Assembly (NCBI GenBank): GCA_944386555.1
Contig: CALXBN010000061.1
Coordinates: 15,255 to 79,254, forward strand
Direction of reading: 5' to 3'
DNA: 64,000 nucleotides
Origin: an uncultured Ruthenibacterium sp.
Lineage (GTDB): Bacteria; Bacillota; Clostridia; Oscillospirales; Ruminococcaceae
Shown: piece after piece, positions 1-64,000 of the stretch
How positions within the stretch are numbered: the stretch's first letter is position 1
Layout of the letters: every line of letters starts with the position of its first letter
Notes under the pieces: generated by a model
Told to the model about the DNA's origin: nothing
Databases searched by the model: none
The model's input: the letters and a program-made list of their open reading frames with translations, nothing else
Translations under genes and position numbers: made by a program

Positions 1-42
1 GATGAGGGCCTCTGCCTGCATCCGGTCGATTGCATTTGCCAT
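1..42 (-). CDS. Probable major capsid protein, N-terminus only (runs off the window)
   Basis: AAAGGAGG RBS then ATG at 42 giving MANAIDRMQAEALI; lies directly downstream of the scaffold gene, where the major capsid gene normally sits. Confidence 0.55.
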   Translation of the reverse strand, partial: MANAIDRMQAEALI

Positions 43-54
43 AATTGCCTCCTT

Positions 55-585
55 TTAATCGCTGTGCCCGGCCAGCGCGCGGATGGCTGCGTTGGCCAGG
101 TCTTTCGGTGTGCCCGCCGCGGGTCTGCCCGTGGCGGTGTCTGAAAATCTGGGCGGTTTCTCGCCGCTGGCGAATGCAGCGGGGTCGCTCTCCCGGTACT
201 GCTTCACAAAGTCGTCGAACCCCAGCAGCTTGCCGTCCTGCAGGGGCAGGGCCTTGGCCTCCAGCTCGGCGGCAAAGGCCTTGCGGGCGCTCTCGCTGGT
301 GAACTGCAGCGCCGCTGTCTGCTCCTTTGCGGCGTAGGAACGCTGCAGCTTTTCCACCTGGGCCTGGGCGTCTGCCTGGGCCTGGGCGGCCTTGGCCTTC
401 CAGTCCGGGTCGTAGCCCTCCAGCTTGCCGTTTGCCTCGCCCAGCTGGGTGCGCGCGGCGTCCCGCTCGGCGGTCAGGGTGGCTTTGTCCCGCTTCAGCG
501 CCTCAATGTCGGCGCCGTGCAGGGCCATCACCTTGTCCACTACATCTTCGCCCAGCCCCAGGGCAGCCAGATCTTCACGTTTCAT
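55..585 (-). CDS. Phage scaffolding protein (GP20-like)
   Basis: MKREDLAALGL...VDKVMALHGADIE N-terminus, coiled-coil middle and KLLGFDD motif typical of Phage_GP20 scaffolds; GGAAAGGAG RBS. Confidence 0.8.
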   Translation of the reverse strand: MKREDLAALGLGEDVVDKVMALHGADIEALKRDKATLTAERDAARTQLGEANGKLEGYDPDWKAKAAQAQADAQAQVEKLQRSYAAKEQTAALQFTSESARKAFAAELEAKALPLQDGKLLGFDDFVKQYRESDPAAFASGEKPPRFSDTATGRPAAGTPKDLANAAIRALAGHSD

Positions 586-713
586 GGTTCTCCTTTCCGC
601 GCTACGCTTTTGTACGGGGTCGCATCCCGTGCGCCGGCCGCAGTTTTACGCCCTGCCCGGGGCAAATTTGCATAAAAATGGCCCGCCCCGGCCTCATGCG
701 GCCGGATGCAGGC
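586..713 (-). promoter_or_regulatory. Structured 5' leader of the scaffold gene (candidate GP20-type cis RNA motif)
   Basis: Minus-strand hairpins (e.g. ACGGG-ATGCGAC-CCCGT), A-rich GTAAAAC/CAAAAG linkers and two TTTTTATGC motifs upstream of the RBS. Confidence 0.4.
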
Positions 714-746
714 ATAAAAAAACCACGGTGCGGCGCATCGTGGTTC
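714..746 (-). terminator. Intrinsic terminator after the toxin/immunity pair
   Basis: AACCACG...CGTGGTT stem followed by a T-run on the minus strand. Confidence 0.6.
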
Positions 747-767
747 GTATTGGGTTTTGCTGCGCGG

Positions 768-950
768 TTATTTCATCAGCTCAATCTTCTCAATCTCCGG
801 CGCGAACAGCTCGATGCTGTCGATGGTGATGCTTTCCGGGTCAGGCTCGTTGTCCAGGGCGGAAGTGTAGTCGTAGGCGTGCCCCTCAAAAACAGATCCA
901 TCTTTCAGTGTGATACGGACGTTTTTGCCATGGGCTTCTTTCAGCGTCAT
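768..950 (-). CDS. Small acidic protein, candidate immunity protein for the Ntox50 domain
   Basis: 60 aa, acidic; start overlaps the toxin stop codon (ATGA); own GGAGG RBS; lower GC like the toxin tip. Confidence 0.6.
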   Translation of the reverse strand: MTLKEAHGKNVRITLKDGSVFEGHAYDYTSALDNEPDPESITIDSIELFAPEIEKIELMK

Positions 951-2488
951 TTATTCTCATCCTCCTTTGCCGGTACGATATGAGTGCCGCGTTTCCCGTA
1001 ATGGATCGCAAAACGGTGGGTCGGTGTGGCTTCTCCGGTGTCAGGGTCCACCACTTCCCCGATCACACGGTCTATGGTCACATGCTCCTTGTGAACCCAG
1101 TTTCCTTTTCCGTCCAGTTTTGGCTCTCCCGTGCCGCTGTACTGATCAACCAACTTTTGCGCATCTTCCAGTGTGCCGTACAGAAAACTGCGGTTTCCGA
1201 GGTCGCGGCCCTCCTCCCGGATGTGCTTGCGTTGGTTGCCCATGTTCAGCGTTTTCGGGGTGTCTCCGGAACGGATCACGTCAAGCGCTTCGCGTTTTCT
1301 CTCATTATACAAAGATTCCTGCGCCCTGGCAAGCGCCGACGCCCGGCCCGCCTGGCTGCGCCCGAACCCGGCTACGGACGTGCGGGCCGAATCGCTGCGC
1401 CCGCCGGTCTCTTTCACAAAGGCGTTCAGCTGCCGCCGTGCATCCCGCAGCCGGGCGGCCGCCTGGGTGCTGTCTACGCCGGCGGCGTCCTCGGCCAGGT
1501 ATCGGCGCTTGGCCGTGCGCACCCTGCGCTCCAGCGCACGCTGCATCTGGCTGATCTCATACCGGGTGTATTCCTTTCCGGCGTATGCCACGTCCCGGGC
1601 GTCCATGTCCGCCAGCTGCCTTTGGCTGTAGTTCGGCCTGGAAATCCCCGGATAGAACGGGTAGAAGCTGTGCCGGCAGTTCCACCCGCACAGCCCGGGC
1701 CCGGTTCCGTAGCCGGTGGCCGCCTCAAAATCCTCGTACCGCCGGCCCCGGTAGGTGACGGCCCCGCCCCGGTGGAACACCTTGCCCTGCCACACGGCGT
1801 GTTCGGGCCGCGCGCCGGCGTGGGCGGTCACCTCCACAAAGCTGCAGCCCATCTCATCCATGCGCGCTGTCTGCAATTTTGCCGCCGTCTGGTTTGCGCC
1901 GGTCAGCACACAGCGGCGCACGGCCACCTCCAGGGTGTCCTTGTGGCCGGAAGGGTAGGTGATGTATTTCATATCGTCGGCCAGCCAGTCCACCGCGCGC
2001 CTGATCGCCGTTTTATAATCGAACGCCCCGCTGGCCGTCTGCAGCCAGGCGCGGTCCAGTGCGCGCTCGAACGCGCCGGTCACCGTGGCCGCGGTGGTGG
2101 CCGTCAGGTTCTGCCAGGTGCCCAGGGTCTGCCGGTATCCCGCGTTCAGCAGGTTGTTCAGCGTCCGGCTTTCGGCGGCGGGGGCAGGGGAAAGGCCCGC
2201 CGCGCGGTACACCGCATCGTCGGCGGCCAGCGCCGTTTCCCCGGCCGCCAGCAAGATGCGGCGGATCTCCGCCCGGCTCTTGCCGCTGTAACGCGCCAGC
2301 AGGGCCGTCACGTCCTTTCGCGCCGCGCGCACCTGCTCGTACCGCCAGGCCTGCCAGGCGGCGGTGGCGGTTACTTCGCCCATCTTGCCGATGCGCCGGG
2401 CAATGTCCCGCAGGATGTCGTCCTCCACCTGCTGCCACAGCTTCACCGCGGCGTCGGGCAGGCGGTCCAAATCGTCCGGCCCCAGCAT
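947..2488 (-). CDS. Phage minor capsid protein (Phage_min_cap2/MuF-like) with C-terminal Ntox50 polymorphic toxin domain
   Basis: True start MLGPDDLD at 2488, coupled to the portal stop; HAGARPEHAVWQGKVF and GLCGWNCRHSFYPF minor capsid motifs; C-terminal NQRKH...IHYGKRGTHIVP matches the Ntox50 signature. Confidence 0.85.
   Translation of the reverse strand: MLGPDDLDRLPDAAVKLWQQVEDDILRDIARRIGKMGEVTATAAWQAWRYEQVRAARKDVTALLARYSGKSRAEIRRILLAAGETALAADDAVYRAAGLSPAPAAESRTLNNLLNAGYRQTLGTWQNLTATTAATVTGAFERALDRAWLQTASGAFDYKTAIRRAVDWLADDMKYITYPSGHKDTLEVAVRRCVLTGANQTAAKLQTARMDEMGCSFVEVTAHAGARPEHAVWQGKVFHRGGAVTYRGRRYEDFEAATGYGTGPGLCGWNCRHSFYPFYPGISRPNYSQRQLADMDARDVAYAGKEYTRYEISQMQRALERRVRTAKRRYLAEDAAGVDSTQAAARLRDARRQLNAFVKETGGRSDSARTSVAGFGRSQAGRASALARAQESLYNERKREALDVIRSGDTPKTLNMGNQRKHIREEGRDLGNRSFLYGTLEDAQKLVDQYSGTGEPKLDGKGNWVHKEHVTIDRVIGEVVDPDTGEATPTHRFAIHYGKRGTHIVPAKEDENK
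1304..1332 (-). promoter_or_regulatory. Sigma-A-type promoter embedded at the capsid/toxin domain junction
   Basis: TTGCCA (1332-1327), 17 nt spacer, TATAAT (1309-1304), within codons LARAQESLYN. Confidence 0.55.
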
Positions 2489-3861
2489 CAGCCGTTCCCG
2501 CCGAAGGTCAGCACGTCGCCGCTGCCCTCGCCGGCGGCCTCCTCTACGGCGGCCCGGGCCTCCTCCTCGGTCATGCCGCGCCAGTCCACGTTGTACCGCC
2601 ATTTGGGGATGAACCCGTTCAGGGCGTCGTCCTTGTCCACGGCGCGGGCGGTCTCCTCGTCGGTCAGCACGCTGTCGTGCCACACGTAGGTGGCCTGCCA
2701 TTGGCCGGCGGGGCCCAGGCCGTACAGCTGGGCCAGCTTGTCCATGGCATAAAACAGGTCGTCCAGGGCGTACTGCAAGGCGGATTGGATATCGCACACC
2801 GCCGCATAGCTGCGCTGCTTGGCCATGCGCACCTCGGTGGCCGTCTTTTCCACGGCCTGCGGGTCGCTGATGGTCCCGAAAGACAGGCTGCACTGCATCT
2901 CGATGCGCCGGAAGATATCGTTCAGCCCGGCCCGGTAGCTGGAATCCCGCAGCGCCGGTGCGAAGGCCTGATACAGGTTGCCCGTCATGTTCAGCCCCCG
3001 GCGGTACAGCCGCTGGCCGCGCTCGTCCATCACCGGCGTCCCGTCCAGGTTGGTGCGGATGGCCGCCTCGTCCACGTCGATGGCCAGCTGCCCGCCGTCG
3101 TACTCCCACAGCAGCCGCCCGTACTGGGCGTTGGCCTGGCGGATGCTCTGCTCGGCGTTGGCAAATACGGAAATGCCCAGGGGGCTTGCCTTGTCCCGGT
3201 TGTTCGCCAGGGGGATTTTGAAGTAGGCGAACAGGGGCCGGTCAAGCCCCTCAATGGCGGCCTCCGGCGCAATGTCAGCCCACTCGGGCACGCTGGCCAG
3301 GGGCACCTGCCCGCCCAGGGACGCGCTGGTGCTGCTGGAAAATGCCTTGTTCTTCACCGTCTCGGCGCCGTTTTCGTAGATATGCTGTTCCAGCCTTGTG
3401 AAGATCGTCCCGCCCCGGGTGATCTGCTGCACAAAGATGGCCCCCGTCAGCCGCCCGGCGGAATCGAAGGCAATGGGGAAAAAGCAGTCCGCCGTCACCA
3501 CGTCCACCTGAATCCCGTCGCCGGACACATAGGGCCGGAACACCGCCCCGCCCAGGGCGCAGGCGTATTCCACCGCGGCCCGCAGCCCCCGGCGGAAGGC
3601 GGGCAGCTGCGCGTCCATCCATTCCCCCCGGGCGCCCTCCAGGCGGATCTCGCTTTCCAGCGTCACCAGGCGCGCGAATTCCCCGGCCACGAACTGGGCC
3701 AGTCCCAGGCCGCAGCCGTCCTTGCCCTCGTCGCCGCCGTACATGGCCGCCCACTTTGCAATCAGCCCCTGCATCACAGGGGAAATGGTCAGGGCCGTAT
3801 CGCCCTGGCCAAACAGCCGCAGCACCGTCTGCCGCAGCCATTGCAGCATTCTGTCAAACAT
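2488..3861 (-). CDS. Phage portal protein (A118/SPP1-like)
   Basis: 457 aa between terminase and minor capsid; YACALGG, PLGISVFANA and KTATEV motifs. Confidence 0.88.
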   Translation of the reverse strand: MFDRMLQWLRQTVLRLFGQGDTALTISPVMQGLIAKWAAMYGGDEGKDGCGLGLAQFVAGEFARLVTLESEIRLEGARGEWMDAQLPAFRRGLRAAVEYACALGGAVFRPYVSGDGIQVDVVTADCFFPIAFDSAGRLTGAIFVQQITRGGTIFTRLEQHIYENGAETVKNKAFSSSTSASLGGQVPLASVPEWADIAPEAAIEGLDRPLFAYFKIPLANNRDKASPLGISVFANAEQSIRQANAQYGRLLWEYDGGQLAIDVDEAAIRTNLDGTPVMDERGQRLYRRGLNMTGNLYQAFAPALRDSSYRAGLNDIFRRIEMQCSLSFGTISDPQAVEKTATEVRMAKQRSYAAVCDIQSALQYALDDLFYAMDKLAQLYGLGPAGQWQATYVWHDSVLTDEETARAVDKDDALNGFIPKWRYNVDWRGMTEEEARAAVEEAAGEGSGDVLTFGGNG

Positions 3862-5088
3862 TCATTCCCTCCATGGCACCCAGCGGAATTCCCGGCACAG
3901 CACCGTCGCGGCGAAGTACCGCATGGCATCCATCGCGTGGTCGTACTCCTTCACCACCGCGTCCTCTGTCTTTTTGTCGTCCCATCGGTACAGCCCGGCC
4001 TCCCGGATGGTGTTTTCGCACCGTGCGTGGATTTTCAGCCGCCCGCACTGCATCAGGCCGGCGCACACGTTGATGCCCGGCACCACCGCGTTTTCCGCCC
4101 CGCGCACAACAAAGCGCCCGTGGCGTCGGATGGTCTCGATGAAGCTGGCCGCCGACGGGTCCACGATCACCGCTTGGATGTACCGCCCCGCCGCCAGCTT
4201 TTCCAGCGCCGCGTAGTGCTCCTCGTCGGTGCGCTGGGCGCCGGCCTCCCGGCTGTCGTAGTACGCCTCGTCCACCAGCAGCGCCCGCCCGTTTGCCACG
4301 CACCACAGCTGCATGGCGCAGGGGTTGTGCGTTCCGTAGTCGACGGAAAGAAAAAAGCGGCCCGCCAGGGTGGATGTGTCTGTATCCACCACCGGATGCC
4401 ACTGCGCGAAGCCTTCGTATACCAGCCCCTGGGCCACCACCCACCGGCCCAGGATGTACCGCTCGTAAAACACGCCGCTGTACTGGCTCTCGTACCGCGC
4501 CCGGGTCTCGTCGCTCAAAGCGGGGTTGTCCGCCAGGTCAAAGTGAATGTACAGCGCGTTGTGCTTTTCCGGCTGGCGGATCCACTCCCGGTAGTACCAG
4601 TGCATGGGGCTGGCCGGGTTCGAGGAGAACCAGAACCGCGCCCCGTCCACGCTGCACCGGGCCAGGGCCTGGTTGAAAAAGCTCTCGGGCATCAGGGGAA
4701 CCTCGTCCAGCAGCACGCCCGCCAGCGTGCGCCCCTGGATCAGCATGTAGCTGCTCTCGTCCTTGCCGCCGAACACCTCGAAGCGGTTCACCCGCGCGCC
4801 CTTGCGCACCTCCAGGGTCTTGTCCGTCCGGCGCCAGGCCATTTCGTACCCCTTGCGCCGCCCGTGGGCCATCAGGCGGTAGGGCTGGATGATGTTCTTC
4901 ACGGCGGAATCCACCGTTTTGCCGCATATGCCGAAGGTCTGCCCGGAAAAATTCTCCATGGCCCAGTCCACAAAAGCCACCGTCATCAGGCTGGTTTTGC
5001 CCGTTCGGATGGCCCCGTCGCAGATCAGCGCCGTGTAGGGGGAGTAGGGGAAGGACAAAATCCGCAGCTGCTTGTCACTGATTGCCAT
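3862..5088 (-). CDS. terL: Terminase large subunit (PBSX family)
   Basis: Walker A DGAIRTGKT, Walker B GVLLDEVP, SSNP motif, DYGTHNP and DHAMDAMRY nuclease motifs; start refined to MAISDKQ. Confidence 0.93.
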   Translation of the reverse strand: MAISDKQLRILSFPYSPYTALICDGAIRTGKTSLMTVAFVDWAMENFSGQTFGICGKTVDSAVKNIIQPYRLMAHGRRKGYEMAWRRTDKTLEVRKGARVNRFEVFGGKDESSYMLIQGRTLAGVLLDEVPLMPESFFNQALARCSVDGARFWFSSNPASPMHWYYREWIRQPEKHNALYIHFDLADNPALSDETRARYESQYSGVFYERYILGRWVVAQGLVYEGFAQWHPVVDTDTSTLAGRFFLSVDYGTHNPCAMQLWCVANGRALLVDEAYYDSREAGAQRTDEEHYAALEKLAAGRYIQAVIVDPSAASFIETIRRHGRFVVRGAENAVVPGINVCAGLMQCGRLKIHARCENTIREAGLYRWDDKKTEDAVVKEYDHAMDAMRYFAATVLCREFRWVPWRE

Positions 5089-5518
5089 ACTGCCCCTCCG
5101 CATATTCCCGCAGCGCCCGGCTCAGCGGGTCCTCCGGCGGCTGCTCTTCGGCCGCGCGGCTTTGCTCCAGCCAGCGGAAGTTGTGCTCCAGGCTGAACTG
5201 GGCGCCCCGCGCGCCGTCCCGGTCGTACAGGCGGCGCTCGGCGTATTCCTCGCACCGGGCCTTCGCGCGCGTTATCGTGTTACAAAATGCCTTTCGGCCC
5301 TGATAGTCCAGCAGCTGCTTTCGCCCGGTAAACCCCAGCGCCAGCGCCAGGCCCGTCACCGTGGGCGGGTGGGCGTCCACAATCACCGGCGCGCCGTATT
5401 TGTCGGTGACGGCCTTGCCCTCCCCGTCCAGCAGGGGCGTGCCGGCGCATTCCTCGAAGTAGGCGTCGATGGCCTGCTGCAGCTGCGCTGCGGTTTTGTA
5501 TTTCAGCGGCCGCGCCAA
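5075..5518 (-). CDS. terS: Terminase small subunit (DNA-packaging gp3-like)
   Basis: TTG start at 5518 after AGGAGGTG; RP-KY-T...IDAYF...PTVTGLALALGF pattern; overlaps the terL start. Confidence 0.78.
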   Translation of the reverse strand: MARPLKYKTAAQLQQAIDAYFEECAGTPLLDGEGKAVTDKYGAPVIVDAHPPTVTGLALALGFTGRKQLLDYQGRKAFCNTITRAKARCEEYAERRLYDRDGARGAQFSLEHNFRWLEQSRAAEEQPPEDPLSRALREYAEGQYGNQ

Positions 5519-5596
5519 CGGCGTCACCTCCTGTCGGCCCACCATAACGAAAGGGCCGCCCCGGCGGGGCAGCCCTTCGCAAAATTCCACATTAAC

Positions 5597-5640
5597 AGTA
5601 TACCACAGAAAACGGGAAAAAACTTCCCCTCTTTTTCCCA
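5597..5640 (-). promoter_or_regulatory. Putative late promoter upstream of terS
   Basis: Extended -10 TGGTATACT (5605-5597) without a consensus -35, preceded by GGGAAAAA/GGGAAG purine runs; position typical of activator-dependent late promoters. Confidence 0.4.
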
Positions 5641-5697
5641 ACTTTTCCACCGGACAGAAAAAGCGGAAGAAAATTGCTTCCCTTCCGCCGAATCTCT

Positions 5698-6129
5698 TTA
5701 TTTTGCGGTGTCATCATCGTCTATCAGCTGTGGCGGTGTGATGAGCGGAATCATCGACGACCACTTCATAATCGAGGCGATCAGGAGGGACATATCGTTC
5801 GGCGCAAACGAAACAAACTGCGCTTTGTTTTCCTCGACAGTTCTTACAAGCTGGTCAAAATCCAATGAATCTACATCGCTTTTTATATGAGCCTGAATCT
5901 GGTATGTGATTTTAATGCTATAGTTTTCATCTTTTGAAATGAGTTCTCTGCTGAGTGTCGCAAGGAAAATATTGGTTTTATTTTTGACGTTTGGTTTGAT
6001 CGAATAATTTCCAAGCCGGTCCTTAATGTTGAGGTTTAAGTGCTGTCCAACAGTCATGTCCAGTTGATTGCTAAAATTAATACCGATCAGCACAATAGAA
6101 GCTTCAGAAAATGCGTCATTCAATTTCAT
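5698..6129 (-). CDS. SecB-like chaperone
   Basis: 143 aa; four alternating hydrophobic beta-strand segments, then an amphipathic helix and MSLLIASIMKWSSMIPLITPP, matching the SecB-family C-terminal ...PxLxLPP pattern; AAGGAG RBS; cotranscribed after hicB. Confidence 0.7.
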   Translation of the reverse strand: MKLNDAFSEASIVLIGINFSNQLDMTVGQHLNLNIKDRLGNYSIKPNVKNKTNIFLATLSRELISKDENYSIKITYQIQAHIKSDVDSLDFDQLVRTVEENKAQFVSFAPNDMSLLIASIMKWSSMIPLITPPQLIDDDDTAK

Positions 6130-6144
6130 CGTCTCACTCCTTCG

Positions 6145-6624
6145 TTAACTGATTGCAAAGTTGTAAGGGTTTGTTTCCGGAAAAGGCAAACTTTTTGTTG
6201 CAAGCAGTTGGTCTTTTGACTGGGGATTAGAAACTACGCTGGAAAACACCTGGACAGGAATGCTCATGGTTGAAGGGATGAACTCAGGTTGTCTTACCAG
6301 TTCATCTTCCACTGCCTTGTTGATCCACTCATTTAGGCTGATCCCATCGTCCATCGCTGCATAATAAGCCTTTTTGTGCAAATCTGGTGTTACGCGGACA
6401 TTGAAGCTTCCAGAGAACTGGCGCTCGGGTTCTTTCCCAATGTCTTTGCACATTTCCAAGTAATCATCAATCAGGGCGTGAAACTGCGGTTCCACTTCAT
6501 CTGCAGATTCGCAGGCAAAAGACAGCGTATCCGATAATCCGTGGATCCTTCCAACCAAAAGGCGATCTTCTGTACTGTATTCAATCGTCGCTGCATAACC
6601 TTTGTACTTCAATACGTTGCTCAT
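6145..6624 (-). CDS. hicB: HicB-family antitoxin with a ~45 aa C-terminal extension
   Basis: MSNVLKYKGYAATIEYS...GRIHGL, FSGSFNVRV..DLHKKA..A...GISLNEWI (RHH domain), followed by an extra tail ending PFPETNPYNFAIS. Confidence 0.9.
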   Translation of the reverse strand: MSNVLKYKGYAATIEYSTEDRLLVGRIHGLSDTLSFACESADEVEPQFHALIDDYLEMCKDIGKEPERQFSGSFNVRVTPDLHKKAYYAAMDDGISLNEWINKAVEDELVRQPEFIPSTMSIPVQVFSSVVSNPQSKDQLLATKSLPFPETNPYNFAIS

Positions 6625-6881
6625 AATAGCCCCTTCTCTCTCAGATGCTTAATCATGTCATCTACTGCATACAGTTTCAATTCATCTCCCGGATGTGGTG
6701 CGTGTGTCCTGAAAATAGCCTTCGTTTGAGGGTTATAGTATGCGATTCTTGATCCGGATGTTTTTCCTTGGTTATACCGCACATAACCAAAGTGAGTAAA
6801 GAGCTGGTCGGCTTCCTGAAGCGTGAAGTCTCTTGGCCTACTCAATATGCGCGCTTTCAGTTTATCAATTCTTCCTCCCAC
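6621..6881 (-). CDS. hicA: HicA-family toxin (mRNA interferase)
   Basis: GTG start at 6881; RPRDFT...FGY...GKTSGSR...HAPHP..ELKLY motif; ATGA overlap with hicB. Confidence 0.88.
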   Translation of the reverse strand: MGGRIDKLKARILSRPRDFTLQEADQLFTHFGYVRYNQGKTSGSRIAYYNPQTKAIFRTHAPHPGDELKLYAVDDMIKHLREKGLL

Positions 6882-6930
6882 GCCCCCACATCCTTCCTGC
6901 ATACTGCAACTACGATTCAGTTGCAATCTT

Positions 6931-6960
6931 ATTATATGCAGATTTCTACGTCAATGTCAA
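6931..6960 (-). promoter_or_regulatory. Consensus sigma-A promoter of the hicA-hicB-secB-like operon
   Basis: TTGACA (6960-6955), 18 nt spacer, TATAAT (6936-6931). Confidence 0.7.
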
Positions 6961-6984
6961 GTAATTGCGCTCCGCGGAAGATAC

Positions 6985-7422
6985 TTACACCTCCACCACG
7001 CCGTACCGCGCCAGGGTGAAGGCCCGCAGGGCGGCGTCCTTGGTGCGGTACACCTGGCTTTGCTCCATGCCCCAGGCCTCGGCCAGGGCCTGCACGTGGC
7101 CCGGTGCGCGGCAGATGTAAAAGCGGGTCAGCACGTCCCGCTGCACGTCCGTCAGCGTGGCCAGCCCCCGCTCCACGGCGGCCACCTGGCGGCGGGCCAG
7201 GCGGTAGGCCTCGCGCTTGCGCTGCAGCTCGTCCAGCGCGCTGATCAGCCGCTCCTCGCCGGTGGAGCTTCCGCCCTGCACGGACACCGCGTCGGCCGCC
7301 GGGCTGCGGGTGCCGTACACCTTCGCCTGCAGCGCGGCAATCTCCCCGGCCAGGCTCTCCAGCGCCGCCTTGCGCCGCTGGTGCTGGGCCAGATCGTTGG
7401 CGGCCTCTTTCTTCCAGTCCAT
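6985..7422 (-). CDS. Phage late transcriptional activator (ArpU/DUF1492-like, sigma-70 region 4 fold)
   Basis: MDWKKEAANDL...; C-terminal LTDVQRDVLTRFY...EQSQVYRTKDAALRAF helix-turn-helix; typical position upstream of terS. Confidence 0.75.
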   Translation of the reverse strand: MDWKKEAANDLAQHQRRKAALESLAGEIAALQAKVYGTRSPAADAVSVQGGSSTGEERLISALDELQRKREAYRLARRQVAAVERGLATLTDVQRDVLTRFYICRAPGHVQALAEAWGMEQSQVYRTKDAALRAFTLARYGVVEV

Positions 7423-7519
7423 CGTCATCACCTCCCTTCGTGCCGGCCGTTTCCGCCGCCCTGCCCCCACACCCGGCAGCCCGGCCGGGCGGCCGGCAGC
7501 CCCGCAAACACCAGCGCCC

Positions 7520-7924
7520 TCACGAGAGCGCCTCCAGGTACACCCAGATGCCTGGGGCGGCGGCCCAGAACTTTTCGCACAGCTCGCTGGCCACTTGGGC
7601 GTCGTCGGCCCAGAAGCCCAGGGCGGTCATTGTGTCCTTCAGGGCCTTCTGCAGGTTGTCGGTGTCGGGGCGGGTGGTTTTCCACTCCCCGTCGGCGTGG
7701 CCGCCGGCCAGGGGGAACAGCCACTTGACGGCCAGCCGCACAGGGCCTTTCAGCGGCGCGGCGGGCCGGTGGGGCGCCAGGTGGGCGTGCAGCTTGGCCC
7801 GGGCCGCGCGCAGCCCGGCGCTGTCGTGCAGCACGGCCCGGGGGCGGCCGTCCTTCAGGTAGGCGTGCAGCTGCTTGTTCTGGTGGGTCGCCGTGGGCGG
7901 GATCATGGGCAGGAAAAATTGCAT
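7520..7924 (-). CDS. rusA: RusA-family Holliday junction resolvase
   Basis: Start MQFFLPMIPPTATHQ; TRPDTDNLQKALKD and WADDAQV acidic catalytic motifs. Confidence 0.85.
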   Translation of the reverse strand: MQFFLPMIPPTATHQNKQLHAYLKDGRPRAVLHDSAGLRAARAKLHAHLAPHRPAAPLKGPVRLAVKWLFPLAGGHADGEWKTTRPDTDNLQKALKDTMTALGFWADDAQVASELCEKFWAAAPGIWVYLEALS

Positions 7925-7959
7925 GGCGGGATTCTCCTTTCTTTTTTTGGCGCCCGTGT

Positions 7960-8190
7960 TTGGGAGGGGGTTCCCCGGGTGTGGGGGCGGCTGCAGGCCC
8001 CCACACCGGGGACACCCAAACACAAACGCATGTTTGCTTATATATATAAGGCTATTTTGCATGCAAAAAATAGCGGTCATAGCGGCTATTTTGCAAAAAT
8101 CGGCGTCGTGCACGGCCTTTGCGATAGCGGCCATTTTGCCAAAAATATACGAACCGTAAAGAGAAATTGAACGAATTGTACAGGCGTGGC
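7960..8190. repeat. Putative phage replication origin (AT-rich iterons plus hairpin)
   Basis: ATAGCGGCTATTTTGCAAAAAT (8079-8100), ATAGCGGCCATTTTGCCAAAAAT (8124-8146), a third ATAGCGG at 8070, an inverted GCTATTTTGC-AT-GCAAAAAATAGC and a GGTGTGGGGG/CCCCCACACC hairpin, just downstream of the primase-helicase. Confidence 0.5.
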
Positions 8191-8198
8191 CGGCCGCG

Positions 8199-10451
8199 TC
8201 AGCCGCCGCTGCCGGGCTCCTTGCGGCCCACCTTCTCGCCGTCGATCCAGTACCCGCCGTCGGCCCGCAGGCGCTTTTTCACCGTGGCAGGCTTCAGGTC
8301 CAGATACTCGGCCATGGCGTAGATGGTCACCTCCCCGTCCATGGTGCAGGCCTCGAAGGCGGTGGACAGCTGCTTTTCCTTGGCCTTGTCCACTTTGTCC
8401 CGGTCTCCCCAGCGCTTGGCCGCGCCCCGGGCCCCCAGGGCCCGGTAGTCCGTTTCGGGCTGCAGGTCCTCCAGCAGGCCGTTGTCCGGCCGGTGCACCG
8501 GATAGCAGAACCACAGGTTCACCGGGGCAAAGCGCTCGAATTCCCGCAGGGTGCCCTCGATGCGCCAGGCGGTGCGCCCGGCGACGTCTTTTGCGCGCTT
8601 GGCGATGTCCGCGTCCAGGGCGCGCAGGTCTGCCAGGCCCAGATGCTCCCGGCAGATGTCCATCAGCCGGGCTTTGCTGAAGCGGTCATCCGGGCCCGGG
8701 GCGTCGGCGTGGCCGCGCTTTTCCAGCAGCGCCAGGCAGGCTTCGCACGCCGCGCGTTTTTCCAGCTGGGCGCGGATGGCCTCGGTGACGGGCAGCTCGG
8801 TCATGTCCAGCATGGCGTCCGGGTCCCGGGCGAACACGCCGGAGCCGGAGGCGCGGTCCATGCTGCGCTTTCCGCCCTGGGCGCCCTTCGAGTGGTGATG
8901 ACAGTAGATCACCGCGCACCCCAGGGCCCGGCACACCAGGTCGAACTGGTTGCAGAAGCGGGCCATCTGGTCCGCGGAGTTCTCGTCGCCGGTGATCACC
9001 TTGTAGATGGGGTCGATCACCACGGCGATGTAGTGCTTCTTGGCCGCGCGGCGGATGAGCTTGGGCGCCAGCTGGTCCATGGGGACGCTGGCCCCGCGCA
9101 GGTTCCACAGCTCGATGTTGCGGATGCCCGCCGGCTCGAAACCCAGGGCGGCGTACACGTCCTTGAACCGGTGCAGGCAGGAGGCGCGGTCCAGCTCCAG
9201 GTTGATGTACAGCACCTTGCCCTGGGCGCAGGCAAAGCGCCCCAGCCAGGGCCGGCCCTCGGCGATGGCGATGCACAGCTGGATGAGGGCGAAGCTTTTG
9301 CCGGCCTTGCTGGGCCCGGCCAGCAGCATTTTGTGGCCCTGGCGCAGCACGCCGTCGATCAGCGGCGGGGCCAGCGGGGGCATGTCGTCCCAGCTGTCGG
9401 CCAGAAGCTCGGTGTCGGGCAGCTCGTCGGTGGCGCCGTCGATCCAGTCCACCCACTCGTCCCAGCAGCTTTTGCCGGTGCCGGTCTCCAGCAGATACTG
9501 CTTCTGGCCGGCGCGCAGCACCCCCGGCATCCGGGACAGGCGGCTGGGGTTGCGGTTCTGCTGGTCGATGGCCAGGCCGTTTTTCTTGCAGACGGCGTAC
9601 AGGTAGTCCACCCGCTTGCGGTACTCGGCGTAGTCCGGCGCGTCCACCCGCACAATGGCGTGCAGGCTTTTGCCGCCGGAGTACACCAGGGCGGCCAGGG
9701 GCAGCTCCATGCCCCGCAGAATGGCCGCCTGGCGGGCCAGGTCCTGCTCGTCGGATTCCACCAGGGCGTAGCGGTATTCCGTGATGTTGGCGTCCCGTCG
9801 GCCCTGGCCGTCCACGGGGTTGATGCAGATCCAGGCGCCCACGTCGGGGTCATAGTCTCCCAGCACGCGGCCCAGGTCTCCGCCGCAGGTCTCCAGCTCG
9901 GCCAGCAGCTGGCCGGCGGTGCGGTCCCAGCAGCCCCGGGTGGGGCGGGGCCGGTCCTTGTCGAGGAAGCTCTCGGTCACATAGGCCACGTAGTCGCCGG
10001 CCTCGAACAGGGCCCGAAGGTAGTCGGCCAGCTGCGCGGCCGGGTCCCAGGGGGCGTCCGGGCCGGGGATGGACAGCTCCGGCACGTCCAGCCAGCGGGG
10101 GTCCACCACCCGGCCGGACTCGTCGGGGCCGGGGGCATCCCGCACCGCAATGGCGTCCCCCCAGCCCAGCCCGTGGCCAGCCGGGCCCGCCCAGCCGCTG
10201 TCGTAGGCCAGCTTGAAGAGGCTGGCCGCCGTGATGCCCCCATCCTGGCCGCCGTGAAAGCCGGCCCACTTGCGGGCGCACTCGCCCGGGTGGTAGCGGG
10301 CCGGGTCGCCCCGGCTCCAGTGCTCCCATACGTCGCAGGACAGGCCCGCGCTTTGCAGGGCCATGCCCACGGCCAGCCACTCGTCGTAGGCCAGGGCCGC
10401 GGGGGAAATGGCCTGCAGAGCCTCCAGCAGTTCGCTTTGCGTGTGTTCCGT
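8199..10451 (-). CDS. Primase-helicase (PriCT-2 domain, primase-like domain, AAA_25 RepA-type helicase)
   Basis: DEWLAVGMAL..WEHWS PriCT-2, YSGGKSLHAIV, Walker A GPSKAGKS and VIDPIYK; the N-terminus needs an ACG codon at 10451 (see findings). Confidence 0.85.
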   Translation of the reverse strand, partial: TEHTQSELLEALQAISPAALAYDEWLAVGMALQSAGLSCDVWEHWSRGDPARYHPGECARKWAGFHGGQDGGITAASLFKLAYDSGWAGPAGHGLGWGDAIAVRDAPGPDESGRVVDPRWLDVPELSIPGPDAPWDPAAQLADYLRALFEAGDYVAYVTESFLDKDRPRPTRGCWDRTAGQLLAELETCGGDLGRVLGDYDPDVGAWICINPVDGQGRRDANITEYRYALVESDEQDLARQAAILRGMELPLAALVYSGGKSLHAIVRVDAPDYAEYRKRVDYLYAVCKKNGLAIDQQNRNPSRLSRMPGVLRAGQKQYLLETGTGKSCWDEWVDWIDGATDELPDTELLADSWDDMPPLAPPLIDGVLRQGHKMLLAGPSKAGKSFALIQLCIAIAEGRPWLGRFACAQGKVLYINLELDRASCLHRFKDVYAALGFEPAGIRNIELWNLRGASVPMDQLAPKLIRRAAKKHYIAVVIDPIYKVITGDENSADQMARFCNQFDLVCRALGCAVIYCHHHSKGAQGGKRSMDRASGSGVFARDPDAMLDMTELPVTEAIRAQLEKRAACEACLALLEKRGHADAPGPDDRFSKARLMDICREHLGLADLRALDADIAKRAKDVAGRTAWRIEGTLREFERFAPVNLWFCYPVHRPDNGLLEDLQPETDYRALGARGAAKRWGDRDKVDKAKEKQLSTAFEACTMDGEVTIYAMAEYLDLKPATVKKRLRADGGYWIDGEKVGRKEPGSGG

Positions 10452-10457
10452 GGGTCC

Positions 10458-12080
10458 TCACCTCTCTTCCGTTGGCGCTTCGGCGGCGGGGGGCGTGTAG
10501 GCCGCGGGGTCAACGCCCCGGGGCACGCGCCAGCCGCTGGCCGAGATGCGGGTGATCATGTGGCTGGCGTCCTCAAAGCGCCAGGTGCCCACATGCACAA
10601 AGCCCTTCTGTTCCAGAAAGCGGATCTGTTTGGGCGTGGCCAGGCCCGCGTCCCGGCGCTTGGCCAGTCGGTCCAGCAGCAGGGACGCCTTGCCGGCGCT
10701 CTCAATGGCGTCGGGCAGAATGCCCCACTTCTCCAGGGCCTGCACCTGCCCGTCGCTGGGCGGGGCCAGCTCCCAGCCGAAGGCCGGCACGTAGTCCGCC
10801 AGATCCTGGGCCCCGATGCTCATCTCGTACTGCAGCGGGTCCACCAGGCGGCGCTTGCGCGTGCGCATCTGGGCCAGCTGCTTGGCCAGGGCCGCCTCCC
10901 GCTGGGCCACCACATCCGCGCTGGCCTGCCGGGCGGCCGCCTCAATCTCCTCCGGGCATCCGGCGGCGGCCAGTTTTTCCGTCATCTTCTGGGCCACCGC
11001 GCGGCTGTCGCACACCAGGTCCGCCGGGTGGCACAGCTCGTGGCGGGCGGTGTGCCACAGAAAGTCCATCAGCAGCAAGTCCTTCTTGCCGGTTTCCGGG
11101 CACAGGCGGGTGCCCCGGCCCACCATCTGGCTGTACAGGCTGCGCACCTTGGTGGGCCGCAGCACCACCACGCAGTCCACGGCCGGGCAGTCCCAGCCCT
11201 CGGTCAGCAGCATGCTGTTGCACAGCACGTCGTACCGGCCGGCGGCGAAGTCCGCCAGGACCTCGGCGCGGTCCGCACTCTCGCCGTGCACCTCGGCGGC
11301 GGAAAACCCGTGCTCGCACAGGATGTCCCGGAACGTCCGGCTGGTTTTCACCAGGGGCAGGAACACCACGGTGCGCCGGCCCCGGCAGTAGTGGGCCATC
11401 TCGCCGGCGATCTGCTCGAGGTACGGCTCCAGGGCGTCGCCCAGCCCCTGTACGGCCCAGTCGCCGCCGCTCATGGCGACGCCGGAGATGTCCAGCTGCA
11501 GGGGAATGGTCTGAGCCAGGATCTTGCACAGATACCCCTCCCGGATGGCCTGGGGCAGGGTGTACTCGTAGGCCAGGGTGTCGAACACCTCGCCCAGGCC
11601 GCGCATGTCGCCCCGGTCCGGCGTGGCGGTGACGCCCAGCACCGCGGCGCCCGGGAAGTGCTCCAGCACCCGGCGGTAGCCGTCGGTAACGGCGTGGTGG
11701 GCCTCGTCCACAATGACGGTGGAGAAGTAGTCGGCGGGGAATTTGTCCAGGCGGGCGGGGCGCTGCAGGCTCTGCACGCTGCCCACCACCACCCGCTCCC
11801 AGCGGCCCAGGCAGCTCTCGCCGGCCTTTTCCACGGCGCTGGCAAGGCCCGTGGCCCGGCGCAGTTTGTCGGCGGCCTGCTCCAGCAATTCGCCCCGGTG
11901 GGCCAGGATCAGCACCCGGCCGCCGGCGCGCACCTGGTCCTCGGCGATGGCCGCGAACACAATCGTTTTGCCCGTGCCCGTGGGCAGCACCAGCAGCGTG
12001 CGCCGCGCGCCGCCGTCCCACTGTGCGTGGACGGCGGCGCGGGCGGCTTGCTGATAGGGGCGCAGTGCCAGGGGGGCCAT
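10458..12080 (-). CDS. SF2 DEAD/DEAH-box helicase
   Basis: LRPYQ Q-motif, PTGTGKT, DEAHH, TATP, LLTEGWD, QMVGRGTR; start MAPLALRPYQ coupled to the upstream stop. Confidence 0.92.
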   Translation of the reverse strand: MAPLALRPYQQAARAAVHAQWDGGARRTLLVLPTGTGKTIVFAAIAEDQVRAGGRVLILAHRGELLEQAADKLRRATGLASAVEKAGESCLGRWERVVVGSVQSLQRPARLDKFPADYFSTVIVDEAHHAVTDGYRRVLEHFPGAAVLGVTATPDRGDMRGLGEVFDTLAYEYTLPQAIREGYLCKILAQTIPLQLDISGVAMSGGDWAVQGLGDALEPYLEQIAGEMAHYCRGRRTVVFLPLVKTSRTFRDILCEHGFSAAEVHGESADRAEVLADFAAGRYDVLCNSMLLTEGWDCPAVDCVVVLRPTKVRSLYSQMVGRGTRLCPETGKKDLLLMDFLWHTARHELCHPADLVCDSRAVAQKMTEKLAAAGCPEEIEAAARQASADVVAQREAALAKQLAQMRTRKRRLVDPLQYEMSIGAQDLADYVPAFGWELAPPSDGQVQALEKWGILPDAIESAGKASLLLDRLAKRRDAGLATPKQIRFLEQKGFVHVGTWRFEDASHMITRISASGWRVPRGVDPAAYTPPAAEAPTEER

Positions 12081-12565
12081 CAGAAGGCCCCCTGGGTCCA
12101 GCCCTTGGCGGGGGCCGCGGTGGGCGCGGGCTGGGGCAGGTAGCGGGTGATCTCGTTCACGCTGCGCACGCTGCCGTCCTTGGTTGTGTACTCCCGCACG
12201 CCCACGCGACACAGGCCCCGGCTGCCGGTCACCTCGTTCCAGCGGGGCACCAGCGCCTGGCCGTGGGCGCGCTGGCCGATGCTCTCGAAGAAGGCGCACA
12301 GCATGCCCTCGGTGCGGGTGTGCAGGTACAGCCGGTCGGTCAGCAGGGCCTGGCCCTTGTCGCCGCCGTCGATGCGCACCGTCAGCACGGCCATGGCGCA
12401 GGGGGGCAGCTTGGGCCCGCCGGGGTAGCGGCTGCGCTCAAACTTGACGATCTCAAAGGGGTATTCCCCCGCGGGCAGCAGCACATAGTCCGGCCCGTCG
12501 TTGCGGATCTCTTCGTCCCAGCCGAAGGCGCGGCCCTCGGTGTTCATCTCGTAGTTTGTCATCAT
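12080..12565 (-). CDS. Phage single-stranded DNA-binding protein (DUF669-like)
   Basis: GWDEEI..DG.DYVLLPAGEY...FFESIGQ...WNEV motif, located between the Sak4-like ATPase and the helicase. Confidence 0.65.
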   Translation of the reverse strand: MMTNYEMNTEGRAFGWDEEIRNDGPDYVLLPAGEYPFEIVKFERSRYPGGPKLPPCAMAVLTVRIDGGDKGQALLTDRLYLHTRTEGMLCAFFESIGQRAHGQALVPRWNEVTGSRGLCRVGVREYTTKDGSVRSVNEITRYLPQPAPTAAPAKGWTQGAF

Positions 12566-12578
12566 GATTCCTCCTCAT

Positions 12579-13739
12579 TCAAAAGGGCAAGTCGTCCAGC
12601 GTTTCGCTGCGTCTGTCGTAAATCATCTGCTGCACCTGCTGCCAGGCGGCCACCAGGCAGCCGTCCACAAAGTCGGCCGGGTAGTCGGCCACGGGCATGT
12701 CGGCGGGGAAGTAGCCCCGCTGGGCCACCACCGCCTGCACCTCGTCCGGCTCCACGCCGGAGGCCAGCATCAGCTGGGCCAGGGTCTTTGGAATCCTGGC
12801 TTCGGCCAGGCGGGCGGCCAGGTCGGCGTGCAGGGCACCGGCGGTGCCGGGCGGTTCCGCGGGTTCCGCCGGCGCCGCTGCGTTCTCGGGTGTGTCGGGC
12901 GCCGGTGCATCGGGGAAGGGCGCGGGGCCCGGCTCCGGCACAAAGCCCATCTGTTCGGGGGTCTGCCGGGGCGGCTGGGCCGGCGGGGGCGGCGTTGCCT
13001 GGCCGGCGGCGCCGGGCACGGGAACCACCGGGGCGATGGCGCTGTAGTCCAGGGGCAGCTCGTCGGGCAGGCCGTCCCGGTTCTTGGCGTCCCAGCAGGG
13101 GTGGTGGGTGGTGTACAGCACCCGGCGGCCCCCCTGGGCCTTGGCCTTGGCGTTCGGGCCGGCGCCGTCCTTCACCACCACGGTTTTGTAGTTGGCGAAC
13201 AGCAGCATGTCGCACCACTCACGCAAAAGGGGCGCCACCTGTTTGGAGACCTTCAGCTGCCAGCGGTCGTAGGCGCCCATCTCGTCGGGCTGCTCGAACT
13301 TCACGATCTGTGCGTGGGCGGTCACCACCACGTTGGGCCCGCTGTCCACCACCTCCTCCAGGGCGTCCAGCAGCCGGGCAAACTCCTCTTTCACATAGGT
13401 GTAGCCCTTGCCGTAGCCGAAGTCCTCGATGCCGGCCTTCCCCGCGCGGTCGCACACGGCGCGGATGCACAGGCGCTCGGCCCAGTCGGCGGTGTCCAGC
13501 ACCAGGGTGCCGCAGGGCACCGCGCCCTTTCGCACCTCGGCCACCTCGTCCAGCAGCATGGCCCAGCTGGTGGGCGTGGGCAGGCGGGCCACGTTCAGCT
13601 TCTTGGTGCCGCCCTCGGTGTCGATGAACACCGGTGCGGGGAACTTACTCGCAAAGGTGCTTTTTCCAATGCCCTCGGGCCCGTACAGCACTACCTTCAA
13701 GGGGGTGTGGACGGGGCCGTGTGTCACGGTGTATGCCAT
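12579..13739 (-). CDS. AAA_24 ATPase, Sak4-like single-strand annealing recombinase
   Basis: KVVLYGPEGIGKST, FIDTEGG, TLVLDTADW, GYGKGY, DAKNR; Pro/Ala-rich linker and DDLPF C-terminus. Confidence 0.82.
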   Translation of the reverse strand: MAYTVTHGPVHTPLKVVLYGPEGIGKSTFASKFPAPVFIDTEGGTKKLNVARLPTPTSWAMLLDEVAEVRKGAVPCGTLVLDTADWAERLCIRAVCDRAGKAGIEDFGYGKGYTYVKEEFARLLDALEEVVDSGPNVVVTAHAQIVKFEQPDEMGAYDRWQLKVSKQVAPLLREWCDMLLFANYKTVVVKDGAGPNAKAKAQGGRRVLYTTHHPCWDAKNRDGLPDELPLDYSAIAPVVPVPGAAGQATPPPPAQPPRQTPEQMGFVPEPGPAPFPDAPAPDTPENAAAPAEPAEPPGTAGALHADLAARLAEARIPKTLAQLMLASGVEPDEVQAVVAQRGYFPADMPVADYPADFVDGCLVAAWQQVQQMIYDRRSETLDDLPF

Positions 13740-13740
13740 G

Positions 13741-15072
13741 TCAGAACGCTCCTTTCGTCCATTTGCGCGGCGCGGGCGCGCCGGCGGCGGCCGGGGCTGC
13801 GGGGCCGGCGGCCTCGTCCGCCGCCTCGGCGCCCGCCACGCGCCCGTCCTCAATGATGATCTGGCACTCGCCGCCCTTGCTCACCCGGGTGGCGATGGCC
13901 TGCAGGCCCTCGCCCTCCAGCCACCGGGCAAAATCGCGCAGGGTGGCAAGGTCCATCTGCTCCAGCTTGTCCAGCAGCACAAAGCCGCACTGAGGGGTCA
14001 GCTTTCGCACAATGGCGGTGGCGATGCGCAGCTGGTCGCTGCCCGAGCAGTCGCTCCAGCGCCGGCCCTGATAGGTCAGGGCGCCGTTCTCCACCGACAG
14101 GCCGGGCAGGGGCAGGTTGGCCCCGTTCAGCAGGGCGGTGCGCCGGTCCCGCAGCGCGTCCAGCTCCACGGTCATCTGGGCGTACTGGTCTGCATAGGCC
14201 CGGGCCTCGTCGGCGGCGCGCTCTTTGTCCAGGTTGGCGCGCACCTTGCGGTTTACCTCCTCCACGTCGGCCAGGGCGGCCTCCAGTGCGGCGGTGCTCT
14301 CGTCCTGCAGGCCGGCGGCGGATTTGCGGGCGTCCTGCACATCCTGCTGCACGGCGGCCAGCTGATGCTCCGCCAGTTCCAGCTCCTGCGCAAGCTCCCG
14401 CACGCGCCGGCCCAACTGCTGTTCTTTCTCCTCCAGCTGGGCCAGATGCAGGCGCTTGCGTTGGTTTTCCCCGTTGCGGGCCAGGATGTCCTGCTGGCGG
14501 CGGATCAGCTCCGACGGGCTCACCGGTTCGTCCGGGGCCTCGGGATAGCTCTGCAGCTCGTCCACGTAGTGCTGTTTCTGGCTGGCGATCTGGCCGACGG
14601 CTGTGCGCTTGTCATACAGGGTTTGGATCTCCCGGTCCAGCAGGGCCAGCCGGTCGCCCACGCCGATGATGCGCAGCAGCGTGTCGGCCTTCTCCTTGTC
14701 GCTGGCGTTCAAAAAGCGGGGCAGGTCCAGGGCCAGCTGCTCCACAAATTCGTTCAGGATCTGCTGGCCGCCCCGCCGGCCGGTGGGGTCGGTGACGGTG
14801 AGGGCGCTGTTTTTGCCCTTGCGCTCGGCCACCAGCCCGTTGGACAGCTCCACCCGCAGGTGGGGCGGCGCCACGGCGCCCGCCCGGGCGGCGGCGGCCG
14901 GGCGGTATTTCTCTCCGCCCAGGGCCCAGGCGATGGCGTCCAGCACGCTGGTTTTGCCCTGGTTGTTGTCGCCGCCGATCACCGTCAGCCCCGTGGGGGC
15001 GGGGGTGATGCGCACGGCCTTGATGCGCTTGACGTTTTCGGCCTCCAGGCCGATGATTTTCACGCTTTCCAT
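13741..15072 (-). CDS. SMC/Rad50-like AAA ATPase with long coiled coil
   Basis: ENVKRIK, GDNNQGKTS Walker A, coiled coil, CSGSDQL signature, VLLDKLEQMD Walker B. Confidence 0.82.
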   Translation of the reverse strand: MESVKIIGLEAENVKRIKAVRITPAPTGLTVIGGDNNQGKTSVLDAIAWALGGEKYRPAAAARAGAVAPPHLRVELSNGLVAERKGKNSALTVTDPTGRRGGQQILNEFVEQLALDLPRFLNASDKEKADTLLRIIGVGDRLALLDREIQTLYDKRTAVGQIASQKQHYVDELQSYPEAPDEPVSPSELIRRQQDILARNGENQRKRLHLAQLEEKEQQLGRRVRELAQELELAEHQLAAVQQDVQDARKSAAGLQDESTAALEAALADVEEVNRKVRANLDKERAADEARAYADQYAQMTVELDALRDRRTALLNGANLPLPGLSVENGALTYQGRRWSDCSGSDQLRIATAIVRKLTPQCGFVLLDKLEQMDLATLRDFARWLEGEGLQAIATRVSKGGECQIIIEDGRVAGAEAADEAAGPAAPAAAGAPAPRKWTKGAF

Positions 15073-16427
15073 GCCTCGATCTCTCCTTGAATGTTCAGAA
15101 ATATGTCTCTCAGCCTGTCCAGGGCGTGGGTGCGGCGGCCCGCATCCATGCGGGGCAGCAGCGGGCCCAGCGAGCGCCATGCGCTTTCAATCACGCGGCC
15201 GGTGTAGATCGCGCTGTCGTAGGCGTCCCGGATGGCCTGCTCGGCCTGCTCGAAGCCGGCCGGTTGGGCTGCGCGCAGGGCGTCGAGTTCCGCGCGCAGC
15301 GGCGCGGTCAGCGCGTCGGCGCGGGCTTGGGCGCGGCGGTTCACTTCGTCCTCGTCCACGGCCTGGGCCTCAATGGGTGCGGCCCGCAGGGCGTCGTTCT
15401 CGGCGGCCAGCTTGTCGCCCCGCAACTTGGCCGCGGCCAGGGCGTCCCGGGTGCCGTCCCGCTGCCGCTCGGCCTCGTCGGCCCGGCGGCGCTCCTCGTC
15501 GCGCTGGCCCGCGATGACGCCCGCCATCCGGCGGGATTCCTCCCGCGCCTGTTCGGCATTTTCCCGCGCGGCCTTCTCGGCGTTGTACCGGGCCAGCAGG
15601 GCCTGGTATTCCTTGTGGGTGGTGATGTCGCCGTTCTTCACGGCCTGCACCAGCGCAGGCGGGGCCGACGGCTTGGCGGCGGCGTACAGCAGGGAGGGGC
15701 CCAGTTCTGCCAGGACCTTCTCTTCACGGGGCGTACTATTCTCGAACAGCCTTGCGACCTGCAGCAGCCGCTCGGCCGCCTTGCGGTTCAGCCCTACGCT
15801 GTCACACCAGCGGCCGAAGGTCTTTTCGGGCGAGAAGAAGGTTCCGTCACCGTTGCGACATTTTGTCGCATCGGATGCGCACAGTGCATCGTGGGCGATG
15901 GCCACGCCGTCGGCCATGCGGCGCAAGCCGACTTCTACCAGCTTGCGTCCGTTTGTGTACTCGCGCTCGGCCAGGTGCAGGTCTGCCACCGTCTGCTCGT
16001 CCAGCCCGCTGTAGTCAAAGGTGGGAAGGCTTGAGGGGTCAATGGGGGCAAGATCCTCGGGCGGCTCTGTGCTCGGCGGTACGTGGGAGGGGCGGGACGG
16101 GCAATCTTCGTCCGGCGCAATGCAGCCGTATCCCTTGTCGCTTCCATCGCATCCCGCCTGCGGGCAGTACTGGGCCTCGCACGCAGGGCATGGGCATGCT
16201 TCGCACGCCTTTGCCACCAGCGCCCAGCCATTCCGCTGCGCATTGCCCCGCAGGTACTCCTCTTCGCCTTCGGTGGTCGCGTTGCCGGCATGCAAGCCCG
16301 GCGGCGTGCATTTTTTCCAGATGGCGCTGCTCTTGGGGTCAAGGTAGTACACCCAGTAGCAGCCCTTGTACGGCTGCGGTCCCACGCGGTACAGCCGCCC
16401 GGTGGCCGGGTCTCTGTAAGTGCTCAC
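15060..16427 (-). CDS. Phage protein with Cys-rich N-terminus, DUF3102-like HTH region and coiled coil
   Basis: GTG start with AGGGAGGG RBS; CEACPCPACEAQYC..C..C..C cluster; FGRWCDSVGLNRKAAERLLQV; coiled-coil C-terminus. Confidence 0.6.
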   Translation of the reverse strand: MSTYRDPATGRLYRVGPQPYKGCYWVYYLDPKSSAIWKKCTPPGLHAGNATTEGEEEYLRGNAQRNGWALVAKACEACPCPACEAQYCPQAGCDGSDKGYGCIAPDEDCPSRPSHVPPSTEPPEDLAPIDPSSLPTFDYSGLDEQTVADLHLAEREYTNGRKLVEVGLRRMADGVAIAHDALCASDATKCRNGDGTFFSPEKTFGRWCDSVGLNRKAAERLLQVARLFENSTPREEKVLAELGPSLLYAAAKPSAPPALVQAVKNGDITTHKEYQALLARYNAEKAARENAEQAREESRRMAGVIAGQRDEERRRADEAERQRDGTRDALAAAKLRGDKLAAENDALRAAPIEAQAVDEDEVNRRAQARADALTAPLRAELDALRAAQPAGFEQAEQAIRDAYDSAIYTGRVIESAWRSLGPLLPRMDAGRRTHALDRLRDIFLNIQGEIEAWKA

Positions 16428-16579
16428 TCGGCCGCCCTCCCTTCAGCCAGCGCCGCGATTGCCCGTTCGGCTTCCCGGCGGTTTTTGTATATGCTCCAGA
16501 ATGTGCCGCCGACGTACAGCAAATACAGCGCGGAGCGCTCGTCGTAGACCAGCTGGATATCGAGATCTTTTTTGCTCAC
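16424..16579 (-). CDS. Small hypothetical phage protein (51 aa)
   Basis: GTG start overlapping the upstream stop (GTGA); VSKKDLDIQLVYDERSALYLLYVGGTFWSIYKNRREAERAI...; stop overlaps the next start. Confidence 0.5.
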   Translation of the reverse strand: MSKKDLDIQLVYDERSALYLLYVGGTFWSIYKNRREAERAIAALAEGRAAE

Positions 16580-16908
16580 CACGCCGGCCACCTCACTTCC
16601 TCGTAGGGCACCTGGGCGCCGGCGAACTTCTGGCGATAGCGGGCCGCCTGCTCGGCCGTCAGGCTGCGGAAGGCCTGGCCTGCGAAGCCCACAATCAGGC
16701 AGCGGCCGTAGTACCATCGGCCCCGGTAGCAGCGGTTTTTCGCCAGCCCCCGGGCCTGGCCGTCGGGCAGGTACAGCAGGGCGGCCTTGTCGGTGGAAAA
16801 GCGCAGCATGGCCGTGGGCCCGCCGCACAGCCCGTCCAGCGCCTGCTGGGTGTCGCCAACCGTCTGCACCAGCGGCGGGCGGCAGGGGTCAAGTACGATG
16901 GCGGTCAC
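16576..16908 (-). CDS. Hypothetical phage protein (DUF3846-like)
   Basis: AGGAGG RBS and GTG start; P...V.DTQQALDGLCGG and NR...YYGRCLIVG pattern. Confidence 0.55.
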   Translation of the reverse strand: MTAIVLDPCRPPLVQTVGDTQQALDGLCGGPTAMLRFSTDKAALLYLPDGQARGLAKNRCYRGRWYYGRCLIVGFAGQAFRSLTAEQAARYRQKFAGAQVPYEEVRWPAW

Positions 16909-17035
16909 GGCGGCGCACCTCCTTCCGGGCAGCGAAGCGGTCGGTCAAAAATCCGACCGCGGTGATGGCCGCGCCCAGGCCGAAGCTGAACACGCAGGCG
17001 GCCAGCACGCGGCACAGTTCTGTCAACGTTGTCAT
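16889..17035 (-). CDS. Small single-pass membrane protein (48 aa; not in the supplied ORF track)
   Basis: GGGAGG RBS; MTTLTELCRVLAACVFSFGLGAAITAVGFLTDRFAARKEVRRRDRHRT has one hydrophobic helix and a basic tail. Confidence 0.55.
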   Translation of the reverse strand: MTTLTELCRVLAACVFSFGLGAAITAVGFLTDRFAARKEVRRRDRHRT

Positions 17036-17091
17036 CTTGTAAAGTCCCTCCATTTGTGATAGGATGGAGGCGGAAGTACGGTTTGCTCAAC

Positions 17092-17292
17092 TCATCTTCC
17101 GCCTGTGCCGTCCAGGGCGTCTGCAGCGCCCTGGGCGGCCTCTTGTATATCGGGTAAAAGTGCCGAATCCGCAAGATAGCGGGCGATCAGCCGCGCGGGG
17201 AGGTCGAAATAAACGGCGTCCTCCACGCGGGCCCGCCCCGCCTCCACCGCGATGGTGGCGGACAGCGGCACATGGCACAGGCCAGGGGCCAT
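17092..17292 (-). CDS. Hypothetical early phage protein
   Basis: AAGGAG RBS; 66 aa ORF directly downstream of the cro-like gene. Confidence 0.55.
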   Translation of the reverse strand: MAPGLCHVPLSATIAVEAGRARVEDAVYFDLPARLIARYLADSALLPDIQEAAQGAADALDGTGGR

Positions 17293-17298
17293 GAGGGG

Positions 17299-17505
17299 TC
17301 ACTCCTTTCCGTCTTGATTCTTTTCGAGGATCAAACCGGCCAGCGCCGCGCGGAAACGCTGCTCGGCCTTTGCGGGACAGCGCTTCTTGTTCAGCACGGC
17401 GCTGACGTACTCGGGCGTCAGGCCCAGCACGCGGGCCAGCTCGCCGCGGGTGATGGCGTGGTCTTTCATGGTGGCCCAAACTTCGGCCTGCCAGGATATG
17501 GACAT
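17299..17505 (-). CDS. Cro-like HTH regulator
   Basis: ITRGELARVLGLTPEYVSAVLN helix-turn-helix; divergent from cI; AAAGGAGG RBS. Confidence 0.8.
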   Translation of the reverse strand: MSISWQAEVWATMKDHAITRGELARVLGLTPEYVSAVLNKKRCPAKAEQRFRAALAGLILEKNQDGKE

Positions 17506-17534
17506 GGGCGAAGCCTCCTTTCCGCATAAAAGTG

Positions 17535-17563
17535 TTTACAAAAGTAAACTGTTGTGCTATACT
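17535..17563 (+). promoter_or_regulatory. Promoter for cI
   Basis: TTTACA, 17 nt spacer, TGc-TATACT; -35 overlapped by the palindrome GTTTAC-AAAA-GTAAAC. Confidence 0.6.
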
Positions 17564-17613
17564 CTATGTGTGAATTTGAGGAGCAAAGTTTTCTTTTGTG
17601 AACCAGCATCTTT

Positions 17614-17642
17614 AGTATAGTACACATTCGTAAACTTTGCAA
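17614..17642 (-). promoter_or_regulatory. Early lytic (cro) promoter
   Basis: TTGCAA (17642-17637), 17 nt spacer, TATACT (17619-17614); overlapped by a TAAACTTTG operator half-site. Confidence 0.6.
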
Positions 17643-17702
17643 CCCCAAAAGTTTATTTTTATGAACTTTGTCAGATTGCACAAAGTTTACGGGTGATGCA
17701 CT

Positions 17703-18146
17703 ATGTTTTATGAACGATATCGATCGCTGTGCAAGGAGGAGGGCAAATCGCCCACCGCCGTCGCACTGGAGCTGGGGATTAGCAAATCCTCCGTGTCAAC
17801 GTGGAAAAATCTAAACCGGATTCCCAAAATGGATGTGCTGCAGCGGATTGCAGAGCACTTTCACGTCACGGTGGACTATCTGGTTGGAAATGTAAATGAA
17901 CCGTGGTTCCGCCTGGACAATCAGAAGATCCTGGACGAGATCAACGACCCGGGCCCGAAGGAAAAACCGGGCACGTATGGCCACAGTGCAGGCCATCCGG
18001 GCAGGTTTTCCCCCGATGACGAGCTGATGGCCTTTTATAACAATGTCAAGGACCATCTGACCGAGGTCGATCTGGCAGACATCCGGGCCTTGATGAAGAT
18101 TCGCGCCGAGCTGAACCTGCACAATAAGGATCGGGACGACCAGTGA
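17703..18146 (+). CDS. CI-like XRE-family repressor without an S24 peptidase domain
   Basis: SPTAVALELGISKSSVSTWK...PKMDVLQRIAEHFHVTVDYLVG; short helical C-terminus. Confidence 0.85.
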   Translation: MFYERYRSLCKEEGKSPTAVALELGISKSSVSTWKNLNRIPKMDVLQRIAEHFHVTVDYLVGNVNEPWFRLDNQKILDEINDPGPKEKPGTYGHSAGHPGRFSPDDELMAFYNNVKDHLTEVDLADIRALMKIRAELNLHNKDRDDQ

Positions 18147-18225
18147 CCGGGCGCGCGGGCGCCGCCATCTTGCAATGGAATGATGAAAAAAGCCCCGCGC
18201 AAGGCGGGGCAGGGGAGGGAACCTC

Positions 18226-18786
18226 ATGAAAATTTATACCTTGATCGGCGGGGTGAACGGCGCCGGCAAAAGCAGCCTGACTGGCAGCCTGAAGGCCGAG
18301 CGCACAGACCTGGGCCTGATTGTGGACCCCGACCGCATCACCGCCGAGGTGGGCGGCGACGAATACGAGGGCGGCAAGCTGGCCGTGGCCCGCATCGAGC
18401 AGGCCCTGGCCGACGGCGTGAATCTCACCCAGGAGACCACCCTCTCCGGCGGGTACCCCAGGCGGCTGGCCCGCCGGGCCAAGGAGGCCGGGTACTATGT
18501 GCGGCTGTACTACGTGGGCCTGGACGGCGTGGAGGAGGCCCTGGCGCGCATCCGCAACCGGGTGGCCAAGGGCGGCCACAACATTCCCCGGGCGGACGTG
18601 GAGAAGCGCTACGCCCACCGCGCCGGGGACGTGGCCAAGGTGCTGCCCTACTGCGACGAGGCCAAGTTCTTCGACAACAACAACGGCTTTGTGCTGGTGG
18701 CCGAGTACCGCAACGGCGAGCTGCTGCCCGTGGGCCGGTACCGCCCGGCCTGGCTGGAGGAGCTGCTGGCCGCGCTGGCGCAATAA
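18226..18786 (+). CDS. Zeta-toxin-like P-loop kinase (COG4185 type)
   Basis: IGGVNGAGKSS Walker A, VDPD, QETTLSG, RIRNRVAKGGHNIP, FFDN. Confidence 0.8.
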   Translation: MKIYTLIGGVNGAGKSSLTGSLKAERTDLGLIVDPDRITAEVGGDEYEGGKLAVARIEQALADGVNLTQETTLSGGYPRRLARRAKEAGYYVRLYYVGLDGVEEALARIRNRVAKGGHNIPRADVEKRYAHRAGDVAKVLPYCDEAKFFDNNNGFVLVAEYRNGELLPVGRYRPAWLEELLAALAQ

Positions 18787-18797
18787 CGCAACAAAAC

Positions 18798-18833
18798 AAA
18801 AAAAAAGGCCCCGGTGCTGGAACACCGGGGCCT
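18798..18833 (-). terminator. Intrinsic terminator on the minus strand
   Basis: 11 bp stem AGGCCCCGGTG/CACCGGGGCCT with a 9-A run at 18798-18806 (U-tract on the minus strand). Confidence 0.7.
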
Positions 18834-18874
18834 CGAAAGAACAGCTTACCCGAAAGAGGATAAACGGCTCACCA
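18798..18874 (-). ncRNA. Candidate ~75-80 nt antisense small RNA in the integrase leader
   Basis: Bounded by a minus-strand promoter (TTGCCA-18-TATAAT, 18910-18881) and the terminator at 18798-18833; no credible minus-strand protein gene between them. Confidence 0.4.
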
Positions 18875-18942
18875 CCTGTTATTATACCTCGTTCGGGTGG
18901 GGCTTGGCAATGCCATGTTTGCATCCCGAAGGAGGCTTTTTT

Positions 18943-20375
18943 ATGCAATTCGCGGCGATTTATGCCCGCTATTCGTCCGACAAGCAAACAGAGGACAGCA
19001 TCGACGCCCAGGTGCGCGCCTGCCGCGAGTACGCGGCCGCACACGGGCTGGAGGTGGTGGAGGTGTACGCCGACGAAGCCGTCAGCGGCAAGGGGTCCAA
19101 AACGGCCCAGCGCCGGCAGTATGCCCGCCTGCTGAAGGACGCCCAGCGCGGCCGGTTCTCGGTCATCCTGATTCACAAATACGACCGCATCGCCCGGAAC
19201 CTGGGCGAGCACGTCAACCTGGCGTCACGGCTGCAGGCCTGGGGCGTGGAGCTGGTGGCAACAGCCCAAAACTTCGGCCACGGCCCAGAGGGCAAAATCA
19301 TGCGGGCGCTGGTGTGGAGCATGTCGGAATACTACATCGACAACCTGGCCGAGGAGACGCGCAAGGGCCTGAAGGAGACGGCCCTGCAGGCGCTGCACAC
19401 AGGCGACGTGCCGCCTTTTGGGTACGATATTGTCGACCAGCACTATCAGATCAACCCGCTGGAGGCCGGCTTCGTCCGCCGCATCTTCGACGCAGCCCAG
19501 AAGGGTGAGGGCTTTTCGACCGTGCTGAAGGAAATTTCGGCCGCCGGCCTCACTGGCAAGCGGGGACGGCCGATCAAATATCCGCAGGTGTATGAGATGC
19601 TTCGCAATGAAAAATACACCGGGACGTATTTGTACACCCCCACCCAGCAGGCGAAGCGGGAAGCGAGAAGGGAAAAGGCTGAGGCCATCCGCATCGAAGG
19701 GGCGATCCCGGCCATTATCACAAAGGAGCAGTTTCTGGAGGTGCAGAAGATCATGAGAGCTCGCAAGCATGTGGGCCGTCACGCAGACTATTTGTGCAGC
19801 GGGCTGGTGTACTGCAGTTGCGGTGCAAAGATGCACGGAGCCACTTCGCGGCGCAAAGGCCATGAATACCGGTGGTTCAGATGCTCGGCACACTGCGGGG
19901 CGCCCTCGGTTCGCATGGATGACGTGGAGGATGCCGCGCGGCGGTACCTTCGCGGGCTGCTGACGGAGGAAACCCAGCGCGAAGTTGTCGCGGCCCTGCA
20001 GCTGTACCGGGCCGGCCAGAAAGACCGCGCGGCAGATTTCCGCCGAACCCTGGCAGCAAAAATCCGGGACAAACGCGCCCAGTACGATGCGCTGGTGGCA
20101 AATATGTCGTCAGGCGTGCTTCCGCCCGACGTTCTGGCGGACCTGGGCCTCAAACTGCAGCAGGTCAAAGAAGATATCGCAACCCTGGAGCAGGTGAAGC
20201 CGCCAAAGGATATCACCCATCAGGTGATCCGCTCCTGGCTTCAACAGCTGAGCACCCACCCCGACCAGGCCGCCATGCGCCTGCTGATCGAACGCATCGA
20301 CGTTCTGCCACACGAGCAAAAAGAAAGAACCGTTTTTAACATACAGAGTACATTAAAAACGGTTCTAAGAATTAA

Positions 20376-20397
<22 letters not shown>
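18943..20397 (+). CDS. Large serine recombinase (phage integrase)
   Basis: AAIYARYSSDKQ catalytic Ser motif, HKYDRIARN, PPFGY, LRNEKYTG and zinc ribbon LVYCSCGAKM..WFRC...CG; GAAGGAGG RBS. Confidence 0.95.
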
Positions 20398-20452
<55 letters not shown>

Positions 20453-20500
20453 ATATGAACAGGCGGCATACCGCCCTGCGCACTTTCAGCGTGCTTAATT

Positions 20501-20529
20501 ATTATAGGCGCTTTCACCGGGTTTGTCAA
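20501..20529 (-). promoter_or_regulatory. Consensus promoter of tRNA-fMet
   Basis: TTGACA, 17 nt spacer, TATAAT. Confidence 0.8.
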
Positions 20530-20665
20530 GGGGAATTTTCAAATTTTGCCCCGGGGCGGCCTTTTGGACAAAAAAGGCTGGAACTGGGCGCGGCGGTGCT
20601 GTATAATAGCGGCAAAGGCGGCCGCAGCGGCGGCTGTGCGCCGCAGGCAAAAGGAGGGTGCAACC

Positions 20666-20983
20666 GTGGATGAACGCTATGAAAAAGATGAACGCTATGA
20701 AAAGCAGAAGCTGCTGTGCCTGCGCATCTGCGCCGCGGCCTGTGTGGGGGTGCTGGTGGTGGCGGCCGTCAGCGCGGCGGTGCTGGTGCCCCGGGCTTTG
20801 GCGGCGCTGGACGGCCTGCAGCGGCTGACCGCCGTGGATTGGAACGCCCTGGAGGCGTCGGTGCGCGGCGGGCTGGACCAGGTGTCCCGGACGCTGGAGG
20901 CCCTGGACATCGACAGCCTGAACCAGGCCCTGGCCGATTTACAGGCGGTGATTGCCCCGCTGGCCCGGCTGATGGGCGGCTGA
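20666..20983 (+). CDS. Small membrane-anchored coiled-coil protein
   Basis: AAAGGAGG RBS and GTG start; one TM segment followed by an amphipathic helix; 18 nt tandem duplication (DERYEK x2) at 20669-20704. Confidence 0.65.
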   Translation: MDERYEKDERYEKQKLLCLRICAAACVGVLVVAAVSAAVLVPRALAALDGLQRLTAVDWNALEASVRGGLDQVSRTLEALDIDSLNQALADLQAVIAPLARLMGG

Positions 20984-21075
20984 GCCGGGCCAGCGGCGGG
21001 GAGGCCGGCCGCAGCGGGTTCCGGGGCAGGGCCGCCGGGGCCGGCTGCGCCATACAAAAATTCCGCAAAAACCCC

Positions 21076-21103
21076 TTGACATTCCCGCCCGGCGTGCTAT
21101 AAT
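21076..21103 (+). promoter_or_regulatory. Promoter of tRNA-Asn
   Basis: TTGACA, 16 nt spacer, TGc-TATAAT. Confidence 0.75.
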
Positions 21104-21130
21104 ATATATCGTCGCAAATGCGGCAGATAT

Positions 21131-21206
21131 TCCTCCTTAGCTCAGTTGGCAGAGCATGCGGCTGTTAACCGCAGGGTCGTTGGTTCGAGCCCAACAGGGG
21201 GAGCCA
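21131..21206 (+). tRNA. tRNA-Asn (GTT)
   Basis: TCCTCCT acceptor stem, TGCGG-CTGTTAA-CCGCA anticodon arm, GTTCGAG T-loop, CCA end. Confidence 0.95.
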
Positions 21207-21210
21207 AAAG

Positions 21211-21245
21211 AAAACCCGGTGTGCAAACACCGGGTTTTTCTTTTT
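21211..21245 (+). terminator. Intrinsic terminator after tRNA-Asn
   Basis: AAAACCCGGTG/CACCGGGTTTT stem plus T-run. Confidence 0.8.
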
Positions 21246-21412
21246 CATCCGGGCGGGCCGGGCGGGGCCCTGCGCGCCGCGTGTCACACGGCAGCGGCAA
21301 GCCGCCTTTGGCCCGCAGCCCTGTTGCGGCCGCGCGGATGCGGGGGTGCACTGCGGTTTTGCCGCTGCCGGTTGCCATTGCGGCCCGAATGGAACGCATT
21401 GGGGGGAAATCG

Positions 21413-21444
21413 AAAGGGGGCTTTTCTTGAAAAAGCCCCCTTTT
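21413..21444. repeat. Palindrome AAAGGGGGCTTTT-N-AAAAGCCCCCTTT, copy 1
   Basis: Near-identical copy at 56584-56620; both lie between convergent genes. Confidence 0.6.
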
Positions 21445-21474
21445 GCTTTGCGCATTGAAACGCTTATCGGCCTC

Positions 21475-22848
21475 TCAGGCGTCCTCCTCCTTGGCCACGG
21501 CGAACTCGGCCATGACGGTGGCGGCCATCTTGATGGCGTTGATGTAATCCTCCAGGATGATGTTCTCATTGGGGGCGTGGATGTTGGAGGCATCGTTGCC
21601 CGCGCCGAACATCACTGCGTCCAGGTTGGCCGCGTGGCAGAACTGGTACATGGCGGTGGTGCCGCTGCTGCTCACGAACACTTCAGGGTCCATGCCATAC
21701 ACGGGCTTCACGCACTTCACCACCGTCTTGGCGAACAGGCACTCGGGGTTGGCCCGGAAGGGCGGCTCGCCGGACAGGCGCACAACCTCGATGTCGGTGA
21801 AGCCGCGTTTGTCCAGATGGGCGCGCACTTTTTCCAGGATCTCCTCAGGGGTCTGGTCGGGCACCAGGCGCAGGTCCATTTTCACCACGGCGCTGCCGGG
21901 TTCCACGGTTTTGGCGCCCTCGCCCAGGTAGCCGGCCTTAAAGCCCGCAATGTTGGCGGTGGGCTCGTAGTAGAACTTTTTCAGCAGGGGAATGCCCGTC
22001 AGGCCGTTCACAAAGCCGTCCAGGCCCATGCGCTGCTTGGTCTCCTCCTCTTTGAACTGCAGGGTCTCCAGGCAGTGCATCTCGTACTCGGTGGGCGCTT
22101 TCACGTTGTCGTAGAAACCGTCGATGGTGATATGGTCCCGTTCGTCCTTCATGGTGGCCAGGGCGTGCACCAGCCGCCAGGCGGGGTTTTTCACAATGGC
22201 CGCATTGCTGGAGTGCAGGTCGCTGTTGGCGGTGCGGCAGCGCAGTTCGATGAACAGCAGGCCCTTTACGCCGAAGCACACTTCCAGCGGGCCGTTCAGC
22301 TGCTTGGAGCCGCCCTCCCAGGCAAAGCCGTCGGTTTTCAGCCGCTCGGGGTATTTTTGGGCGAACTCCGACAGGTGCACGCTGCCGATCTCCTCCTCGC
22401 CTTCGTAGATGAATTTCACGTTCAGCGGCAGCTGGCCGTACACCGCCTGAAAGGCTTTCACCGCGCACAGGCGGCTGAGCAGGCTGCCCTTGTTGTCGGT
22501 GGCGCCGCGGGCATACAGTTTGCCGTCCCGGATCTCGGCGGCGAAGGGGTCGCTGTGCCACTCCTCCAGCGGTTCCACAGGCTGCACGTCGTAGTGGTTG
22601 TAGAACGACAGGGTGCGGTCTTGGTTCCTGCCGGGGATCTCCGCGTACAAAATGGGGTTGCCGCTGGTCTCCACCACGTCCGGCGTCACGCCGATGGCGC
22701 CCATCTCCTGCCTGATCAGGTCCACCATCTCCCGCATGCCCACATTCTGGGCCGAGATGCTGGGCTGGCGGCAGAATTTCTGCAGCAGCTCGATGTACTC
22801 CTGGGCGTGGGCGTCTACATAGTCGTACAATTCCTTCAGATCCGTCAT
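21475..22848 (-). CDS. M20/M25/M40 metallopeptidase (ArgE/DapE-like)
   Basis: YNHYDVQP, ARGATDNKG, EGEEEIGS, DLHSS and NIHAPNE metal-binding motifs. Confidence 0.92.
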   Translation of the reverse strand: MTDLKELYDYVDAHAQEYIELLQKFCRQPSISAQNVGMREMVDLIRQEMGAIGVTPDVVETSGNPILYAEIPGRNQDRTLSFYNHYDVQPVEPLEEWHSDPFAAEIRDGKLYARGATDNKGSLLSRLCAVKAFQAVYGQLPLNVKFIYEGEEEIGSVHLSEFAQKYPERLKTDGFAWEGGSKQLNGPLEVCFGVKGLLFIELRCRTANSDLHSSNAAIVKNPAWRLVHALATMKDERDHITIDGFYDNVKAPTEYEMHCLETLQFKEEETKQRMGLDGFVNGLTGIPLLKKFYYEPTANIAGFKAGYLGEGAKTVEPGSAVVKMDLRLVPDQTPEEILEKVRAHLDKRGFTDIEVVRLSGEPPFRANPECLFAKTVVKCVKPVYGMDPEVFVSSSGTTAMYQFCHAANLDAVMFGAGNDASNIHAPNENIILEDYINAIKMAATVMAEFAVAKEEDA

Positions 22849-23038
22849 GATTGGCCTCCTTGTCTGCCGCTATTGTTTTGCGGCTAAACCGTTTGCAAAT
22901 TTGATGACATCATAACACGATGCGAATATTTCGTCAATGATTATTCATACATCGGCCGGAAAAAATTTGACAGGCGCCCCCGGCGGCCCGTATAATGGAT
23001 GCGTGTGAAGCAAAAAAAGAGAGAGGAGGGCGCCTATT

Positions 23039-23599
23039 TTGGAGTCGAACCGACCGGCCGTGCGCCATGCGGCCGAAGAACAGCTGTACCATGCCGCCCA
23101 TAAGCCCGGTATGATGTATGATTTTGTCACGGTGCTCAGCGCCATGGCAACCATTCCCCGGGAGTATGAGCCCGGCCTGACCCTGACCATGACCGAGGCC
23201 AGCACCGTGGCGGAGATTGCCGTGCACCCGGGCGTCACGGCGGCCCAGCTGTGCAAGAAGTGGAGCCGTACCCGGGGCGCGCTGAGCCAGCTGCTGAAAA
23301 AGCTGGAGCAGAAAGGGTTCATCTGCCGCGTGCGCGCCGAGGGCAATGACCGCGCCCTGCTGCTGTACCCCACGGTGAAAGGCATGGACCTGAACGCCCG
23401 CATGGAGCGTGTGGAGGAGCGCTACCACCGGCAGATGCTGGAGGAACTGCAGGCCCGGGGATGTACCAAGGCGGATATGGAAACCTTCTACCGGGTGACG
23501 GCCTGCTATACCGATGTGCTGCGCGCCCGGGCGGACCTGCAGTGGGACAACCTGGTGCCCCAGTACGGCCGGAAGGAAAATTCCCCCGCCCCGGACTGA
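23039..23599 (+). CDS. MarR-family regulator
   Basis: TTG start; VTAAQLCKKWSRTRGALSQLLKKLEQKGFI..DRALLLYPT.KG winged helix. Confidence 0.82.
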   Translation: MESNRPAVRHAAEEQLYHAAHKPGMMYDFVTVLSAMATIPREYEPGLTLTMTEASTVAEIAVHPGVTAAQLCKKWSRTRGALSQLLKKLEQKGFICRVRAEGNDRALLLYPTVKGMDLNARMERVEERYHRQMLEELQARGCTKADMETFYRVTACYTDVLRARADLQWDNLVPQYGRKENSPAPD

Positions 23600-23794
23600 G
23601 CGCACGGAATACGGCCATTTTGCGGCAGAGCCCTCTTTGGGGCGCTGCCGCATCTTCTTTTTTGGGCGGCGGCGGGCGGGGCGGAATGGTGAAAAAAGGA
23701 TGTCCTTTTTGTGAATTCTGACGAAAGGGGGGCGGTGGCGGCGGCAGGCAGTTGAATAAACATACAAAGTTTAACAGGGTGAAGCGCAAAAGTG

Positions 23795-23823
23795 TTGACA
23801 AATGTTGCCCGCCCATGTAAACT
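23795..23823 (+). promoter_or_regulatory. Promoter of the dpp/opp operon
   Basis: TTGACA, 17 nt spacer, TAAACT. Confidence 0.55.
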
Positions 23824-23918
23824 GTTGTTCAACTGCTAAACATGCCCGGCCCGGCCGCGGCGTGGAGGGGCGGGCCCGGGGCCCGCTTTGCGGGAGGAAA
23901 AGAAAAGGAGTGTTTGCG

Positions 23919-25517
23919 ATGAAAAAGAAATTGGCCCTTGTGATGGCTGTGGTCATGGCCTGCGCCATGGCGCTCAGCGCCTGCGGCGGCTCGTCCTCTT
24001 CGGCGGCGCCCGCCTCCGGCAGCGCGGCGGCCGTGTCCGGCAAAGCCGCCGACGACAAGACCCTCACCATCGGCGCGGCCAGCGACATTGTGACGCTGGA
24101 CCCCCACGACCAGAACCAGACCAACTGCCAGGACCTGTTCTCCAGCATTGCCAGTACCATGTTCACCCGTGACCTGGAATTCAACCTGGTGAACGACCTG
24201 TGCACCGAATACACCCAGGACTCCGACACCGAGTGGACCTTCCACATCCGCGAGGGCGTCAAATTCAACAACGGCGAGGATCTGACCGCCGATGACGTGA
24301 AGTATTCTTACGACCGCGTCAGCCAGGACAGCGCCCTGGTGGGCTATACTTATTTGAAGGCCATCACCGGCACCGAAGTGGTGGATGATTACACCGTGAA
24401 GGTGACCACCGACGGCGCCCGGCCCGACCTGCCCACCCTGCTGGCCATGGCCAGCAGCACCATCATGCCCAAGGACTTCATGGAGGAGAACGGCATCGAC
24501 GGCTACATTGAAAGCCCCGTCACCTCCGGCGCCTACAACCTGGTGGAGTGGGTGCCCGACGACCACTACACCATCGTGCCCAACCCCGATTATTACGGCG
24601 AGCCCGCCACCTGGGACCAGGTGACCTACCGCGTCATCCCCGAGAGCAGCACCCGTGTGTCCGAGCTGCTGGCCGGCGGCGTGGACGTGATCTACAATGT
24701 GCCCGTGAACGAGTGGGAGCGCGTGGGTGCCGAGGGCTCCGGCACCAGCCTGGTGTACGGCGAGACCAGCCGCGTGATGCTGCTGGTGGTGCGCTGCACC
24801 GACGGCTACGCCACCAGCGACCCGCTGGTGCGCGAGGCGCTGGAACTGGCCATTGACAAGGACGCCATCTGCGACACACTGCTGCAGGGCGCCGGCGTGC
24901 CCACCCGCACCCGTGTGGCCAGCTCCGTGCCCGGCTTTGACGAGAGCCTGTACGGCAGCGAGAACGCCAACCTGTATGACCCCGAGCGCGCCATGGAGCT
25001 GCTGGCCGAGGCCGGCTACGGCGAGGGCGGCCAGCCGCTGGAGATCACCCTCACCAGCCCCAACGGCCGCTACCTGATGGACGCCGAGATGGCCCAGATG
25101 ATCGCCGCTTACTTTGAGGCGGTGGGCGTCACCGTGAACCTGGAGCTGGTGGACGGCACCGTGCTGAGCAATATGTTCACCGGCAAGGAAAACAAAGACC
25201 TGCTGCTGATCGGCCTGTCCGACGGCCAGTATGACGGCCTGTATGCCCTGGGCAACAACGCCGACCCCGCCCGCGCCGAGGGCCAGACCGACTATTTCAA
25301 CGACGAGCTGACCGATTTGTACAACAGTGCCCGGGTGGAGATGGATGAAACGGCCCGCACCGAGATGGAGCAGCAGATGCAGCAGATCCTGGCGGAGGAC
25401 CGTCCCTTCATTCAGATCGCCCAGATGAACGCCGTGTTCGGCGTCAGCGACCGTGTGACGCTGACCCCGCGCATGGACACCAACATCATGCCCGATGAAG
25501 TGACGCTGGCCCAGTAA
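23919..25517 (+). CDS. Peptide/nickel ABC transporter substrate-binding lipoprotein (family 5)
   Basis: MKKK...LSAC lipobox; TLDPH, FHIREGVKFNNGEDLTADDVKYS family-5 signature. Confidence 0.93.
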   Translation: MKKKLALVMAVVMACAMALSACGGSSSSAAPASGSAAAVSGKAADDKTLTIGAASDIVTLDPHDQNQTNCQDLFSSIASTMFTRDLEFNLVNDLCTEYTQDSDTEWTFHIREGVKFNNGEDLTADDVKYSYDRVSQDSALVGYTYLKAITGTEVVDDYTVKVTTDGARPDLPTLLAMASSTIMPKDFMEENGIDGYIESPVTSGAYNLVEWVPDDHYTIVPNPDYYGEPATWDQVTYRVIPESSTRVSELLAGGVDVIYNVPVNEWERVGAEGSGTSLVYGETSRVMLLVVRCTDGYATSDPLVREALELAIDKDAICDTLLQGAGVPTRTRVASSVPGFDESLYGSENANLYDPERAMELLAEAGYGEGGQPLEITLTSPNGRYLMDAEMAQMIAAYFEAVGVTVNLELVDGTVLSNMFTGKENKDLLLIGLSDGQYDGLYALGNNADPARAEGQTDYFNDELTDLYNSARVEMDETARTEMEQQMQQILAEDRPFIQIAQMNAVFGVSDRVTLTPRMDTNIMPDEVTLAQ

Positions 25518-25618
25518 GGGCCCCAGGCCTTGCCCCCGCCGCGGCGGGACAGGACGGAATTTAAGGCAGGTCCGCAGGCGCCAGCCTGCGGGCCTTTGCT
25601 TTGCAAGAGGTGAATGTG

Positions 25619-26536
25619 ATGGCAAGATATTTGGTAAAGCGTGTGCTGCAGATGATCCCGGTGCTGCTGATCATCACACTGGTGGTGTTCCTGCTGGTGA
25701 ACGTGGCGGGCGACCCCACGGTGAACATGCTGCCCCTGGACGCCACCGAGGCGGACCGCCAGGCCCTGCGGGAAGCCCTGGGGCTGAACCGGCCGCTGTA
25801 TGTACAGTACCTGGACTTTTTGGGCGACGCGGTCACCGGGAATTTCGGCGAAAGCTACCGGTACAACCAGCCGGCGGTAGAGCTGGCGCTGCAGCGCATC
25901 CCGGCGTCGGTGCAGCTGGCGGGCACGGCTTTGCTGCTGGCCATTGTGCTGGCCATCCCCCTGGGCATCCTCAGCGCCATGTTCGCCAACTCCCCGCTGG
26001 ACCTGGCCGTCAGCGGCATTTCGGTGCTGGGGCGGGCCATGCCCAACTTCTGGGTGGGCATTCTGCTGATCCTGCTGTTTGCGGTGGAACTGAACGTGCT
26101 GCCGGTGTCCGGCTCGGGCACGCCGGCCCATCTGGTGCTGCCGGCGGTGACGCTGGCCATCCAGGCGGCGTCCCAGATCATCCCGCTGATCCGCTCCAAT
26201 ATGCTGGCCATCATGCACGAGGATTACATCCGCACCGCCCGCAGCAAGGGCCTGCGGGAGGCGGGCGTGGTGTGCATCCACGCCTTCAAGAACGCGCTGG
26301 TGCCGGTGGTCACTGTGGTGGCGCTGGAGATCCCCAGCCTGATTGGCGGTTCGCTGATCACCGAGACGGTGTTCGCCTGGCCGGGCCTGGGCCAGTTCCT
26401 CATCCAGGCCATCAACAACCAGGATATGAGCGTGGTGCAGGTGTGCATTCTCCTGATCGCGGTGATCACGCTGGTGGCCAACCTGCTGGCGGACATTGTG
26501 TACTGCCTGATCGACCCGCGCATCCGCTATTCATAA
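25619..26536 (+). CDS. Peptide ABC permease, DppB/OppB-like
   Basis: GLNRPLYVQY, YIRTARSKGL EAA loop, ITETVFAWPGLG. Confidence 0.93.
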   Translation: MARYLVKRVLQMIPVLLIITLVVFLLVNVAGDPTVNMLPLDATEADRQALREALGLNRPLYVQYLDFLGDAVTGNFGESYRYNQPAVELALQRIPASVQLAGTALLLAIVLAIPLGILSAMFANSPLDLAVSGISVLGRAMPNFWVGILLILLFAVELNVLPVSGSGTPAHLVLPAVTLAIQAASQIIPLIRSNMLAIMHEDYIRTARSKGLREAGVVCIHAFKNALVPVVTVVALEIPSLIGGSLITETVFAWPGLGQFLIQAINNQDMSVVQVCILLIAVITLVANLLADIVYCLIDPRIRYS

Positions 26537-26552
26537 AAGGAGGTTGGCCTGC

Positions 26553-27473
26553 GTGAAAAAGAACGACAAAAGCAGCCTGGCCGCCGCCGCGGCGGCCGGC
26601 CCCAAGCGCCACCGCGCACCCCGGTGGCTGCGGATGCTGTGGCGCAGCAAAACGGGCCTGATCGGCTTTGTCATCGTGACGGTGGTGCTGGTGTTCGCCG
26701 TCTTTGCGCCCTGGATCGCCCCGTATGACCCCAACGCCATCAACCCGGTGGATATGCTCAAGCCTCCGGCTTTCATGGAGGGCGGCGACATGCGCTACCT
26801 GCTGGGCACCGACAACCTGGGGCACGATATCTTCAGCCGCATCGTGTACGGCGCGCGCATCAGCATGCTCATCGGCGTGTGCAGCGTGGTGGTGGCGGGC
26901 TTTATCGGCACGCTGTTCGGCCTGCTGGCCGGCTACTACGGCGGCATTCTGGACGCCATCATCATGCGCATTACCGACGCCTTCCACGCCATTCCCCGCA
27001 CGCTGCTGGCCCTGGTGGCCGTCAGCGTGGTCAGCGGCGGCAGTGTGACGACGCTGATCGTAGTCATCGGCATCACCGGATGGATCACCTACGCACGGCT
27101 GATCCGCAGCGAGGTGCTCAGCCTGAAGGAGCGGGAGTTTGTCAAGGCGGCCATCACCATCGGCACGCCGGACCGCACCATCATCCTGCGGCACATCCTG
27201 CCCAATGTGTTTTCCTCCTTCATTGTGGTGTCCACCCTGGCGGTGGCCACCAGCATCCTGGCGGAAAGCAGCCTGAGCTTTTTGGGCCTGGGCATCAACC
27301 CGCCCAACATCTCCTGGGGCGGCATGCTCAGCACAGGGCGCAACTACCTGGCCACCAACTGGTGGGTGGCCACCATGCCCGGCATCGCCCTGACGCTGAC
27401 CGTGCTGGGCATCATGTTCCTGGGCAACTGGCTGCGGGACCTGCTGGACCCGTACAACCAGGGCCTGCAGTGA
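26553..27473 (+). CDS. Peptide ABC permease, DppC/OppC-like
   Basis: LLGTDNLGHDIFSRIVYGARIS, EFVKAA, ESSLSFLGLG, WWVATMPG; probable GTG start. Confidence 0.93.
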   Translation: MKKNDKSSLAAAAAAGPKRHRAPRWLRMLWRSKTGLIGFVIVTVVLVFAVFAPWIAPYDPNAINPVDMLKPPAFMEGGDMRYLLGTDNLGHDIFSRIVYGARISMLIGVCSVVVAGFIGTLFGLLAGYYGGILDAIIMRITDAFHAIPRTLLALVAVSVVSGGSVTTLIVVIGITGWITYARLIRSEVLSLKEREFVKAAITIGTPDRTIILRHILPNVFSSFIVVSTLAVATSILAESSLSFLGLGINPPNISWGGMLSTGRNYLATNWWVATMPGIALTLTVLGIMFLGNWLRDLLDPYNQGLQ

Positions 27474-27485
27474 GGAGGCGCCGCT

Positions 27486-28491
27486 ATGGAAATGCAGCAA
27501 CAGACGCAGCGCAAAGAGGTGCTGCTGGAAGTAGACCATCTGAATACCTATATTAAAACCGAGGACCGGGTGCTGCAGCCCGTGCGCGACGTGTCCTTCC
27601 AGGTGCGCAAAGGCGAACTGCTGGGCATCGTGGGCGAATCGGGCTGCGGCAAAAGTATGACCAGCCTGTCCATCATGGGCCTGACGCCCAAGAACATCAC
27701 CGTGCAGGCAAACCACCTGCTGCTGGGCGGCAAGGAACTGACGAAGCTGTCCAGGCGGGAGCTGCGGGAGATGCGCGGCAAAGAGATGGCCATGATCTTC
27801 CAGGAGCCCCTGACCAGCCTGAACCCCCTGTTCACCATCGGCTACCAGCTGACGGAGACCATCCGCCTGCACAACCAGGTGACAAAAAAGCAGGCCTGGG
27901 AGCGGGCGGTGGAGATGCTCAAGCACGTGGAGATCCCCCGGCCGGAGCATGTGATGAAAGAATACCCCAACGCCCTGTCCGGCGGCATGCGCCAGCGGGT
28001 GATGATCGCCATCGCCCTGGCCAACCGCCCCAGCCTGCTGATTGCAGACGAGCCCACCACCGCGCTGGACGTGACCATCCAGGCGCAGATCCTGTATTTG
28101 ATGAAGCAGCTGATGAAGCAGTACGACACCGCCATCATGCTGATCACCCACGATCTGGGCGTGGTGGCCGAGGTGGCCGACTATGTGCTGGTGATGTACG
28201 CCGGCCAGGTGGTGGAGGAGGCCAGCGTGTATGATTTGTTCCGCCGGCCCCTGCACCCTTACACCCGCGGGCTGATGAACAGCACCATCAAGGTGCACCA
28301 GAGCGAGGAAAAGCTGGACACCATTGAGGGCACCGTGCCCAGCCTGGCGGATATGCCCGCCGGCTGCCGGTTCAACCCCCGGTGCCCTTTTGCCACGGCT
28401 GCCTGCCGCGACAAAGAACCGCCCCTGGCCGAGGTGCTGCCCGGGCGCAAGGTGCGGTGCATCCGCTGGAACGAATTGGGAGGTGAAGGCC

Positions 28492-28505
<14 letters not shown>
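27486..28505 (+). CDS. Peptide ABC ATPase, DppD/OppD-like
   Basis: GESGCGKS, LSGGMRQR, ADEPTTALD, HPYT, GCRFNPRC. Confidence 0.95.
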
Positions 28506-29505
<1,000 letters not shown>

Positions 29506-29512
29506 GCGCGGG

Positions 29513-30478
29513 ATGGAAACGGGAATGAAAACAGGATTCAAACAATATCTGCCCCTGCTGGCCAATCTGGCCAGCCAGGTGCTGTTCGGCTTCGCTTATC
29601 TGTTCATGCGCATGGGCATGGCGGTGGTAAACGAGAACACGGTGAAGTTTTTGTCCTTCCGCTTTACCCTGGGCTTTCTGGTGATGAGCCTGCTGCTGGC
29701 GCTGGGGCTGAAAAAGGTGCGCTACCGCGCCCGCCCGGTGGGGATGATCCTGCTGTGCGGGCTGTTCAACCCCCTGATCAGCCAGGTGCTGGAGACAACC
29801 TCCACCACCTACGCCCCCACCAGCCAGATCGCCATGTACAACAGCCTGCTGCCGGTGATCATGCTGGTGTTTTCGGCGCTGATCAACCATGAATACCCCA
29901 CCCGCCGCCAGCTGCTGTTCGTGGTGGTAACGGTGGCCGGCGTGTTCGTGACAACCCTGGCGGACCCTGCCCGGACGGGCATGACCACCCTGGGCTTTGT
30001 GCTGATCTTCGCCACCATGATCGCCGTGTCCATCAGCCGGGTGCTGGTGCGCCGGGCCTCGGCGGTGTTCTCCTCCTTCGAGATCATCTACCTCACCACC
30101 GGCATGGGCGCGGCGGCCTTCACCGCGGTGTCTCTGGGCGAGCACATGATGCGCGCGCCCCTGTCCGCCTACTTCCAGGGCCTGCTGCGGCCGGACTTTG
30201 CCATCGCCGTGCTGTACATGGGCATCGGCTCGTGCGTGTGCGCTTTTTTGCTGATGACCTACGCCTCGGCCAACCTGCCCTTCGCGGTGTATGCCTCCAC
30301 CTGTACCCTCAGCACGGTGGTGGGCATCCTCTCCGGCGTGTTTTTGCTGCACGAGACCTTCCAGCCTGTGGAGATCGTGGGCACCGCCGTCATCCTGGGG
30401 GGCATCATCGGCGTCAGCTGCAGCTACGACAAGCAGGACGCCGAGGGCAACAGGTTCCACCTGAAACAGCGGAAATAG
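29513..30478 (+). CDS. DMT/EamA-family transporter
   Basis: About 10 hydrophobic helices in two repeats; start uncertain (29513 or 29525). Confidence 0.82.
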   Translation: METGMKTGFKQYLPLLANLASQVLFGFAYLFMRMGMAVVNENTVKFLSFRFTLGFLVMSLLLALGLKKVRYRARPVGMILLCGLFNPLISQVLETTSTTYAPTSQIAMYNSLLPVIMLVFSALINHEYPTRRQLLFVVVTVAGVFVTTLADPARTGMTTLGFVLIFATMIAVSISRVLVRRASAVFSSFEIIYLTTGMGAAAFTAVSLGEHMMRAPLSAYFQGLLRPDFAIAVLYMGIGSCVCAFLLMTYASANLPFAVYASTCTLSTVVGILSGVFLLHETFQPVEIVGTAVILGGIIGVSCSYDKQDAEGNRFHLKQRK

Positions 30479-30528
30479 GGCAGGCGCCGCCTCTTTCGGA
30501 CAAGGCGGCCGCTGCGGCCCGGTTCAAA

Positions 30529-30570
30529 CAAAGCGCCCCGGCGCGGGATTTCCCGCGCCGGGGCGCTTTG
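30529..30570. terminator. Bidirectional terminator (20 bp perfect inverted repeat)
   Basis: CAAAGCGCCCCGGCGCGGGA-TT-TCCCGCGCCGGGGCGCTTTG between convergent genes. Confidence 0.7.
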
Positions 30571-30589
30571 CTGTTCCTGCGGGCTGGCG

Positions 30590-31663
30590 CTACACCCGCG
30601 CCGGGGCCGGGCCGGTGGAGCCGCGGACGATCAGCTGGGGCGTGTATTCGATCTTGTGCACGGCAGGCGTCTGGTCCTGGGCGTCGGGCTGGCTGTGCTG
30701 CACCACCATATCCACCGCCGAGCGGCAGCGCGTGTGCAGATGATGGTCAATGGTTGTCAGCGGCGGGGTGGTGACGGCGGCGGAGAAGATGTTGTCAAAC
30801 CCGCACACCGAATAATCCCGGGGCACCCGGCAGCCCTGGGCCTGCAGCTCGTTGAGAATGCCCAGGGCCGTCATGTCGTTCACGGCGATCAGCGCCGTGG
30901 CGCCGGTGCCCTGGCGCAGCAGCTCCCGGGTCAGCCGGCGGCCCACGGTGTACTCGTAGGGCATGCCGTCGCCCTGGGTGTCGGCCTCGGCCGTCTGGCG
31001 CTCCACCACCACCTCCAGCGCACCGGACAGCCCGTGGTTTTCCAGCTGCTTGCGGATGCCCTCCAGCCGCTGGCCGCGGGCCAGGGTCAGCTGGTTGAAA
31101 GGCGTGGAGAGGAAAGCCAGCCGCCGGTGGCCCAGCTGGTACAGGTGCTCGGCCAGCATGGCGCCGGCGGCCACATTGCTCAGCTCGATGGAGCAGATGG
31201 CCAGGTCGTCCTGCTTTTCGCCGATGATCACCACCGGGCAGGTGGCGTTGATCTGCTCGATCAAATGCGGGAAGCTGGGCAGGAACGTGTAGATGACGCC
31301 GTCCACATGGCTGCCCAGGAAGGTATCCAGGTAGAATTTTTCCAGATCCGGCTTGCGGAAGGTGTTGCACACGATGACCCGGTAGCCCAAAGAATCGGCA
31401 TAGTCCTCCACCGCCTGGATCAGCTCGGCGTAATACTGGTTGGTCAGCGTGGGCGTCAGCACCAGGATCATGCGGCTGGTCTTTTTGGCGGGCTGCTTTT
31501 TGCGGCGGGGCGGCAGGTAGTTCAGCTGCCGGGCTGCCGCCAGCACCCGCTCGCGGGTGGCATTGGAAAAAGAGATCTTTTCACTGTTGTTCAGAATCAG
31601 GGAGACGGTGGCTTGAGATACGCCCGCCAGGGCGGCCACATCCTGCGAGGTGGGCCTCTTCAT
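30590..31663 (-). CDS. LacI-family transcriptional regulator
   Basis: MKRPTSQDVAALAGVSQATVSLILN HTH; AVNDMTALG and SVCGFDN sugar-binding motifs. Confidence 0.93.
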   Translation of the reverse strand: MKRPTSQDVAALAGVSQATVSLILNNSEKISFSNATRERVLAAARQLNYLPPRRKKQPAKKTSRMILVLTPTLTNQYYAELIQAVEDYADSLGYRVIVCNTFRKPDLEKFYLDTFLGSHVDGVIYTFLPSFPHLIEQINATCPVVIIGEKQDDLAICSIELSNVAAGAMLAEHLYQLGHRRLAFLSTPFNQLTLARGQRLEGIRKQLENHGLSGALEVVVERQTAEADTQGDGMPYEYTVGRRLTRELLRQGTGATALIAVNDMTALGILNELQAQGCRVPRDYSVCGFDNIFSAAVTTPPLTTIDHHLHTRCRSAVDMVVQHSQPDAQDQTPAVHKIEYTPQLIVRGSTGPAPARV

Positions 31664-31782
31664 CGCTGACAGCTCCTTTAATAATAATTCTGCTAATATT
31701 ATACGGGAAAAACGGCCGGTTGTCAAACAAAATCACCAAATTTCAGGTGAATTATTTGGCAGAAAAGCGGGGCGCTTTGTTG

Positions 31783-31854
31783 TTGACAGCGGGCATTTTG
31801 CATGGTATGCTGTAGTTAAAGGCATTATTTATATTGAGATAATATTACTAATAA
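31783..31854 (+). promoter_or_regulatory. Promoter and candidate operator of the pfkB operon
   Basis: TTGACA-17-TGg TATGCT (31783-31811); palindrome TATTACTAATA at 31843-31853. Confidence 0.6.
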
Positions 31855-31890
31855 ATAAGCCCTTTCAAAAAGGGCGCCAGTAAAAAGGCG

Positions 31891-32907
31891 GTGAACCGGA
31901 TGGAGACAGTTCAAGATGCGAGGCTGCGGCAGAAAGGGTGCATTTTGGCCCTGGGCGAGCTGCTGGTGGACCTGATCCCCGGCAAGGAAGGCATGCGCAT
32001 CGACCAGGAGGGCCCGGTGATCAAAACGGCCAGCGGCTCGGCGGGTATTTTTGCCTGCGCGGCGGCGCTGCTGGGCGGCTGCGGGGCGTTTATCGGCAAG
32101 GTGGGCCGCGACAGCCTGTCCCGCATGGTGGTTTCCACCTTGCGCAGCCAGGGGGTGGACCTCAGCCGTCTGGTGGAATCGGCCAGCGGCCAGCTGGGGC
32201 TGGCCTTTTTGGAGTACCTGCCCGAGGGGCGCAACTACCAGTATTACCGCAAGAATTCCGTGGGCAGCACCCTGTGCGCCGACGACCTGGACGAGGCGTA
32301 CATCCGCAGCGCCTTCGCGGTGCACTTCCCCGGCATGCTGCTGGAGCTGACGCCCCAGATGGCCGGGGCCTGCCGGCGCCTGGTGGAGGTGGCCCGGGAC
32401 GCCGGGGTACTGGTGTCCTTTGACCCCAATATCCGCCGGGAGCTGAGTGCCGACGGCGAGGCGCGCCGCCGGCTGGACTGGGCGCTGGAGCATGCGGACG
32501 TGATCAAGCCCACCCTGGCCGAAGGGCAGGCCATCACCGGCAAGCGCACCGTGGGCGACGTGCTGCGGGCGCTGCACGCCATGGGCCCCCGGGTGGTGGC
32601 CATCAGCCGGGACAAGGACGGTGCGGTGATCAGCCGGGACGGCCAGGTAGCCGTGGCGGCGGGCATCGACGAGCCGGCCGTGGACCCCACCGGCGCAGGC
32701 GACACCTTTGCCGCCGCCCTGTGCGTGGGCCTGCGGGAAGAGATGCCCCTGGACCGGCTGGCCTGCTTCTGCAACTGCGCGGGCACGCTGGTCATCCGGC
32801 ACAAAGGGGCCATCGGCATGGCCCTGCCGGCCCGCAGCGAAGTGGAAGCGCTGATGGCCTCGGGCGCGTGCCGGGTGGAGCTGGCGGCCCTGGAGCAGCT
32901 GCCCTGA
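31891..32907 (+). CDS. PfkB-family sugar kinase
   Basis: LGELLVD, GSAGIFA, GKVGRD, FDPNIR, DPTGAGDTFAA. Confidence 0.9.
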   Translation: MNRMETVQDARLRQKGCILALGELLVDLIPGKEGMRIDQEGPVIKTASGSAGIFACAAALLGGCGAFIGKVGRDSLSRMVVSTLRSQGVDLSRLVESASGQLGLAFLEYLPEGRNYQYYRKNSVGSTLCADDLDEAYIRSAFAVHFPGMLLELTPQMAGACRRLVEVARDAGVLVSFDPNIRRELSADGEARRRLDWALEHADVIKPTLAEGQAITGKRTVGDVLRALHAMGPRVVAISRDKDGAVISRDGQVAVAAGIDEPAVDPTGAGDTFAAALCVGLREEMPLDRLACFCNCAGTLVIRHKGAIGMALPARSEVEALMASGACRVELAALEQLP

Positions 32908-32973
32908 GCAGGCTGCGGCGGGCCGGCGCCCGGGAAACGGAAATGAAACCACAGAAAAAAGGAGCGGTTTGCA

Positions 32974-33744
32974 ATGTTCAACGATTTGAAACAGCGCCTG
33001 CGGGCGGGCCGGCAGGTGCTGGGCACCATGGTTACCACCTTTGCCAGCCCGGATATTGCCCGGCTGCTGCAGAACAGCGGGTTCGATTTCTGCATGGTGG
33101 ACTGCGAGCACGGCGCCTTCACCACCAGGGAGGTTGCCAATATCATCGCCGAGGGCCGGGGCATCGGCTTCCCGGTGCTGGTGCGCATTCCGGAGCTGCG
33201 CCGGGAGCATGTGCTGAAATTCATGGAAATGGGCGCGGCGGGCCTGCTGCTGCCGGGCACCGAATCGGCCGGGCAGGCCCGGACGCTGGTGGATTGTGCC
33301 AAGTATGCGCCCCTGGGCCACCGGGGGGTGTCTTTGTCACGCCCGCACACCGATTTCCGGAAGGTGGACGGCCCGGCCTACATGGCCCGGGCCAACGACG
33401 AGACCCTTCTGCTGTGCCAGATCGAATCCCGGGCCGGGGTGGAGCATATCGAGGAGATTCTGGATGTGGAGGGAATCGACGCGGCGCTCATCGGCCCCAA
33501 CGACATGACCCAGGACTTCGGAATCCTGGACCAGTTCGATGACCCCGCCGTGACGGCGGCCTTTGAAAAGGTGATTGCCGCGGCTGCCGCCCGGGGCAAA
33601 TGGAGCGGCGTGCACTTCGGCAAGGCCGGGCCCCTGAAGCCCTGGCTGGGCCGCGGCATGCAGATGAATATGTGGAACAGCGACGCCGGCCTGCTGACAC
33701 TGGGGGCCACGGGCATCGCCCAGCTGAAGGAGGGCCAGGCATGA
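32974..33744 (+). CDS. HpcH/HpaI-family 2-keto-3-deoxy sugar-acid aldolase
   Basis: GFDFCMVDCEHG, LVRIP, PLGHRG, QIES..GVEHIEEI, IGPNDM. Confidence 0.88.
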   Translation: MFNDLKQRLRAGRQVLGTMVTTFASPDIARLLQNSGFDFCMVDCEHGAFTTREVANIIAEGRGIGFPVLVRIPELRREHVLKFMEMGAAGLLLPGTESAGQARTLVDCAKYAPLGHRGVSLSRPHTDFRKVDGPAYMARANDETLLLCQIESRAGVEHIEEILDVEGIDAALIGPNDMTQDFGILDQFDDPAVTAAFEKVIAAAAARGKWSGVHFGKAGPLKPWLGRGMQMNMWNSDAGLLTLGATGIAQLKEGQA

Positions 33745-34703
33745 AAATCGTGATTTTGGACGGCTATACCGAAAACCCCGGCGATTTGAGCTGGCAGGGC
33801 TTTGAGGCGCTGGGGGATGTGACCGTGTACGACCGCACCGCCTATGCGGACGGCGACGGGGAGATCCTTCGCAGGGCCAAGGGCGCCCAGGCGGTGCTGG
33901 TGAACAAGACGCCCCTGACGGCCCGCACCCTGGCCGCCCTGGCGCCGGAGCTGCAGTACATCGGCGTGCTGGCCACCGGGTACAACGTGGTGGACACCGC
34001 CGCAGCCCGGGCCGCCGGCGTGGATGTGTGCAACGTGCCCACCTACGGCACGGCCGCCGTGGCCCAGTACGCCATGGCCCTGCTGCTGGAGCTGTGCCAC
34101 CATGTGGGCGAGCACAGCCGCAGCGTCCGCGAAGGCGCCTGGGCCGCCTGCCCGGACTTCTGCTTCTGGAATTATCCGCTGGTGGAGCTGGCGGGCAAGA
34201 CCTTCGGCGTCATCGGCTACGGGCGCATCGGCCGGGCCGCGGCGCGGCTGGCGGCGGCCTTCGGCATGGAGGTGCTGGCCTGCGATACCCACGCCGCCGG
34301 GGACGACACCGCCCGCCTGGTGGACCTGGACACCCTGCTGGCCCGGGCCGACGCGGTGAGCCTGCATTGCCCGCTGCTGCCCGACACAAAAGAGATCATC
34401 CGGGCGGACACCATCGCCAAAATGAAGGACGGGGCGTTTTTGATCAACACCGCCCGGGGCCCGCTGGTGAACGAGGCCGACCTTGCGGCGGCCCTGGCCG
34501 CCGGCAAGCTGGGCGGCGCGGCGGTGGACGTGCTGTGCACCGAGCCCGCCAGGCCCGACTGCCCGCTGCTGGCGGCGCCCAACTGTATCGTCACACCCCA
34601 TATCGCCTGGGCCCCCCGGGAGAGCCGCCAGCGCCTGATGGACGTGGCGGTGGAAAACCTGCGGGCATGGGTGCAGGGCAGCAAACAGAATGTGGTGAAC
34701 TGA
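33741..34703 (+). CDS. D-2-hydroxyacid dehydrogenase (glycerate dehydrogenase-like)
   Basis: MKIVILDGYTENPGD, GVIGYGRIG, LINTARG, VDVL, TPHIAWA. Confidence 0.92.
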   Translation: MKIVILDGYTENPGDLSWQGFEALGDVTVYDRTAYADGDGEILRRAKGAQAVLVNKTPLTARTLAALAPELQYIGVLATGYNVVDTAAARAAGVDVCNVPTYGTAAVAQYAMALLLELCHHVGEHSRSVREGAWAACPDFCFWNYPLVELAGKTFGVIGYGRIGRAAARLAAAFGMEVLACDTHAAGDDTARLVDLDTLLARADAVSLHCPLLPDTKEIIRADTIAKMKDGAFLINTARGPLVNEADLAAALAAGKLGGAAVDVLCTEPARPDCPLLAAPNCIVTPHIAWAPRESRQRLMDVAVENLRAWVQGSKQNVVN

Positions 34704-34930
34704 TCCATCCGATTGCGCAGCGGCGCGGCAGGGCCGGCAGACGGCCGGCCGCCGCCCGCGCCGGAATCTTTTTCTCTCCTCCACGGAAAAAGCGCAGGCC
34801 AGGCCTGCGCTTTTTCTGTTGGGGCGGGCCGGGGCCCGGCGCAAAAAAGCGCGGCCGCCCGGTTCGGGACGGCCGCGTGCCGGCGGGCCCGCCGCTGCCA
34901 AAGGGGCAGGGCGGGCGGCTGCGCCGGGCG

Positions 34931-36070
34931 CTAAACGTCTGCCAGGGGCACGACGCGCTGCTGTTCGAAGGCGCGCAGGGCGCCGGTGAGCAGGCGGTGG
35001 CTCTCCAGGGCTTCGGCCGGGGTGAAGCAGCCGAATTCGCAGGGCAGGCCCCGCAGCTCGCTGACGAAGGCGGCAAACATCTGCAGAAGGGAATCGGAGA
35101 AGCCGAATTCGAAAATACCGCCGGTGATCACCGGGTACAGCGTTTTTTGCCCCACTACCAGCCGGGCCCAGGCCTGTTCGCGGCCCACGGCCTGGGTATA
35201 ATACACGGCGTTGGGGTCGTCGGTGGTAAACCGGGCCGACATCTGCAGCCCGTCGATCTCGTACTCCACGGTGTTGGTACAGCCCGGGGCCATGCGCTTC
35301 ATCTCAAAAGTCATGGGGAAGCGGTCGCCGGCGGCGCTTTCCCCCTGGCACAGCAGCAGGGCGTTGTCCCAGGTTTCACAGGGCACCGGGGCGCCGTCGG
35401 GGCCGGGGCGGGCCTTTACCAGGTTGGCCAGCTGGGCGCTTACCGCCACAGGGTGCAGCCCCAGCCGGAAGGGCAGGTGCTGGGTGTGGATGCCCAGGTC
35501 CCCCATGCAGCCGTAGTCGCCGTTGGCGGCCCGCTGGCGCTTCCAGTTGATGGGCTTGTTCAAATCCATGTCCGAGGAGTGCTTGATGGCAAAGCGGGCC
35601 TCGATGATCTGCCCGAAGGCCCCCTGGCGGTACCAGCGCACCATCTGCTGCACCGCCGGGTAGAAGGGGAACTCGCTGGCGCAGCGCACGAATACACCGG
35701 GGTGCCCGGCCATGGCGTCCAGGATCTGCCGGCAGGCAGCCAGGTCCATGCCGAAGGGCTTTTCCCCCAGCAGGTGCTTGCCCGCGCGGATGATGTCGGC
35801 GTACACCCGGCCGTGAAGGTGATGGGGCACCGCGCAGTACACGGCCTCCACGTCCGGGTCGGCCAGCAGCTCGCGGTAATCGGCATAGAAGTGCCGGCAC
35901 TCCGGCACCCGTTCAAACCAGCGGCGGTTGGCCTCGTTCAGGTCGCAGGCCGCCACGATCACCGGCCGGGGGATGTCCCCGGCCAGGTGCAGCCAGCGCA
36001 TGGAGGCGCTGGCAAATTCCCGGCCCATCAGCCCGCAGCCGATGACGCCGAACTGCACGGTATCCTTCAT
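34931..36070 (-). CDS. Gfo/Idh/MocA-family oxidoreductase
   Basis: FGVIGCGLMG Rossmann fold, GEKP, DLGIH. Confidence 0.9.
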   Translation of the reverse strand: MKDTVQFGVIGCGLMGREFASASMRWLHLAGDIPRPVIVAACDLNEANRRWFERVPECRHFYADYRELLADPDVEAVYCAVPHHLHGRVYADIIRAGKHLLGEKPFGMDLAACRQILDAMAGHPGVFVRCASEFPFYPAVQQMVRWYRQGAFGQIIEARFAIKHSSDMDLNKPINWKRQRAANGDYGCMGDLGIHTQHLPFRLGLHPVAVSAQLANLVKARPGPDGAPVPCETWDNALLLCQGESAAGDRFPMTFEMKRMAPGCTNTVEYEIDGLQMSARFTTDDPNAVYYTQAVGREQAWARLVVGQKTLYPVITGGIFEFGFSDSLLQMFAAFVSELRGLPCEFGCFTPAEALESHRLLTGALRAFEQQRVVPLADV

Positions 36071-37617
36071 GCGCCCGCCTCCTTTTCCAGCCGCTGCAGC
36101 TCTTCCTCAAACAGGGCCAGCAGGCGGTCGGCCATGGCCTCGCTGGTGATCAGCGGAAGCTTGGTCAGCGCCACCGGCGGGCAGTTGGGCTTATAGGTTT
36201 GGGCGCTGATGTCCACGCACCGCCGGTTCATGGCCTGGCAGAAGGCCGCCGCGTGGGCCACATCGGCAAAGCTCAGGGCCGTCATGTGGCCGTCCCCCTC
36301 CACGCCGGCGCACACTGCCGGGTGCCGGGCGGCCAGGGCCGCGGCCCCCGCGTGGTAGTGCCGGCCCACGGCTTCCATGGCGGGGCCGTTGGCCGCCAGG
36401 AATTCCATGGTGACCAGATAGGCAAGGCTGGCCAATTCTTCCTGGCCGTTGGTCACCAGGGCGCCGAACTGGGTCAGGCTGTCGAAGGCGCCGCTGGCCA
36501 GCAGGCGGCTGGCGGGATAGCACCCCCCGGGGAAGCCCTTGCCTGCGGAGACGAAATCCGGTGCAAGGCCGTATTTGCGGAACAAAAACAGCCCGTCGTA
36601 CCATGCGCAGGACTGGATCTCGTCGCACAGCACCGGCGTGTCGCTGGCGCGGCAGGCCGCGTAAGCCGCCTGCAGGTACTCTTTTGTCAGCACAATGCCG
36701 CCGTAGTTCATCAAAATGATCTCGTGGCAGAAGCCGGCGGTTTTGTACGGGCCCCGGTTCCAGGTCTCGATGGCTGCCCGGAAGGCGCCGGCGTCGTTGA
36801 TGGGCACGCCCACCACCTTGTACAGGCCCGCGTCGCCGGCTTTGCGGGCGAAGTCCGGCCACAGGCCCCGCAGGGTCTGGGCAATGACGGTGGTGCCGTG
36901 GTAGTTGCCCGCGGGGCCGCCGGCGTTGTCGGCAATCACCAGGAACACCGGGATCCTGCCCCGGTACGGGCAGGGTTTGCCGTCGATCTCATAGAACCGG
37001 GCCAGCATCATCTTCAGCGCAGCCTCCACCGCCAGCGAGCCGGTCTCCAGGTTGATCACGCAGCTCAGCACGCCGGGCTTTTTGGCCGCCAGCACTTCTT
37101 CCAGGGCGGGGTCGTCAGGGGCCAGGCCGTTGGCAGCGGCGATGAGCCGGCGCTCCAAAAGGCGGGTGATGTAGCCCCTGGTATTGTTGTGGGTGGCGTT
37201 GGGGATGCCCAGGGCCTTGGCATTTTCGATAAGGCTGTAGCCGGGGAAGCCGTGGCCCAGGGGGATGTGGTAGTGTTCGCTTTTTCCGGCGAAGTACAGG
37301 CGGCCGTCCTCGCCCACGCGGAAGGCGCCCAGCCCCCCCAGGGGCGCGGCGGCGCTGTGCTGGGCCGCCCGGTATGAGCCGGTGGGCGCGCCGTCCAGGC
37401 TGTCGGCGAAAGGCGGAACGACCTGCTGGCCCACCCGGGCCATCAGGGCCTCCTGGCGATGGGCGAAGGGGGCGGGGTAGAAGTCCACCGCCTGGCGGGC
37501 AATGGCCTCAAATTCCCCGATGGGCCGGCCGGTGAGGGCGGCCCGGGCCGCGCACACGGCGGCCAGGTATTCCTCACCCAGCAGGTCGGCCAAAGAACGG
37601 CGGATGGTTTCAATCAT
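36067..37617 (-). CDS. Class III PLP-dependent aminotransferase-fold protein (divergent, long N-terminus)
   Basis: ETGSLAVEAALK, YHGTT, LCDEIQS and SAGKG (PLP lysine). Confidence 0.8.
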   Translation of the reverse strand: MIETIRRSLADLLGEEYLAAVCAARAALTGRPIGEFEAIARQAVDFYPAPFAHRQEALMARVGQQVVPPFADSLDGAPTGSYRAAQHSAAAPLGGLGAFRVGEDGRLYFAGKSEHYHIPLGHGFPGYSLIENAKALGIPNATHNNTRGYITRLLERRLIAAANGLAPDDPALEEVLAAKKPGVLSCVINLETGSLAVEAALKMMLARFYEIDGKPCPYRGRIPVFLVIADNAGGPAGNYHGTTVIAQTLRGLWPDFARKAGDAGLYKVVGVPINDAGAFRAAIETWNRGPYKTAGFCHEIILMNYGGIVLTKEYLQAAYAACRASDTPVLCDEIQSCAWYDGLFLFRKYGLAPDFVSAGKGFPGGCYPASRLLASGAFDSLTQFGALVTNGQEELASLAYLVTMEFLAANGPAMEAVGRHYHAGAAALAARHPAVCAGVEGDGHMTALSFADVAHAAAFCQAMNRRCVDISAQTYKPNCPPVALTKLPLITSEAMADRLLALFEEELQRLEKEAGA

Positions 37618-37663
37618 GGCGCAACGCTCCTTTTCAAATGGGTTTCGGGTTTGACGGAAGGGG

Positions 37664-39055
37664 TTATACGGCGGTAAATTCAATGCCCAGCATACGGCAC
37701 AGCAAACGGATGCGGTGCTCCCGGTCGCCGGGCACGATCACCTCGTGGTGGGTGCCGCCGGCGTTCAGCCAGGCTGTTACGCAGGGCTGTACGCCGCTGT
37801 CCGGCGCAAAGAACAGGTAGGGCATATCGCAGGCGGCCAGGCTGCAGTCGTCCAGGATGCGCCCGCCGGCGTACACCAGGCGGAAACCGCCGTCCAGGTA
37901 GGCCAGGCTCATCACTGCGGCCGGGCCGGGGGCGGGGGTGAAGATGGGCGTGGGCGGGTTGGAAAGCCCGCCCTCCAGGAACACCCGGTCCATCAGGAAA
38001 GGCTTTTTGTCCGGCCGGCACAGGGCCCAGTTGCCCTCGCCGGCGTGGCACAGCAGGATGGCGCCGCGGGCAAAGTCCATCATGTACATCTCGCTGAAAT
38101 CGCACGGGCCGCACAGGCGCGTCATGGCGGCCATCCACAGCGCGGCGGTGGCGTCGCCCTCGGCGGCATAGCCGTAGCCGTCGGCCATCAGGTTCGAGGC
38201 CGCCAGCAGCGGCAGCTGGGAGAAGCGGCCGTCGGCGCCGAACTCCTCGAAATGGGCGGTGTAGCCCGCGTAGCCGCCGGCCTCCAGGTAGGCTTTCAGC
38301 CCCAGGTACATGCGCACGGCCTCGGCGTGGCGGGCTTCGGGCATGGCGGGGTCGATGTCGAACACGGTGCGCTCATAGGCCATGCGCCGGGCAATGTCCT
38401 CCCCGGACACGGCGGCGCAGTGCTTTTGCACCGTGCCGATGGAATCGTACACGAATTCCGCGCCCAGCTGGCGGTACACGGCCAAATCATCCGTCACCAC
38501 GTCGCCCATGCCCGCCAGCCGGCCGATGACGCCGATGCGCATGGAGCGCAGCGCGGTGCGGGTGGCCGCGGCGGCGGCAAAATCCGCCACAAAGGCGGCC
38601 AGGCCGCCGCCCTCCTTGGGCCCGGCGTAGTAAGCGCAGGGGATGCGGGCCCTGGCCAGGGCGTTGGCGCAGTCCTGGCTGCCGTGGATGGCCTGGTTCA
38701 CCGTCAGCTCCAGCTCGCCGAAGGCCGGGGTGGCCGTCTCATCGGGCTGCACCAGGGCCAGGGCCAGGGGCAGGTGGTTGTGCTGCAGGGCGTGGGCCAG
38801 GTACTGCCCCTGGGCGTAGCTGAGCAGCAGGATCAGGATGCCGTCCTGCCCCTCGGCGTTGAACCGGGCCACCAGCCGGTCCATCTGGGCGGCGTTCACC
38901 GCCGGGCCGGGGAAGGTGAAGCTGGCGGCGCCGGAAAGACGCTCCAGCAGGCGGCTGACATAATCCGTCTGGCGGCGGGTGATGCCCGGGAACAGCGGCT
39001 CGTAGCCCTCCAGCATCAGCGCCAGCACGCCCAGGCGGGGTTTGGTGTTTTCCAT
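37664..39055 (-). CDS. L-fucose/L-arabinose isomerase-family protein
   Basis: HGSQD, YTAHFE, GYAAEGD, SEMY, LCHAGEG, GGTHHEV motifs. Confidence 0.82.
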   Translation of the reverse strand: MENTKPRLGVLALMLEGYEPLFPGITRRQTDYVSRLLERLSGAASFTFPGPAVNAAQMDRLVARFNAEGQDGILILLLSYAQGQYLAHALQHNHLPLALALVQPDETATPAFGELELTVNQAIHGSQDCANALARARIPCAYYAGPKEGGGLAAFVADFAAAAATRTALRSMRIGVIGRLAGMGDVVTDDLAVYRQLGAEFVYDSIGTVQKHCAAVSGEDIARRMAYERTVFDIDPAMPEARHAEAVRMYLGLKAYLEAGGYAGYTAHFEEFGADGRFSQLPLLAASNLMADGYGYAAEGDATAALWMAAMTRLCGPCDFSEMYMMDFARGAILLCHAGEGNWALCRPDKKPFLMDRVFLEGGLSNPPTPIFTPAPGPAAVMSLAYLDGGFRLVYAGGRILDDCSLAACDMPYLFFAPDSGVQPCVTAWLNAGGTHHEVIVPGDREHRIRLLCRMLGIEFTAV

Positions 39056-39151
39056 GGTGCATCCTCCTTTTTCAGCCCGGCGGCAGGGCCCTGCACAGGC
39101 GCAGCGGCCGCGGCGCGGGACAGTCTCGGTTTTTGGAAAAGCGGTGGGCCC

Positions 39152-40657
39152 TCAGGGGCGGAACAGGGGCCTTACCGCCGCATACAGCGCCTTGTACAGC
39201 CGGTAGGCGTCTTCATAGGCGCCGGCAGCGGGGCCCGGGGCGTACCGGGCGGCCTGGCCGCTTTCGGGCAGCTGCCCCGGGGCGATCAGCCCCGTGCCCC
39301 AGCCCGCCAGCAGCGCCGCACCCATGGCCGTGGCTTCGGCGCAGCCGGGCACGGTGAAGGGCCGGGCGCACACGTCGGCCTTGATCTGCATCCACAGCGC
39401 GCTGGAGGCGCCTCCGCCCAGCGAGCGCACCTGCCGCACCGGACAGCCCAGATCTTCCAGCAGGGCAAAGAAGTCCCGCAGCAGGAAGGCAACCGATTCC
39501 AGCACGGCCCGGGCAAAGTGGGCCCGCCCGGTGGACAGGCCGGCGCCGAAGAAAGCGGCCCGGGCTTCGGGGCAGGTGTCCGGGTCCACGCTGCCGGCCA
39601 GGAAAGGCAGGAACACCAGCCCGCCGCACCCGGGGGGCACGGCGGCGGCCAGGGCGTCCAGGGCGGCGTAGCCTGCGCCGCCGGCGGGCAGGTCCGGGCA
39701 GAACTGGTCCCGGAACCACCGCAGGGCCATGCCTGCGGTATTGCCGATGGGAAGGTAGAGGAATTTGCCCGGCAAAGCGTGGCGGTAAATGGTGACGTGA
39801 TGCGCCTGCGGTCCGGCGAACACCGGGGCATCGGTGCAGGCGGCGGCCACCAGGGCGGTGCCCGTGGTCTCGGTGACGGCGCCGGGTTCGGTGCATCCGG
39901 CGGCCAGGGCGGCGGCGGCCTGGGCCATGGCGCCGGCGCACACGGGGATGCCCGCGGGCAGCCCCAGCGCCGATGCGGGCCCGGCCAGCAGCGGCCCGGC
40001 CACGGCCCCGCAGCCGATCAGCTGCGGCAGCTTGTCTGCAGGCAGGCCCGCGGCGTCCAGGGCTTCGTCCCACCAGCCGTCCCGGCCCAGATGGAACCAC
40101 CCGGACGAGGTGTGCAGGGAGGGCTCGGCCACGAAACGGCCCGTCAGCCAGTACAGCAGCCAGTCCTCCAGCAGCAGGATCTTTTCGGCCCGGGCAAAGG
40201 TTTCCGGCTCTTCCCGGCGCAGCCACAGGGCCTTGGCCAGGGGCAGCGCACCGGTGATCTCCGGCAGGCCGGTGGCCTGGTAAAACGCCTGACCCGGCAG
40301 TGCCCGGGCCAGCTGCCCGGCCTGGGCCTGGGCCCGGCCGTCCAGCCACACCAGGAAGGGCCGCAGCGGCCAGCCGTCGGCATCCACCGGGGCCAGGGTC
40401 TCGCCCTGGGTGGCCAGGCCCAAAGCGGCCGGCCGCCAGCCGGGCGCCGCCGCCAGGGCCGCGGCCATGCCCCGGGCCGCGGCAGCCAGGTAAACGTCCC
40501 CGTCGGCCTCCACGCGGCCGTTTTGGGTGTGCAGGGCATACTCCTGCACGCTGCAGGCCAGCAGCTTCAGGCCGGGGGTGAACAGGCAGGCCTTCACCGC
40601 AGTGGTGCCCACGTCCAGCGCGGCGATGCACGCCCTGCCGGCAGCGGGGGCGCTCAT
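39152..40657 (-). CDS. FGGY-family carbohydrate kinase (xylulokinase-like)
   Basis: LDVGTTAVK, VWLDGRA, FLPFLAG, ESVAF, GGGASSALWMQIKADV. Confidence 0.9.
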   Translation of the reverse strand: MSAPAAGRACIAALDVGTTAVKACLFTPGLKLLACSVQEYALHTQNGRVEADGDVYLAAAARGMAAALAAAPGWRPAALGLATQGETLAPVDADGWPLRPFLVWLDGRAQAQAGQLARALPGQAFYQATGLPEITGALPLAKALWLRREEPETFARAEKILLLEDWLLYWLTGRFVAEPSLHTSSGWFHLGRDGWWDEALDAAGLPADKLPQLIGCGAVAGPLLAGPASALGLPAGIPVCAGAMAQAAAALAAGCTEPGAVTETTGTALVAAACTDAPVFAGPQAHHVTIYRHALPGKFLYLPIGNTAGMALRWFRDQFCPDLPAGGAGYAALDALAAAVPPGCGGLVFLPFLAGSVDPDTCPEARAAFFGAGLSTGRAHFARAVLESVAFLLRDFFALLEDLGCPVRQVRSLGGGASSALWMQIKADVCARPFTVPGCAEATAMGAALLAGWGTGLIAPGQLPESGQAARYAPGPAAGAYEDAYRLYKALYAAVRPLFRP

Positions 40658-41493
40658 GCTTTCCCGTCGCAGCCAAAGACCCGCATGTGGTGCATGGTCT
40701 CGGCCTTGACGGCCTCGGTGATAATGGGCATCAGTTCGAAAGCGCCGGTGCTTTGCGTGAAACGGGCATGGGCGGCCCGGGCAGCGGCCAGGTTGTTATG
40801 GGTGAAAATGTTGATTTTGGAGATGCCGCCGGCCACACAGGCGCGGAAGTCCGCGTCGGACAGGCCGCTGCCGCCGTGAAGGACAAGGGGCGTGGGGCAG
40901 GCGGCGGCAATGGCCCTCAGGGCGTCCAGGCTGAGCACCGGGGGCGTGGTGTATACGCCGTGGGCGGTGCCGATGGCCACGGCCAGGGCGTCGCAGCCGC
41001 TTTCGGCGGCGAAGCGCACCGCGTCGCCGGGGTCCGTGTACACGGTGCGGGCCACGGCCTCCTCGGCCGACCCGTTGGACCCCACGTGCCCGATCTCCGC
41101 CTCCAGCGAGCAGCCCGCGGCGTGGGCCCTGGCGGCCATGGCCCGGGTGCGCCGCAGGTTTTCCGCAAAGGGCAGCATGCTGCAGTCGTACATCACCGAG
41201 GAAAATCCCAGGGCGATGGCCTGCTCCACCAGTTCGGGGGAAAAGCCGTGGTCAAAATGCAGGGCCACGGGTACACGGGCGCGCCGGGCCATGCCCAGCA
41301 TCATGTCGGCGTACTCGGCCAGGGATGCGCCGGGCAGCAGGCTTTCCGCCGGGCCGATGATCACCGGCGCGCGCAGTTCCTCGGCGGCGGCCAGGATGCC
41401 TTTGGTCATCTCCAGCGTCACGCAGTTGAACAGGCCCACGGCGTAGTGCTTTTCGCGGGTGTCGGCCAGGATCTCCTGTAAATTTACCAGCAT
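40654..41493 (-). CDS. Class II fructose/tagatose-bisphosphate aldolase
   Basis: YAVGLFN, VALHFDHG, EAEIGHVG, AIGTAHG, VLHGGSG, KINI. Confidence 0.92.
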   Translation of the reverse strand: MLVNLQEILADTREKHYAVGLFNCVTLEMTKGILAAAEELRAPVIIGPAESLLPGASLAEYADMMLGMARRARVPVALHFDHGFSPELVEQAIALGFSSVMYDCSMLPFAENLRRTRAMAARAHAAGCSLEAEIGHVGSNGSAEEAVARTVYTDPGDAVRFAAESGCDALAVAIGTAHGVYTTPPVLSLDALRAIAAACPTPLVLHGGSGLSDADFRACVAGGISKINIFTHNNLAAARAAHARFTQSTGAFELMPIITEAVKAETMHHMRVFGCDGKA

Positions 41494-41509
41494 GGCAAAA
41501 CCTCCTGTC

Positions 41510-42649
41510 TCAATAGGCGATGTCTACGAAGTGCCCGGCAGCGGCGGCGTCCCTGGCGGCCAGGCACGCCGCTGCGCTGGCCAGCCCGTCGGAAAGGTCC
41601 GCCCCGGGGCGCCGGCCCGCCAGCAGCTCCTCAAAAGCCCGCGCCAGGGCCTCGTCGCCGCCGAAGTGCTGGGTAAAGGGTTCGGTGTACTGCTCGGTGA
41701 CGGTGCGGGGGCTGCGGTAATCGTCGATCCGGATCTGCCCGGTGTAAAAATCGAATTCCAGGGCCCCCTCGGTTCCGATCAGCCGTGCGCCGCGCCGGCC
41801 GGCGTTCTTTTTCACCACAAAGCTCTGGCTGTAGCTGATCAGCAGCCCATCGGCGCAGGTGAACACGGCGCAGGCGCCGTCCTCGTTGCCGGTATCGGCG
41901 GCAAAGCAGCAGCCGGTGCCCTGTACATCCTCTTTGAAGCGTGTGCGCACGCTGTAATCGCTTTCGGGGCAGGTGCGCCGCCGGGGGCATGCCGGGCAGG
42001 AGAGGCCGGCGGGCTGGCTGCCTTTATAATACATCTTATTGGTTTTGGCGGCCACGCTCACCGGGTGCTGGCCGGTCAGGCAGCAGATGTAGTCGATGTC
42101 ATGGGTGGCCTTCTGCAGAAACAGGCCGCCTGTGAGGGCGGGGTCCCGGTACCAGCTGTGATAATACACGCTGCCGTAGGGCACATTGTTCACCGCCTGC
42201 ACCATGGTCAGCTGCCCCAGCGCGCCGCTGGCCACGATCTGCCGGCACCGGCGCACAATGGGCGACAGCCGCAGCGGGAAGCTGACCAGCACCGTGTGCT
42301 CCCGCCCGGCGCCGGCGGCCTTCAGCTGGCGGTACTGTTCCCAGCTGATGCACACGGGCTTTTCCAGAAACAGCGGCAGGCCTGCCGCCAGCACCTGGCA
42401 GGCATACTGGGTGTGCAGGCCGCACCGGGTGCCGATGAACACCCCGTCCAGCGCTTCGCCGTCCAGCATTTCGCCGGCATCGGCATAGCGGTGTGTGTGG
42501 GAAAAATAGGCGTCCGCCGGCTCCTTGTCCAGATACGCCGGCGAGGGGTCCGCTGCGGCGGCCACGGTGAAATCCGCCTCGACCGCCCGGAATGCCCGCA
42601 TCATGGTGGCGCTGCGCAGCCCATAGCCGATAAATCCGATTCGTTTCAC
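41510..42649 (-). CDS. Gfo/Idh/MocA-family oxidoreductase
   Basis: GTG start; IGFIGYGLRS, LEKP, GGLFLQKATHDID. Confidence 0.88.
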   Translation of the reverse strand: MKRIGFIGYGLRSATMMRAFRAVEADFTVAAAADPSPAYLDKEPADAYFSHTHRYADAGEMLDGEALDGVFIGTRCGLHTQYACQVLAAGLPLFLEKPVCISWEQYRQLKAAGAGREHTVLVSFPLRLSPIVRRCRQIVASGALGQLTMVQAVNNVPYGSVYYHSWYRDPALTGGLFLQKATHDIDYICCLTGQHPVSVAAKTNKMYYKGSQPAGLSCPACPRRRTCPESDYSVRTRFKEDVQGTGCCFAADTGNEDGACAVFTCADGLLISYSQSFVVKKNAGRRGARLIGTEGALEFDFYTGQIRIDDYRSPRTVTEQYTEPFTQHFGGDEALARAFEELLAGRRPGADLSDGLASAAACLAARDAAAAGHFVDIAY

Positions 42650-42808
42650 AAAATGACCTCCCGTCACGGCGGCGCTGCATCCGGCCCGGGGGCTGGGCAT
42701 ACATATACAGCAGGCCTCGCCGGCGCACGCCGCTAATAACTTAAATATTAGTATTTTTATTGTGCAAATTTACTAAACAGAAACCACTATTTTTGGAGGG
42801 AAAAAGCC

Positions 42809-42837
42809 TTGACGCGTTTAGAAAATGCTGTTATAGT
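42809..42837 (+). promoter_or_regulatory. Promoter of the ABC/hydrolase operon
   Basis: TTGACG-17-TGt TATAGT. Confidence 0.6.
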
Positions 42838-42864
42838 GTATTTGCAAGCCGGATTTTCACTACT

Positions 42865-42893
42865 ATTGTGCCACACGGAGCAGGGGAAGTCAA
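42865..42893 (-). promoter_or_regulatory. Promoter of the leftward catabolic operon
   Basis: TTGACT (42893-42888), 17 nt spacer, TGg CACAAT (42870-42865); faces the rightward promoter. Confidence 0.45.
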
Positions 42894-42965
42894 GAGTCCG
42901 AATTGAAATTTTAACTAAAAATGTGAAAATAAATTACTAATAATTTGGAAGGGCGGGGATGTTAT

Positions 42966-43934
42966 ATGCCGAGGCAGGCAGCTGTACGGCCGGCCGGAAA
43001 GCCTTCGTGGCTGCGGCGGCTGGCCGTTTATCTGCGCAAGTACTGGTTTATCTATATGTTGGTGCTGCCCGGGCTGATCTGTATGATCGTGTTCAACTAC
43101 GGCACCATGTACGGCATACAGCTGGCGTTTAAGGACTACAGCCCCCGCCTGGGCGTGTGGGGCAGCCCCTGGGTGGGGCTGGAGCATTTCCGGGAGATGC
43201 TGGCGGACCCCAGCTTCATCCGCGCATTCAAGAACACGGTGCTGATCAACGTTTACAAGCTGGCGTTCGGCTTTACGTTCAACATCCTGCTGGCGCTGCT
43301 GGTGAACGAGATGAAGATGCGCCGGGTGAAAAGCATGGTGCAGACCTGTGTGTACCTGCCCTACTTCCTCTCCTGGGTCATTTTCGCGGGCCTGGTGCAG
43401 GTGTTTCTGGAGTACCCCAGCGCGGCTGATATGGGCGGCGTGGTGAACCAGGTGATTGCCGGCCTGGGCTTTGAACCCATCGATTTTTTGAAGGAGCCGG
43501 CCATGTTCCGCTCCATCCTGACCATCACCAACATTATTAAAACGGCGGGCTATTCGGCCATCGTGTATTTTGCCGCCATCGCCGGCATCGACCCTACGCT
43601 GTACGAATCGGCGGCCATCGACGGGGCCAACCGCAAGGATATGATGCTGCACATCACGCTGCCGCGCATTCTGCCCAGCGTGGCCGTGATGCTGATCCTG
43701 GAGCTGTCGGGCCTGTTCATCTCCAACTTCGACCAGGTGTACAACCTGTACTCCAACTATGTGCTGTCCACAGGCGATGTGCTGTCCACCTACATCTACC
43801 GCATCGGCCTGGGCGGCGGAACGGACTTCGAGCTGTCCACTGCGGTGAACCTGGTGCTGAACGTGATGGGCCTGGTGATCGTGCTGGTGGCCAACAAGTT
43901 CATCGAAAAGCTGGACGTGCAGGGCATTTTCTGA
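42966..43934 (+). CDS. Carbohydrate ABC permease (LplB-like)
   Basis: MYGIQLAFKDY, SPWVGLEHF, LYESAAIDGA, HITLP. Confidence 0.92.
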   Translation: MPRQAAVRPAGKPSWLRRLAVYLRKYWFIYMLVLPGLICMIVFNYGTMYGIQLAFKDYSPRLGVWGSPWVGLEHFREMLADPSFIRAFKNTVLINVYKLAFGFTFNILLALLVNEMKMRRVKSMVQTCVYLPYFLSWVIFAGLVQVFLEYPSAADMGGVVNQVIAGLGFEPIDFLKEPAMFRSILTITNIIKTAGYSAIVYFAAIAGIDPTLYESAAIDGANRKDMMLHITLPRILPSVAVMLILELSGLFISNFDQVYNLYSNYVLSTGDVLSTYIYRIGLGGGTDFELSTAVNLVLNVMGLVIVLVANKFIEKLDVQGIF

Positions 43935-43950
43935 AAGGGGGAACGGTGCC

Positions 43951-44871
43951 GTGAAAAATTCCGGGCAAGTAAAATACCGCCGTTCCATGCTGTCGCGGTT
44001 CGGCTTCAACTTTTACGACATTTTTGTGTATGCGTTCTGCATCCTGTTCGCGCTGGTGTGCGTGTATCCCATGTGGTATGTGTTCGTGGCGTCCATCACC
44101 CCGTATGACGAGTATATCAAGGGCGGGCTGATGCTGTGGCCCCGCGGGGTGGACTTCCAGTACTACATCTCCATTTTCAACACCCGCAGCTTTTTGAACA
44201 GCCTGTGGATCAGCGTCAGCAAAACGGTGCTGGCCACGGTGCTGTCGGTGCTGGTCACCTCCACCATGGCCTACGCCGTCAGCAAAAGCCATGTGCGCGG
44301 CATGAAGGTGATCAACGCCCTGGTGGTGTTCAACCTGTTCTTTACCGGCGGGCTGATCCCCCAGTATATCCTGTATCAGGATTTGCACCTGCTGCGCAGC
44401 TACTGGGTGATGGTGATCCCCGGCGCGCTGAACATCACTTATTTTATCATCATGCGCAACTACTTTACCTATTCGGTGCCCAAAGACCTGGAGGAAGCGG
44501 CCAGGCTGGACGGCTGCACCGATGTGGGCGTGTTTTTCAAGATCGTGCTGCCGGTGTCCCGGCCCATGGTTGCGGCGGTGACGCTGTTTATCGCGGTGAT
44601 CAACTGGAACGATTACTACAACTACATGATGTTCATCTCCAACAAAACCAACCTGCAGCCCTTTGCGTGGATCCTGCGGCGCATGCTGACGGACAAATCC
44701 CTGATGAACACCGTGCGCAACGGCGCGGTGGGCCTGGGGCTGGAGCTGCCGCCGCCCATGGCCCTGCGCATGGCCACCATCATCTGCGCCATGCTGCCCA
44801 TTATGTGCGTGTACCCGTTCCTGCAAAAGCACTTCACCAGCGGCATCACCCTGGGCGCCGTGAAGGAGTGA
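43951..44871 (+). CDS. Carbohydrate ABC permease (LplC-like)
   Basis: FTGGLIP, LEEAARLDG, IVLPVS, PIMCVYPFLQKHF..GITLGAVKE. Confidence 0.92.
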   Translation: MKNSGQVKYRRSMLSRFGFNFYDIFVYAFCILFALVCVYPMWYVFVASITPYDEYIKGGLMLWPRGVDFQYYISIFNTRSFLNSLWISVSKTVLATVLSVLVTSTMAYAVSKSHVRGMKVINALVVFNLFFTGGLIPQYILYQDLHLLRSYWVMVIPGALNITYFIIMRNYFTYSVPKDLEEAARLDGCTDVGVFFKIVLPVSRPMVAAVTLFIAVINWNDYYNYMMFISNKTNLQPFAWILRRMLTDKSLMNTVRNGAVGLGLELPPPMALRMATIICAMLPIMCVYPFLQKHFTSGITLGAVKE

Positions 44872-44947
44872 CATGACCTGGCCCCCCTGCGGCGCGTGCC
44901 GCTGAAATGGAAGAGAAAATTTGATGCAATAAAGGAGGAGATCCACT

Positions 44948-46687
44948 ATGACAAGCAAGTTCAAACGCGCGGTATCGGCTGTGGCGGCCCTGGCTATGGC
45001 CGCCGCCCTGCTGGCCAGCTGCGGCGGTTCGTCCAGCTCCGGCGCGGGTTCGGCCGCGGCCTCCGGCAGCACCGCCGGCGCCGCTACCAACGCAGACCGC
45101 GAAACCGTGCACATCCGCTTCACCCAGTTCGGCAACAACATGGACGATGTGGAGGGCATGGAGAATGACCCCATCAAAAAAGCCATTGAGGATGCGGTGA
45201 ACATCGAGCTGGAATACGATACCGGCAGCGAGGGTTTTGTGGACCGCATGCAGAACGAGCTGTACACCGGCGGCGCCGCCGAGCTGCTGCAGACCTTCGG
45301 CGAGACCGACAAGCTGACCAGCTGGGTGGAAGAGGGCCTGGTGACCAACCTGTCCGAGATCGTCAACGCCGAGCCCGAGCGCTATCCCACCCTGTATAAG
45401 ATCATGAACAGCGACGAGTACAAAATGTACAACAAGCTGTATACAGGGGACGAGAACGCCGCCTATGCCATCTACTCGATCTCTGCCTTTGCACAGCCCA
45501 GCTATGCCGGCGTGCCGGCCTACAACACGGCCATTCTGGACGAGGTGAACGGCGGCGAGGTGCCCGCCACGGTGGAGGAATTCATTGCCTACACCGAGGC
45601 CTGCGCCCAGGCCGGCTATGTGGGCTGGTGGCCCCGCAACGACAAGCTGACCAACTGGACCGAGATCGACCGCACCATCGCCTCGCCCCAGGGCACCACC
45701 ATCATGCCCCCCAAGACCGACGCCTGGGACGGCTTTGTGCTTTCCGGCGAGCTGGGTACCGACACCGAACACTGGACCCTGGCCACCACCAGCGAAGAGA
45801 GCAAGGCCGTGGTGGAGCAGCTGCACCAGATGTATGAGGCCGGCGCGCTGGACAGCGGTATCGGCGTGAAGGGCGACTTCGATGACGCCTATGCCGACTT
45901 CGGCGCCGGACGCCTGGCCAGCGCCAACTTCGGCTTCGGCTATGCCACCCAGTACAAAGACTTCTACAACACCGCCTGGGCCGCCACCAATTCCGACGCC
46001 CAGCCCGACGATCTGACGCTGGGCACGGCGCCCACCAGCGACGGCAGCTATGCCCAGACCTATACCACCGGCACCTGGGTGGGCTACCATTACTTCATCC
46101 CCACCACCTGCGAATACCCCGACCGCGTGCTGGACCTGGTGGAGTTTATCGCCAGCCAGGAAGGCCAGGACCTGATCTTCAACACCACCGATTACGCCTT
46201 CCGCGCCGACCAGGGCGCCGACTACTGGGATCCTATCAACGCCGCCTACGGCTACGGCGACGGGCGCTGCAAATATACCTGGTTTACCTGCATGTTCAGC
46301 GGCACCGAGTACCAGGTGAACTTCACCGACAACGACTGGTGGACGGCCGTTTCCAACCCCACCGACTGGAGCAGCGAATGGCTGAGCGAGCAGGACAAAG
46401 CGCTGGTGGACTATGCCCAGGGCGTGCTGGACGGCTTTACTGACAGCTGCGTTACCCAGCTGCCCGCCTACTACAACATGATTGCCCTGCCCACCGAGGC
46501 CAGCGAGATCCGCACCAAGCTGTGCGATATCACCAACGAGTATCTGACCCAGATGATCGGCGGCCAGATGGACATTGAAACCGGCTGGGCCGAGTACCAG
46601 GCCGAATACGAGCGCAACGGCGCAGCCGAGCTGGAGACCATGGTGAATGAAGCCATCGCCACAGCCCGCGAGACCTACGGAAGCTGA
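44948..46687 (+). CDS. Carbohydrate ABC solute-binding lipoprotein
   Basis: Signal peptide with LLASC lipobox, Ser/Ala linker, acidic 579 aa body. Confidence 0.85.
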   Translation: MTSKFKRAVSAVAALAMAAALLASCGGSSSSGAGSAAASGSTAGAATNADRETVHIRFTQFGNNMDDVEGMENDPIKKAIEDAVNIELEYDTGSEGFVDRMQNELYTGGAAELLQTFGETDKLTSWVEEGLVTNLSEIVNAEPERYPTLYKIMNSDEYKMYNKLYTGDENAAYAIYSISAFAQPSYAGVPAYNTAILDEVNGGEVPATVEEFIAYTEACAQAGYVGWWPRNDKLTNWTEIDRTIASPQGTTIMPPKTDAWDGFVLSGELGTDTEHWTLATTSEESKAVVEQLHQMYEAGALDSGIGVKGDFDDAYADFGAGRLASANFGFGYATQYKDFYNTAWAATNSDAQPDDLTLGTAPTSDGSYAQTYTTGTWVGYHYFIPTTCEYPDRVLDLVEFIASQEGQDLIFNTTDYAFRADQGADYWDPINAAYGYGDGRCKYTWFTCMFSGTEYQVNFTDNDWWTAVSNPTDWSSEWLSEQDKALVDYAQGVLDGFTDSCVTQLPAYYNMIALPTEASEIRTKLCDITNEYLTQMIGGQMDIETGWAEYQAEYERNGAAELETMVNEAIATARETYGS

Positions 46688-46703
46688 TCCCTTCGCCTTC
46701 AGC

Positions 46704-46742
46704 CCGCCGCCGCAACCGATTACGCGGCGGTGGGTTTTTTAT
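46704..46742 (+). terminator. Intrinsic terminator after the solute-binding protein gene
   Basis: CCCGCCGCCGC/GCGGCGGTGGG stem plus T-run. Confidence 0.6.
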
Positions 46743-46806
46743 GGAATAGATGCGAATCACACATCGTAAAAAATGGATAAAACAATCACAAGGAGGTTCA
46801 ACACCC

Positions 46807-48036
46807 ATGGCACAGAACAAACTCAGCGATCCCTCCGGCCGCGGCAAGGTGGAGGGTTACAAGGTCATTTTCCCTCAGATGCAGCACCCCTACACCGAGG
46901 CCGAGATCCAGGCGGTGGTGGACGTGATGCGCAACGCCGAAGGGCAGACCCAGGGCAAATACCTGGAGCAGTTTGAAAAGGATTTTGCCGAATTTGTGGG
47001 CGCCAAATACGCCTTCGGCGTGAACAACTGCACCAATGCCCTGAAGCTGGCGGCCATCTTCTGCCACATCCACCCCGGCGACGAGGTCATCGTGCCCGCC
47101 TACACCTACTGCGCTTCGGCCATTCCCTTCGGGGACCTGGGCGCCAAGATCGTATGGGCGGATATCAACCCGGAAACCTGGACCATCGACCCCGATGACT
47201 TCGAGCGCAAGATCACCCCCAAGACCAAGGCCGTGGTGCCCGTGCATCTGCTGGGCATCCCCTGCGACATCAAGCGCATTGTGGAGATTGCCCACCGCCA
47301 CGGCATCAAAGTGGTGGAGGACTGCGCCCAGGCCCTGGACTGCCGCGTGGACGGCCGGCACGTGGGCACCTTCGGCGATTTCGGCTGCTTCAGCTTCCAC
47401 GCCGCGAAAACCATGACAACCCTGGGCGAAGGCGGCATGTTCGTGTGCAGCGACGACCAGATCGCCCATCAGGTGCCCGGCATCCGCCACAACGGCCTGT
47501 GCGCGTTCCAGGGCGAGCGGGCGCGCTACTGGGTGCCCGCCATGAGCAATGTGGACGAGTTCCTGGAGGACCGCTGGCCCCAGAACTTCTGCATCGGCGA
47601 AGCCCAGTGCGCCCTGGGCAGCGAGCAGCTCAAAAGCGTCATCGCCAACAACGAGATCCTCATCGAGCAGGACCGGCGCATCCGCGAATGGCTCAAGGAC
47701 GTGCCGGAGATCACCTTCCCCAAGATCGTGCCGGGCGGGCGCTATGTGGTGCACCAGTACATCATGCACTACGACGGCAGCCGGTACGGCAAGACCCGGG
47801 ACGACCTGCTGGACCTGCTGACGGCCAAGTACGGCGTGCGGGCCATTGTGCAGTACTATCCGCTGTACCGCTACCCGCTGTTCCAGAAAAAAGGCTGCGG
47901 CGCCCACGACTGCCCCGTGCTGGAGAAGTGGTGGGACAACAGCTTCTCCTTCCCCTGGTGGTGCGGCATTGACGACGAGAGCATGCGCATCATGTGCGAG
48001 GGGCTGATCGGCGCGGTAGAGGACTTGCGCAAATAA
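46807..48036 (+). CDS. DegT/DnrJ/EryC1/StrS-family sugar aminotransferase
   Basis: NNCTNAL, GDEVIVPAYT, VVEDCAQA and FSFHAAKT (PLP lysine). Confidence 0.92.
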   Translation: MAQNKLSDPSGRGKVEGYKVIFPQMQHPYTEAEIQAVVDVMRNAEGQTQGKYLEQFEKDFAEFVGAKYAFGVNNCTNALKLAAIFCHIHPGDEVIVPAYTYCASAIPFGDLGAKIVWADINPETWTIDPDDFERKITPKTKAVVPVHLLGIPCDIKRIVEIAHRHGIKVVEDCAQALDCRVDGRHVGTFGDFGCFSFHAAKTMTTLGEGGMFVCSDDQIAHQVPGIRHNGLCAFQGERARYWVPAMSNVDEFLEDRWPQNFCIGEAQCALGSEQLKSVIANNEILIEQDRRIREWLKDVPEITFPKIVPGGRYVVHQYIMHYDGSRYGKTRDDLLDLLTAKYGVRAIVQYYPLYRYPLFQKKGCGAHDCPVLEKWWDNSFSFPWWCGIDDESMRIMCEGLIGAVEDLRK

Positions 48037-48149
48037 ACCCGGGCCGTGCCCGGCGACAGAACAACACACCGGCGGGGCCCGGCCGTGCGAGAGGGAACAC
48101 CCGCCCGCGCGGCCGGGCGCTTGCCGTTGTGCAAGGGAGGCAAAATGCC

Positions 48150-49070
48150 ATGGCGGAACAAACCTTTGACAAGACAAAATTCTGCGGGCCGGTGGCGCCC
48201 ATCGTCACCCCCTGTACCGAGGAGGACGCCATCGACTGGCCCGCTTTGCGGGCCAATGAGGCCCGGCTGGCCCAAAGCGGTGTGGCGGGGCTGTACATCT
48301 GCGGCGGCACCGGCGACGGCGCCAATTTGACGGCCGAGGAGCGCAGGGCCGTGGCCGCGTACCTGGTGCCCCGGCAGAAGGCCGCGGGCCGGCTGGCCAT
48401 TGTGCATGTGGGCCAGACGGACCAGCGCACCGCCGCCGCCCTGGCGGCCCATGCGGCGCAGCTGGGGGCCGATGCCGTGGCCAGCATCCCCCCGAAAAAA
48501 GACTGGCCCCAGGTGGCCGATTACTACCGGGCCATTGCCGCTGCGTGCCCCGGTGTGCCGGTGATCGTGTACTACATCCCCGGCGTCACGGGCATGACGG
48601 CGGGCCTTTCCCAGCTGCGGGGGCTGATGGAGCTGCCCGGTGTGGCGGGCATCAAAGTGAGCGACTGGAACCTGAACCTGCTGCACAGCCTGGCGCGGGC
48701 CTATCCGGACAAAGTCGTTTACTCCGGTTTCGACGAGCTGCTGGTGCCCGGCCTTCTGTACGGCGCCGACGGCAGCATCGGCACCTGGATGAACCTGCTG
48801 CCCGCGCTGTATGTGAAGGTGTACGCCCGGGTGCGGGCCGGCCGTGCCGGCGAGGTGCTGGGCGCGATGCGGGCTTTCAACGATTTCCTGTCCATCGGCT
48901 GGGAGTACGGCATCCTGGACACCTTCGAGGAACTGATGCGGGCCAAAGGCTACGCCGGGCGGTGCTTCCGCCGGCCGTCCTCCTGGAACCCGGGCAAGGT
49001 GCCCGCCAATGTGCGGGAGGACCTGCTGGCCAGGCTGTCGGCCCTTGAGGCCGCGGCCCAAACGCTGTAA
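48150..49070 (+). CDS. DHDPS/N-acetylneuraminate lyase-family aldolase
   Basis: PIVTP, CGGTGDG, IVYYIP and GIKVSD (Schiff-base lysine), GADGSIG. Confidence 0.88.
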   Translation: MAEQTFDKTKFCGPVAPIVTPCTEEDAIDWPALRANEARLAQSGVAGLYICGGTGDGANLTAEERRAVAAYLVPRQKAAGRLAIVHVGQTDQRTAAALAAHAAQLGADAVASIPPKKDWPQVADYYRAIAAACPGVPVIVYYIPGVTGMTAGLSQLRGLMELPGVAGIKVSDWNLNLLHSLARAYPDKVVYSGFDELLVPGLLYGADGSIGTWMNLLPALYVKVYARVRAGRAGEVLGAMRAFNDFLSIGWEYGILDTFEELMRAKGYAGRCFRRPSSWNPGKVPANVREDLLARLSALEAAAQTL

Positions 49071-49120
49071 AATAGAAACGAACCGCCCGCGCACGGCGCG
49101 GGCAGAAAGAGGAAAGCGCC

Positions 49121-50035
49121 ATGCAATACGCAAATTTTCCCGGCACACAGCTGAATGTGAGCAAGGTGTGCCTGGGCACCATGACCTTCGGCAGCCCCGT
49201 GGCCGAAGCCGACGCCGTTGCCCTGGTGCACCGCGCGATGGATGTGTGCGGCATCAACTTCATTGATACCGCCAATATGTACGAGGGATACAACCGCACT
49301 GCGGGCAGCGCCGGCGGCGTGGCCGAGGAGATCGTGGGAAAAGCCGTGAAAGGCCGGCGGCACGAATGGGTTGTTGCCACCAAAGTGGGGATGAAAGTGG
49401 GCGCCGCCCCCGAGGATGAGAACACCAGCCCCGCTGCCATCCGCACCCAGCTGCGCCGCAGCCTGGCGCGCCTGGGCACCGACTATGTGGATCTTTACTA
49501 CCTGCACCGGTACGACCCGGACACCCCGCCGGCGCTGATTGCCCGGGCCATGGGCGAGGAACTGCGGGCCGGCACCATCCGCGCCTGGGGCGTCAGCAAT
49601 TACTCGGCCGCGCAGCTGCGGGCCCTGCTGGACGCCGCGAAGGAGGAAAACGTGCCCGGCCCCTGCGCCTGCCAGCCGCCTTTGAGCATGGTGAACACCG
49701 CCGCCCTGGCGGACCTGCTGCCCCTGTGCGCGGCCGAAGGCATCGGCGTGGTGCCCTATCAGATCCTGCAGGGGGGCATGCTTACCGGCAAATACCGCCG
49801 GGGCCAGGCGGCCCCCGCGGGCAGCCGCCTGGCGGAAAAGCCCGATTGGATGAAGCCCTTTACCGACGAAGTGTACAATGCCATCGACGCCTGTGCCGCC
49901 GGCGCCGCAGCCGAGGGGGTCACCATGACCCAGTATGCCCTGCGCTGGGCGCTGCGCCAGCCCGGGGTGGTCAGCGCCCTCATCGGCGTCAAGCGCGCCG
50001 CCCAGCTGGACGAGGCAGCCGCGGCGCCGGGCTGA
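49121..50035 (+). CDS. Aldo/keto reductase
   Basis: CLGTMTFG, IDTANMY, ATK, DLYYLHR, GVSN. Confidence 0.92.
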   Translation: MQYANFPGTQLNVSKVCLGTMTFGSPVAEADAVALVHRAMDVCGINFIDTANMYEGYNRTAGSAGGVAEEIVGKAVKGRRHEWVVATKVGMKVGAAPEDENTSPAAIRTQLRRSLARLGTDYVDLYYLHRYDPDTPPALIARAMGEELRAGTIRAWGVSNYSAAQLRALLDAAKEENVPGPCACQPPLSMVNTAALADLLPLCAAEGIGVVPYQILQGGMLTGKYRRGQAAPAGSRLAEKPDWMKPFTDEVYNAIDACAAGAAAEGVTMTQYALRWALRQPGVVSALIGVKRAAQLDEAAAAPG

Positions 50036-50074
50036 CCTGCGCGGGCCGGCCCCGCGCCGAAAGGAGGTATCCCC

Positions 50075-51874
50075 ATGGACGCCTGGAGACAGCAGGCAAT
50101 CCCTTATCAGGGCGGCTTTACCCAGACCGTGGCCTACCGCCCGGCCCGTCAGCCGGGCTTTGTGGCCTGGGCCGGTGTGTTCACGTACGAGGACGGCACG
50201 GTGGGCGTCAGTTTTGACGAGATCACCCCCGAGCCGGACCCGGCCTTTACCCCTCCCAAACTGGAGTACGCCGAGGCCGCCGGCGTGCCGGTGTCCTACT
50301 GCTCGGTGGAGGCCGGGGACGCCCGCCAGCGCCCCTGGCGGGTGTACCTGCGCACGGCGGACGGCGTGCACTTCACCCGGACCGGGCGCTGCCCCCGCGC
50401 CCAGGGGGGCCTGTGCGGTGCGGGTTTTGCAAACGGGCGCATCGTGAGCTACGATGTGCCCCGGCGAAACGCCGCAGGCACCGGCTGGTGCGATTTCATT
50501 GCCGTGCGCCAAAGCACCGACGGCGGCAATACCTTTACCGAGGCGGCGCGCCTGCTGGAGGGCTGTGCGCCCTACCTGTGGCGGGTGCGCCGCTTGCCCG
50601 ACGGGCGGGTGATCCTGCTGGCCAGCCTGTACGGCACGCCCTGGGGCCCTGGGCTGCCCCGGCCCACCCGCAATACCCAGCTGCCCGGCGAAACGTATAC
50701 CGGCAAGATCCAAACGTTTTTCATGATCAGCGGGGACGGCGTGCATTTCGACGGCCCCCACTATATCCTGCCCGGCATCGGCGCCCACGAATACGATGTG
50801 GCGCCCCTGCCGGGAGGGCGGCTGCTGTTTGTGGCGGGGGACGTGCAGGGCACGCCGGCGGGCCGGCAGATCGTCTCTCCCGCCGCCGGCGGCGGGTGGG
50901 TGAACGGCCCGCTGCTGCCCATCGGCCAGGGCGCCCCTGCCGACCCGGCGGCCGACCCCCAGGGCGGCTTTGTGCCCGAGACCATCGCCTGGGATGCCCG
51001 CCAGGGCTGCCTGGTGGGCTACCGGCGCAACCGGTGCCTGTCGATTTCCAACGATGAAGGGGCCAACTGGGTGCCGGTGGCTCCGCCTTCCGGCGCCCAG
51101 CCGCTGTACCAGCCGGTGCTGACAGCCCTGCCGGACGGCGCGCTGCTGCTGGCGGGCCATGTGGGGGGCGACACGGCCTTCGGCCAGGGTACACCCACCA
51201 TTGTGTGCTGGCGCATGGAGATGGACTGCGCCGGGGCCCTGCCCGCCCCCACCGCCCTTTCACTGCAGCGCCTGGCCGAAGGCGGCGGATACCGCAATGC
51301 GTTCCGGGCCGTGCTGCGCAGCGGCGGCCGCCCCCTGGCAGGCCGCCCCGTGGAGTTCCGGTTCACCCCCTACTGGCGGGCGGACGGCACGGTGAACACC
51401 ACCCCCCAGGACAGCGCGCCGTACAGGGTGCAGGCCGTCACCGGCGCGGACGGCGCCGCGGTAGGCCGGGCACCGTGGTTCGACGGCGTGGGGGACATCC
51501 ACCTGGCCTACAACGCCGACGCGGTGTTCCCCGGCGCGCCCGACGCCCGGGCCTGCGGCAGCCCGCTGATGACCGTACTGGCCCTGACGCCCCGGCGCGC
51601 GTGCGAATACCCTTACGATGCCTATTTCGCCGGCGGCGTTTTGTATCTCTCGCCGGCATTCCTGGCCGATTATCCCGGCGCTGCGGCCCTGCTGCAGGGG
51701 GCGCTGGGCCAAAGCGGGCCGCCCGCGGCCCTGCCTGCGGCGGCCCTGGCGCGCCTGGCGGCCTGCGGCGTGGTGCACCGGACGCCGGAGGGCTGGCGCT
51801 GGATCGCCAGCGTCCACGCGCCCCGGGCCCTGGACGGCGTGCAGCCCATGGCCCAGGGCGACTGGTACGGCTGA
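50075..51874 (+). CDS. Asp-box (BNR) beta-propeller protein, sialidase-like, with a C-terminal Ig-like region
   Basis: Asp-boxes TADGVHF, STDGGNTF, SGDGVHF and SNDEGANW; no FRIP motif; no signal peptide. Confidence 0.68.
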   Translation: MDAWRQQAIPYQGGFTQTVAYRPARQPGFVAWAGVFTYEDGTVGVSFDEITPEPDPAFTPPKLEYAEAAGVPVSYCSVEAGDARQRPWRVYLRTADGVHFTRTGRCPRAQGGLCGAGFANGRIVSYDVPRRNAAGTGWCDFIAVRQSTDGGNTFTEAARLLEGCAPYLWRVRRLPDGRVILLASLYGTPWGPGLPRPTRNTQLPGETYTGKIQTFFMISGDGVHFDGPHYILPGIGAHEYDVAPLPGGRLLFVAGDVQGTPAGRQIVSPAAGGGWVNGPLLPIGQGAPADPAADPQGGFVPETIAWDARQGCLVGYRRNRCLSISNDEGANWVPVAPPSGAQPLYQPVLTALPDGALLLAGHVGGDTAFGQGTPTIVCWRMEMDCAGALPAPTALSLQRLAEGGGYRNAFRAVLRSGGRPLAGRPVEFRFTPYWRADGTVNTTPQDSAPYRVQAVTGADGAAVGRAPWFDGVGDIHLAYNADAVFPGAPDARACGSPLMTVLALTPRRACEYPYDAYFAGGVLYLSPAFLADYPGAAALLQGALGQSGPPAALPAAALARLAACGVVHRTPEGWRWIASVHAPRALDGVQPMAQGDWYG

Positions 51875-51938
51875 ACCCCTTGCCCCGCTGGGGCATCATA
51901 TCCCGGCCCATGGCCGGTTACCGGAAGGAGCGAGCGCT

Positions 51939-53369
51939 ATGAATTACGGCGTTACCATTACAAACGGGGCGGTGCCCTGGCAGATCTTCCAGCAGGGGCC
52001 GGACGGCACCGCGCCCATCTGCCTGGAGGGGGAATACCATCTGGTCCGCCTGTCCCAGGAGCTGCCGCTGGCCTTTTCTGCGGTGCCCGATGCGCCGGCC
52101 GTCGTAAAGGCCCGGGTGGCCCTGGAGAGCACCGGCGAATCGGTGATCCCCTGGACGGCCTGTGAGATCCCCGCGCCAGGCCGCTGGCGGGTATGTTTTC
52201 CGGCGGTGCCCGCCGGCGGGCCCTATCGCATCGAGACCTATATGGACTACGAGGGCTGGGACGGCCTGTCCTGCACCCGGGGGGACATGGTGCACAACAT
52301 CGGCGTGGGGGATGTGTTTGTCATTGCCGGCCAAAGCAACGCCGCCGGCCGGGCCAAGGGCCCGGTGAGCGACGAACCCTGTCTGGCGGTGCATGTGCTG
52401 CGCCCCAGCGGCGTGTGGGACCTGGCCACCCACCCCCTGGGCGAGACCACCGGTGCGGTGCATGTGGGCAATTATGAAAACCACAACCCCGGCCACAGCC
52501 CCTGGCTGCACTTTGCCAAGCTGCTGCACCGCGCGCTGGGCTATCCCATCGGCCTGGTGCCGGCGGCCTACGGCGGCGCGCCGCTGCGCTGGTGGAACCC
52601 GGCGGAGAACGGCGCGCTGACGGACAACCTGCTGGCCATGCTGGCCGATTATAACCTGCACCCCAAAGCGGTGCTGTGGGTGCAGGGCGAGGCCGAGGGC
52701 TACGAAAACAGCGCCGAAACGTATCTGGCGCGCTTTGCCGCCTTTGTGCAGGCGCTGCGCGGGAAGCTGGCCCAGCCGGACCTGCCCTTCATCACCGTAC
52801 AGATCAACCGCTGCATGGAGGGCCCCACCGACGCGCTGGACCGCCAGTGGGGCCTGGTGCGCCAGGCCCAGCGCCAGGCGGCGCGGGAGATCCCCGGCGT
52901 GTGCGTGGTGCCTTCGGCGGACCTGGCCCTCTACGATTTCATCCACAATGCCGCCCAGGGCAACCTGGTGGTGGGCGAGCGCTGCGCCCGGGCGGCCCTG
53001 GCGCTGCTGTACGGCCGCAAAGAGGCGGACTGGCAGGCCCCCGAACCCGCCGGCGCCGTGCAGACGGCCCCGGACACAGTGGTGCTGACCCTCCGCCCCG
53101 TTTACAACTGGGTGAACAGCTTCGGCGTGCCCGCCCCGCTGCTGCCCTTCGACGCCGAAGACGCCCAGGGCCTGGTGCACCCCGTGGCCTATGCCGACGG
53201 AACGGACACTGTCACCCTCACCTTTCCCCGGCCCCTGGGCCCCGGTGCGGTGCTGCACGGGGCCTGGCGCATGAACCCCGGCCCCTGCATCCCCTGCGAC
53301 TGCATGCGCCTGCCCATGCTCAGCTTCTACGGCTTTCCCATCACACCGCTGAAAGGAGAGAGGACATGA
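51939..53369 (+). CDS. Sialate O-acetylesterase (SASA) domain protein
   Basis: GDVFVIAGQSNA (catalytic Ser), WVQGEAE and DFIH motifs of SGNH/SASA esterases. Confidence 0.85.
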   Translation: MNYGVTITNGAVPWQIFQQGPDGTAPICLEGEYHLVRLSQELPLAFSAVPDAPAVVKARVALESTGESVIPWTACEIPAPGRWRVCFPAVPAGGPYRIETYMDYEGWDGLSCTRGDMVHNIGVGDVFVIAGQSNAAGRAKGPVSDEPCLAVHVLRPSGVWDLATHPLGETTGAVHVGNYENHNPGHSPWLHFAKLLHRALGYPIGLVPAAYGGAPLRWWNPAENGALTDNLLAMLADYNLHPKAVLWVQGEAEGYENSAETYLARFAAFVQALRGKLAQPDLPFITVQINRCMEGPTDALDRQWGLVRQAQRQAAREIPGVCVVPSADLALYDFIHNAAQGNLVVGERCARAALALLYGRKEADWQAPEPAGAVQTAPDTVVLTLRPVYNWVNSFGVPAPLLPFDAEDAQGLVHPVAYADGTDTVTLTFPRPLGPGAVLHGAWRMNPGPCIPCDCMRLPMLSFYGFPITPLKGERT

Positions 53370-55480
53370 ACCGGCGCCGCCCTTGCCGCCCCTCTGAACA
53401 GGGGTGGGACCCCTTCGCCTATATTTTCCGCTTCTGCTGCGACCCGGGCTTCAACGACGAGGCGGAGATTGCCGCCCTGCGGGAGTATGTGCAGTGTGCA
53501 GACGTGGACGACGTGGCGGTGTTCGCCAATGTGGAAGAGCTGAACACCGGCCACATGGAGGCGGCGGAGCAGGACGTGTATGTGGACCTGGTGCGCCGGG
53601 TGCAGCAGGCCCTGGCGCCGCTGGGCGTCAGCGTATCGGTAAACCAGTGGCACAGCGTGATGCACGCCGACCTGGGCAAGGTCCTGCCCGAAAGCCAGCC
53701 GTTCCGGCCCATGGTGGATGTGAACGGCCGGGCGGCGCGCCTGTGCGTATGCCCGCTGTGTGAAACCTGGCAGGCCTACATCGCCGCCCTGTACGCCCGC
53801 TACGCCGCGCTGGAGCCCTCCATTTTGTGGGTGGAGGACGACTTCCGCCTGCACAACCACGAGCCCCTGGCCTGGGGCGGATGCTTTTGCGAGGAGCACA
53901 TGCGCCTGTACAGCGCCCGGGCCGGCAAGCGGCTGACGCGGGAGGAATTCATCCGGGGGGTGCTGCAGCCCGGGCCGCCCCACCCCTACCGGAAGATCTG
54001 GCTGGATGTGAGCCGGGAGACCATGCTGTGCGCCGCCCGGGCCATCGGCGGCGCGGTGCGGGCTGTTTCCGCCGCGGCCCGGGTGGGGCTGATGAGCTCG
54101 GCGCCCCATGTGCACTGTGCCGAAGGGCGGGACTGGCCCGCCCTGGTGAACGCCCTGGCCGCCGGCGCGGCCCCGGTGGACCGCATCCACCTGCCCGGCT
54201 ACCAGGAACAGGCCCCCGGGGCCTATCTGCAGGGCTTCCACATGGTATCCATGCTGACCCGGGCCATGCTGCCTGCGGACACCCAGGTGTATCCGGAACT
54301 GGAGAACTACCCCTTCTCCCTGTACGCCAAGTCCCGCCGGTTCACACGGTTCCAGCTCATCAGCAGCCTGGCGCTGGCCCCCGCGGGCATCACCATCGAC
54401 CTGTACGACCTCAACGGCAACGGCATCGTCTGGCAGGACGGCTACCAGGATATGCTGCGCCAGGTGAAGCCGTTCCTGAACGCCGCCGTATCCACAGGCC
54501 GGCTGGCGGGCCGGCGGCTGGGCGTGCAGGTGCTGTACAGCCCCGATGCCTCCTACCACCTGCACACCGCCGCCGGCCGGCACATGGAGGAACTGTACCC
54601 CCAGGAGGTGTTCTGGGCCGGGCTGCTGGGGGCCATGGGCGTGCCTTTCGCCTACTGCAGCAGCCCCGCCGCCCTGCGCGGCCAGGTGGCCGCCGCCAGC
54701 GGCCAGGCTTTGCGCAACTGGGACGCCCGAACCCTGGAGGCGCTGTTCCGAAACAACGTTGTGCTTCTGACGGGCGATGCCGCCGACACCCTGTGCCAGA
54801 TGGGCCTGGGGCACCTGGCGGGCATGGAAAGCCTGCGCTGGATGACCCAGAACGAGGGCGAATACACCTTCGAACAGGCTGAGGACGGGCGCGTTTACAC
54901 CGGCCGGCCCCGTGCCCGGGCATCGGCGGTGATCTCCGCCGCCGATGCGGCGCACATCACCTATCTGCCCGGCGCACAGGTGGAGGTGCGCACCGCCTTC
55001 TACGATTCCTTCCGCCGCCGCCGGGCCCCGGCCCAGGCGGTGGTGGAAGGCCGGGTGCTGGTGTATCCCTTCGGCCATTTCGAGGGGCCGCTGGCCATTC
55101 CGCCCATGCTGCTGAGCCACATGCGTGCCCAGGTGCTGCACGGGATGCTGGCGGACGCTGGCTTTGCCGCGCCTCTGGCCCAGGGCGGGCCCTACCTGGC
55201 CGCCTACGCCTTTGAGGGGGCAGAGGGGGCCTTGGCCCTGTACCTGGTAAACGGCGCGCTGGACGGCGTCAGGGATATCCGCCTGGCCGGCGCGCCCGCC
55301 GGGCCGGTGACGGTGCTGTGCAGCGCCCGGCCCGAAGAAGGCCCCCGGCCGGCAGCGGTAGGCCCCGACGGCCGGCTGGAACCGCCGCTGGCCCTGCCGG
55401 CGCTGGAGGGCGCCCTTATCTGCTGGGGCGCGCCCGGGCAGGCCGCACAAGAAAAAGAGAAGGAAGGACAGAGCGTATGA
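53366..55480 (+). CDS. Uncharacterised glycoside-hydrolase-like protein (TIM barrel plus GH42-like C-terminal domain)
   Basis: 704 aa; CPLC, WVEDDFRLHNH, GCFCEEHM, YPELENYP; operonic coupling (ATGA overlaps) on both sides. Confidence 0.55.
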   Translation: MNRRRPCRPSEQGWDPFAYIFRFCCDPGFNDEAEIAALREYVQCADVDDVAVFANVEELNTGHMEAAEQDVYVDLVRRVQQALAPLGVSVSVNQWHSVMHADLGKVLPESQPFRPMVDVNGRAARLCVCPLCETWQAYIAALYARYAALEPSILWVEDDFRLHNHEPLAWGGCFCEEHMRLYSARAGKRLTREEFIRGVLQPGPPHPYRKIWLDVSRETMLCAARAIGGAVRAVSAAARVGLMSSAPHVHCAEGRDWPALVNALAAGAAPVDRIHLPGYQEQAPGAYLQGFHMVSMLTRAMLPADTQVYPELENYPFSLYAKSRRFTRFQLISSLALAPAGITIDLYDLNGNGIVWQDGYQDMLRQVKPFLNAAVSTGRLAGRRLGVQVLYSPDASYHLHTAAGRHMEELYPQEVFWAGLLGAMGVPFAYCSSPAALRGQVAAASGQALRNWDARTLEALFRNNVVLLTGDAADTLCQMGLGHLAGMESLRWMTQNEGEYTFEQAEDGRVYTGRPRARASAVISAADAAHITYLPGAQVEVRTAFYDSFRRRRAPAQAVVEGRVLVYPFGHFEGPLAIPPMLLSHMRAQVLHGMLADAGFAAPLAQGGPYLAAYAFEGAEGALALYLVNGALDGVRDIRLAGAPAGPVTVLCSARPEEGPRPAAVGPDGRLEPPLALPALEGALICWGAPGQAAQEKEKEGQSV

Positions 55481-56520
55481 AAGGGACAATCATTGACCGC
55501 AAATGGGTAGTGGAATGGTTCGACGAGCGCCAGTGCTACCATATGCCCAGCCTGACCATGGCCCCCAACGGCAACCTGGTGGCCGTTTGGAACGGCGGCT
55601 TTTTGCAGTGGAACGGCGACCCCATGGGCCGGGACGCCAAGGACTGGGTCTCCGTGCTGGCGCCGGGCGCCGGTGCCTGGAGCAGCCCCGACGCCGTGGG
55701 CTGCGATATCCGCTATTGCTGCCACGACCCCGTGTTCATCAAAAACAGAAAGGGCGAAATCATCCTGCTGTTTGCAAAATTCCTGGACACCGAGGTGAAC
55801 TTCGCCACCTGGTGCAACGGCAGGGACGAGCTGTGGCAGCGCAAAAGCTGCGACGGCGGCGTCACCTGGCAGCCGGCGCGGCCCGCGGGCATCCAAAGCG
55901 GCCACGCCAGCAACGACAGCGTGCTGCTGGCCGACGGCACCATCGTGCTGGCTTCCACCTCCAGCGAGCTGCCGGACAAGTACTTCGGCGCGGTGCGCAT
56001 CTATATCTCCCGCGACGACGGCGAAACCTGGGAAAAAGGCCCCATCCTGGCGGCAGACGACGGCAACCTGATCCGCGAACCGGCGCTGTGCCTGCGCCCG
56101 GACGGGGTGATCCGCCTGTTCACCCGCACCTGCCCGGGCAGCACGGGCTGGGGCGCGGGCATCGGCGCCCTTCCCAGCTACACCGCCGAAAGCCGCGACG
56201 GCGGGCGCACCTGGACCCAGCCGCGCCCGGCGGGCATTTTGAACAACGAATCCAAGATTGATGTGATCAGCTGGGACGAGCGCACCATCCTGATGGCTTA
56301 CAACGATACGCCCGTGTCCGACTGGCACGAGCGCAGCCCGCTGACCCTGGCCGCCAGCACCGACGAGGGGCGCACCTGGCACAATGTGCTGGAGCTGGCC
56401 CCCGCGCCGGGCAACAAATGCCAGCCCGCCATGTGCAAGGGCCCCGACGGCAACCTGCACGTCATCTATATGCACCGCCACACCGCCATCGAGCATCTGG
56501 TGGTGAAGCTGGAGGACTGA
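55477..56520 (+). CDS. BNR_2 / exo-alpha-sialidase-like beta-propeller protein
   Basis: Asp-boxes SCDGGVTW, SRDDGETW, SRDGGRTW and STDEGRTW; RSPLT; YHMP in place of FRIP. Confidence 0.78.
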   Translation: MKGTIIDRKWVVEWFDERQCYHMPSLTMAPNGNLVAVWNGGFLQWNGDPMGRDAKDWVSVLAPGAGAWSSPDAVGCDIRYCCHDPVFIKNRKGEIILLFAKFLDTEVNFATWCNGRDELWQRKSCDGGVTWQPARPAGIQSGHASNDSVLLADGTIVLASTSSELPDKYFGAVRIYISRDDGETWEKGPILAADDGNLIREPALCLRPDGVIRLFTRTCPGSTGWGAGIGALPSYTAESRDGGRTWTQPRPAGILNNESKIDVISWDERTILMAYNDTPVSDWHERSPLTLAASTDEGRTWHNVLELAPAPGNKCQPAMCKGPDGNLHVIYMHRHTAIEHLVVKLED

Positions 56521-56583
56521 GCCGGGCGTCCGGCAAAGGCCCGGTGCGGGCGCGGCTTGAAGCTGCCGCCGCAAATACTGCGC

Positions 56584-56620
56584 AAAAAAAGGGGGCTTTT
56601 CTGAAAAGCCCCCTTTTTGC
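56584..56620. repeat. Palindrome copy 2, probably also a bidirectional terminator
   Basis: AAAAAGGGGGCTTTTC-T-GAAAAGCCCCCTTTTT. Confidence 0.6.
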
Positions 56621-56662
56621 GTTGGCCCCGCGCAGGCTGCAGGCGCATCCGCCGGGCGGGTT

Positions 56663-57553
56663 TTACCGGCGGCCGGCCACACAGCCGCCGTCGCACAGGA
56701 TGTCGGTGCCGGTGAGGTAGCCAATCTCCGGGCTGCACACGGCAGCGAACAGCGCGGCGATTTCCTCCGGCCGCCCCGGCCGGGGGATGGCGTTGTATGA
56801 CAGGTAGGCCCCGGCCTCGTCCTTTTCCAGCTGGCCCATGGGCGTTTCGAACGTGCCCGGCGTCACCGACAGCACCCGCACGCCCCGCGCGCCGAAGCGG
56901 GCGGCCTCGTGCCGGGCGTACCAGATGACGAAATATTTGCTGATGGCATAGGCCGCGCCGGGGCGCGCGCTTTTGGGCAGCAGGTTCACCCGTGCCATCA
57001 TTTTTTTCAGAAAGGCCGCCCGGTCGGTGCCCGCCAGGCGGAAGGCCTTTTGGGGCATGATGAATTTCGGCGCCAGATAAGCCGACATGGAGGACGTATC
57101 CACCAGGCAGCCGCCCGGGGCGATCACCGGGCAGAAGGCGTCGTGGATGTGCACCGTGCCCAGGGCGTTGCCCCGCACAATGGCCTCGGCGCCGCCCATG
57201 TGGGGGCTCATGCCGGCGATGTGCAGCACCGCCTGCACCGTGCCGCGGCCCGCGGCGAAATCCGCCAGGCGCTGCACGCTGGCCCAGTCGGCCACGTCGC
57301 AGGGGAAGGCCTCGGCCCGGCCGCCCCCTTCGGCCAGGGCCTGTACGGCGTCGGCCAGCTTCTCCGGGCGGCGGGCGGCCAGCACCAGGCGCCAGCCGTT
57401 TTGGGCCATCCGGCGCGCCGTGGCCAGGCCCATGCCGCTGCTGCCGCCGGTGATCACGCACACCGGCTTTTCTCCTTGAGTTCCGCTGCGTTCCCCGCCG
57501 CCGGGTTCCGGCGCCTGGGCCCCGGCGGCGGGCGCGCTGTTTTTCGGTTCCAT
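56663..57553 (-). CDS. Short-chain dehydrogenase/reductase
   Basis: ITGGSSGMG, HIAG, YAISK, SVTPG, DILCDGG. Confidence 0.9.
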   Translation of the reverse strand: MEPKNSAPAAGAQAPEPGGGERSGTQGEKPVCVITGGSSGMGLATARRMAQNGWRLVLAARRPEKLADAVQALAEGGGRAEAFPCDVADWASVQRLADFAAGRGTVQAVLHIAGMSPHMGGAEAIVRGNALGTVHIHDAFCPVIAPGGCLVDTSSMSAYLAPKFIMPQKAFRLAGTDRAAFLKKMMARVNLLPKSARPGAAYAISKYFVIWYARHEAARFGARGVRVLSVTPGTFETPMGQLEKDEAGAYLSYNAIPRPGRPEEIAALFAAVCSPEIGYLTGTDILCDGGCVAGRR

Positions 57554-57586
57554 GGTCACTGCTCCCTTGTCTGTTGGCCGGCCGGC

Positions 57587-58672
57587 TTACGCCCCGGCGG
57601 CAATTTTGCCCGTCTGGCGCAGCCAGGCGATCTCGTCGTGCAGGGTCTCGCGGTAGCTGCGGGTGCGGTAGCCCAGCTCCCGGCGGGCTTTGGAGGAATC
57701 GAAGTCGTTGTTGCGGGCCAGGTTGTAGATGGAGAAGGTGGTCAGCAGGGGCTTTTTGCCGCTTTTTTTTGCCTGGCGCTCGGCGATGCCGGCCACCGCG
57801 CCGGCCAGGCTGCAGGGCAAAAACAGCCCCGGGGCCCTGCAGCCGGATTCCTCGGCCACCAGACGGGCGAAATCTTTGAAGCGCACGGCCTGATTGCCCA
57901 GGATGTAGCACTCGCCCCGGCGCCCCCGCTCCACGGCGGCGATGCAGCCGGCGGCCAGGTCCCGCACGTCGCACAAATTGAAGGTGCCGTCGATGCCCAG
58001 GGGCATCTGGCCGTTGATTATTTGGATCATGGTGCGGGTGGTCTCGCCCACGGCGTAATCTTCAGGGCCCATAATGCCCGAAGGGTGCACCACGCAGGCG
58101 TTCAGGCCGCGCCCGTGCACGGCGTCCAGCACCGCCTGGGTGGCCAGGGCTTTGCTTTGGCTGTAGCAGCCGCGCACGTGTTCGGGGTCGCGCTCGGGGT
58201 CAAAATGATCCACCTCGGTGATGGGCCGGCCTTTGGGCAGTTCGGGGATGGCACCGGTGGAGCTGACGTACACCAGCTTTGAAAACCCCGGGGCTTCCAG
58301 GCAGCAGTCGATCAGGTTTTTCGTGCCGCCCACGTTCACGTCCATCACCTTCCGGCTGTAGCCCGGGTCCACGGTGACGATGGACGCGCAGTGGATGACG
58401 TTCAGCTTTGTGCCGGGTGCGGCCTCAAAAAAGCGGTGCAGGGAGGAAAGGTCGGTCAGGTCTCCCTCGCAGATTTCGGCCCCGGCGGGCAGGTACTGCC
58501 CGGCCTTGTCGCCGGGCAGCACAAAGGCCCGCACCCGGCGGCCCAGGGCCACCAGCCGGCGGCACACGGTGCCCCCCAGGAACCCGGCGGCGCCCGTCAC
58601 CAGGTACAGGGTGCTGCCGCTATCTTCGGCGGCAGGGGTTTCGGCGGTGGGAATGGTTTGTTCGCGGTTCAT
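57587..58672 (-). CDS. NAD-dependent epimerase/dehydratase (extended SDR, dihydroflavonol-reductase-like)
   Basis: LVTGAAGFLG, HCAS, YVSS, YSQSK, HPSGIMGP, DVRD. Confidence 0.9.
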   Translation of the reverse strand: MNREQTIPTAETPAAEDSGSTLYLVTGAAGFLGGTVCRRLVALGRRVRAFVLPGDKAGQYLPAGAEICEGDLTDLSSLHRFFEAAPGTKLNVIHCASIVTVDPGYSRKVMDVNVGGTKNLIDCCLEAPGFSKLVYVSSTGAIPELPKGRPITEVDHFDPERDPEHVRGCYSQSKALATQAVLDAVHGRGLNACVVHPSGIMGPEDYAVGETTRTMIQIINGQMPLGIDGTFNLCDVRDLAAGCIAAVERGRRGECYILGNQAVRFKDFARLVAEESGCRAPGLFLPCSLAGAVAGIAERQAKKSGKKPLLTTFSIYNLARNNDFDSSKARRELGYRTRSYRETLHDEIAWLRQTGKIAAGA

Positions 58673-58758
58673 ATGGGTTTCCTCCTGTTGGCTGTGGGCT
58701 GGTTGGGGATATGGCCGCCGGGGCGGCTTCGTTCAACGGTGCCCATTGTAGGGCATCC

Positions 58759-58778
58759 GGGTCAACACAGGGTCAACA
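58759..58778. promoter_or_regulatory. Direct repeat GGGTCAACA x2 (11 nt period), candidate response-regulator site
   Basis: Copies at 58759-58767 and 58770-58778 in the divergent intergenic region. Confidence 0.5.
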
Positions 58779-58871
58779 GGGGCGTTTATCTTTTGTTGAT
58801 TTTCTGGTAATATGATTCTGATAAAGAAGAGGCCGGCCCCGCCGCCCGGCGGGACAGAGAGGAGATGCGCC

Positions 58872-59570
58872 ATGTTCAAAATTCTGGTGGCGGAGGACGA
58901 CGCCAGTACCAACAGGCTGTTCTGCGCGCTGCTGCGCCGGGCCGGGTACGAGCCCGTCAGCGCCGTGGACGGCCAGGACGCCCTGGACAAGCTGGACCGG
59001 TACCAGGTGGACCTGCTTTTGTGCGATGTGATGATGCCCCGCCTGGACGGCTTCGCCCTGACAAAGGCCATCCGGGAGGCGGGCAGCAGCCTGCCCATTC
59101 TGATGGTGACGGCCCGGGCCCTGCCCGAAGATAAGCACCGGGGCTTTCTGGTGGGCACCGACGACTACATCACAAAGCCCATCGACAACCAGGAGATGCT
59201 GCTGCGCATCAAGGCCCTGCTGCGCCGGGCCCGCATTGTGGACGAGCGGCGCATCACCCTGGGGGACGTGGTGCTGGACTACGACACCCGCTCCGTGCGC
59301 CGGGGCCACGAGGCGCTGGCCCTGCCGCCCAAGGAGTTCTGCCTTTTGTACAAGCTGCTGGCCTACCCCGAGCGCACCTTCACCCGCCTGCAGCTGCTGG
59401 ACGAAATATGGGGCCTGGATTCCGACAGCGACGAACACACGGTGAATGTGCACATCAACCGCCTGCGCACACGGTTCTGGGATTGGCCGGAGTTCGAAAT
59501 CCAGACGGTGCGGGGCCTGGGCTACCGGGCGGTGCGAAAGGCGGAGGACCATGCGCAGGAAACTGAATGA
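58872..59570 (+). CDS. OmpR-family response regulator
   Basis: ILVAEDD, LCDVMMP, DDYITKP, VNVHINRLR, TVRGLGY. Confidence 0.95.
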   Translation: MFKILVAEDDASTNRLFCALLRRAGYEPVSAVDGQDALDKLDRYQVDLLLCDVMMPRLDGFALTKAIREAGSSLPILMVTARALPEDKHRGFLVGTDDYITKPIDNQEMLLRIKALLRRARIVDERRITLGDVVLDYDTRSVRRGHEALALPPKEFCLLYKLLAYPERTFTRLQLLDEIWGLDSDSDEHTVNVHINRLRTRFWDWPEFEIQTVRGLGYRAVRKAEDHAQETE

Positions 59571-60651
59571 GCTGAAAAGCCTGCTGTTCACCGTGAATTT
59601 GACGGTGCTGCTGACGGTGAACCTGTTTTTGATCATTGCGGCGGTGCTGCTGGCGGCGGCGCTGGCGGTGTGGGCCGGCGACAGCCTGGGGCTGCTGGAG
59701 TGGGCGGCCTTTCTGCGGCCGGAGGCGGTGGCGGTACTGGTGTACATCATCGCCATTCTCATCGGCATCAGCATGGTGGTGATGATCCGCCTGGTGATCT
59801 TAAAGCCCGTGCGCAGTATGGTGGCCGCCATGGAGCGCCTGGCCGGCGGGGATTTTTCCGTGCGCATGGCCGTGGAGGGCTGGATGCGCCCGCTGGAACT
59901 GCGGGCCTTCGCCGCCGCTTTCAACGCCGCCGCCGCCGAGCTGGGCAGCACCGAGCTGCTGCGCAAGGACTTCATCAACAATTTCTCCCACGAATTCAAA
60001 ACCCCCATCACCGCACTGGGCGGCTTTGCCGACCTGCTGCTGGCCGACGAGGATATGCCCGCCGCCGAGCGGCGGGAGTATCTTTCCATCATCAGCGGCG
60101 AGAGCCGCCGCCTGGCAGACCTGGCCAACAGCGTGCTGGCCCTGTCCCGGGTGGAGGCCCAGGCCATCCTGACGGATGCCGCCCCCTTCGCCCTGGATGA
60201 ACAGCTGCGCCTGTGCGCCATGCAGGTGCAGCAGAAATGGGCCGGCCGCCGGACGGTGCACCTGGACGTGTGCCTGCCCGAGGGCGGCGCGCAGCCCTTC
60301 GTCGGCAGCCGGGACCTGCTGGCCCAGGTGTGGGTGAACCTGCTGGACAACGCGGTGAAGTTTTCGCCCCAGGGCGGTACGGTATCGGTGACGCTGCTGG
60401 ACAGCCCCGGGGAGGTGGCCGTCACCGTCACCGACCAGGGCCCTGGCATGGATGAACAGACCCGGGCCCACATGTTCGAGCAGTTTTACCAGGGCGATAC
60501 CAGCCGCAAAACCGAGGGCAACGGCCTGGGCCTGGCCCTGGTGCGGAAAATCACCGCCCTGCACGGCGGTGCCGTCACGGCGGCCAGCAGCCCGGGCCAC
60601 GGCAGCGCCTTTACCGTGCGCCTGCCCCGTGCCGGTGCGCCCGGCAAATAA
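59551..60651 (+). CDS. HAMP sensor histidine kinase
   Basis: Two TM segments, HAMP domain, FSHEFKTP H-box, NLLDNAVKF, DQGPG, GNGLGL. Confidence 0.95.
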   Translation: MRRKLNELKSLLFTVNLTVLLTVNLFLIIAAVLLAAALAVWAGDSLGLLEWAAFLRPEAVAVLVYIIAILIGISMVVMIRLVILKPVRSMVAAMERLAGGDFSVRMAVEGWMRPLELRAFAAAFNAAAAELGSTELLRKDFINNFSHEFKTPITALGGFADLLLADEDMPAAERREYLSIISGESRRLADLANSVLALSRVEAQAILTDAAPFALDEQLRLCAMQVQQKWAGRRTVHLDVCLPEGGAQPFVGSRDLLAQVWVNLLDNAVKFSPQGGTVSVTLLDSPGEVAVTVTDQGPGMDEQTRAHMFEQFYQGDTSRKTEGNGLGLALVRKITALHGGAVTAASSPGHGSAFTVRLPRAGAPGK

Positions 60652-60679
60652 GCAACGCCTCCCCCGCGAAAGGGCAGAG

Positions 60680-60729
60680 AAAACCGCCCCGCGGCGCACC
60701 GAACCACCGGTGCGCCGCGGGGCGGTTTT
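60680..60729. terminator. Bidirectional terminator (22 bp stem)
   Basis: AAAACCGCCCCGCGGCGCACCG / CGGTGCGCCGCGGGGCGGTTTT between convergent genes. Confidence 0.75.
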
Positions 60730-60766
60730 TCTTCTTTTCGGGCTGCCGGCGCCGGGGGCCGCGGCC

Positions 60767-61678
60767 TCACGGCCGGCCGGGCGGCTCCAGCACATAGCGC
60801 TCGATGGCCAGGGCCACGCCGTCATGGTCGTTGTCGGCGGTAAGGGCGTGGGCGGCGGCTTTGGCCTGAGCGGTGGCGTTGCCCATGGCTACGGACAGCC
60901 CCGCAGCCTGCAGCATGGGCAAATCGTTGGAGGAATCGCCGATGGCCATGGTCTGCGCCGGGGGGATGCCCAGCATTTTCGCCAGCAGCAGCAGGCCCTT
61001 GCCCTTGTTGATGCCCCGGGCGTTCACCTCCAGGTTGTTGGGAAGGCTGCTGGTCACCAGATACCGCCCGTCCGCTTCCAGCCGGGCCATGGCCTCCTGG
61101 CGCTGTTGCTCGCTTGTGAACAGAGCCGTCACTTTCTCGATGCCCGCGCCGCCGGCGCGCACGTAGGCCGGCAGGTCCGCCGTCACGGTGCGGCTGGCAC
61201 GAAAGTAGGGCACCATCTCCGGGCTGGCAAATTCCTCCAGCCTGGCGAAGCGGTCGGCCTGGGTGACGGCCAGGCCCCCGGTATACACATCCACCATGGC
61301 ATCGCAGGAAAGGCACAGCGCCGCTGCATCCAGGGCGGCGGCCCTGTCCAGATAGACCGCGTGCACCACCTGGCCGTCGGCCAGGCGCACAATGGCCGCG
61401 CCGTTGGCCGTAACGGCCCATGCCACACCGGGAACGGCGGTGAACTGGGCCGGCAGGCCCGCCAGGATGCGTCCGGTGACGGGCAGCACCTGGCAGCCGG
61501 CGGCGATGGCCCGGCGGATGGCCGCCAGGGTGGCCGGGGTGATGCGCTTTTCGCTGTTGAACACCGTGCCGTCCAAATCCAGCCCCAGCAGGCGGATGGG
61601 CGGGCGGCCCGCCTGCAGCCAGGGGCTTTCCGGGCGGACGTCCGCAAAATCCCGGGCCGGGGGCGCGCCGGCGCTCAC
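60767..61678 (-). CDS. Cof-type HAD-IIB hydrolase
   Basis: DLDGT, VTGR, ANGA, NKGKG, GDSSND, MGNA. Confidence 0.92.
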   Translation of the reverse strand: MSAGAPPARDFADVRPESPWLQAGRPPIRLLGLDLDGTVFNSEKRITPATLAAIRRAIAAGCQVLPVTGRILAGLPAQFTAVPGVAWAVTANGAAIVRLADGQVVHAVYLDRAAALDAAALCLSCDAMVDVYTGGLAVTQADRFARLEEFASPEMVPYFRASRTVTADLPAYVRAGGAGIEKVTALFTSEQQRQEAMARLEADGRYLVTSSLPNNLEVNARGINKGKGLLLLAKMLGIPPAQTMAIGDSSNDLPMLQAAGLSVAMGNATAQAKAAAHALTADNDHDGVALAIERYVLEPPGRP

Positions 61679-63279
61679 AGGCCGCGCTCCTTTTTCCAGG
61701 CCAGGAACTCCTCGAAGGAGCCGGCCCGGTCCAGGCAGCCGGGGCGGCCCAGGGGCAGCTCGATCACCCGGTTGGCGATCTCGTCGATGAACTGGTGGTC
61801 GTGGGAGGAGAACAGGATGTTCCCCCTGAAGGCCGCCAGCCCGTTGGACAGCGCCTGGATGCTCTCCATGTCCAGGTGGTTGGTGGGCTGGTCCAGCATC
61901 AGCACGTTGGCGTGGCCCATCATCATGCGGCTGAGCATGCAGCGCACCTTTTCGCCGCCGGACAGCACCGAGGCGGGCTTGTACACCTCGTCGCCGGAAA
62001 AGAGCATCCGCCCCAGAAAGCCCCGCAGGAAGGTCTCGGCGGGGTCGGGGCTGTACTGGCGCAGCCAGTCGATCAAATTGCCCTCAAAGCCTTCGAAGAA
62101 GGGGGCGTTGTCCTGGGGGAAATAGCTCTGGCTGGTGGAAACGCCCCATTTGAAGCTGCCCGCGTCGGGCTCCATTTCCCCGGCCAGAATTTTGAACAGG
62201 GCCGTCACGCCGGCCTCGTTCTCGCCGACAAAGGCGATCTTGTCGCCCTTGTTGGCGGTGAAGGTCACGTCGTCCAGCACTTTCACGCCGTCCACGGTTT
62301 TGCTCAGGCCCGTTACAAACAAAATGTCCTTGCCGGCCTCCCGCTCGGGCTCGAAGGCCACATAGGGGTAGCGCCGGGAGGAGGCGGGCATCTGCTCGAT
62401 CTGGATGGACTCCAGCACCTTCTTGCGGCTGGTGGCCTGGCGGGACTTGGATTTGTTGGCGGAGAAGCGCTGGATGAAGCTCTGCAGCTCCTTGATCTTC
62501 TCCTCTTTTTTCTTGTTCTGGTTGCGGATCAGCTGCTGCATCAGCCGGCTGGATTCGTACCAGAAATCGTAGTTGCCCGCGTACAGCTTCACCTGGTTGT
62601 AGTCGATATCCACGGTGTGGGTGCACACGGCGTTGAGGAAGTGGCGGTCATGGCTGACCACGATGATGGTGCCGTAGTAGTCCATCAAGAACTCCTCCAG
62701 CCAGGTGACGCTGTCGATGTCCAGGCCGTTGGTGGGCTCGTCCAGCAGGATGATGGACGGGTTGCCGAACAGGGCCTTGGCCAGCAGCACCTTTACCTTC
62801 TGCCGGCCGTCCAGGGCGCTCATGCGGGCGGTGTGCAGCGCCTCGGGCACCCCCAGGCCGTTCAGCAGGCGGGCGGCTTCGGCCTCGGCTTCCCAGCCGC
62901 CCAGTTCGGCAAATTCGGCCTCCAGGTCTCCGGCGCGCTGGCCGTCGGCCTCGGTGAAATCCTCCTTGGCGTACAGGGCGTCCTTTTCCTTCATCACGGC
63001 GTACAGCCGGGGGCTGCCCATGATCACCACATCCATCACGGGCTCGTCGCCGTACTTGTAGTGGTCCTGCTCCAGCACGCTCATGCGGTCGTCCGCACCT
63101 ATGGACACCGTGCCGGTGGTGGGTTCCAGCTGGCCGGAGAGGATGCGCAGCAACGTGGATTTACCCGCGCCGTTGGCCCCGATGATGCCGTAGCAGCAGC
63201 CGGGGTTGAACACCAGGTCCACATGCTGATACAGGGTGCTGCCCTGGAACTGCAGGCTGACATCGTTGACAGTTAGCAT
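61675..63279 (-). CDS. ABC-F family ATPase (YkpA/YbiT-like)
   Basis: GANGAGKST, LDGRQK, LDEPTNGLD, VSHDRHFL, inter-ABC linker, LSGGEK, DQPTNHLD; no TM segments. Confidence 0.92.
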   Translation of the reverse strand: MLTVNDVSLQFQGSTLYQHVDLVFNPGCCYGIIGANGAGKSTLLRILSGQLEPTTGTVSIGADDRMSVLEQDHYKYGDEPVMDVVIMGSPRLYAVMKEKDALYAKEDFTEADGQRAGDLEAEFAELGGWEAEAEAARLLNGLGVPEALHTARMSALDGRQKVKVLLAKALFGNPSIILLDEPTNGLDIDSVTWLEEFLMDYYGTIIVVSHDRHFLNAVCTHTVDIDYNQVKLYAGNYDFWYESSRLMQQLIRNQNKKKEEKIKELQSFIQRFSANKSKSRQATSRKKVLESIQIEQMPASSRRYPYVAFEPEREAGKDILFVTGLSKTVDGVKVLDDVTFTANKGDKIAFVGENEAGVTALFKILAGEMEPDAGSFKWGVSTSQSYFPQDNAPFFEGFEGNLIDWLRQYSPDPAETFLRGFLGRMLFSGDEVYKPASVLSGGEKVRCMLSRMMMGHANVLMLDQPTNHLDMESIQALSNGLAAFRGNILFSSHDHQFIDEIANRVIELPLGRPGCLDRAGSFEEFLAWKKERGL

Positions 63280-63472
63280 AAAAAACTCCTTTAAAATTCA
63301 TCATATTGCACAATTTGCTTCGGGGTATAGGATAGCAGAAAACGGGGGAAAAGTAAAGGCATGTGCGCCCGGCGGCCCCCCGCGGGCGCCCGGCCGGCCG
63401 GGCCCGGTTGAAAAGCGGGCGGCCATCATGTAAAATAGAACCATCTTTCGGCAAAGCGAGGTCTGCACAGCC

Positions 63473-64000
63473 ATGCCCCTGATCATCCCCAAAACCCTGC
63501 CCGCCTATAAAGCGCTGGAGGAGGAAAACGTCTTTGTAATGCACAAGGCCCGCGCCATGAGCCAGGATATCCGCCCGCTGCGGATCCTGCTGGTGAACCT
63601 GATGCCCACGAAGATCGCCACCGAGAACCAGATTGCCCGCATGCTGGCCAACACCCCCCTGCAGGTGGAGCTGAGCCTGCTGCACATGGGCACCCACGCC
63701 AGCACCCATGTGCCTGGGGCCCATCTGGCGGCTTTTTACAAAACCTTCGGCCAGATCGCCCATCGGCGCTTCGACGGCATGATCATCACCGGCGCGCCGG
63801 TGGAGATGATGGACTTCGAGCAGGTGGACTACTGGGACGAGCTGTGCCGCATCTTCGCCTATTCCAAAACCCATGTCTACTCCACCATGCATATCTGCTG
63901 GGGGGCCCAGGCGGGGCTGTACTATCACTACGGCATCCCCAAGCAGGTGATGCCCGCCAAGGTGTTCGGGGTATTCCCCCACAGGGTCACCCGGCCGCGC
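63473..64000 (+). CDS. metA: Homoserine O-acyltransferase (MetA family), partial; probably an acetyltransferase
   Basis: [43 protein letters not shown] (catalytic Cys); runs off the window. Confidence 0.93.

Follow-up and report, generated by a model that had tools for sequence, protein, structure and literature searches.

A probable HicAB-type toxin-antitoxin-chaperone cassette in a temperate Bacillota phage

The cassette and its control elements

The window analyzed here, a stretch of 64,000 nucleotides from an uncultured Ruthenibacterium species, contains on its minus strand (positions 5662-6960) an island of 43.4% GC, set between 2-kb flanks of 64.7% and 68.2% GC. The difference is also reflected in the third codon positions, where the GC content is 0.43-0.48 in the genes of the island versus 0.79-0.93 in the neighbouring phage genes. 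The island comprises one promoter, three translationally coupled minus-strand ORFs and one terminator (Table 1). An ATGA overlap joins hicA to hicB, and a gap of 15 nt separates hicB from ORF3, whose ATG is preceded by the Shine-Dalgarno sequence AAGGAG. The order of toxin, antitoxin and candidate chaperone within a single operon is that of toxin-antitoxin-chaperone (TAC) systems. An earlier note on this DNA had described an AT-rich island of about 1.3 kb, with a consensus promoter of its own (TTGACA-18-TATAAT) and three coupled genes, two of them named as hicA and hicB; the island lies where the note had placed it, and these features are present there.

Table 1. Features of the cassette and its immediate flanks (positions within the window)
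Feature	Position	Strand	Details
Promoter, sigma-70/SigA-type	6931..6960	-	TTGACA (6960-6955), 18-nt spacer, TATAAT (6936-6931); consensus 12/12
Palindrome TGCAACT-N7-AGTTGCA	6905..6925	.	directly 3' of the -10 box; candidate operator
hicA, toxin gene	6621..6881 (frame open to 6926)	-	86 aa from GTG 6881; Pfam PF07927
hicB, antitoxin gene	6145..6624	-	159 aa; HicB domain, ribbon-helix-helix domain, C-terminal tail; PF05534
HicB tail, candidate ChAD region	6148..6294	-	residues 111-159
ORF3, candidate TAC chaperone gene (SecB^TA-like)	5698..6129	-	143 aa, acidic; predicted SecB fold
Intrinsic terminator	5652..5689	-	12-bp stem 5689-5662, then T-run; directly 3' of ORF3
Late transcriptional activator-like gene, upstream flank	6985..7470	-	161 aa, 74% GC; phrog_248 E=4e-7, phrog_8834
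Terminase small subunit gene (terS), downstream flank	5075..5650	-	PF16677 E=1.9e-15; phrog_606
Terminase large subunit gene, after terS	3862-5103		

Both members of the toxin-antitoxin pair are recognized by sequence models. HicA reaches 32.1 bits against its Pfam family (cut-off 27) and matches phrog_8887 ("toxin", E=1.3e-14); HicB matches its own Pfam family with E=5.4e-21 and phrog_9151, a HicB-like antitoxin, with E=3e-37. The N-terminal HicB domain and the ribbon-helix-helix domain (residues 1-110) are predicted with high confidence, and residues 72-112 show weak matches to Arc-like repressors. The palindrome that follows the -10 box occurs once in the window, versus a chance expectation of 0.05, and 34 further HicAB loci, belonging to several phyla, carry the pattern TGCAAC-N9-GTTGCA a short distance 5' of their hicA. 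Judged from its sequence, the palindrome is probably an operator, at which the ribbon-helix-helix domain of HicB would bring about autorepression.

The third protein and the tail of HicB

The product of ORF3, which ends in ...IPLITPPQLIDDDDTAK, was modelled by AlphaFold with a pLDDT of 87.9 and a pTM of 0.81, as four strands followed by helices. In a Foldseek comparison with the PDB its best match was the M. tuberculosis TAC chaperone Rv1957 in complex with a chaperone-addiction (ChAD) peptide (5mtw), chains A-D giving E values of 3e-4 to 1.3e-3 and TM scores of 0.5-0.6 at a sequence identity of about 8%. Ranks 1-22 are occupied by Rv1957, by SecB of H. influenzae and E. coli (1fx3, 1ozb and 1qyn are among the top matches) and by two Streptococcus SecB-like proteins of unknown function, beyond which the matches collapse. 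The best viral structural matches are phage proteins named SecB. The model thus points to the SecB fold expected of a TAC chaperone, as the earlier note had predicted in naming this comparison in advance as a structural test.

At the level of sequence the protein is elusive. No match to ORF3 was found among the Pfam, PHROGs and PADLOC sequence models, and NCBIfam gave one weak, below-cut-off match to an unrelated family. Searches of the PDB by phmmer and by profile returned matches at chance level only, a word-indexed search of 5.8 billion proteins returned a 99% identical copy only, and none of 50,697 GenBank phage records contained a match. A HMMER scan of 1.84 billion representatives recovered 13 representatives of the ORF3 family, and in the named genome records surveyed this chaperone clade occurs in Bacillota only. 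The Pfam SecB model (PF02556) has no match to ORF3 at E<=1, none to ten members of its family at E<=10, and none across the whole host genome at E<=1. The host is thus a Bacillota genome without Pfam-detectable SecB, in line with the general lack of housekeeping SecB in Bacillota to which the earlier note refers.

The relationship to SecB by sequence depends on an intermediate group of proteins. Two profiles were compared, A4 for the ORF3 family and A5 for another clade of HicB-linked third proteins with eight members. The two align with a hhalign probability of 93.9%. The A5 profile in turn aligns with SecB of E. coli and H. influenzae over 121 columns with E=1e-4, and the Pfam SecB model matches three of the eight A5 members (best E=4.5e-5). 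Aligned directly by hhalign with a two-sequence profile of SecB from E. coli and H. influenzae, A4 gave no significant match, so membership in the SecB family by sequence rests solely on this two-step bridge.

The antitoxin carries a C-terminal extension, ending in ...PFPETNPYNFAIS, which continues for about 49 residues past the ribbon-helix-helix domain (about 45 had been estimated earlier), whereas two-gene HicB homologues stop at 106-127 aa. TAC systems are built on a pair from a canonical type II family (HigBA, HicAB or MqsRA), here a HicAB pair in which both proteins exceed the gathering scores, and on an antitoxin extension of this kind, absent from two-component homologues. The tails vary in sequence, and an aligned motif, (I/V/L)(I/V/L)(P/S)F, is kept among them; in the window this conserved hydrophobic-x-F motif is TKSLPFPE (residues 143-150, positions 6175-6198). 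The tail was also modelled as part of a read-through fusion of HicB and chaperone, with an alignment that includes two natural in-frame fusions of this kind (from loci L071 and L047). The model was read by its local confidence alone: pLDDT is below 50 along the tail except at residues 144-150, where it rises at TKSLPFPE, with a short strand at residues 143-146. By its sequence and its comparative behaviour, the tail of HicB is a candidate ChAD region.

The comparative behaviour of the tail bears on whether the third protein serves HicB at all. ORF3 could instead encode a SecB-like chaperone of the phage, or one of general use, that acts on virion proteins or in secretion and happens to lie beside a two-component HicAB pair with an irrelevant tail. 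Solitary SecB-like genes do occur in phages and Firmicutes (PMC3581621), the phage SecB proteins among the structural matches are of the same kind, and in two loci of one genus (L153 and L154, the latter by BLAST only) a chaperone of this family occurs while neither HicA nor HicB was detected in its neighbourhood; the one in L153 adjoins small membrane proteins. A survey of the 80 closest HicB loci in genome contigs nevertheless renders this account very improbable. Among long-tailed HicB proteins (>=140 aa) 16 of 19 are coupled to a SecB-like gene, versus 0 of about 59 short ones. The coupled ORFs of these 16 loci measure 124-153 aa; 12 belong to the ORF3 family (E 1e-15 to 2e-7) and 4 to the other clade. 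Three loci (L020, L029 and L093) combine a long-tailed HicB with no chaperone gene, and in the decayed copies L029 and L059 truncation of the tail goes together with absence of the chaperone gene. Searches started from the chaperone recover an upstream HicB in L017, L018 and L155-157, and in one instance (L152) a chaperone of the ORF3 clade stands next to a long-tailed MqsA antitoxin, a distribution that would be expected for chaperones of TAC systems. ORF3 itself, moreover, is translationally coupled inside a single promoter-terminator unit. A 143-aa ORF in L001 was also considered as a chaperone and rejected: it is a spurious frame, rich in Arg, on the antisense strand of a called gene. Taken with the predicted fold, this pattern argues that the cassette is very probably a genuine TAC whose chaperone acts on the tail of HicB.

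The HicA toxin

The start of hicA is uncertain because its frame (6621-6926) remains open for 101 codons, as far as TTG 6926. Alignment with syntenic homologues points to GTG 6881 as the likely start, with AGGAAGGA ahead of it. The catalytic histidine of HicA lies in a G-S-H motif, and is His24 in the E. coli protein. This canonical histidine was not found in the HicA of the window: in a weak alignment to 4p78 (E=0.04), its SGSR falls on the SGSH of Y. pestis HicA3, so that an arginine occupies the position of the catalytic His28. The arginine is nearly invariant in the subfamily and is followed by two further conserved histidines (H-x-P-H-P). RNase activity of this HicA thus cannot be assumed.

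The substitution may indicate that catalysis has been lost, and that the operon acts as a HicB-based transcriptional regulator only or is a decaying remnant, an impression to which the failure of gene callers to call hicA in eight metagenome contigs would add. A cassette with no working toxin is highly unlikely, since the near invariance of the arginine and of H-x-P-H-P across distant hosts implies that HicA is under selection, and in at least eight metagenome contigs from several samples the three genes have identical, uninterrupted frames. In addition, Mmet-HicA, a validated toxin, begins with MSAKLRI... (read from a published primer) and in this appears to resemble the present subfamily.

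Prophage setting and possible role

The cassette occupies an accessory slot between the late activator-like gene and terS. Ahead of terS a TG-n-TATACT-like -10 box is present, with no -35 box seen, and a further hairpin followed by a T-run spans 5613-5640. Metagenome contigs with an identical context show GP3_package, then Terminase_6N and then portal. The cassette is absent from 43 related phages that share this terS, and in L135 a homologue of the late activator stands directly before terS with no cassette between them.

Positions of this type recur. A TAC precedes terS in two other prophages (L041 and L017), and follows the lysis genes in two more (L033 and L014). In three unrelated prophages the cassette marks the border of the late operon, immediately ahead of terS, and from this position one might suppose that it serves the lytic cycle of its own phage. 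The burst of that phage's late structural proteins would then occupy the chaperone, and HicA would be set free to shut off host mRNA at a set time. Such a role is scarcely probable. The constitutive-type promoter and the terminator belong to the cassette, and thus insulate it from late transcription; the related phages manage without it, other copies are chromosomal, and in the known prophage TACs the trigger comes from a foreign phage.

The kind of system to which the cassette very probably belongs has been known since 2013-2016, and the cassette opens no new mechanism. HicAB-SecB TACs were catalogued in 2013 by Sala et al. (PMC3581621), and in 2016 Bordes et al. validated one example, the Mmet-TAC of Methylomonas methanica MC09 (PMC5105189). 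The earlier description of the locus as a prophage-borne moron of the HicAB-type TAC kind is thus supported by the SecB fold, the ChAD-like behaviour of the tail and a host without Pfam-detectable SecB; the further description of it as an uncharacterised system has to be given up. The Mmet-TAC (Metme_2813 HicA, Metme_2812 HicB and SecB^TA) shows the same toxin-antitoxin-chaperone order and a HicB of ribbon-helix-helix type, which is likewise 159 aa long and extended at its C-terminus by about 40 aa (ChAD 119-159), and its third protein is of SecB type (PMC5105189). The two nevertheless differ in setting and in evidence, the Mmet-TAC being an experimentally validated system on a gammaproteobacterial chromosome, and the present one a Bacillota prophage cassette known from sequence and models. 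The chaperone of the cassette, unlike that of the Mmet-TAC, escapes recognition by Pfam SecB and forms a separate sequence clade. The two HicB tails share no sequence similarity, and ChADs are usually dissimilar in sequence to one another.

More distant relatives share the logic of the system and differ in their toxins or settings. In the M. tuberculosis TAC HigB1-HigA1-Rv1957 (5mtw; Guillet et al. 2019, PMC6377645) an antitoxin tail likewise confers dependence on the chaperone, yet that system is of the HigBA family, with a ribosome-dependent RNase and a stress-response context, in contrast to the HicAB pair and prophage location seen here. The E. coli systems HigBAC (NT1F31), CmdTAC and MqsRAC are, like the present one, three-gene prophage accessory cassettes with a SecB-like chaperone; their toxins are HigB, the ADP-ribosyltransferase CmdT and MqsR, whereas here the toxin is HicA. 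The coliphages mEp234, HK106 and mEp506 carry a hicA-hicB-gp36 cassette in the rexAB slot. In mEp234, a cultured temperate phage, HicA is 84 aa, HicB is 152 aa and an overlapping gene codes for a 141-aa "hypothetical protein", which belongs to the A5 clade (96% hhalign probability) and not to A4. Its HicB is 37% identical to that of the window, while host and insertion slot are different.

By analogy with the Mtb-TAC and Mmet-TAC, the lysogen would transcribe the operon from its constitutive-looking promoter, and HicB would repress it at the palindrome, which overlaps the point where transcription starts. The SecB-like protein would bind HicB by its hydrophobic tail, probably in the region of TKSLPFPE, and the bound HicB would stay soluble, protected from proteases and able to neutralise the HicA RNase. 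In the prophage systems HigBAC, CmdTAC and MqsRAC, a phage structural protein is proposed to act as the trigger by titrating the chaperone (Mets et al. 2024 preprint, 10.1101/2024.02.24.581848; Vassallo et al., PMC9519451, PMC11618068). If the cassette behaves like HigBAC and CmdTAC, a second phage that infects the lysogen may supply an abundant structural protein which, while unfolded, competes for the chaperone, so that HicB would be lost, HicA would cut RNA and the infection would abort. Defence and trigger have been demonstrated for the E. coli prophage TACs and are assigned to the present cassette by analogy.

The selected role of the cassette may therefore be sought in the exclusion of phages, or else in a genuine HicAB-SecB TAC that acts in the selfish post-segregational maintenance of the prophage or of the cassette itself, or slows growth under proteotoxic stress. 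The first characterised TACs, those of M. tuberculosis and M. methanica, were described as stress-responsive modules (PMC3581621, PMC5105189). More than half of the surveyed homologous cassettes lie in non-phage chromosomal settings, among genes for purine synthesis, histidine kinases and transporters, and the idea that the cassette is exclusive to prophages was rejected accordingly. No PADLOC model (v2.0.0) matches HicA, HicB or ORF3 at E<=1, and the literature searched contained no paper in which a HicAB-type TAC was tested for phage defence. These points fit a role in maintenance or stress, which is nonetheless rather unlikely given that moron slots recur in unrelated prophages (before terS, after the lysis genes and, in mEp234, in the rexAB slot) and that phage defence has been demonstrated for three other TAC types (10.1101/2024.02.24.581848, PMC9519451). 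Anti-phage exclusion is tentatively put forward as the selected role, by analogy with those systems. On the whole, it is reasonably probable that the island is an autonomous HicAB-type TAC cassette, recently acquired by horizontal transfer, in an accessory slot of a temperate Bacillota phage.

A more far-reaching picture can be drawn by joining the unusual features of the locus, and as a whole it is decidedly unlikely. According to this picture, a Bacillota-specific lineage of TAC chaperones, missed by sequence models, would serve both HicB and MqsA antitoxins, and HicA would work with a moved active site made up of the arginine and H-x-P-H-P. The repeated insertion between late activator and terS would be functional, with the chaperone sensing the burst of virion proteins of a rival phage or of its own prophage, and would convert a load on protein folding into an RNase switch in Gram-positive hosts that lack a housekeeping SecB.

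Since Pfam, PHROGs, NCBIfam and PADLOC all fail to detect the chaperone clade, such TACs would be under-counted in surveys of defence and toxin-antitoxin systems. With a length of about 1.3 kb, the cassette is a compact test case for whether a HicAB-type TAC defends against phages, and also for how a minimal SecB fold reads a hydrophobic tail motif and how a HicA that lacks the usual catalytic histidine works. Should the cassette function as proposed, chaperone-gated toxin-antitoxin immunity would extend to the prophages of gut Clostridia.

Anatomy of the cassette

The cassette lies in an island whose GC content is 43.4%, compared to 64.7% and 68.2% in the 2-kb flanks, and the GC3 of its genes (0.43-0.48) is set against values of 0.79-0.93 in the adjacent phage genes. 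The AT-rich island, consensus promoter and three coupled genes described in the earlier note are all present, as is a 7+7-bp palindrome which occurs only once in the window, against a chance expectation of 0.05.

Features of the cassette and its flanks, with the related coliphage cassette
Feature	Position	Strand	Description
RusA	7520-8134		upstream flank
Late-activator-like gene	6985-7470		upstream flank
Low-GC island	5662-6960	minus	sharp borders, from composition
Promoter	6960-6931	minus	TTGACA-18-TATAAT, perfect consensus
Palindrome	6925-6905		TGCAACT-N7-AGTTGCA, just downstream of promoter
hicA	6926-6621 (open frame)	minus	PF07927; favoured start GTG 6881, giving 86 aa
hicB	6624-6145	minus	159 aa; ATGA overlap with hicA
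Third gene	6129-5698	minus	143 aa; AAGGAG box; 15-nt gap from hicB
Terminator	5689-5662	minus	12-bp stem and T-run; second hairpin beyond
terS	5075-5650		downstream flank
terL	3862-5103		downstream flank
mEp234 cassette (L151)	NC_019715.1 26874-28004		coliphage

Both members of the toxin-antitoxin pair belong to recognized families. HicA scores 32.1 bits with PF07927, for which the Pfam gathering score is 27, and PHROG 8887 ‘toxin’ is a further match; the alignment of its homologues and a AGGAAGGA box favour the GTG start. In its subfamily, the position aligning with the catalytic His28 of HicA3 from Y. pestis (SGSH; PDB 4p78) is almost always Arg (SGSR), and further on comes an H-x-P-H-P motif, likewise nearly invariant and absent from HicA3; residues 43-64 of the window protein, counted from the GTG (gene 6621-6881), span this region. 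A single homologue, from locus L018, keeps a G-D-H motif. The chemistry of SGSR-type HicA may thus differ from that of the textbook toxin. On six metagenome contigs with an identical cassette (L145-L150), the records leave an annotation gap of ~360 nt at hicA and the toxin gene is unannotated, the gene callers having probably missed it owing to its GTG or TTG start.

HicB matches PF05534 (E=5e-21), and its residues 1-109 match PHROG 9151 ‘HicB-like antitoxin’. The TGCAAC-N9-GTTGCA form of the palindrome recurs a short way ahead of hicA in 34 further HicAB loci, some of them TACs and others plain two-gene systems. Their hosts include Bacillota, Bacteroidota (Pontibacter, Flavobacterium, Chitinophaga), Nitrospirota and Erwinia, and those of Bacteroidota, Nitrospirota and Erwinia include two-gene systems. 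In loci L023-L098 the palindrome precedes the hicB start by about 290-320 nt. It appears to be an operator of this HicB (RHH) subfamily, conserved over great evolutionary depth, and its conservation makes it probable that HicB autoregulates the cassette promoter.

The third protein and the HicB tail

The third protein is named by none of Pfam, PHROGs, NCBIfam, PADLOC or the PDB (phmmer or profile), and HMMER, run against the whole set of 1.84 billion cluster representatives, found only 13 relatives at E<=0.001. An AlphaFold model built on these relatives (pLDDT 87.9, pTM 0.81) is confident and consists of four long antiparallel strands and then helices. Foldseek ranks 1-22 in the PDB consist solely of Rv1957, the SecB proteins of H. 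influenzae and E. coli, and two Streptococcus SecB-like proteins of unknown function, beyond which probabilities and TM-scores collapse. The best match is Rv1957, the M. tuberculosis TAC chaperone, in complex with its chaperone-addiction (ChAD) peptide (5mtw; E=3.3e-4, TM <=0.61), and the top matches in a viral structure library are phage proteins annotated SecB. The protein thus has the SecB fold that the earlier note had predicted. At the level of sequence, it connects to SecB only through an intermediate family. The profile of its own family, A4 (25 sequences), aligns at an hhalign probability of 93.9% with A5, which is made up of third proteins from other operons of the HicA-HicB-X type; A5 in turn aligns across 121 columns with the SecB of E. 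coli and of H. influenzae (E=1e-4), and three of its eight members give sub-threshold matches to Pfam SecB, the best with E=4.5e-5. The direct alignment of A4 with the same two SecB proteins is not significant. The host carries Spo0A (E=8e-46; of 14 control genomes B. subtilis alone matches), and its genome lacks any match to the Pfam SecB model at E<=1, so that the description of the host as a Bacillota without housekeeping SecB holds for this 93%-complete assembly.

Beyond its ribbon-helix-helix domain, HicB extends for ~49 residues. Such tails are poorly conserved in sequence, and share a recurrent, aligned hydrophobic-hydrophobic-(P/S/D)-F motif, which is SLPF in the window and VVPF, IIPF, VIPF or VIDF elsewhere. 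HicB and the third gene were also modelled as a read-through fusion (same frame, TAA as Gly), using a block alignment in which three rows were natural pairs. The two folded parts are modelled with confidence, and the tail falls below pLDDT 50 apart from residues 144-150 (KSLPFPE), with a short strand there; this is only suggestive because the output came without coordinates or PAE.

The tail and the chaperone are found together across loci. Among the best 80 HicB relatives in one-genome-per-species contigs, for which the surrounding genes were called, a coupled downstream SecB-like ORF accompanies 16 of 19 HicBs of at least 140 aa vs none of ~59 shorter ones (Fisher p=6e-14, overstated because related genomes are not independent). 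These ORFs (124-153 aa) start -37 to +4 nt from the hicB stop; the A4-family HMM picks up 12 of the 16 (E 1e-15 to 2e-7), and the other four fall in the A5 clade. The three exceptions are L020, with a tail of another kind, charged and helical; L093; and L029 (HicB of 147 aa), with a shortened Lachnospiraceae-type tail and its third gene lost. L059, whose HicB start was miscalled, has a shortened tail and no third gene, and both it and L029 look like decayed TACs. The shortened tails of these two are versions of the Lachnospiraceae or Clostridium types.

A search starting from the chaperone, which gives a less biased view than one starting from HicB, finds the family to be rare (3/398 other genomes of the class, 6/400 of the phylum). 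A tailed HicB lies upstream in L017, L018, L155, L156 and L157. In another Bacillota genome (L152, 1474-3087, minus), the chaperone follows a 253-aa MqsA-type antitoxin (PF15731, E=5e-14) with a ~130-aa extension, which would make this locus an MqsRA-type TAC; a 119-aa MqsR-like ORF, without a Pfam match, is also present. These HicB and MqsA contexts fit the service of several antitoxin families described for TAC chaperones (PMC3581621, PMC5105189). In two complete genomes of one genus (L153, L154), no HicA or HicB was detected near the family member, which in L153 (1465-2658) adjoins two paralogous 99-aa two-TM membrane proteins, with no recognizable toxin-antitoxin pair nearby; it is perhaps a stand-alone SecB-like chaperone serving some other client. 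A weak family match in L019 (G317:C10:55121-55339; E=3e-4), broken by TGA and TAA, is probably a pseudogene remnant.

Mobility of the cassette

None of 43 viral contigs sharing terS at 53-74% identity carries hicA, hicB or the third gene, and the activator/terS slot is variable among related phages. In L135 the activator homologue abuts terS (~19-bp gap, about 2590-2610) and the slot is empty, while in L134 (2081-2878) it is occupied by a gene of 265 aa, possibly for a DNA methyltransferase, whose product shows a DNPPF motif and an AAAER repeat and has no Pfam match. The prophage itself recurs across samples, an identical HicB being present on at least eight metagenome contigs from several of them; in the six places shown it is followed by the chaperone and, where the contig is long enough, by terS, terL and portal, with an activator-like gene upstream in most.

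Homologous cassettes occupy equivalent moron positions in other prophages: before terS (E=7e-57) and terL in L041, before a terS-like gene in L017, after an endolysin in Eubacterium aggregans (L033), after a holin and an amidase in L014, and after cI, in the rexAB slot, in coliphage mEp234. Many further copies sit among ordinary chromosomal genes. Judged from these locations, the cassette is mobile and not confined to phages, and the named hosts of the A4 clade are all Bacillota (Lachnospiraceae, Clostridium, Eubacterium, Acetatifactor, Erysipelotrichaceae).

Known relatives and proposed role

The finding of a HicAB-type TAC cassette in a prophage is real and well supported. What the analysis establishes is how the operon is built, which families HicA and HicB belong to, that the third protein has a SecB fold, that tail and chaperone are linked, and that the cassette is an insertion. 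The earlier note's view of it as a candidate uncharacterised system does not stand, as HicAB-type TACs were catalogued in 2013 (PMC3581621) and one of them, Mmet-TAC, received its validation in 2016; the HicB of Mmet-TAC equals that of the window in length and has its ChAD at residues 119-159 (PMC5105189). A search of the literature library found no phage-defence test of a HicAB-type TAC.

By analogy with characterized TACs (PMC5105189, PMC6377645), the SecB-like protein would bind the HicB tail and guard HicB against aggregation or degradation, allowing it to neutralize HicA, while HicB would repress its own promoter via the palindrome, as the conservation of the latter suggests. In prophage HigBAC the trigger is the lambda gpV tail protein, and CmdTAC and MqsRAC are fellow prophage TACs (10.1101/2024.02.24.581848, PMC9519451, PMC11618068). 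By analogy with these prophage systems, a structural protein of a superinfecting phage would titrate the chaperone, whereby HicA would be freed and the infection aborted. The cassette is very probably a functional TAC; phage defence as its role, argued from these analogies, is a tentative reading to which we give slightly less than an even chance.

The two modest novelties of the system are the His-to-Arg HicA subfamily and a chaperone clade that Pfam misses and that has to date been met only in Bacillota. A laboratory-tractable relative is available in the cultured lambdoid Escherichia phages mEp234, HK106 and mEp506. Between cI and N these phages have hicA, a hicB of 152 aa and an overlapping gene for a ‘hypothetical protein’ of 141 aa; in mEp234 the third protein is matched to the A5 clade (hhalign 96%), whereas that of the window belongs to A4.

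Follow-up and report, generated by a model that had tools for sequence, protein, structure and literature searches.

A co-inherited gene island of gut Ruthenibacterium with a predicted role in the catabolism of an amine-bearing acidic glycoside

Introduction

A 26-kb island in the genome of a gut Ruthenibacterium places a NanA-like lyase and two sialidase-fold propellers beside two aminotransferases, which raises the question of what sugar such a set of enzymes would break down, and of whether its genes belong together. The original prediction, made from the window studied here (the whole 64,000-nucleotide stretch of DNA that was analysed), proposed one LacI-governed unit of three operons for a sialic-acid-like compound other than Neu5Ac. 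Here we report that the island is, on genomic evidence, one functional unit, and that no described pathway matches it: as the prediction of a new route had implied, no characterised counterpart was found in the family libraries or the literature searched.

Gene content of the island

Scans with Pfam and NCBIfam models confirmed the gene families of the island, every one of them at the position originally predicted: a LacI-family repressor gene (30590..31663, minus strand; uncorrected ORF 30590-31726), with Pfam LacI HTH and Peripla_BP_1/3 domains, and operons of three, six and ten genes. Ribosome-binding sites and the lengths of orthologs led to minor start-codon corrections, the likely starts being 48150 for the lyase, 51939 for the SASA esterase, 55477 for the BNR_2 propeller, 37617 for the class-III enzyme and 31663 (ATG) for LacI. 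The flanking genes (an Opp-type transporter, an M20 peptidase and EamA; an SDR, an epimerase and a two-component system) are never conserved with the island in the loci compared, so the predicted borders hold. The scans also bore out the claim that nanK, nanE, nagA and nagB are missing from the island and found in it no N-deacetylase and no ABC ATPase gene; an N-acetyltransferase and a SIS gene are both absent from the window.

The three-gene operon, on the plus strand, encodes a PfkB-family sugar or sugar-acid kinase (31891..32907), whose closest models (tagatose kinase, the best, then IolC, and KDG/KDGal kinase) all score below cut-off, an HpcH/HpaI-family class II pyruvate aldolase (32974..33744) and a D-2-hydroxyacid dehydrogenase of the glycerate/glyoxylate type (33741..34703). 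The six-gene operon lies on the minus strand and runs from the IolG-like Gfo/Idh/MocA oxidoreductase A (41510..42700) through a class II ketose-bisphosphate aldolase of the FBA/GatY/KbaY family (40654..41493), in place of which Microbacterium has a DeoC/LacD-type aldolase, a xylulokinase-like FGGY sugar kinase (39152..40657; 274 bits against a cut-off of 380), an AraA-like aldose-ketose isomerase with the central and C-terminal AraA domains only (37664..39055) and an atypical class-III PLP enzyme (36067..37617; uncorrected ORF 36067-37683) to Gfo/Idh/MocA oxidoreductase B (34931..36070), nearest to levoglucosan and scyllo-inositol dehydrogenases. Neither Gfo enzyme resembles NanOx/YjhC. The class-III enzyme has an aminotransferase fold with an N-terminal extension of about 100 aa, the motif DEIQSCAWYDG and its PLP lysine within SAGKGFPGG. 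Because it is strongly divergent (52 bits to Pfam) and has racemases among its PDB neighbours, it may not be a transaminase after all.

The ten-gene operon, again on the plus strand, begins with two CUT1-type ABC permeases (42945..44871) and a 579-aa lipoprotein solute-binding protein of LplA-like size (44948..46687), which has a weak SBP_bac_1 match and the lipoprotein signal LLASC in its translation. There follow a DegT/DnrJ/EryC1-family aminotransferase (46750..48036), the most conserved island protein, which like the class-III enzyme has its PLP lysine (in FHAAK); a NanA-like class I pyruvate lyase of the DHDPS family (48150..49070); an aldo-keto reductase, AKR (49121..50035); a 599-aa sialidase-fold propeller, the marker gene of the island (50075..51874); a SASA/CE6-type O-acetylesterase with a GQSN motif (51939..53369); a protein of about 700 aa (53366..55480); and a 347-aa BNR_2 propeller with Asp-boxes (55477..56520).

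Assignment of the lyase to the NanA/DHDPS family was upheld: among solved structures it is closest to those of E. coli NanA (1e-35), it retains both the Schiff-base Lys and the catalytic Tyr along with an NAL-type GxDE motif, and K165, Y137, T48, D191 and E192 are kept across all island orthologs. It differs from the NanA type, however, in having GGTGD for GSTGE, with Ser47 replaced by Gly, and it falls short of the NCBIfam cut-offs for NanA (153 against 281 bits and 141.5 against 382 bits).

Two enzyme families of the island, the 599-aa and the approximately 700-aa proteins, match neither Pfam models nor PDB sequences. A model-based fold places a six-bladed propeller and a C-terminal beta-sandwich/helical domain in the former; the latter matches a GH42-type three-domain fold over its full length, which gives substance to its earlier description as GH-like, and has Glu157, Glu311, Glu313 and a Cys/His cluster as invariants. 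As read from the translations, neither this protein nor either propeller has an N-terminal signal sequence, and both propellers are taken as cytoplasmic. For the propellers the sialidase-type fold and BNR_2 membership stood, but the role of ulosonic-acid glycosidases assumed for them is weakened, as the first (RIP) arginine of the sialidase triad is missing from both: the BNR_2 propeller reads 'YHMPSL' where sialidases have 'YRIPSL', and position 26 of the 599-aa protein, the first-arginine position, is variable and Gln here. A carboxylate-bearing ulosonic acid glycoside is therefore not clearly the propeller substrate.

Regulation and co-inheritance

Promoters and a terminator are consistent with three transcription units. 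The LacI gene has its own 12/12 sigma-70-like promoter (31726-31698), promoter-like sites precede the PfkB operon (31783..31811, plus strand; TTGACA-17-TATGCT, TG-extended) and the ABC/enzymes operon (42809..42837, plus strand; TTGACG-17-TATAGT), and a strong terminator (34850..34877, minus strand; an 11-bp stem with 10 GC pairs) ends the minus-strand operon. The palindrome TATTA(C/G)TAATA occurs twice in the window, where 0.01 occurrences would be expected: candidate operator O1, the perfect palindrome TATTACTAATA (31843..31853), lies 38 bp upstream of PfkB, and candidate operator O2, AATTACTAATA (42932..42942), immediately before the first permease gene. It recurs at equivalent intergenic positions in about 30 other, orthologous loci, the O1 type upstream of PfkB or within the LacI-PfkB spacer (L020, L021, L026, L044 and L045) and the O2 type between the permease and Gfo genes of about 25 loci, often in two copies. 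Classical LacI operators have a CG centre, unlike this candidate.

The 599-aa propeller is carried by 54 loci across Clostridia and Actinobacteria (Oscillospiraceae, Christensenellaceae, Lachnospiraceae, Propionibacteriaceae and Microbacterium), with the other island genes clustered around it in differing orders and a LacI gene co-occurring in 14; groundwater/soil bacteria (HGW-Firmicutes, Microbacterium and Propionicimonas) have the island as well. Almost all propeller-bearing genomes hold a single-copy DegT ortholog (41/42; 63-95% identical) and a single ortholog of the class-III enzyme (39/42), and both are retained even in genomes where they are physically unlinked. Genus-wide, the propeller is present in 6 of 37 genomes, and DegT in five of these six and in none of the 31 others, while no propeller match turned up among 400 other genomes sampled from the phylum. 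LacI and the three operons are thus a co-inherited and probably co-regulated unit, much as had been claimed from the window; co-inheritance apart, a palindrome shared by the PfkB and ABC operons and by other loci suggests common control.

A proposed catabolic route

We favour, with somewhat better than even confidence, the reading of the island as a single LacI-type regulon whose products take up an amine-bearing, acidic, O-acetylated glycoside and degrade it completely in the cytoplasm. The route is built on gene content, family membership and co-occurrence, from which we infer each reaction step. LacI would block all three operons through TATTA(C/G)TAATA until some pathway sugar binds it. 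A di- or oligosaccharide would be imported by the lipoprotein binding protein and the two permeases, with a shared MsmK-type ATPase assumed to be encoded elsewhere. In the cytoplasm, O-acetyl groups would be taken off by the SASA esterase, and glycosidic bonds would be cut by the GH42-fold enzyme and the two propellers. This would free a 3-deoxy-2-ulosonic (sialic-acid-like) acid, from which the lyase would make pyruvate and an amino-aldose. Amino groups would leave by transamination rather than by NagA/NagB chemistry, with DegT working at a ring carbon while a second amine falls to the class-III enzyme, and the resulting keto or aldehyde groups would be reduced by the Gfo oxidoreductases and the AKR. 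The neutral aldose could then pass through AraA-like isomerisation, FGGY phosphorylation and class II aldolase cleavage to triose phosphates, and the PfkB kinase, HpcH aldolase and 2-hydroxyacid dehydrogenase, whose roles are guessed, may serve a second, 2-keto-3-deoxy acid branch leading to pyruvate and glycerate or glycolate.

Rather than host Neu5Ac, a piece of a microbial glycan, from the cell envelope or an exopolysaccharide, is the most likely substrate. An amino-sugar acid that has a free amine or is partly N-deacetylated, and that comes from a glycan of bacteria or archaea, is a serious candidate, at a little under an even chance, with the rest going to some other compound; a nonulosonic acid of the legionaminic/pseudaminic type, within that candidate, is a good deal less probable. 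Legionaminic and pseudaminic acids are di-N-acylated and would therefore require an N-deacetylase, which the island of the window lacks; they are putative substrates at most. Free-amine sugars and a HexNAc co-product are instead what accessory genes in other lineages indicate, namely NagA with a SIS deaminase, alanine dehydrogenase and an AAC(3)-family N-acetyltransferase; the last two count toward amine removal and toward free amines in the substrate. Of the original prediction as a whole, the unit and its distinctness from Neu5Ac catabolism have stood, but the case for ulosonic-glycosidase propellers is weaker than assumed and the legionaminic/pseudaminic substrate is conjectural.

Alternative substrates

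Accessory genes of other lineages bear on a different, rather unlikely but tenable reading, in which the imported di- or oligosaccharide joins an acidic sugar to a hexosamine (GalN/GalNAc- or GlcN-type, partly N-deacetylated) and comes from teichuronic-acid, Pel/PNAG-like or de-N-acetylated, O-acetylated peptidoglycan fragments. DegT, the lyase, the AKR and Gfo A would break down the acidic or amino-acid-like sugar, and the class-III enzyme, Gfo B, the AraA-like isomerase, the FGGY kinase and the GatY-like aldolase would convert the hexosamine to a tagatose- or fructose-type ketose phosphate by a non-phosphorylative transamination route. Every actinobacterial locus with sufficient flanking sequence, six in all, has NagA (244 bits, above cut-off) and a SIS sugar-amine-6-P deaminase, NagA-type amidohydrolases being confined to actinobacterial versions of the island. 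In three of them there are, in addition, a LacC/1-PFK-type kinase next to a GatY-like aldolase, a DeoR regulator and alanine dehydrogenase; all these genes together make up an Aga-type HexNAc-6-P route. An APH-type (NahK/AmgK-like) kinase lies in the island at L018 and L021/L075, the latter with an added nucleotidyltransferase and epimerase. An AAC(3)-family N-acetyltransferase, which 12 loci from two phyla have after the AKR or close to the class-III enzyme, would suit the acetylation of free-amine hexosamine residues; a GlcN N-acetyltransferase is known in the cell-wall recycling of Clostridium acetobutylicum. Exo-beta-D-glucosaminidases among the fold neighbours of the GH42-fold protein, the tagatose kinase model of PfkB and the GatY/KbaY-like aldolase agree with a hexosamine moiety. 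However, NagA and SIS are additional and not substitutes, the same genomes retaining the class-III enzyme and the AraA-like isomerase, so their link to the core is indirect; the window is without deacetylase, N-acetyltransferase or SIS gene; and the GxDE motif of the lyase suggests a long polyol tail on its substrate.

The proposed amine-bearing glycoside must also be weighed against host sialic acids (Neu5Ac, Neu5Gc, O-acetylated forms and Kdn), whose breakdown by a route bypassing NanK and NanE we consider improbable. The island lyase is the sole NanA-like gene of the window's genome, the other DHDPS match being dapA, which adjoins dapB and asd; this genome, 93% complete, has nagA, nagB and ROK kinases outside the island, and neither NanE nor AGE epimerase was found anywhere in it. 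The SASA esterase and the sialidase-fold proteins would also fit, and Ruthenibacterium is a genus of the gut, with sialic acid use reported for its type species (PMC8461474, PMC7547075). Against this, two genomes with the island, those of R. lactatiformans and a Gemmiger, encode another, better-scoring NanA outside it, which in R. lactatiformans is clustered with RpiR, a 454-aa binding protein and a permease, and the island extends to bacteria of groundwater and soil. Given this separate nan cluster, propellers without the RIP arginine and Gfo enzymes unlike NanOx, the island is by all indications distinct from the canonical Neu5Ac system, as was predicted. In addition, its two aminotransferases are near-universally co-inherited, and we know of no role for aminotransferases in the breakdown of Neu5Ac or Kdn.

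Still less probable is catabolism of an aminocyclitol glycoside (an inosamine- or aminoglycoside-like pseudo-oligosaccharide), in which DegT and Gfo would work through an inosose and ring opening would supply deoxy-keto acids to an IolC-like kinase, an IolJ-like aldolase and pyruvate aldolases. This earlier suggestion gained slightly from several likenesses: the top full-length hit of DegT in PDB bears the label glutamine-scyllo-inositol transaminase, with 2-deoxy-scyllo-inosose aminotransferases also scoring well; both Gfo enzymes match IolG or scyllo-inositol dehydrogenases; IolC is the second-best PfkB model; and 12 loci have the AAC(3)-family gene. AAC(3) enzymes act on the aminocyclitol ring of aminoglycosides, and aminoglycoside 6'-transaminases share the class-III fold. 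It lost, however, in that family scans recognised no IolE, IolD or IolB homolog or other ring-opening enzyme in the island, that the lyase is NanA-like and unlike cyclitol-pathway enzymes, and that, to our knowledge, no abundant aminocyclitol glycoside is common to gut, rumen and groundwater.

That unrelated sugar operons merely came to lie beside a LacI gene by chance is hardly credible: they are on different strands with separate promoters, and some genomes divide the set between two loci, but the near-perfect genome-level co-occurrence, the re-clustering of the genes in several different orders and the conserved candidate operator common to the units contradict it.

Gene content and organization

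The window averages ~65% GC against a genome average of 62%, and because it is GC-rich, reading frames were chosen by third-position GC and then scanned against Pfam and NCBIfam. These scans found, at 30590-56520 (hereafter the island), all of the genes that the original prediction had listed there. LacI is encoded on the minus strand. PfkB, HpcH and 2-hydroxyacid dehydrogenase genes form one plus-strand operon, and one minus-strand operon encodes two Gfo/Idh/MocA oxidoreductases (Gfo A, 41510-42700, and Gfo B, 34931-36070), a class II aldolase, an FGGY kinase, an AraA-like isomerase and an atypical class-III PLP enzyme (36067-37617), whose DEIQSCAWYDG motif was confirmed in the sequence. A second plus-strand operon of 13.6 kb encodes two permeases, a 579-aa binding protein, a DegT protein (46750-48036), a NanA-like lyase of the DHDPS family (48150-49070), an AKR, a 599-aa propeller protein (50075-51874), a SASA protein, a ~700-aa protein (53366-55480) and a second, 347-aa propeller of the BNR_2 family (55477-56520).

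Consensus-like promoters stand ahead of LacI, PfkB and the first permease gene, the minus-strand operon is closed by a strong terminator, and inspection for promoters and terminators revealed no strong internal signal breaking up the long plus-strand operon. Ribosome-binding sites and ortholog lengths led us to revise the starts of the lyase (48150), SASA (51939), BNR_2 (55477), class-III enzyme (37617) and LacI (31663) genes. In the case of LacI, a perfect 12/12 sigma-70-type promoter (TTGACA-17-TATAAT; 31698-31726, minus strand) lies within the longest reading frame, which places the true start at the ATG at 31663. As read from the translations, the binding protein carries a lipoprotein signal, and the 599-aa, ~700-aa and 347-aa proteins are free of signal sequences; the first two are predicted to be cytoplasmic. 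The upstream flank (21475-30478), with an M20 peptidase, a complete Opp/Dpp-type peptide ABC transporter and an EamA exporter, is not conserved with the island, and the downstream SDR, epimerase and two-component system are unrelated to it. GC content was rejected as a marker of foreign origin, the island having 62-71% in 5-kb windows against 62% for the genome.

A co-inherited, patchily distributed unit

Searching one genome per species, we found the 599-aa protein encoded at 54 loci, including one in the cultured Ruthenibacterium lactatiformans 585-1. Around this propeller gene all island genes recur in a tblastn matrix and the window's flanking genes never do; gene order, taken from rough gene calls, varies between Oscillospiraceae, Christensenellaceae, Lachnospiraceae, Propionibacteriaceae and Microbacterium. 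Those genomes with no DegT gene within 10 kb of the propeller each hold exactly one close DegT ortholog elsewhere, and the carrier genomes encode DegT in 41 of 42 cases and the class-III enzyme in 39 of 42, always in single copy. In the window's genus, a gut genus that contains R. lactatiformans, the propeller occurs in 6 of 37 genomes, with DegT in five of these six and in none of the other 31, and in a sample of other genomes of the phylum it was found in 0 of 400. The island is thus an accessory element, rare and patchy in its distribution. Among its protein clusters, some comprise thousands of sequences from metagenomes.

The DegT protein belongs to the DegT/DnrJ/EryC1 family (294.7 bits), with the PLP lysine in FSFHAAK, and Pfam and NCBIfam scans of the island found no nucleotidyltransferase, dehydratase or glycosyltransferase of a nucleotide-sugar biosynthetic context. 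Its Microbacterium counterpart (locus L076, 214-1461) is 75% identical to the window's protein (46807-48036), against 46-58% for neighboring island proteins, which suggests either horizontal transfer or unusually strong constraint on DegT.

A candidate shared operator

Upstream of PfkB, at a distance of 38 bp, is the perfect palindrome TATTACTAATA; AATTACTAATA immediately precedes the first permease gene. The window has these two sites where 0.01 would be expected. The same motif is found again in orthologous loci, where the LacI-PfkB spacer contains it, as does the permease-Gfo spacer, often in two copies. Across 51 sites its core T-T-A-(C/G)-T-A-A hardly varies, and the usual central CG is missing. 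Phylogenetic footprinting marks the palindrome as a predicted shared operator, and the LacI regulator, which has an HTH and a periplasmic-binding-protein fold and whose putative target promoters share the site, probably binds it. The three operons had been proposed to be co-regulated and, as far as sequence can show, the conservation of this palindrome over orthologous loci bears the proposal out.

Sialidase-fold propellers, a GH42-fold protein and a NanA-subfamily lyase

The 599-aa protein has no Pfam or NCBIfam match and none among PDB sequences at E<=1, and NCBI names a few of its hundreds of close relatives 'sialidase family protein'. Fifteen relatives went into an AlphaFold model (pLDDT 82) which, compared by Foldseek, matches bacterial GH33 sialidases, the P. 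aeruginosa pseudaminidase, fungal KDNases and GH93 arabinanases (E 1e-12 to 1e-9; 12-16% identity). Like GH33 sialidases, KDNases and GH93 arabinanases, the protein is modeled as a six-bladed propeller and has Asp-boxes (SxDGGxTW); unlike them, it has no Pfam model, is predicted to be cytoplasmic and shares only this low identity. It also lacks the GH33 RIP arginine, the first Arg of the carboxylate-binding triad, as does the 347-aa protein, which matches BNR_2 at 112 bits and whose weak matches among PDB sequences are due to the Asp-boxes. Where sialidases read YRIPSL, the 347-aa protein reads YHMPSL, a substitution kept in nine Clostridia orthologs, and in the 599-aa protein the residue at the RIP Arg place, before an invariant PGF, is variable (R, Q, H or S) and is Gln in the window. 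A profile-profile alignment of the two propellers set their blades out of register and left active-site residues unmapped.

No Pfam or NCBIfam match, and none among PDB sequences at E<=1, was found for the ~700-aa protein either. Its model (pLDDT 83) superposes over the full length on GH42 beta-galactosidases (Foldseek TM ~0.6, E 1e-19 to 1e-17), with GH151 and GH35-type exo-glucosaminidases listed lower. It has the three-domain architecture of GH42 enzymes, a TIM barrel, a trimerisation domain and a beta-sandwich, and differs from them in its 12-16% identity, its lack of a Pfam match and its predicted cytoplasmic location. Glu157 (strand 153-157), Glu311/313 (strand 311-313) and a Cys/His cluster are invariant, and Glu157 and Glu311/313 would be the equivalents of the GH42 catalytic pair. 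The family (relatives P0121-P0240) exceeds 750 clusters, some of which contain 3,000-8,000 sequences each; named relatives are all 'hypothetical', and no Pfam domain or functional name occurs among the members listed. We regard it as a candidate new glycoside hydrolase family.

The nearest solved relatives of the lyase are E. coli NanA structures (1e-35). Aligned with E. coli NanA, it keeps the Schiff-base Lys165, Tyr137, Thr48, Asp191 and Glu192, and has Thr at 208. Among the hallmarks of the NAL subfamily, Lys165, Tyr137, Thr48 and the GxDE motif are conserved across 30 island orthologs, including a divergent type only ~32% identical, and Ser47 of GSTGE is absent: Gly takes its place, so that the window and nearly all orthologs read GGTGD (GGTGE in one). 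The scores fall under the NanA equivalog cut-offs (153 against 281 bits for NF003164; 141.5 against 382 for TIGR00683). Together, the kept residues and these scores point to a NanA-subfamily enzyme, though not demonstrably a Neu5Ac lyase. Residue 50 is reported to control Kdn specificity in a Sphingobacterium aldolase (PMC10017367); no weight is placed here on the Asp of GGTGD.

Accessory genes in other lineages

An AAC(3)-family (Antibiotic_NAT) N-acetyltransferase, 53% identical across two phyla, is an island member in 12 loci from Christensenellaceae-type genomes and Propionibacteriaceae, where it usually follows the AKR gene (L080:12720-13667; L078:2076-3050; also L030, L034, L036, L039, L040, L044, L045, L048, L052 and L055); none was found in the window or its source genome. 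Six actinobacterial loci add NagA, scoring over its cut-off, and an SIS sugar-amine-6-P deaminase, and three of the six also have a LacC-type kinase, a GatY-like aldolase, a DeoR regulator and alanine dehydrogenase. The NagA, SIS and LacC-like genes are additions rather than replacements for the class-III enzyme, AraA-like isomerase and FGGY kinase module, since that module is retained in these genomes at a distance of a few kb. Taken together, the N-acetyltransferase, NagA/SIS and alanine dehydrogenase genes suggest free amino groups on the substrate or its intermediates, HexNAc as a co-product, and transaminases working towards deamination, alanine being recycled. A substrate of two moieties, an acidic sugar and a hexosamine, is a possibility that we entertain tentatively.

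Proposed pathway and its substrate

From the observed gene content, folds, motifs, co-inheritance and shared operator, we infer the substrate and each of the following chemical steps. An oligosaccharide would be imported and then de-O-acetylated, its glycoside cleaved in the cytoplasm, and a 3-deoxy-2-ulosonic acid submitted to aldol cleavage. Amino groups would be removed by transaminase and reductase, after which isomerisation, phosphorylation and aldol cleavage would lead to triose phosphates, with a side branch via PfkB, HpcH and the 2-hydroxyacid dehydrogenase.

With low confidence, we propose that the island may encode a pathway, the first of its kind, for breaking down a bacterial amino-sugar acid other than a sialic acid, with transaminases replacing deacetylase and deaminase chemistry and with the 599-aa propeller and the GH42-fold protein in the first committed steps. 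Candidate substrates would be a nonulosonic acid of the legionaminic/pseudaminic (Leg/Pse) type or some other ulosonic or uronic acid with a free amine, from microbial envelopes. Leg/Pse itself had been suggested in the original prediction: the two aminotransferases and the NanA-like lyase still fit such a substrate, but an N-deacetylase and the canonical sialidase arginines are absent, and we consider it rather unlikely.

Bacterial amino-sugar acids are common on microbial surfaces, and for most of them (Leg, Pse, amino-uronic acids, partly de-N-acetylated polymers) we found no described catabolic route in the literature, for which the island is a compact, strictly co-inherited candidate. Likewise, the literature on nonulosonic acid and Kdo catabolism and aldolases, Leg/Pse degradation, and clusters joining sialidase-like proteins with aminotransferases yielded no pathway matching the island. 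New here are the candidate operator, the co-occurrence at genome level, the folds of GH42 and sialidase type, the absence of the RIP arginine, a separate nan cluster in the same genus (see below), the accessory N-acetyltransferase, NagA, SIS and alanine dehydrogenase genes, and a cultured carrier strain. Two of the island's enzyme families have no Pfam match, transaminase-based removal of sugar amines would be new, and the repressor and operator pair could become a sensor once the inducer is known. With R. lactatiformans 585-1 (DSM 100348) as a cultured carrier, the substrate question is directly testable.

Relation to sialic-acid catabolism

Pfam and NCBIfam scans found no NanK, NanE or AGE within the island, and the source genome, which is 93% complete, has no PF04131 (NanE) or PF07221 (AGE) match anywhere. 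That genome does encode nagA, nagB and ROK kinases outside the island, the ROK kinases only on other contigs. Its only other DHDPS-family gene, a second 'NanA-like' match, proved to be dapA, adjoining dapB and asd. R. lactatiformans and one Gemmiger genome have a second, better-scoring NanA besides the island lyase. In R. lactatiformans a separate nan cluster on another contig encodes an RpiR regulator, a GDSL esterase, a 454-aa binding protein, permeases and NanA, an arrangement consistent with the ST6 system that has been reported in this species (PMC8461474). The island thus comes on top of a canonical sialic-acid system. A cluster of this type was not found in the window's source genome.

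Known nan clusters, including the Ruminococcus gnavus cluster for 2,7-anhydro-Neu5Ac, combine a binding-protein ABC importer with NanOx, NanA, NanK, NanE and an esterase. The island has in common with them a binding-protein-dependent ABC importer, cytoplasmic processing, a NanA-subfamily class I pyruvate lyase, an O-acetylesterase, Gfo/Idh/MocA oxidoreductases and sialidase-fold proteins. It differs in having no NanK, NanE, NagA or NagB, a LacI rather than an RpiR or GntR regulator, a binding protein of 579 rather than 454 aa (in the same-genus nan cluster), two aminotransferases in its core, Gfo proteins unlike NanOx, and propellers without the RIP arginine, and we judge ordinary sialic acids a very unlikely substrate. 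Gfo A and Gfo B were rejected as NanOx/YjhC, neither having appeared at E<1e-8 in the comparison to solved structures.

Comparison with other sugar pathways

The Aga pathway for GalNAc and GalN (AgaA/NagA, AgaS, tagatose-6-P kinase and GatY/KbaY aldolase) takes a hexosamine to a ketose phosphate that is cut by a class II ketose-bisphosphate aldolase, as would the island, and Aga-type genes lie physically within actinobacterial island versions. The window, in contrast, has neither a deacetylase nor an SIS deaminase, and deamination in the island would be carried out by transaminases on unphosphorylated sugars, followed by the AraA-like isomerase and FGGY kinase. The L-arabinose, L-fucose and L-rhamnose routes share the isomerase-FGGY kinase-aldolase logic and the superfamilies of the island's back end. 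However, the island isomerase has no match to the AraA N-terminal domain and scores 115 bits against a cut-off of 622, its aldolase is of FBA/GatY rather than AraD/FucA/RhaD type, and its module is always joined to the class-III PLP enzyme and Gfo oxidoreductases.

Gfo/Idh/MocA and DegT proteins, families that convert between hydroxyl, keto and amino groups on sugars, are paired in amino-sugar biosynthesis, as in the WbpB/WbpE, NtdC/NtdA and PseC/LegC steps. The island contains the same two families but among LacI-controlled genes for import and catabolism, where nucleotide-sugar genes are absent, and alanine dehydrogenase in some island versions suggests a deaminating direction, unlike that of the biosynthetic pairs. 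For myo-inositol (iol) catabolism, IolE, IolD and IolB are absent from the island, and only IolG-, IolC- and IolJ-like families, all far below cut-off, are present; an aminocyclitol glycoside is a most improbable substrate.

Other genes within or beside the islands

In Christensenellaceae-type islands, LacI is followed by a ~300-aa multi-pass membrane protein (L074:15087-15989, L080:7564-8439, L018:10969-11880) that weakly matches DUF624 and has no counterpart in the window. A ThrE/ThrE_2 pair, a putative amino-acid exporter, abuts the island in two lineages (L001:17780-19019, L075:20462-21733) and is not beside that of the window. An APH-type sugar-1-kinase, a nucleotidyltransferase and an NDP-sugar epimerase, resembling a NahK/AmgK-MurU salvage trio, lie inside the island at L021 and L075 (L075:14875-17956); L018 has the APH-type kinase only (11926-13005), and the window's source genome carries the trio on another contig (C47, ~8.7-10.7 kb). 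At the edge of one actinobacterial island, after alanine dehydrogenase, is a Cthe_2159-family beta-helix carbohydrate-binding or lyase-like protein (L046:13111-14412), which could be an extracellular enzyme generating the imported fragment.
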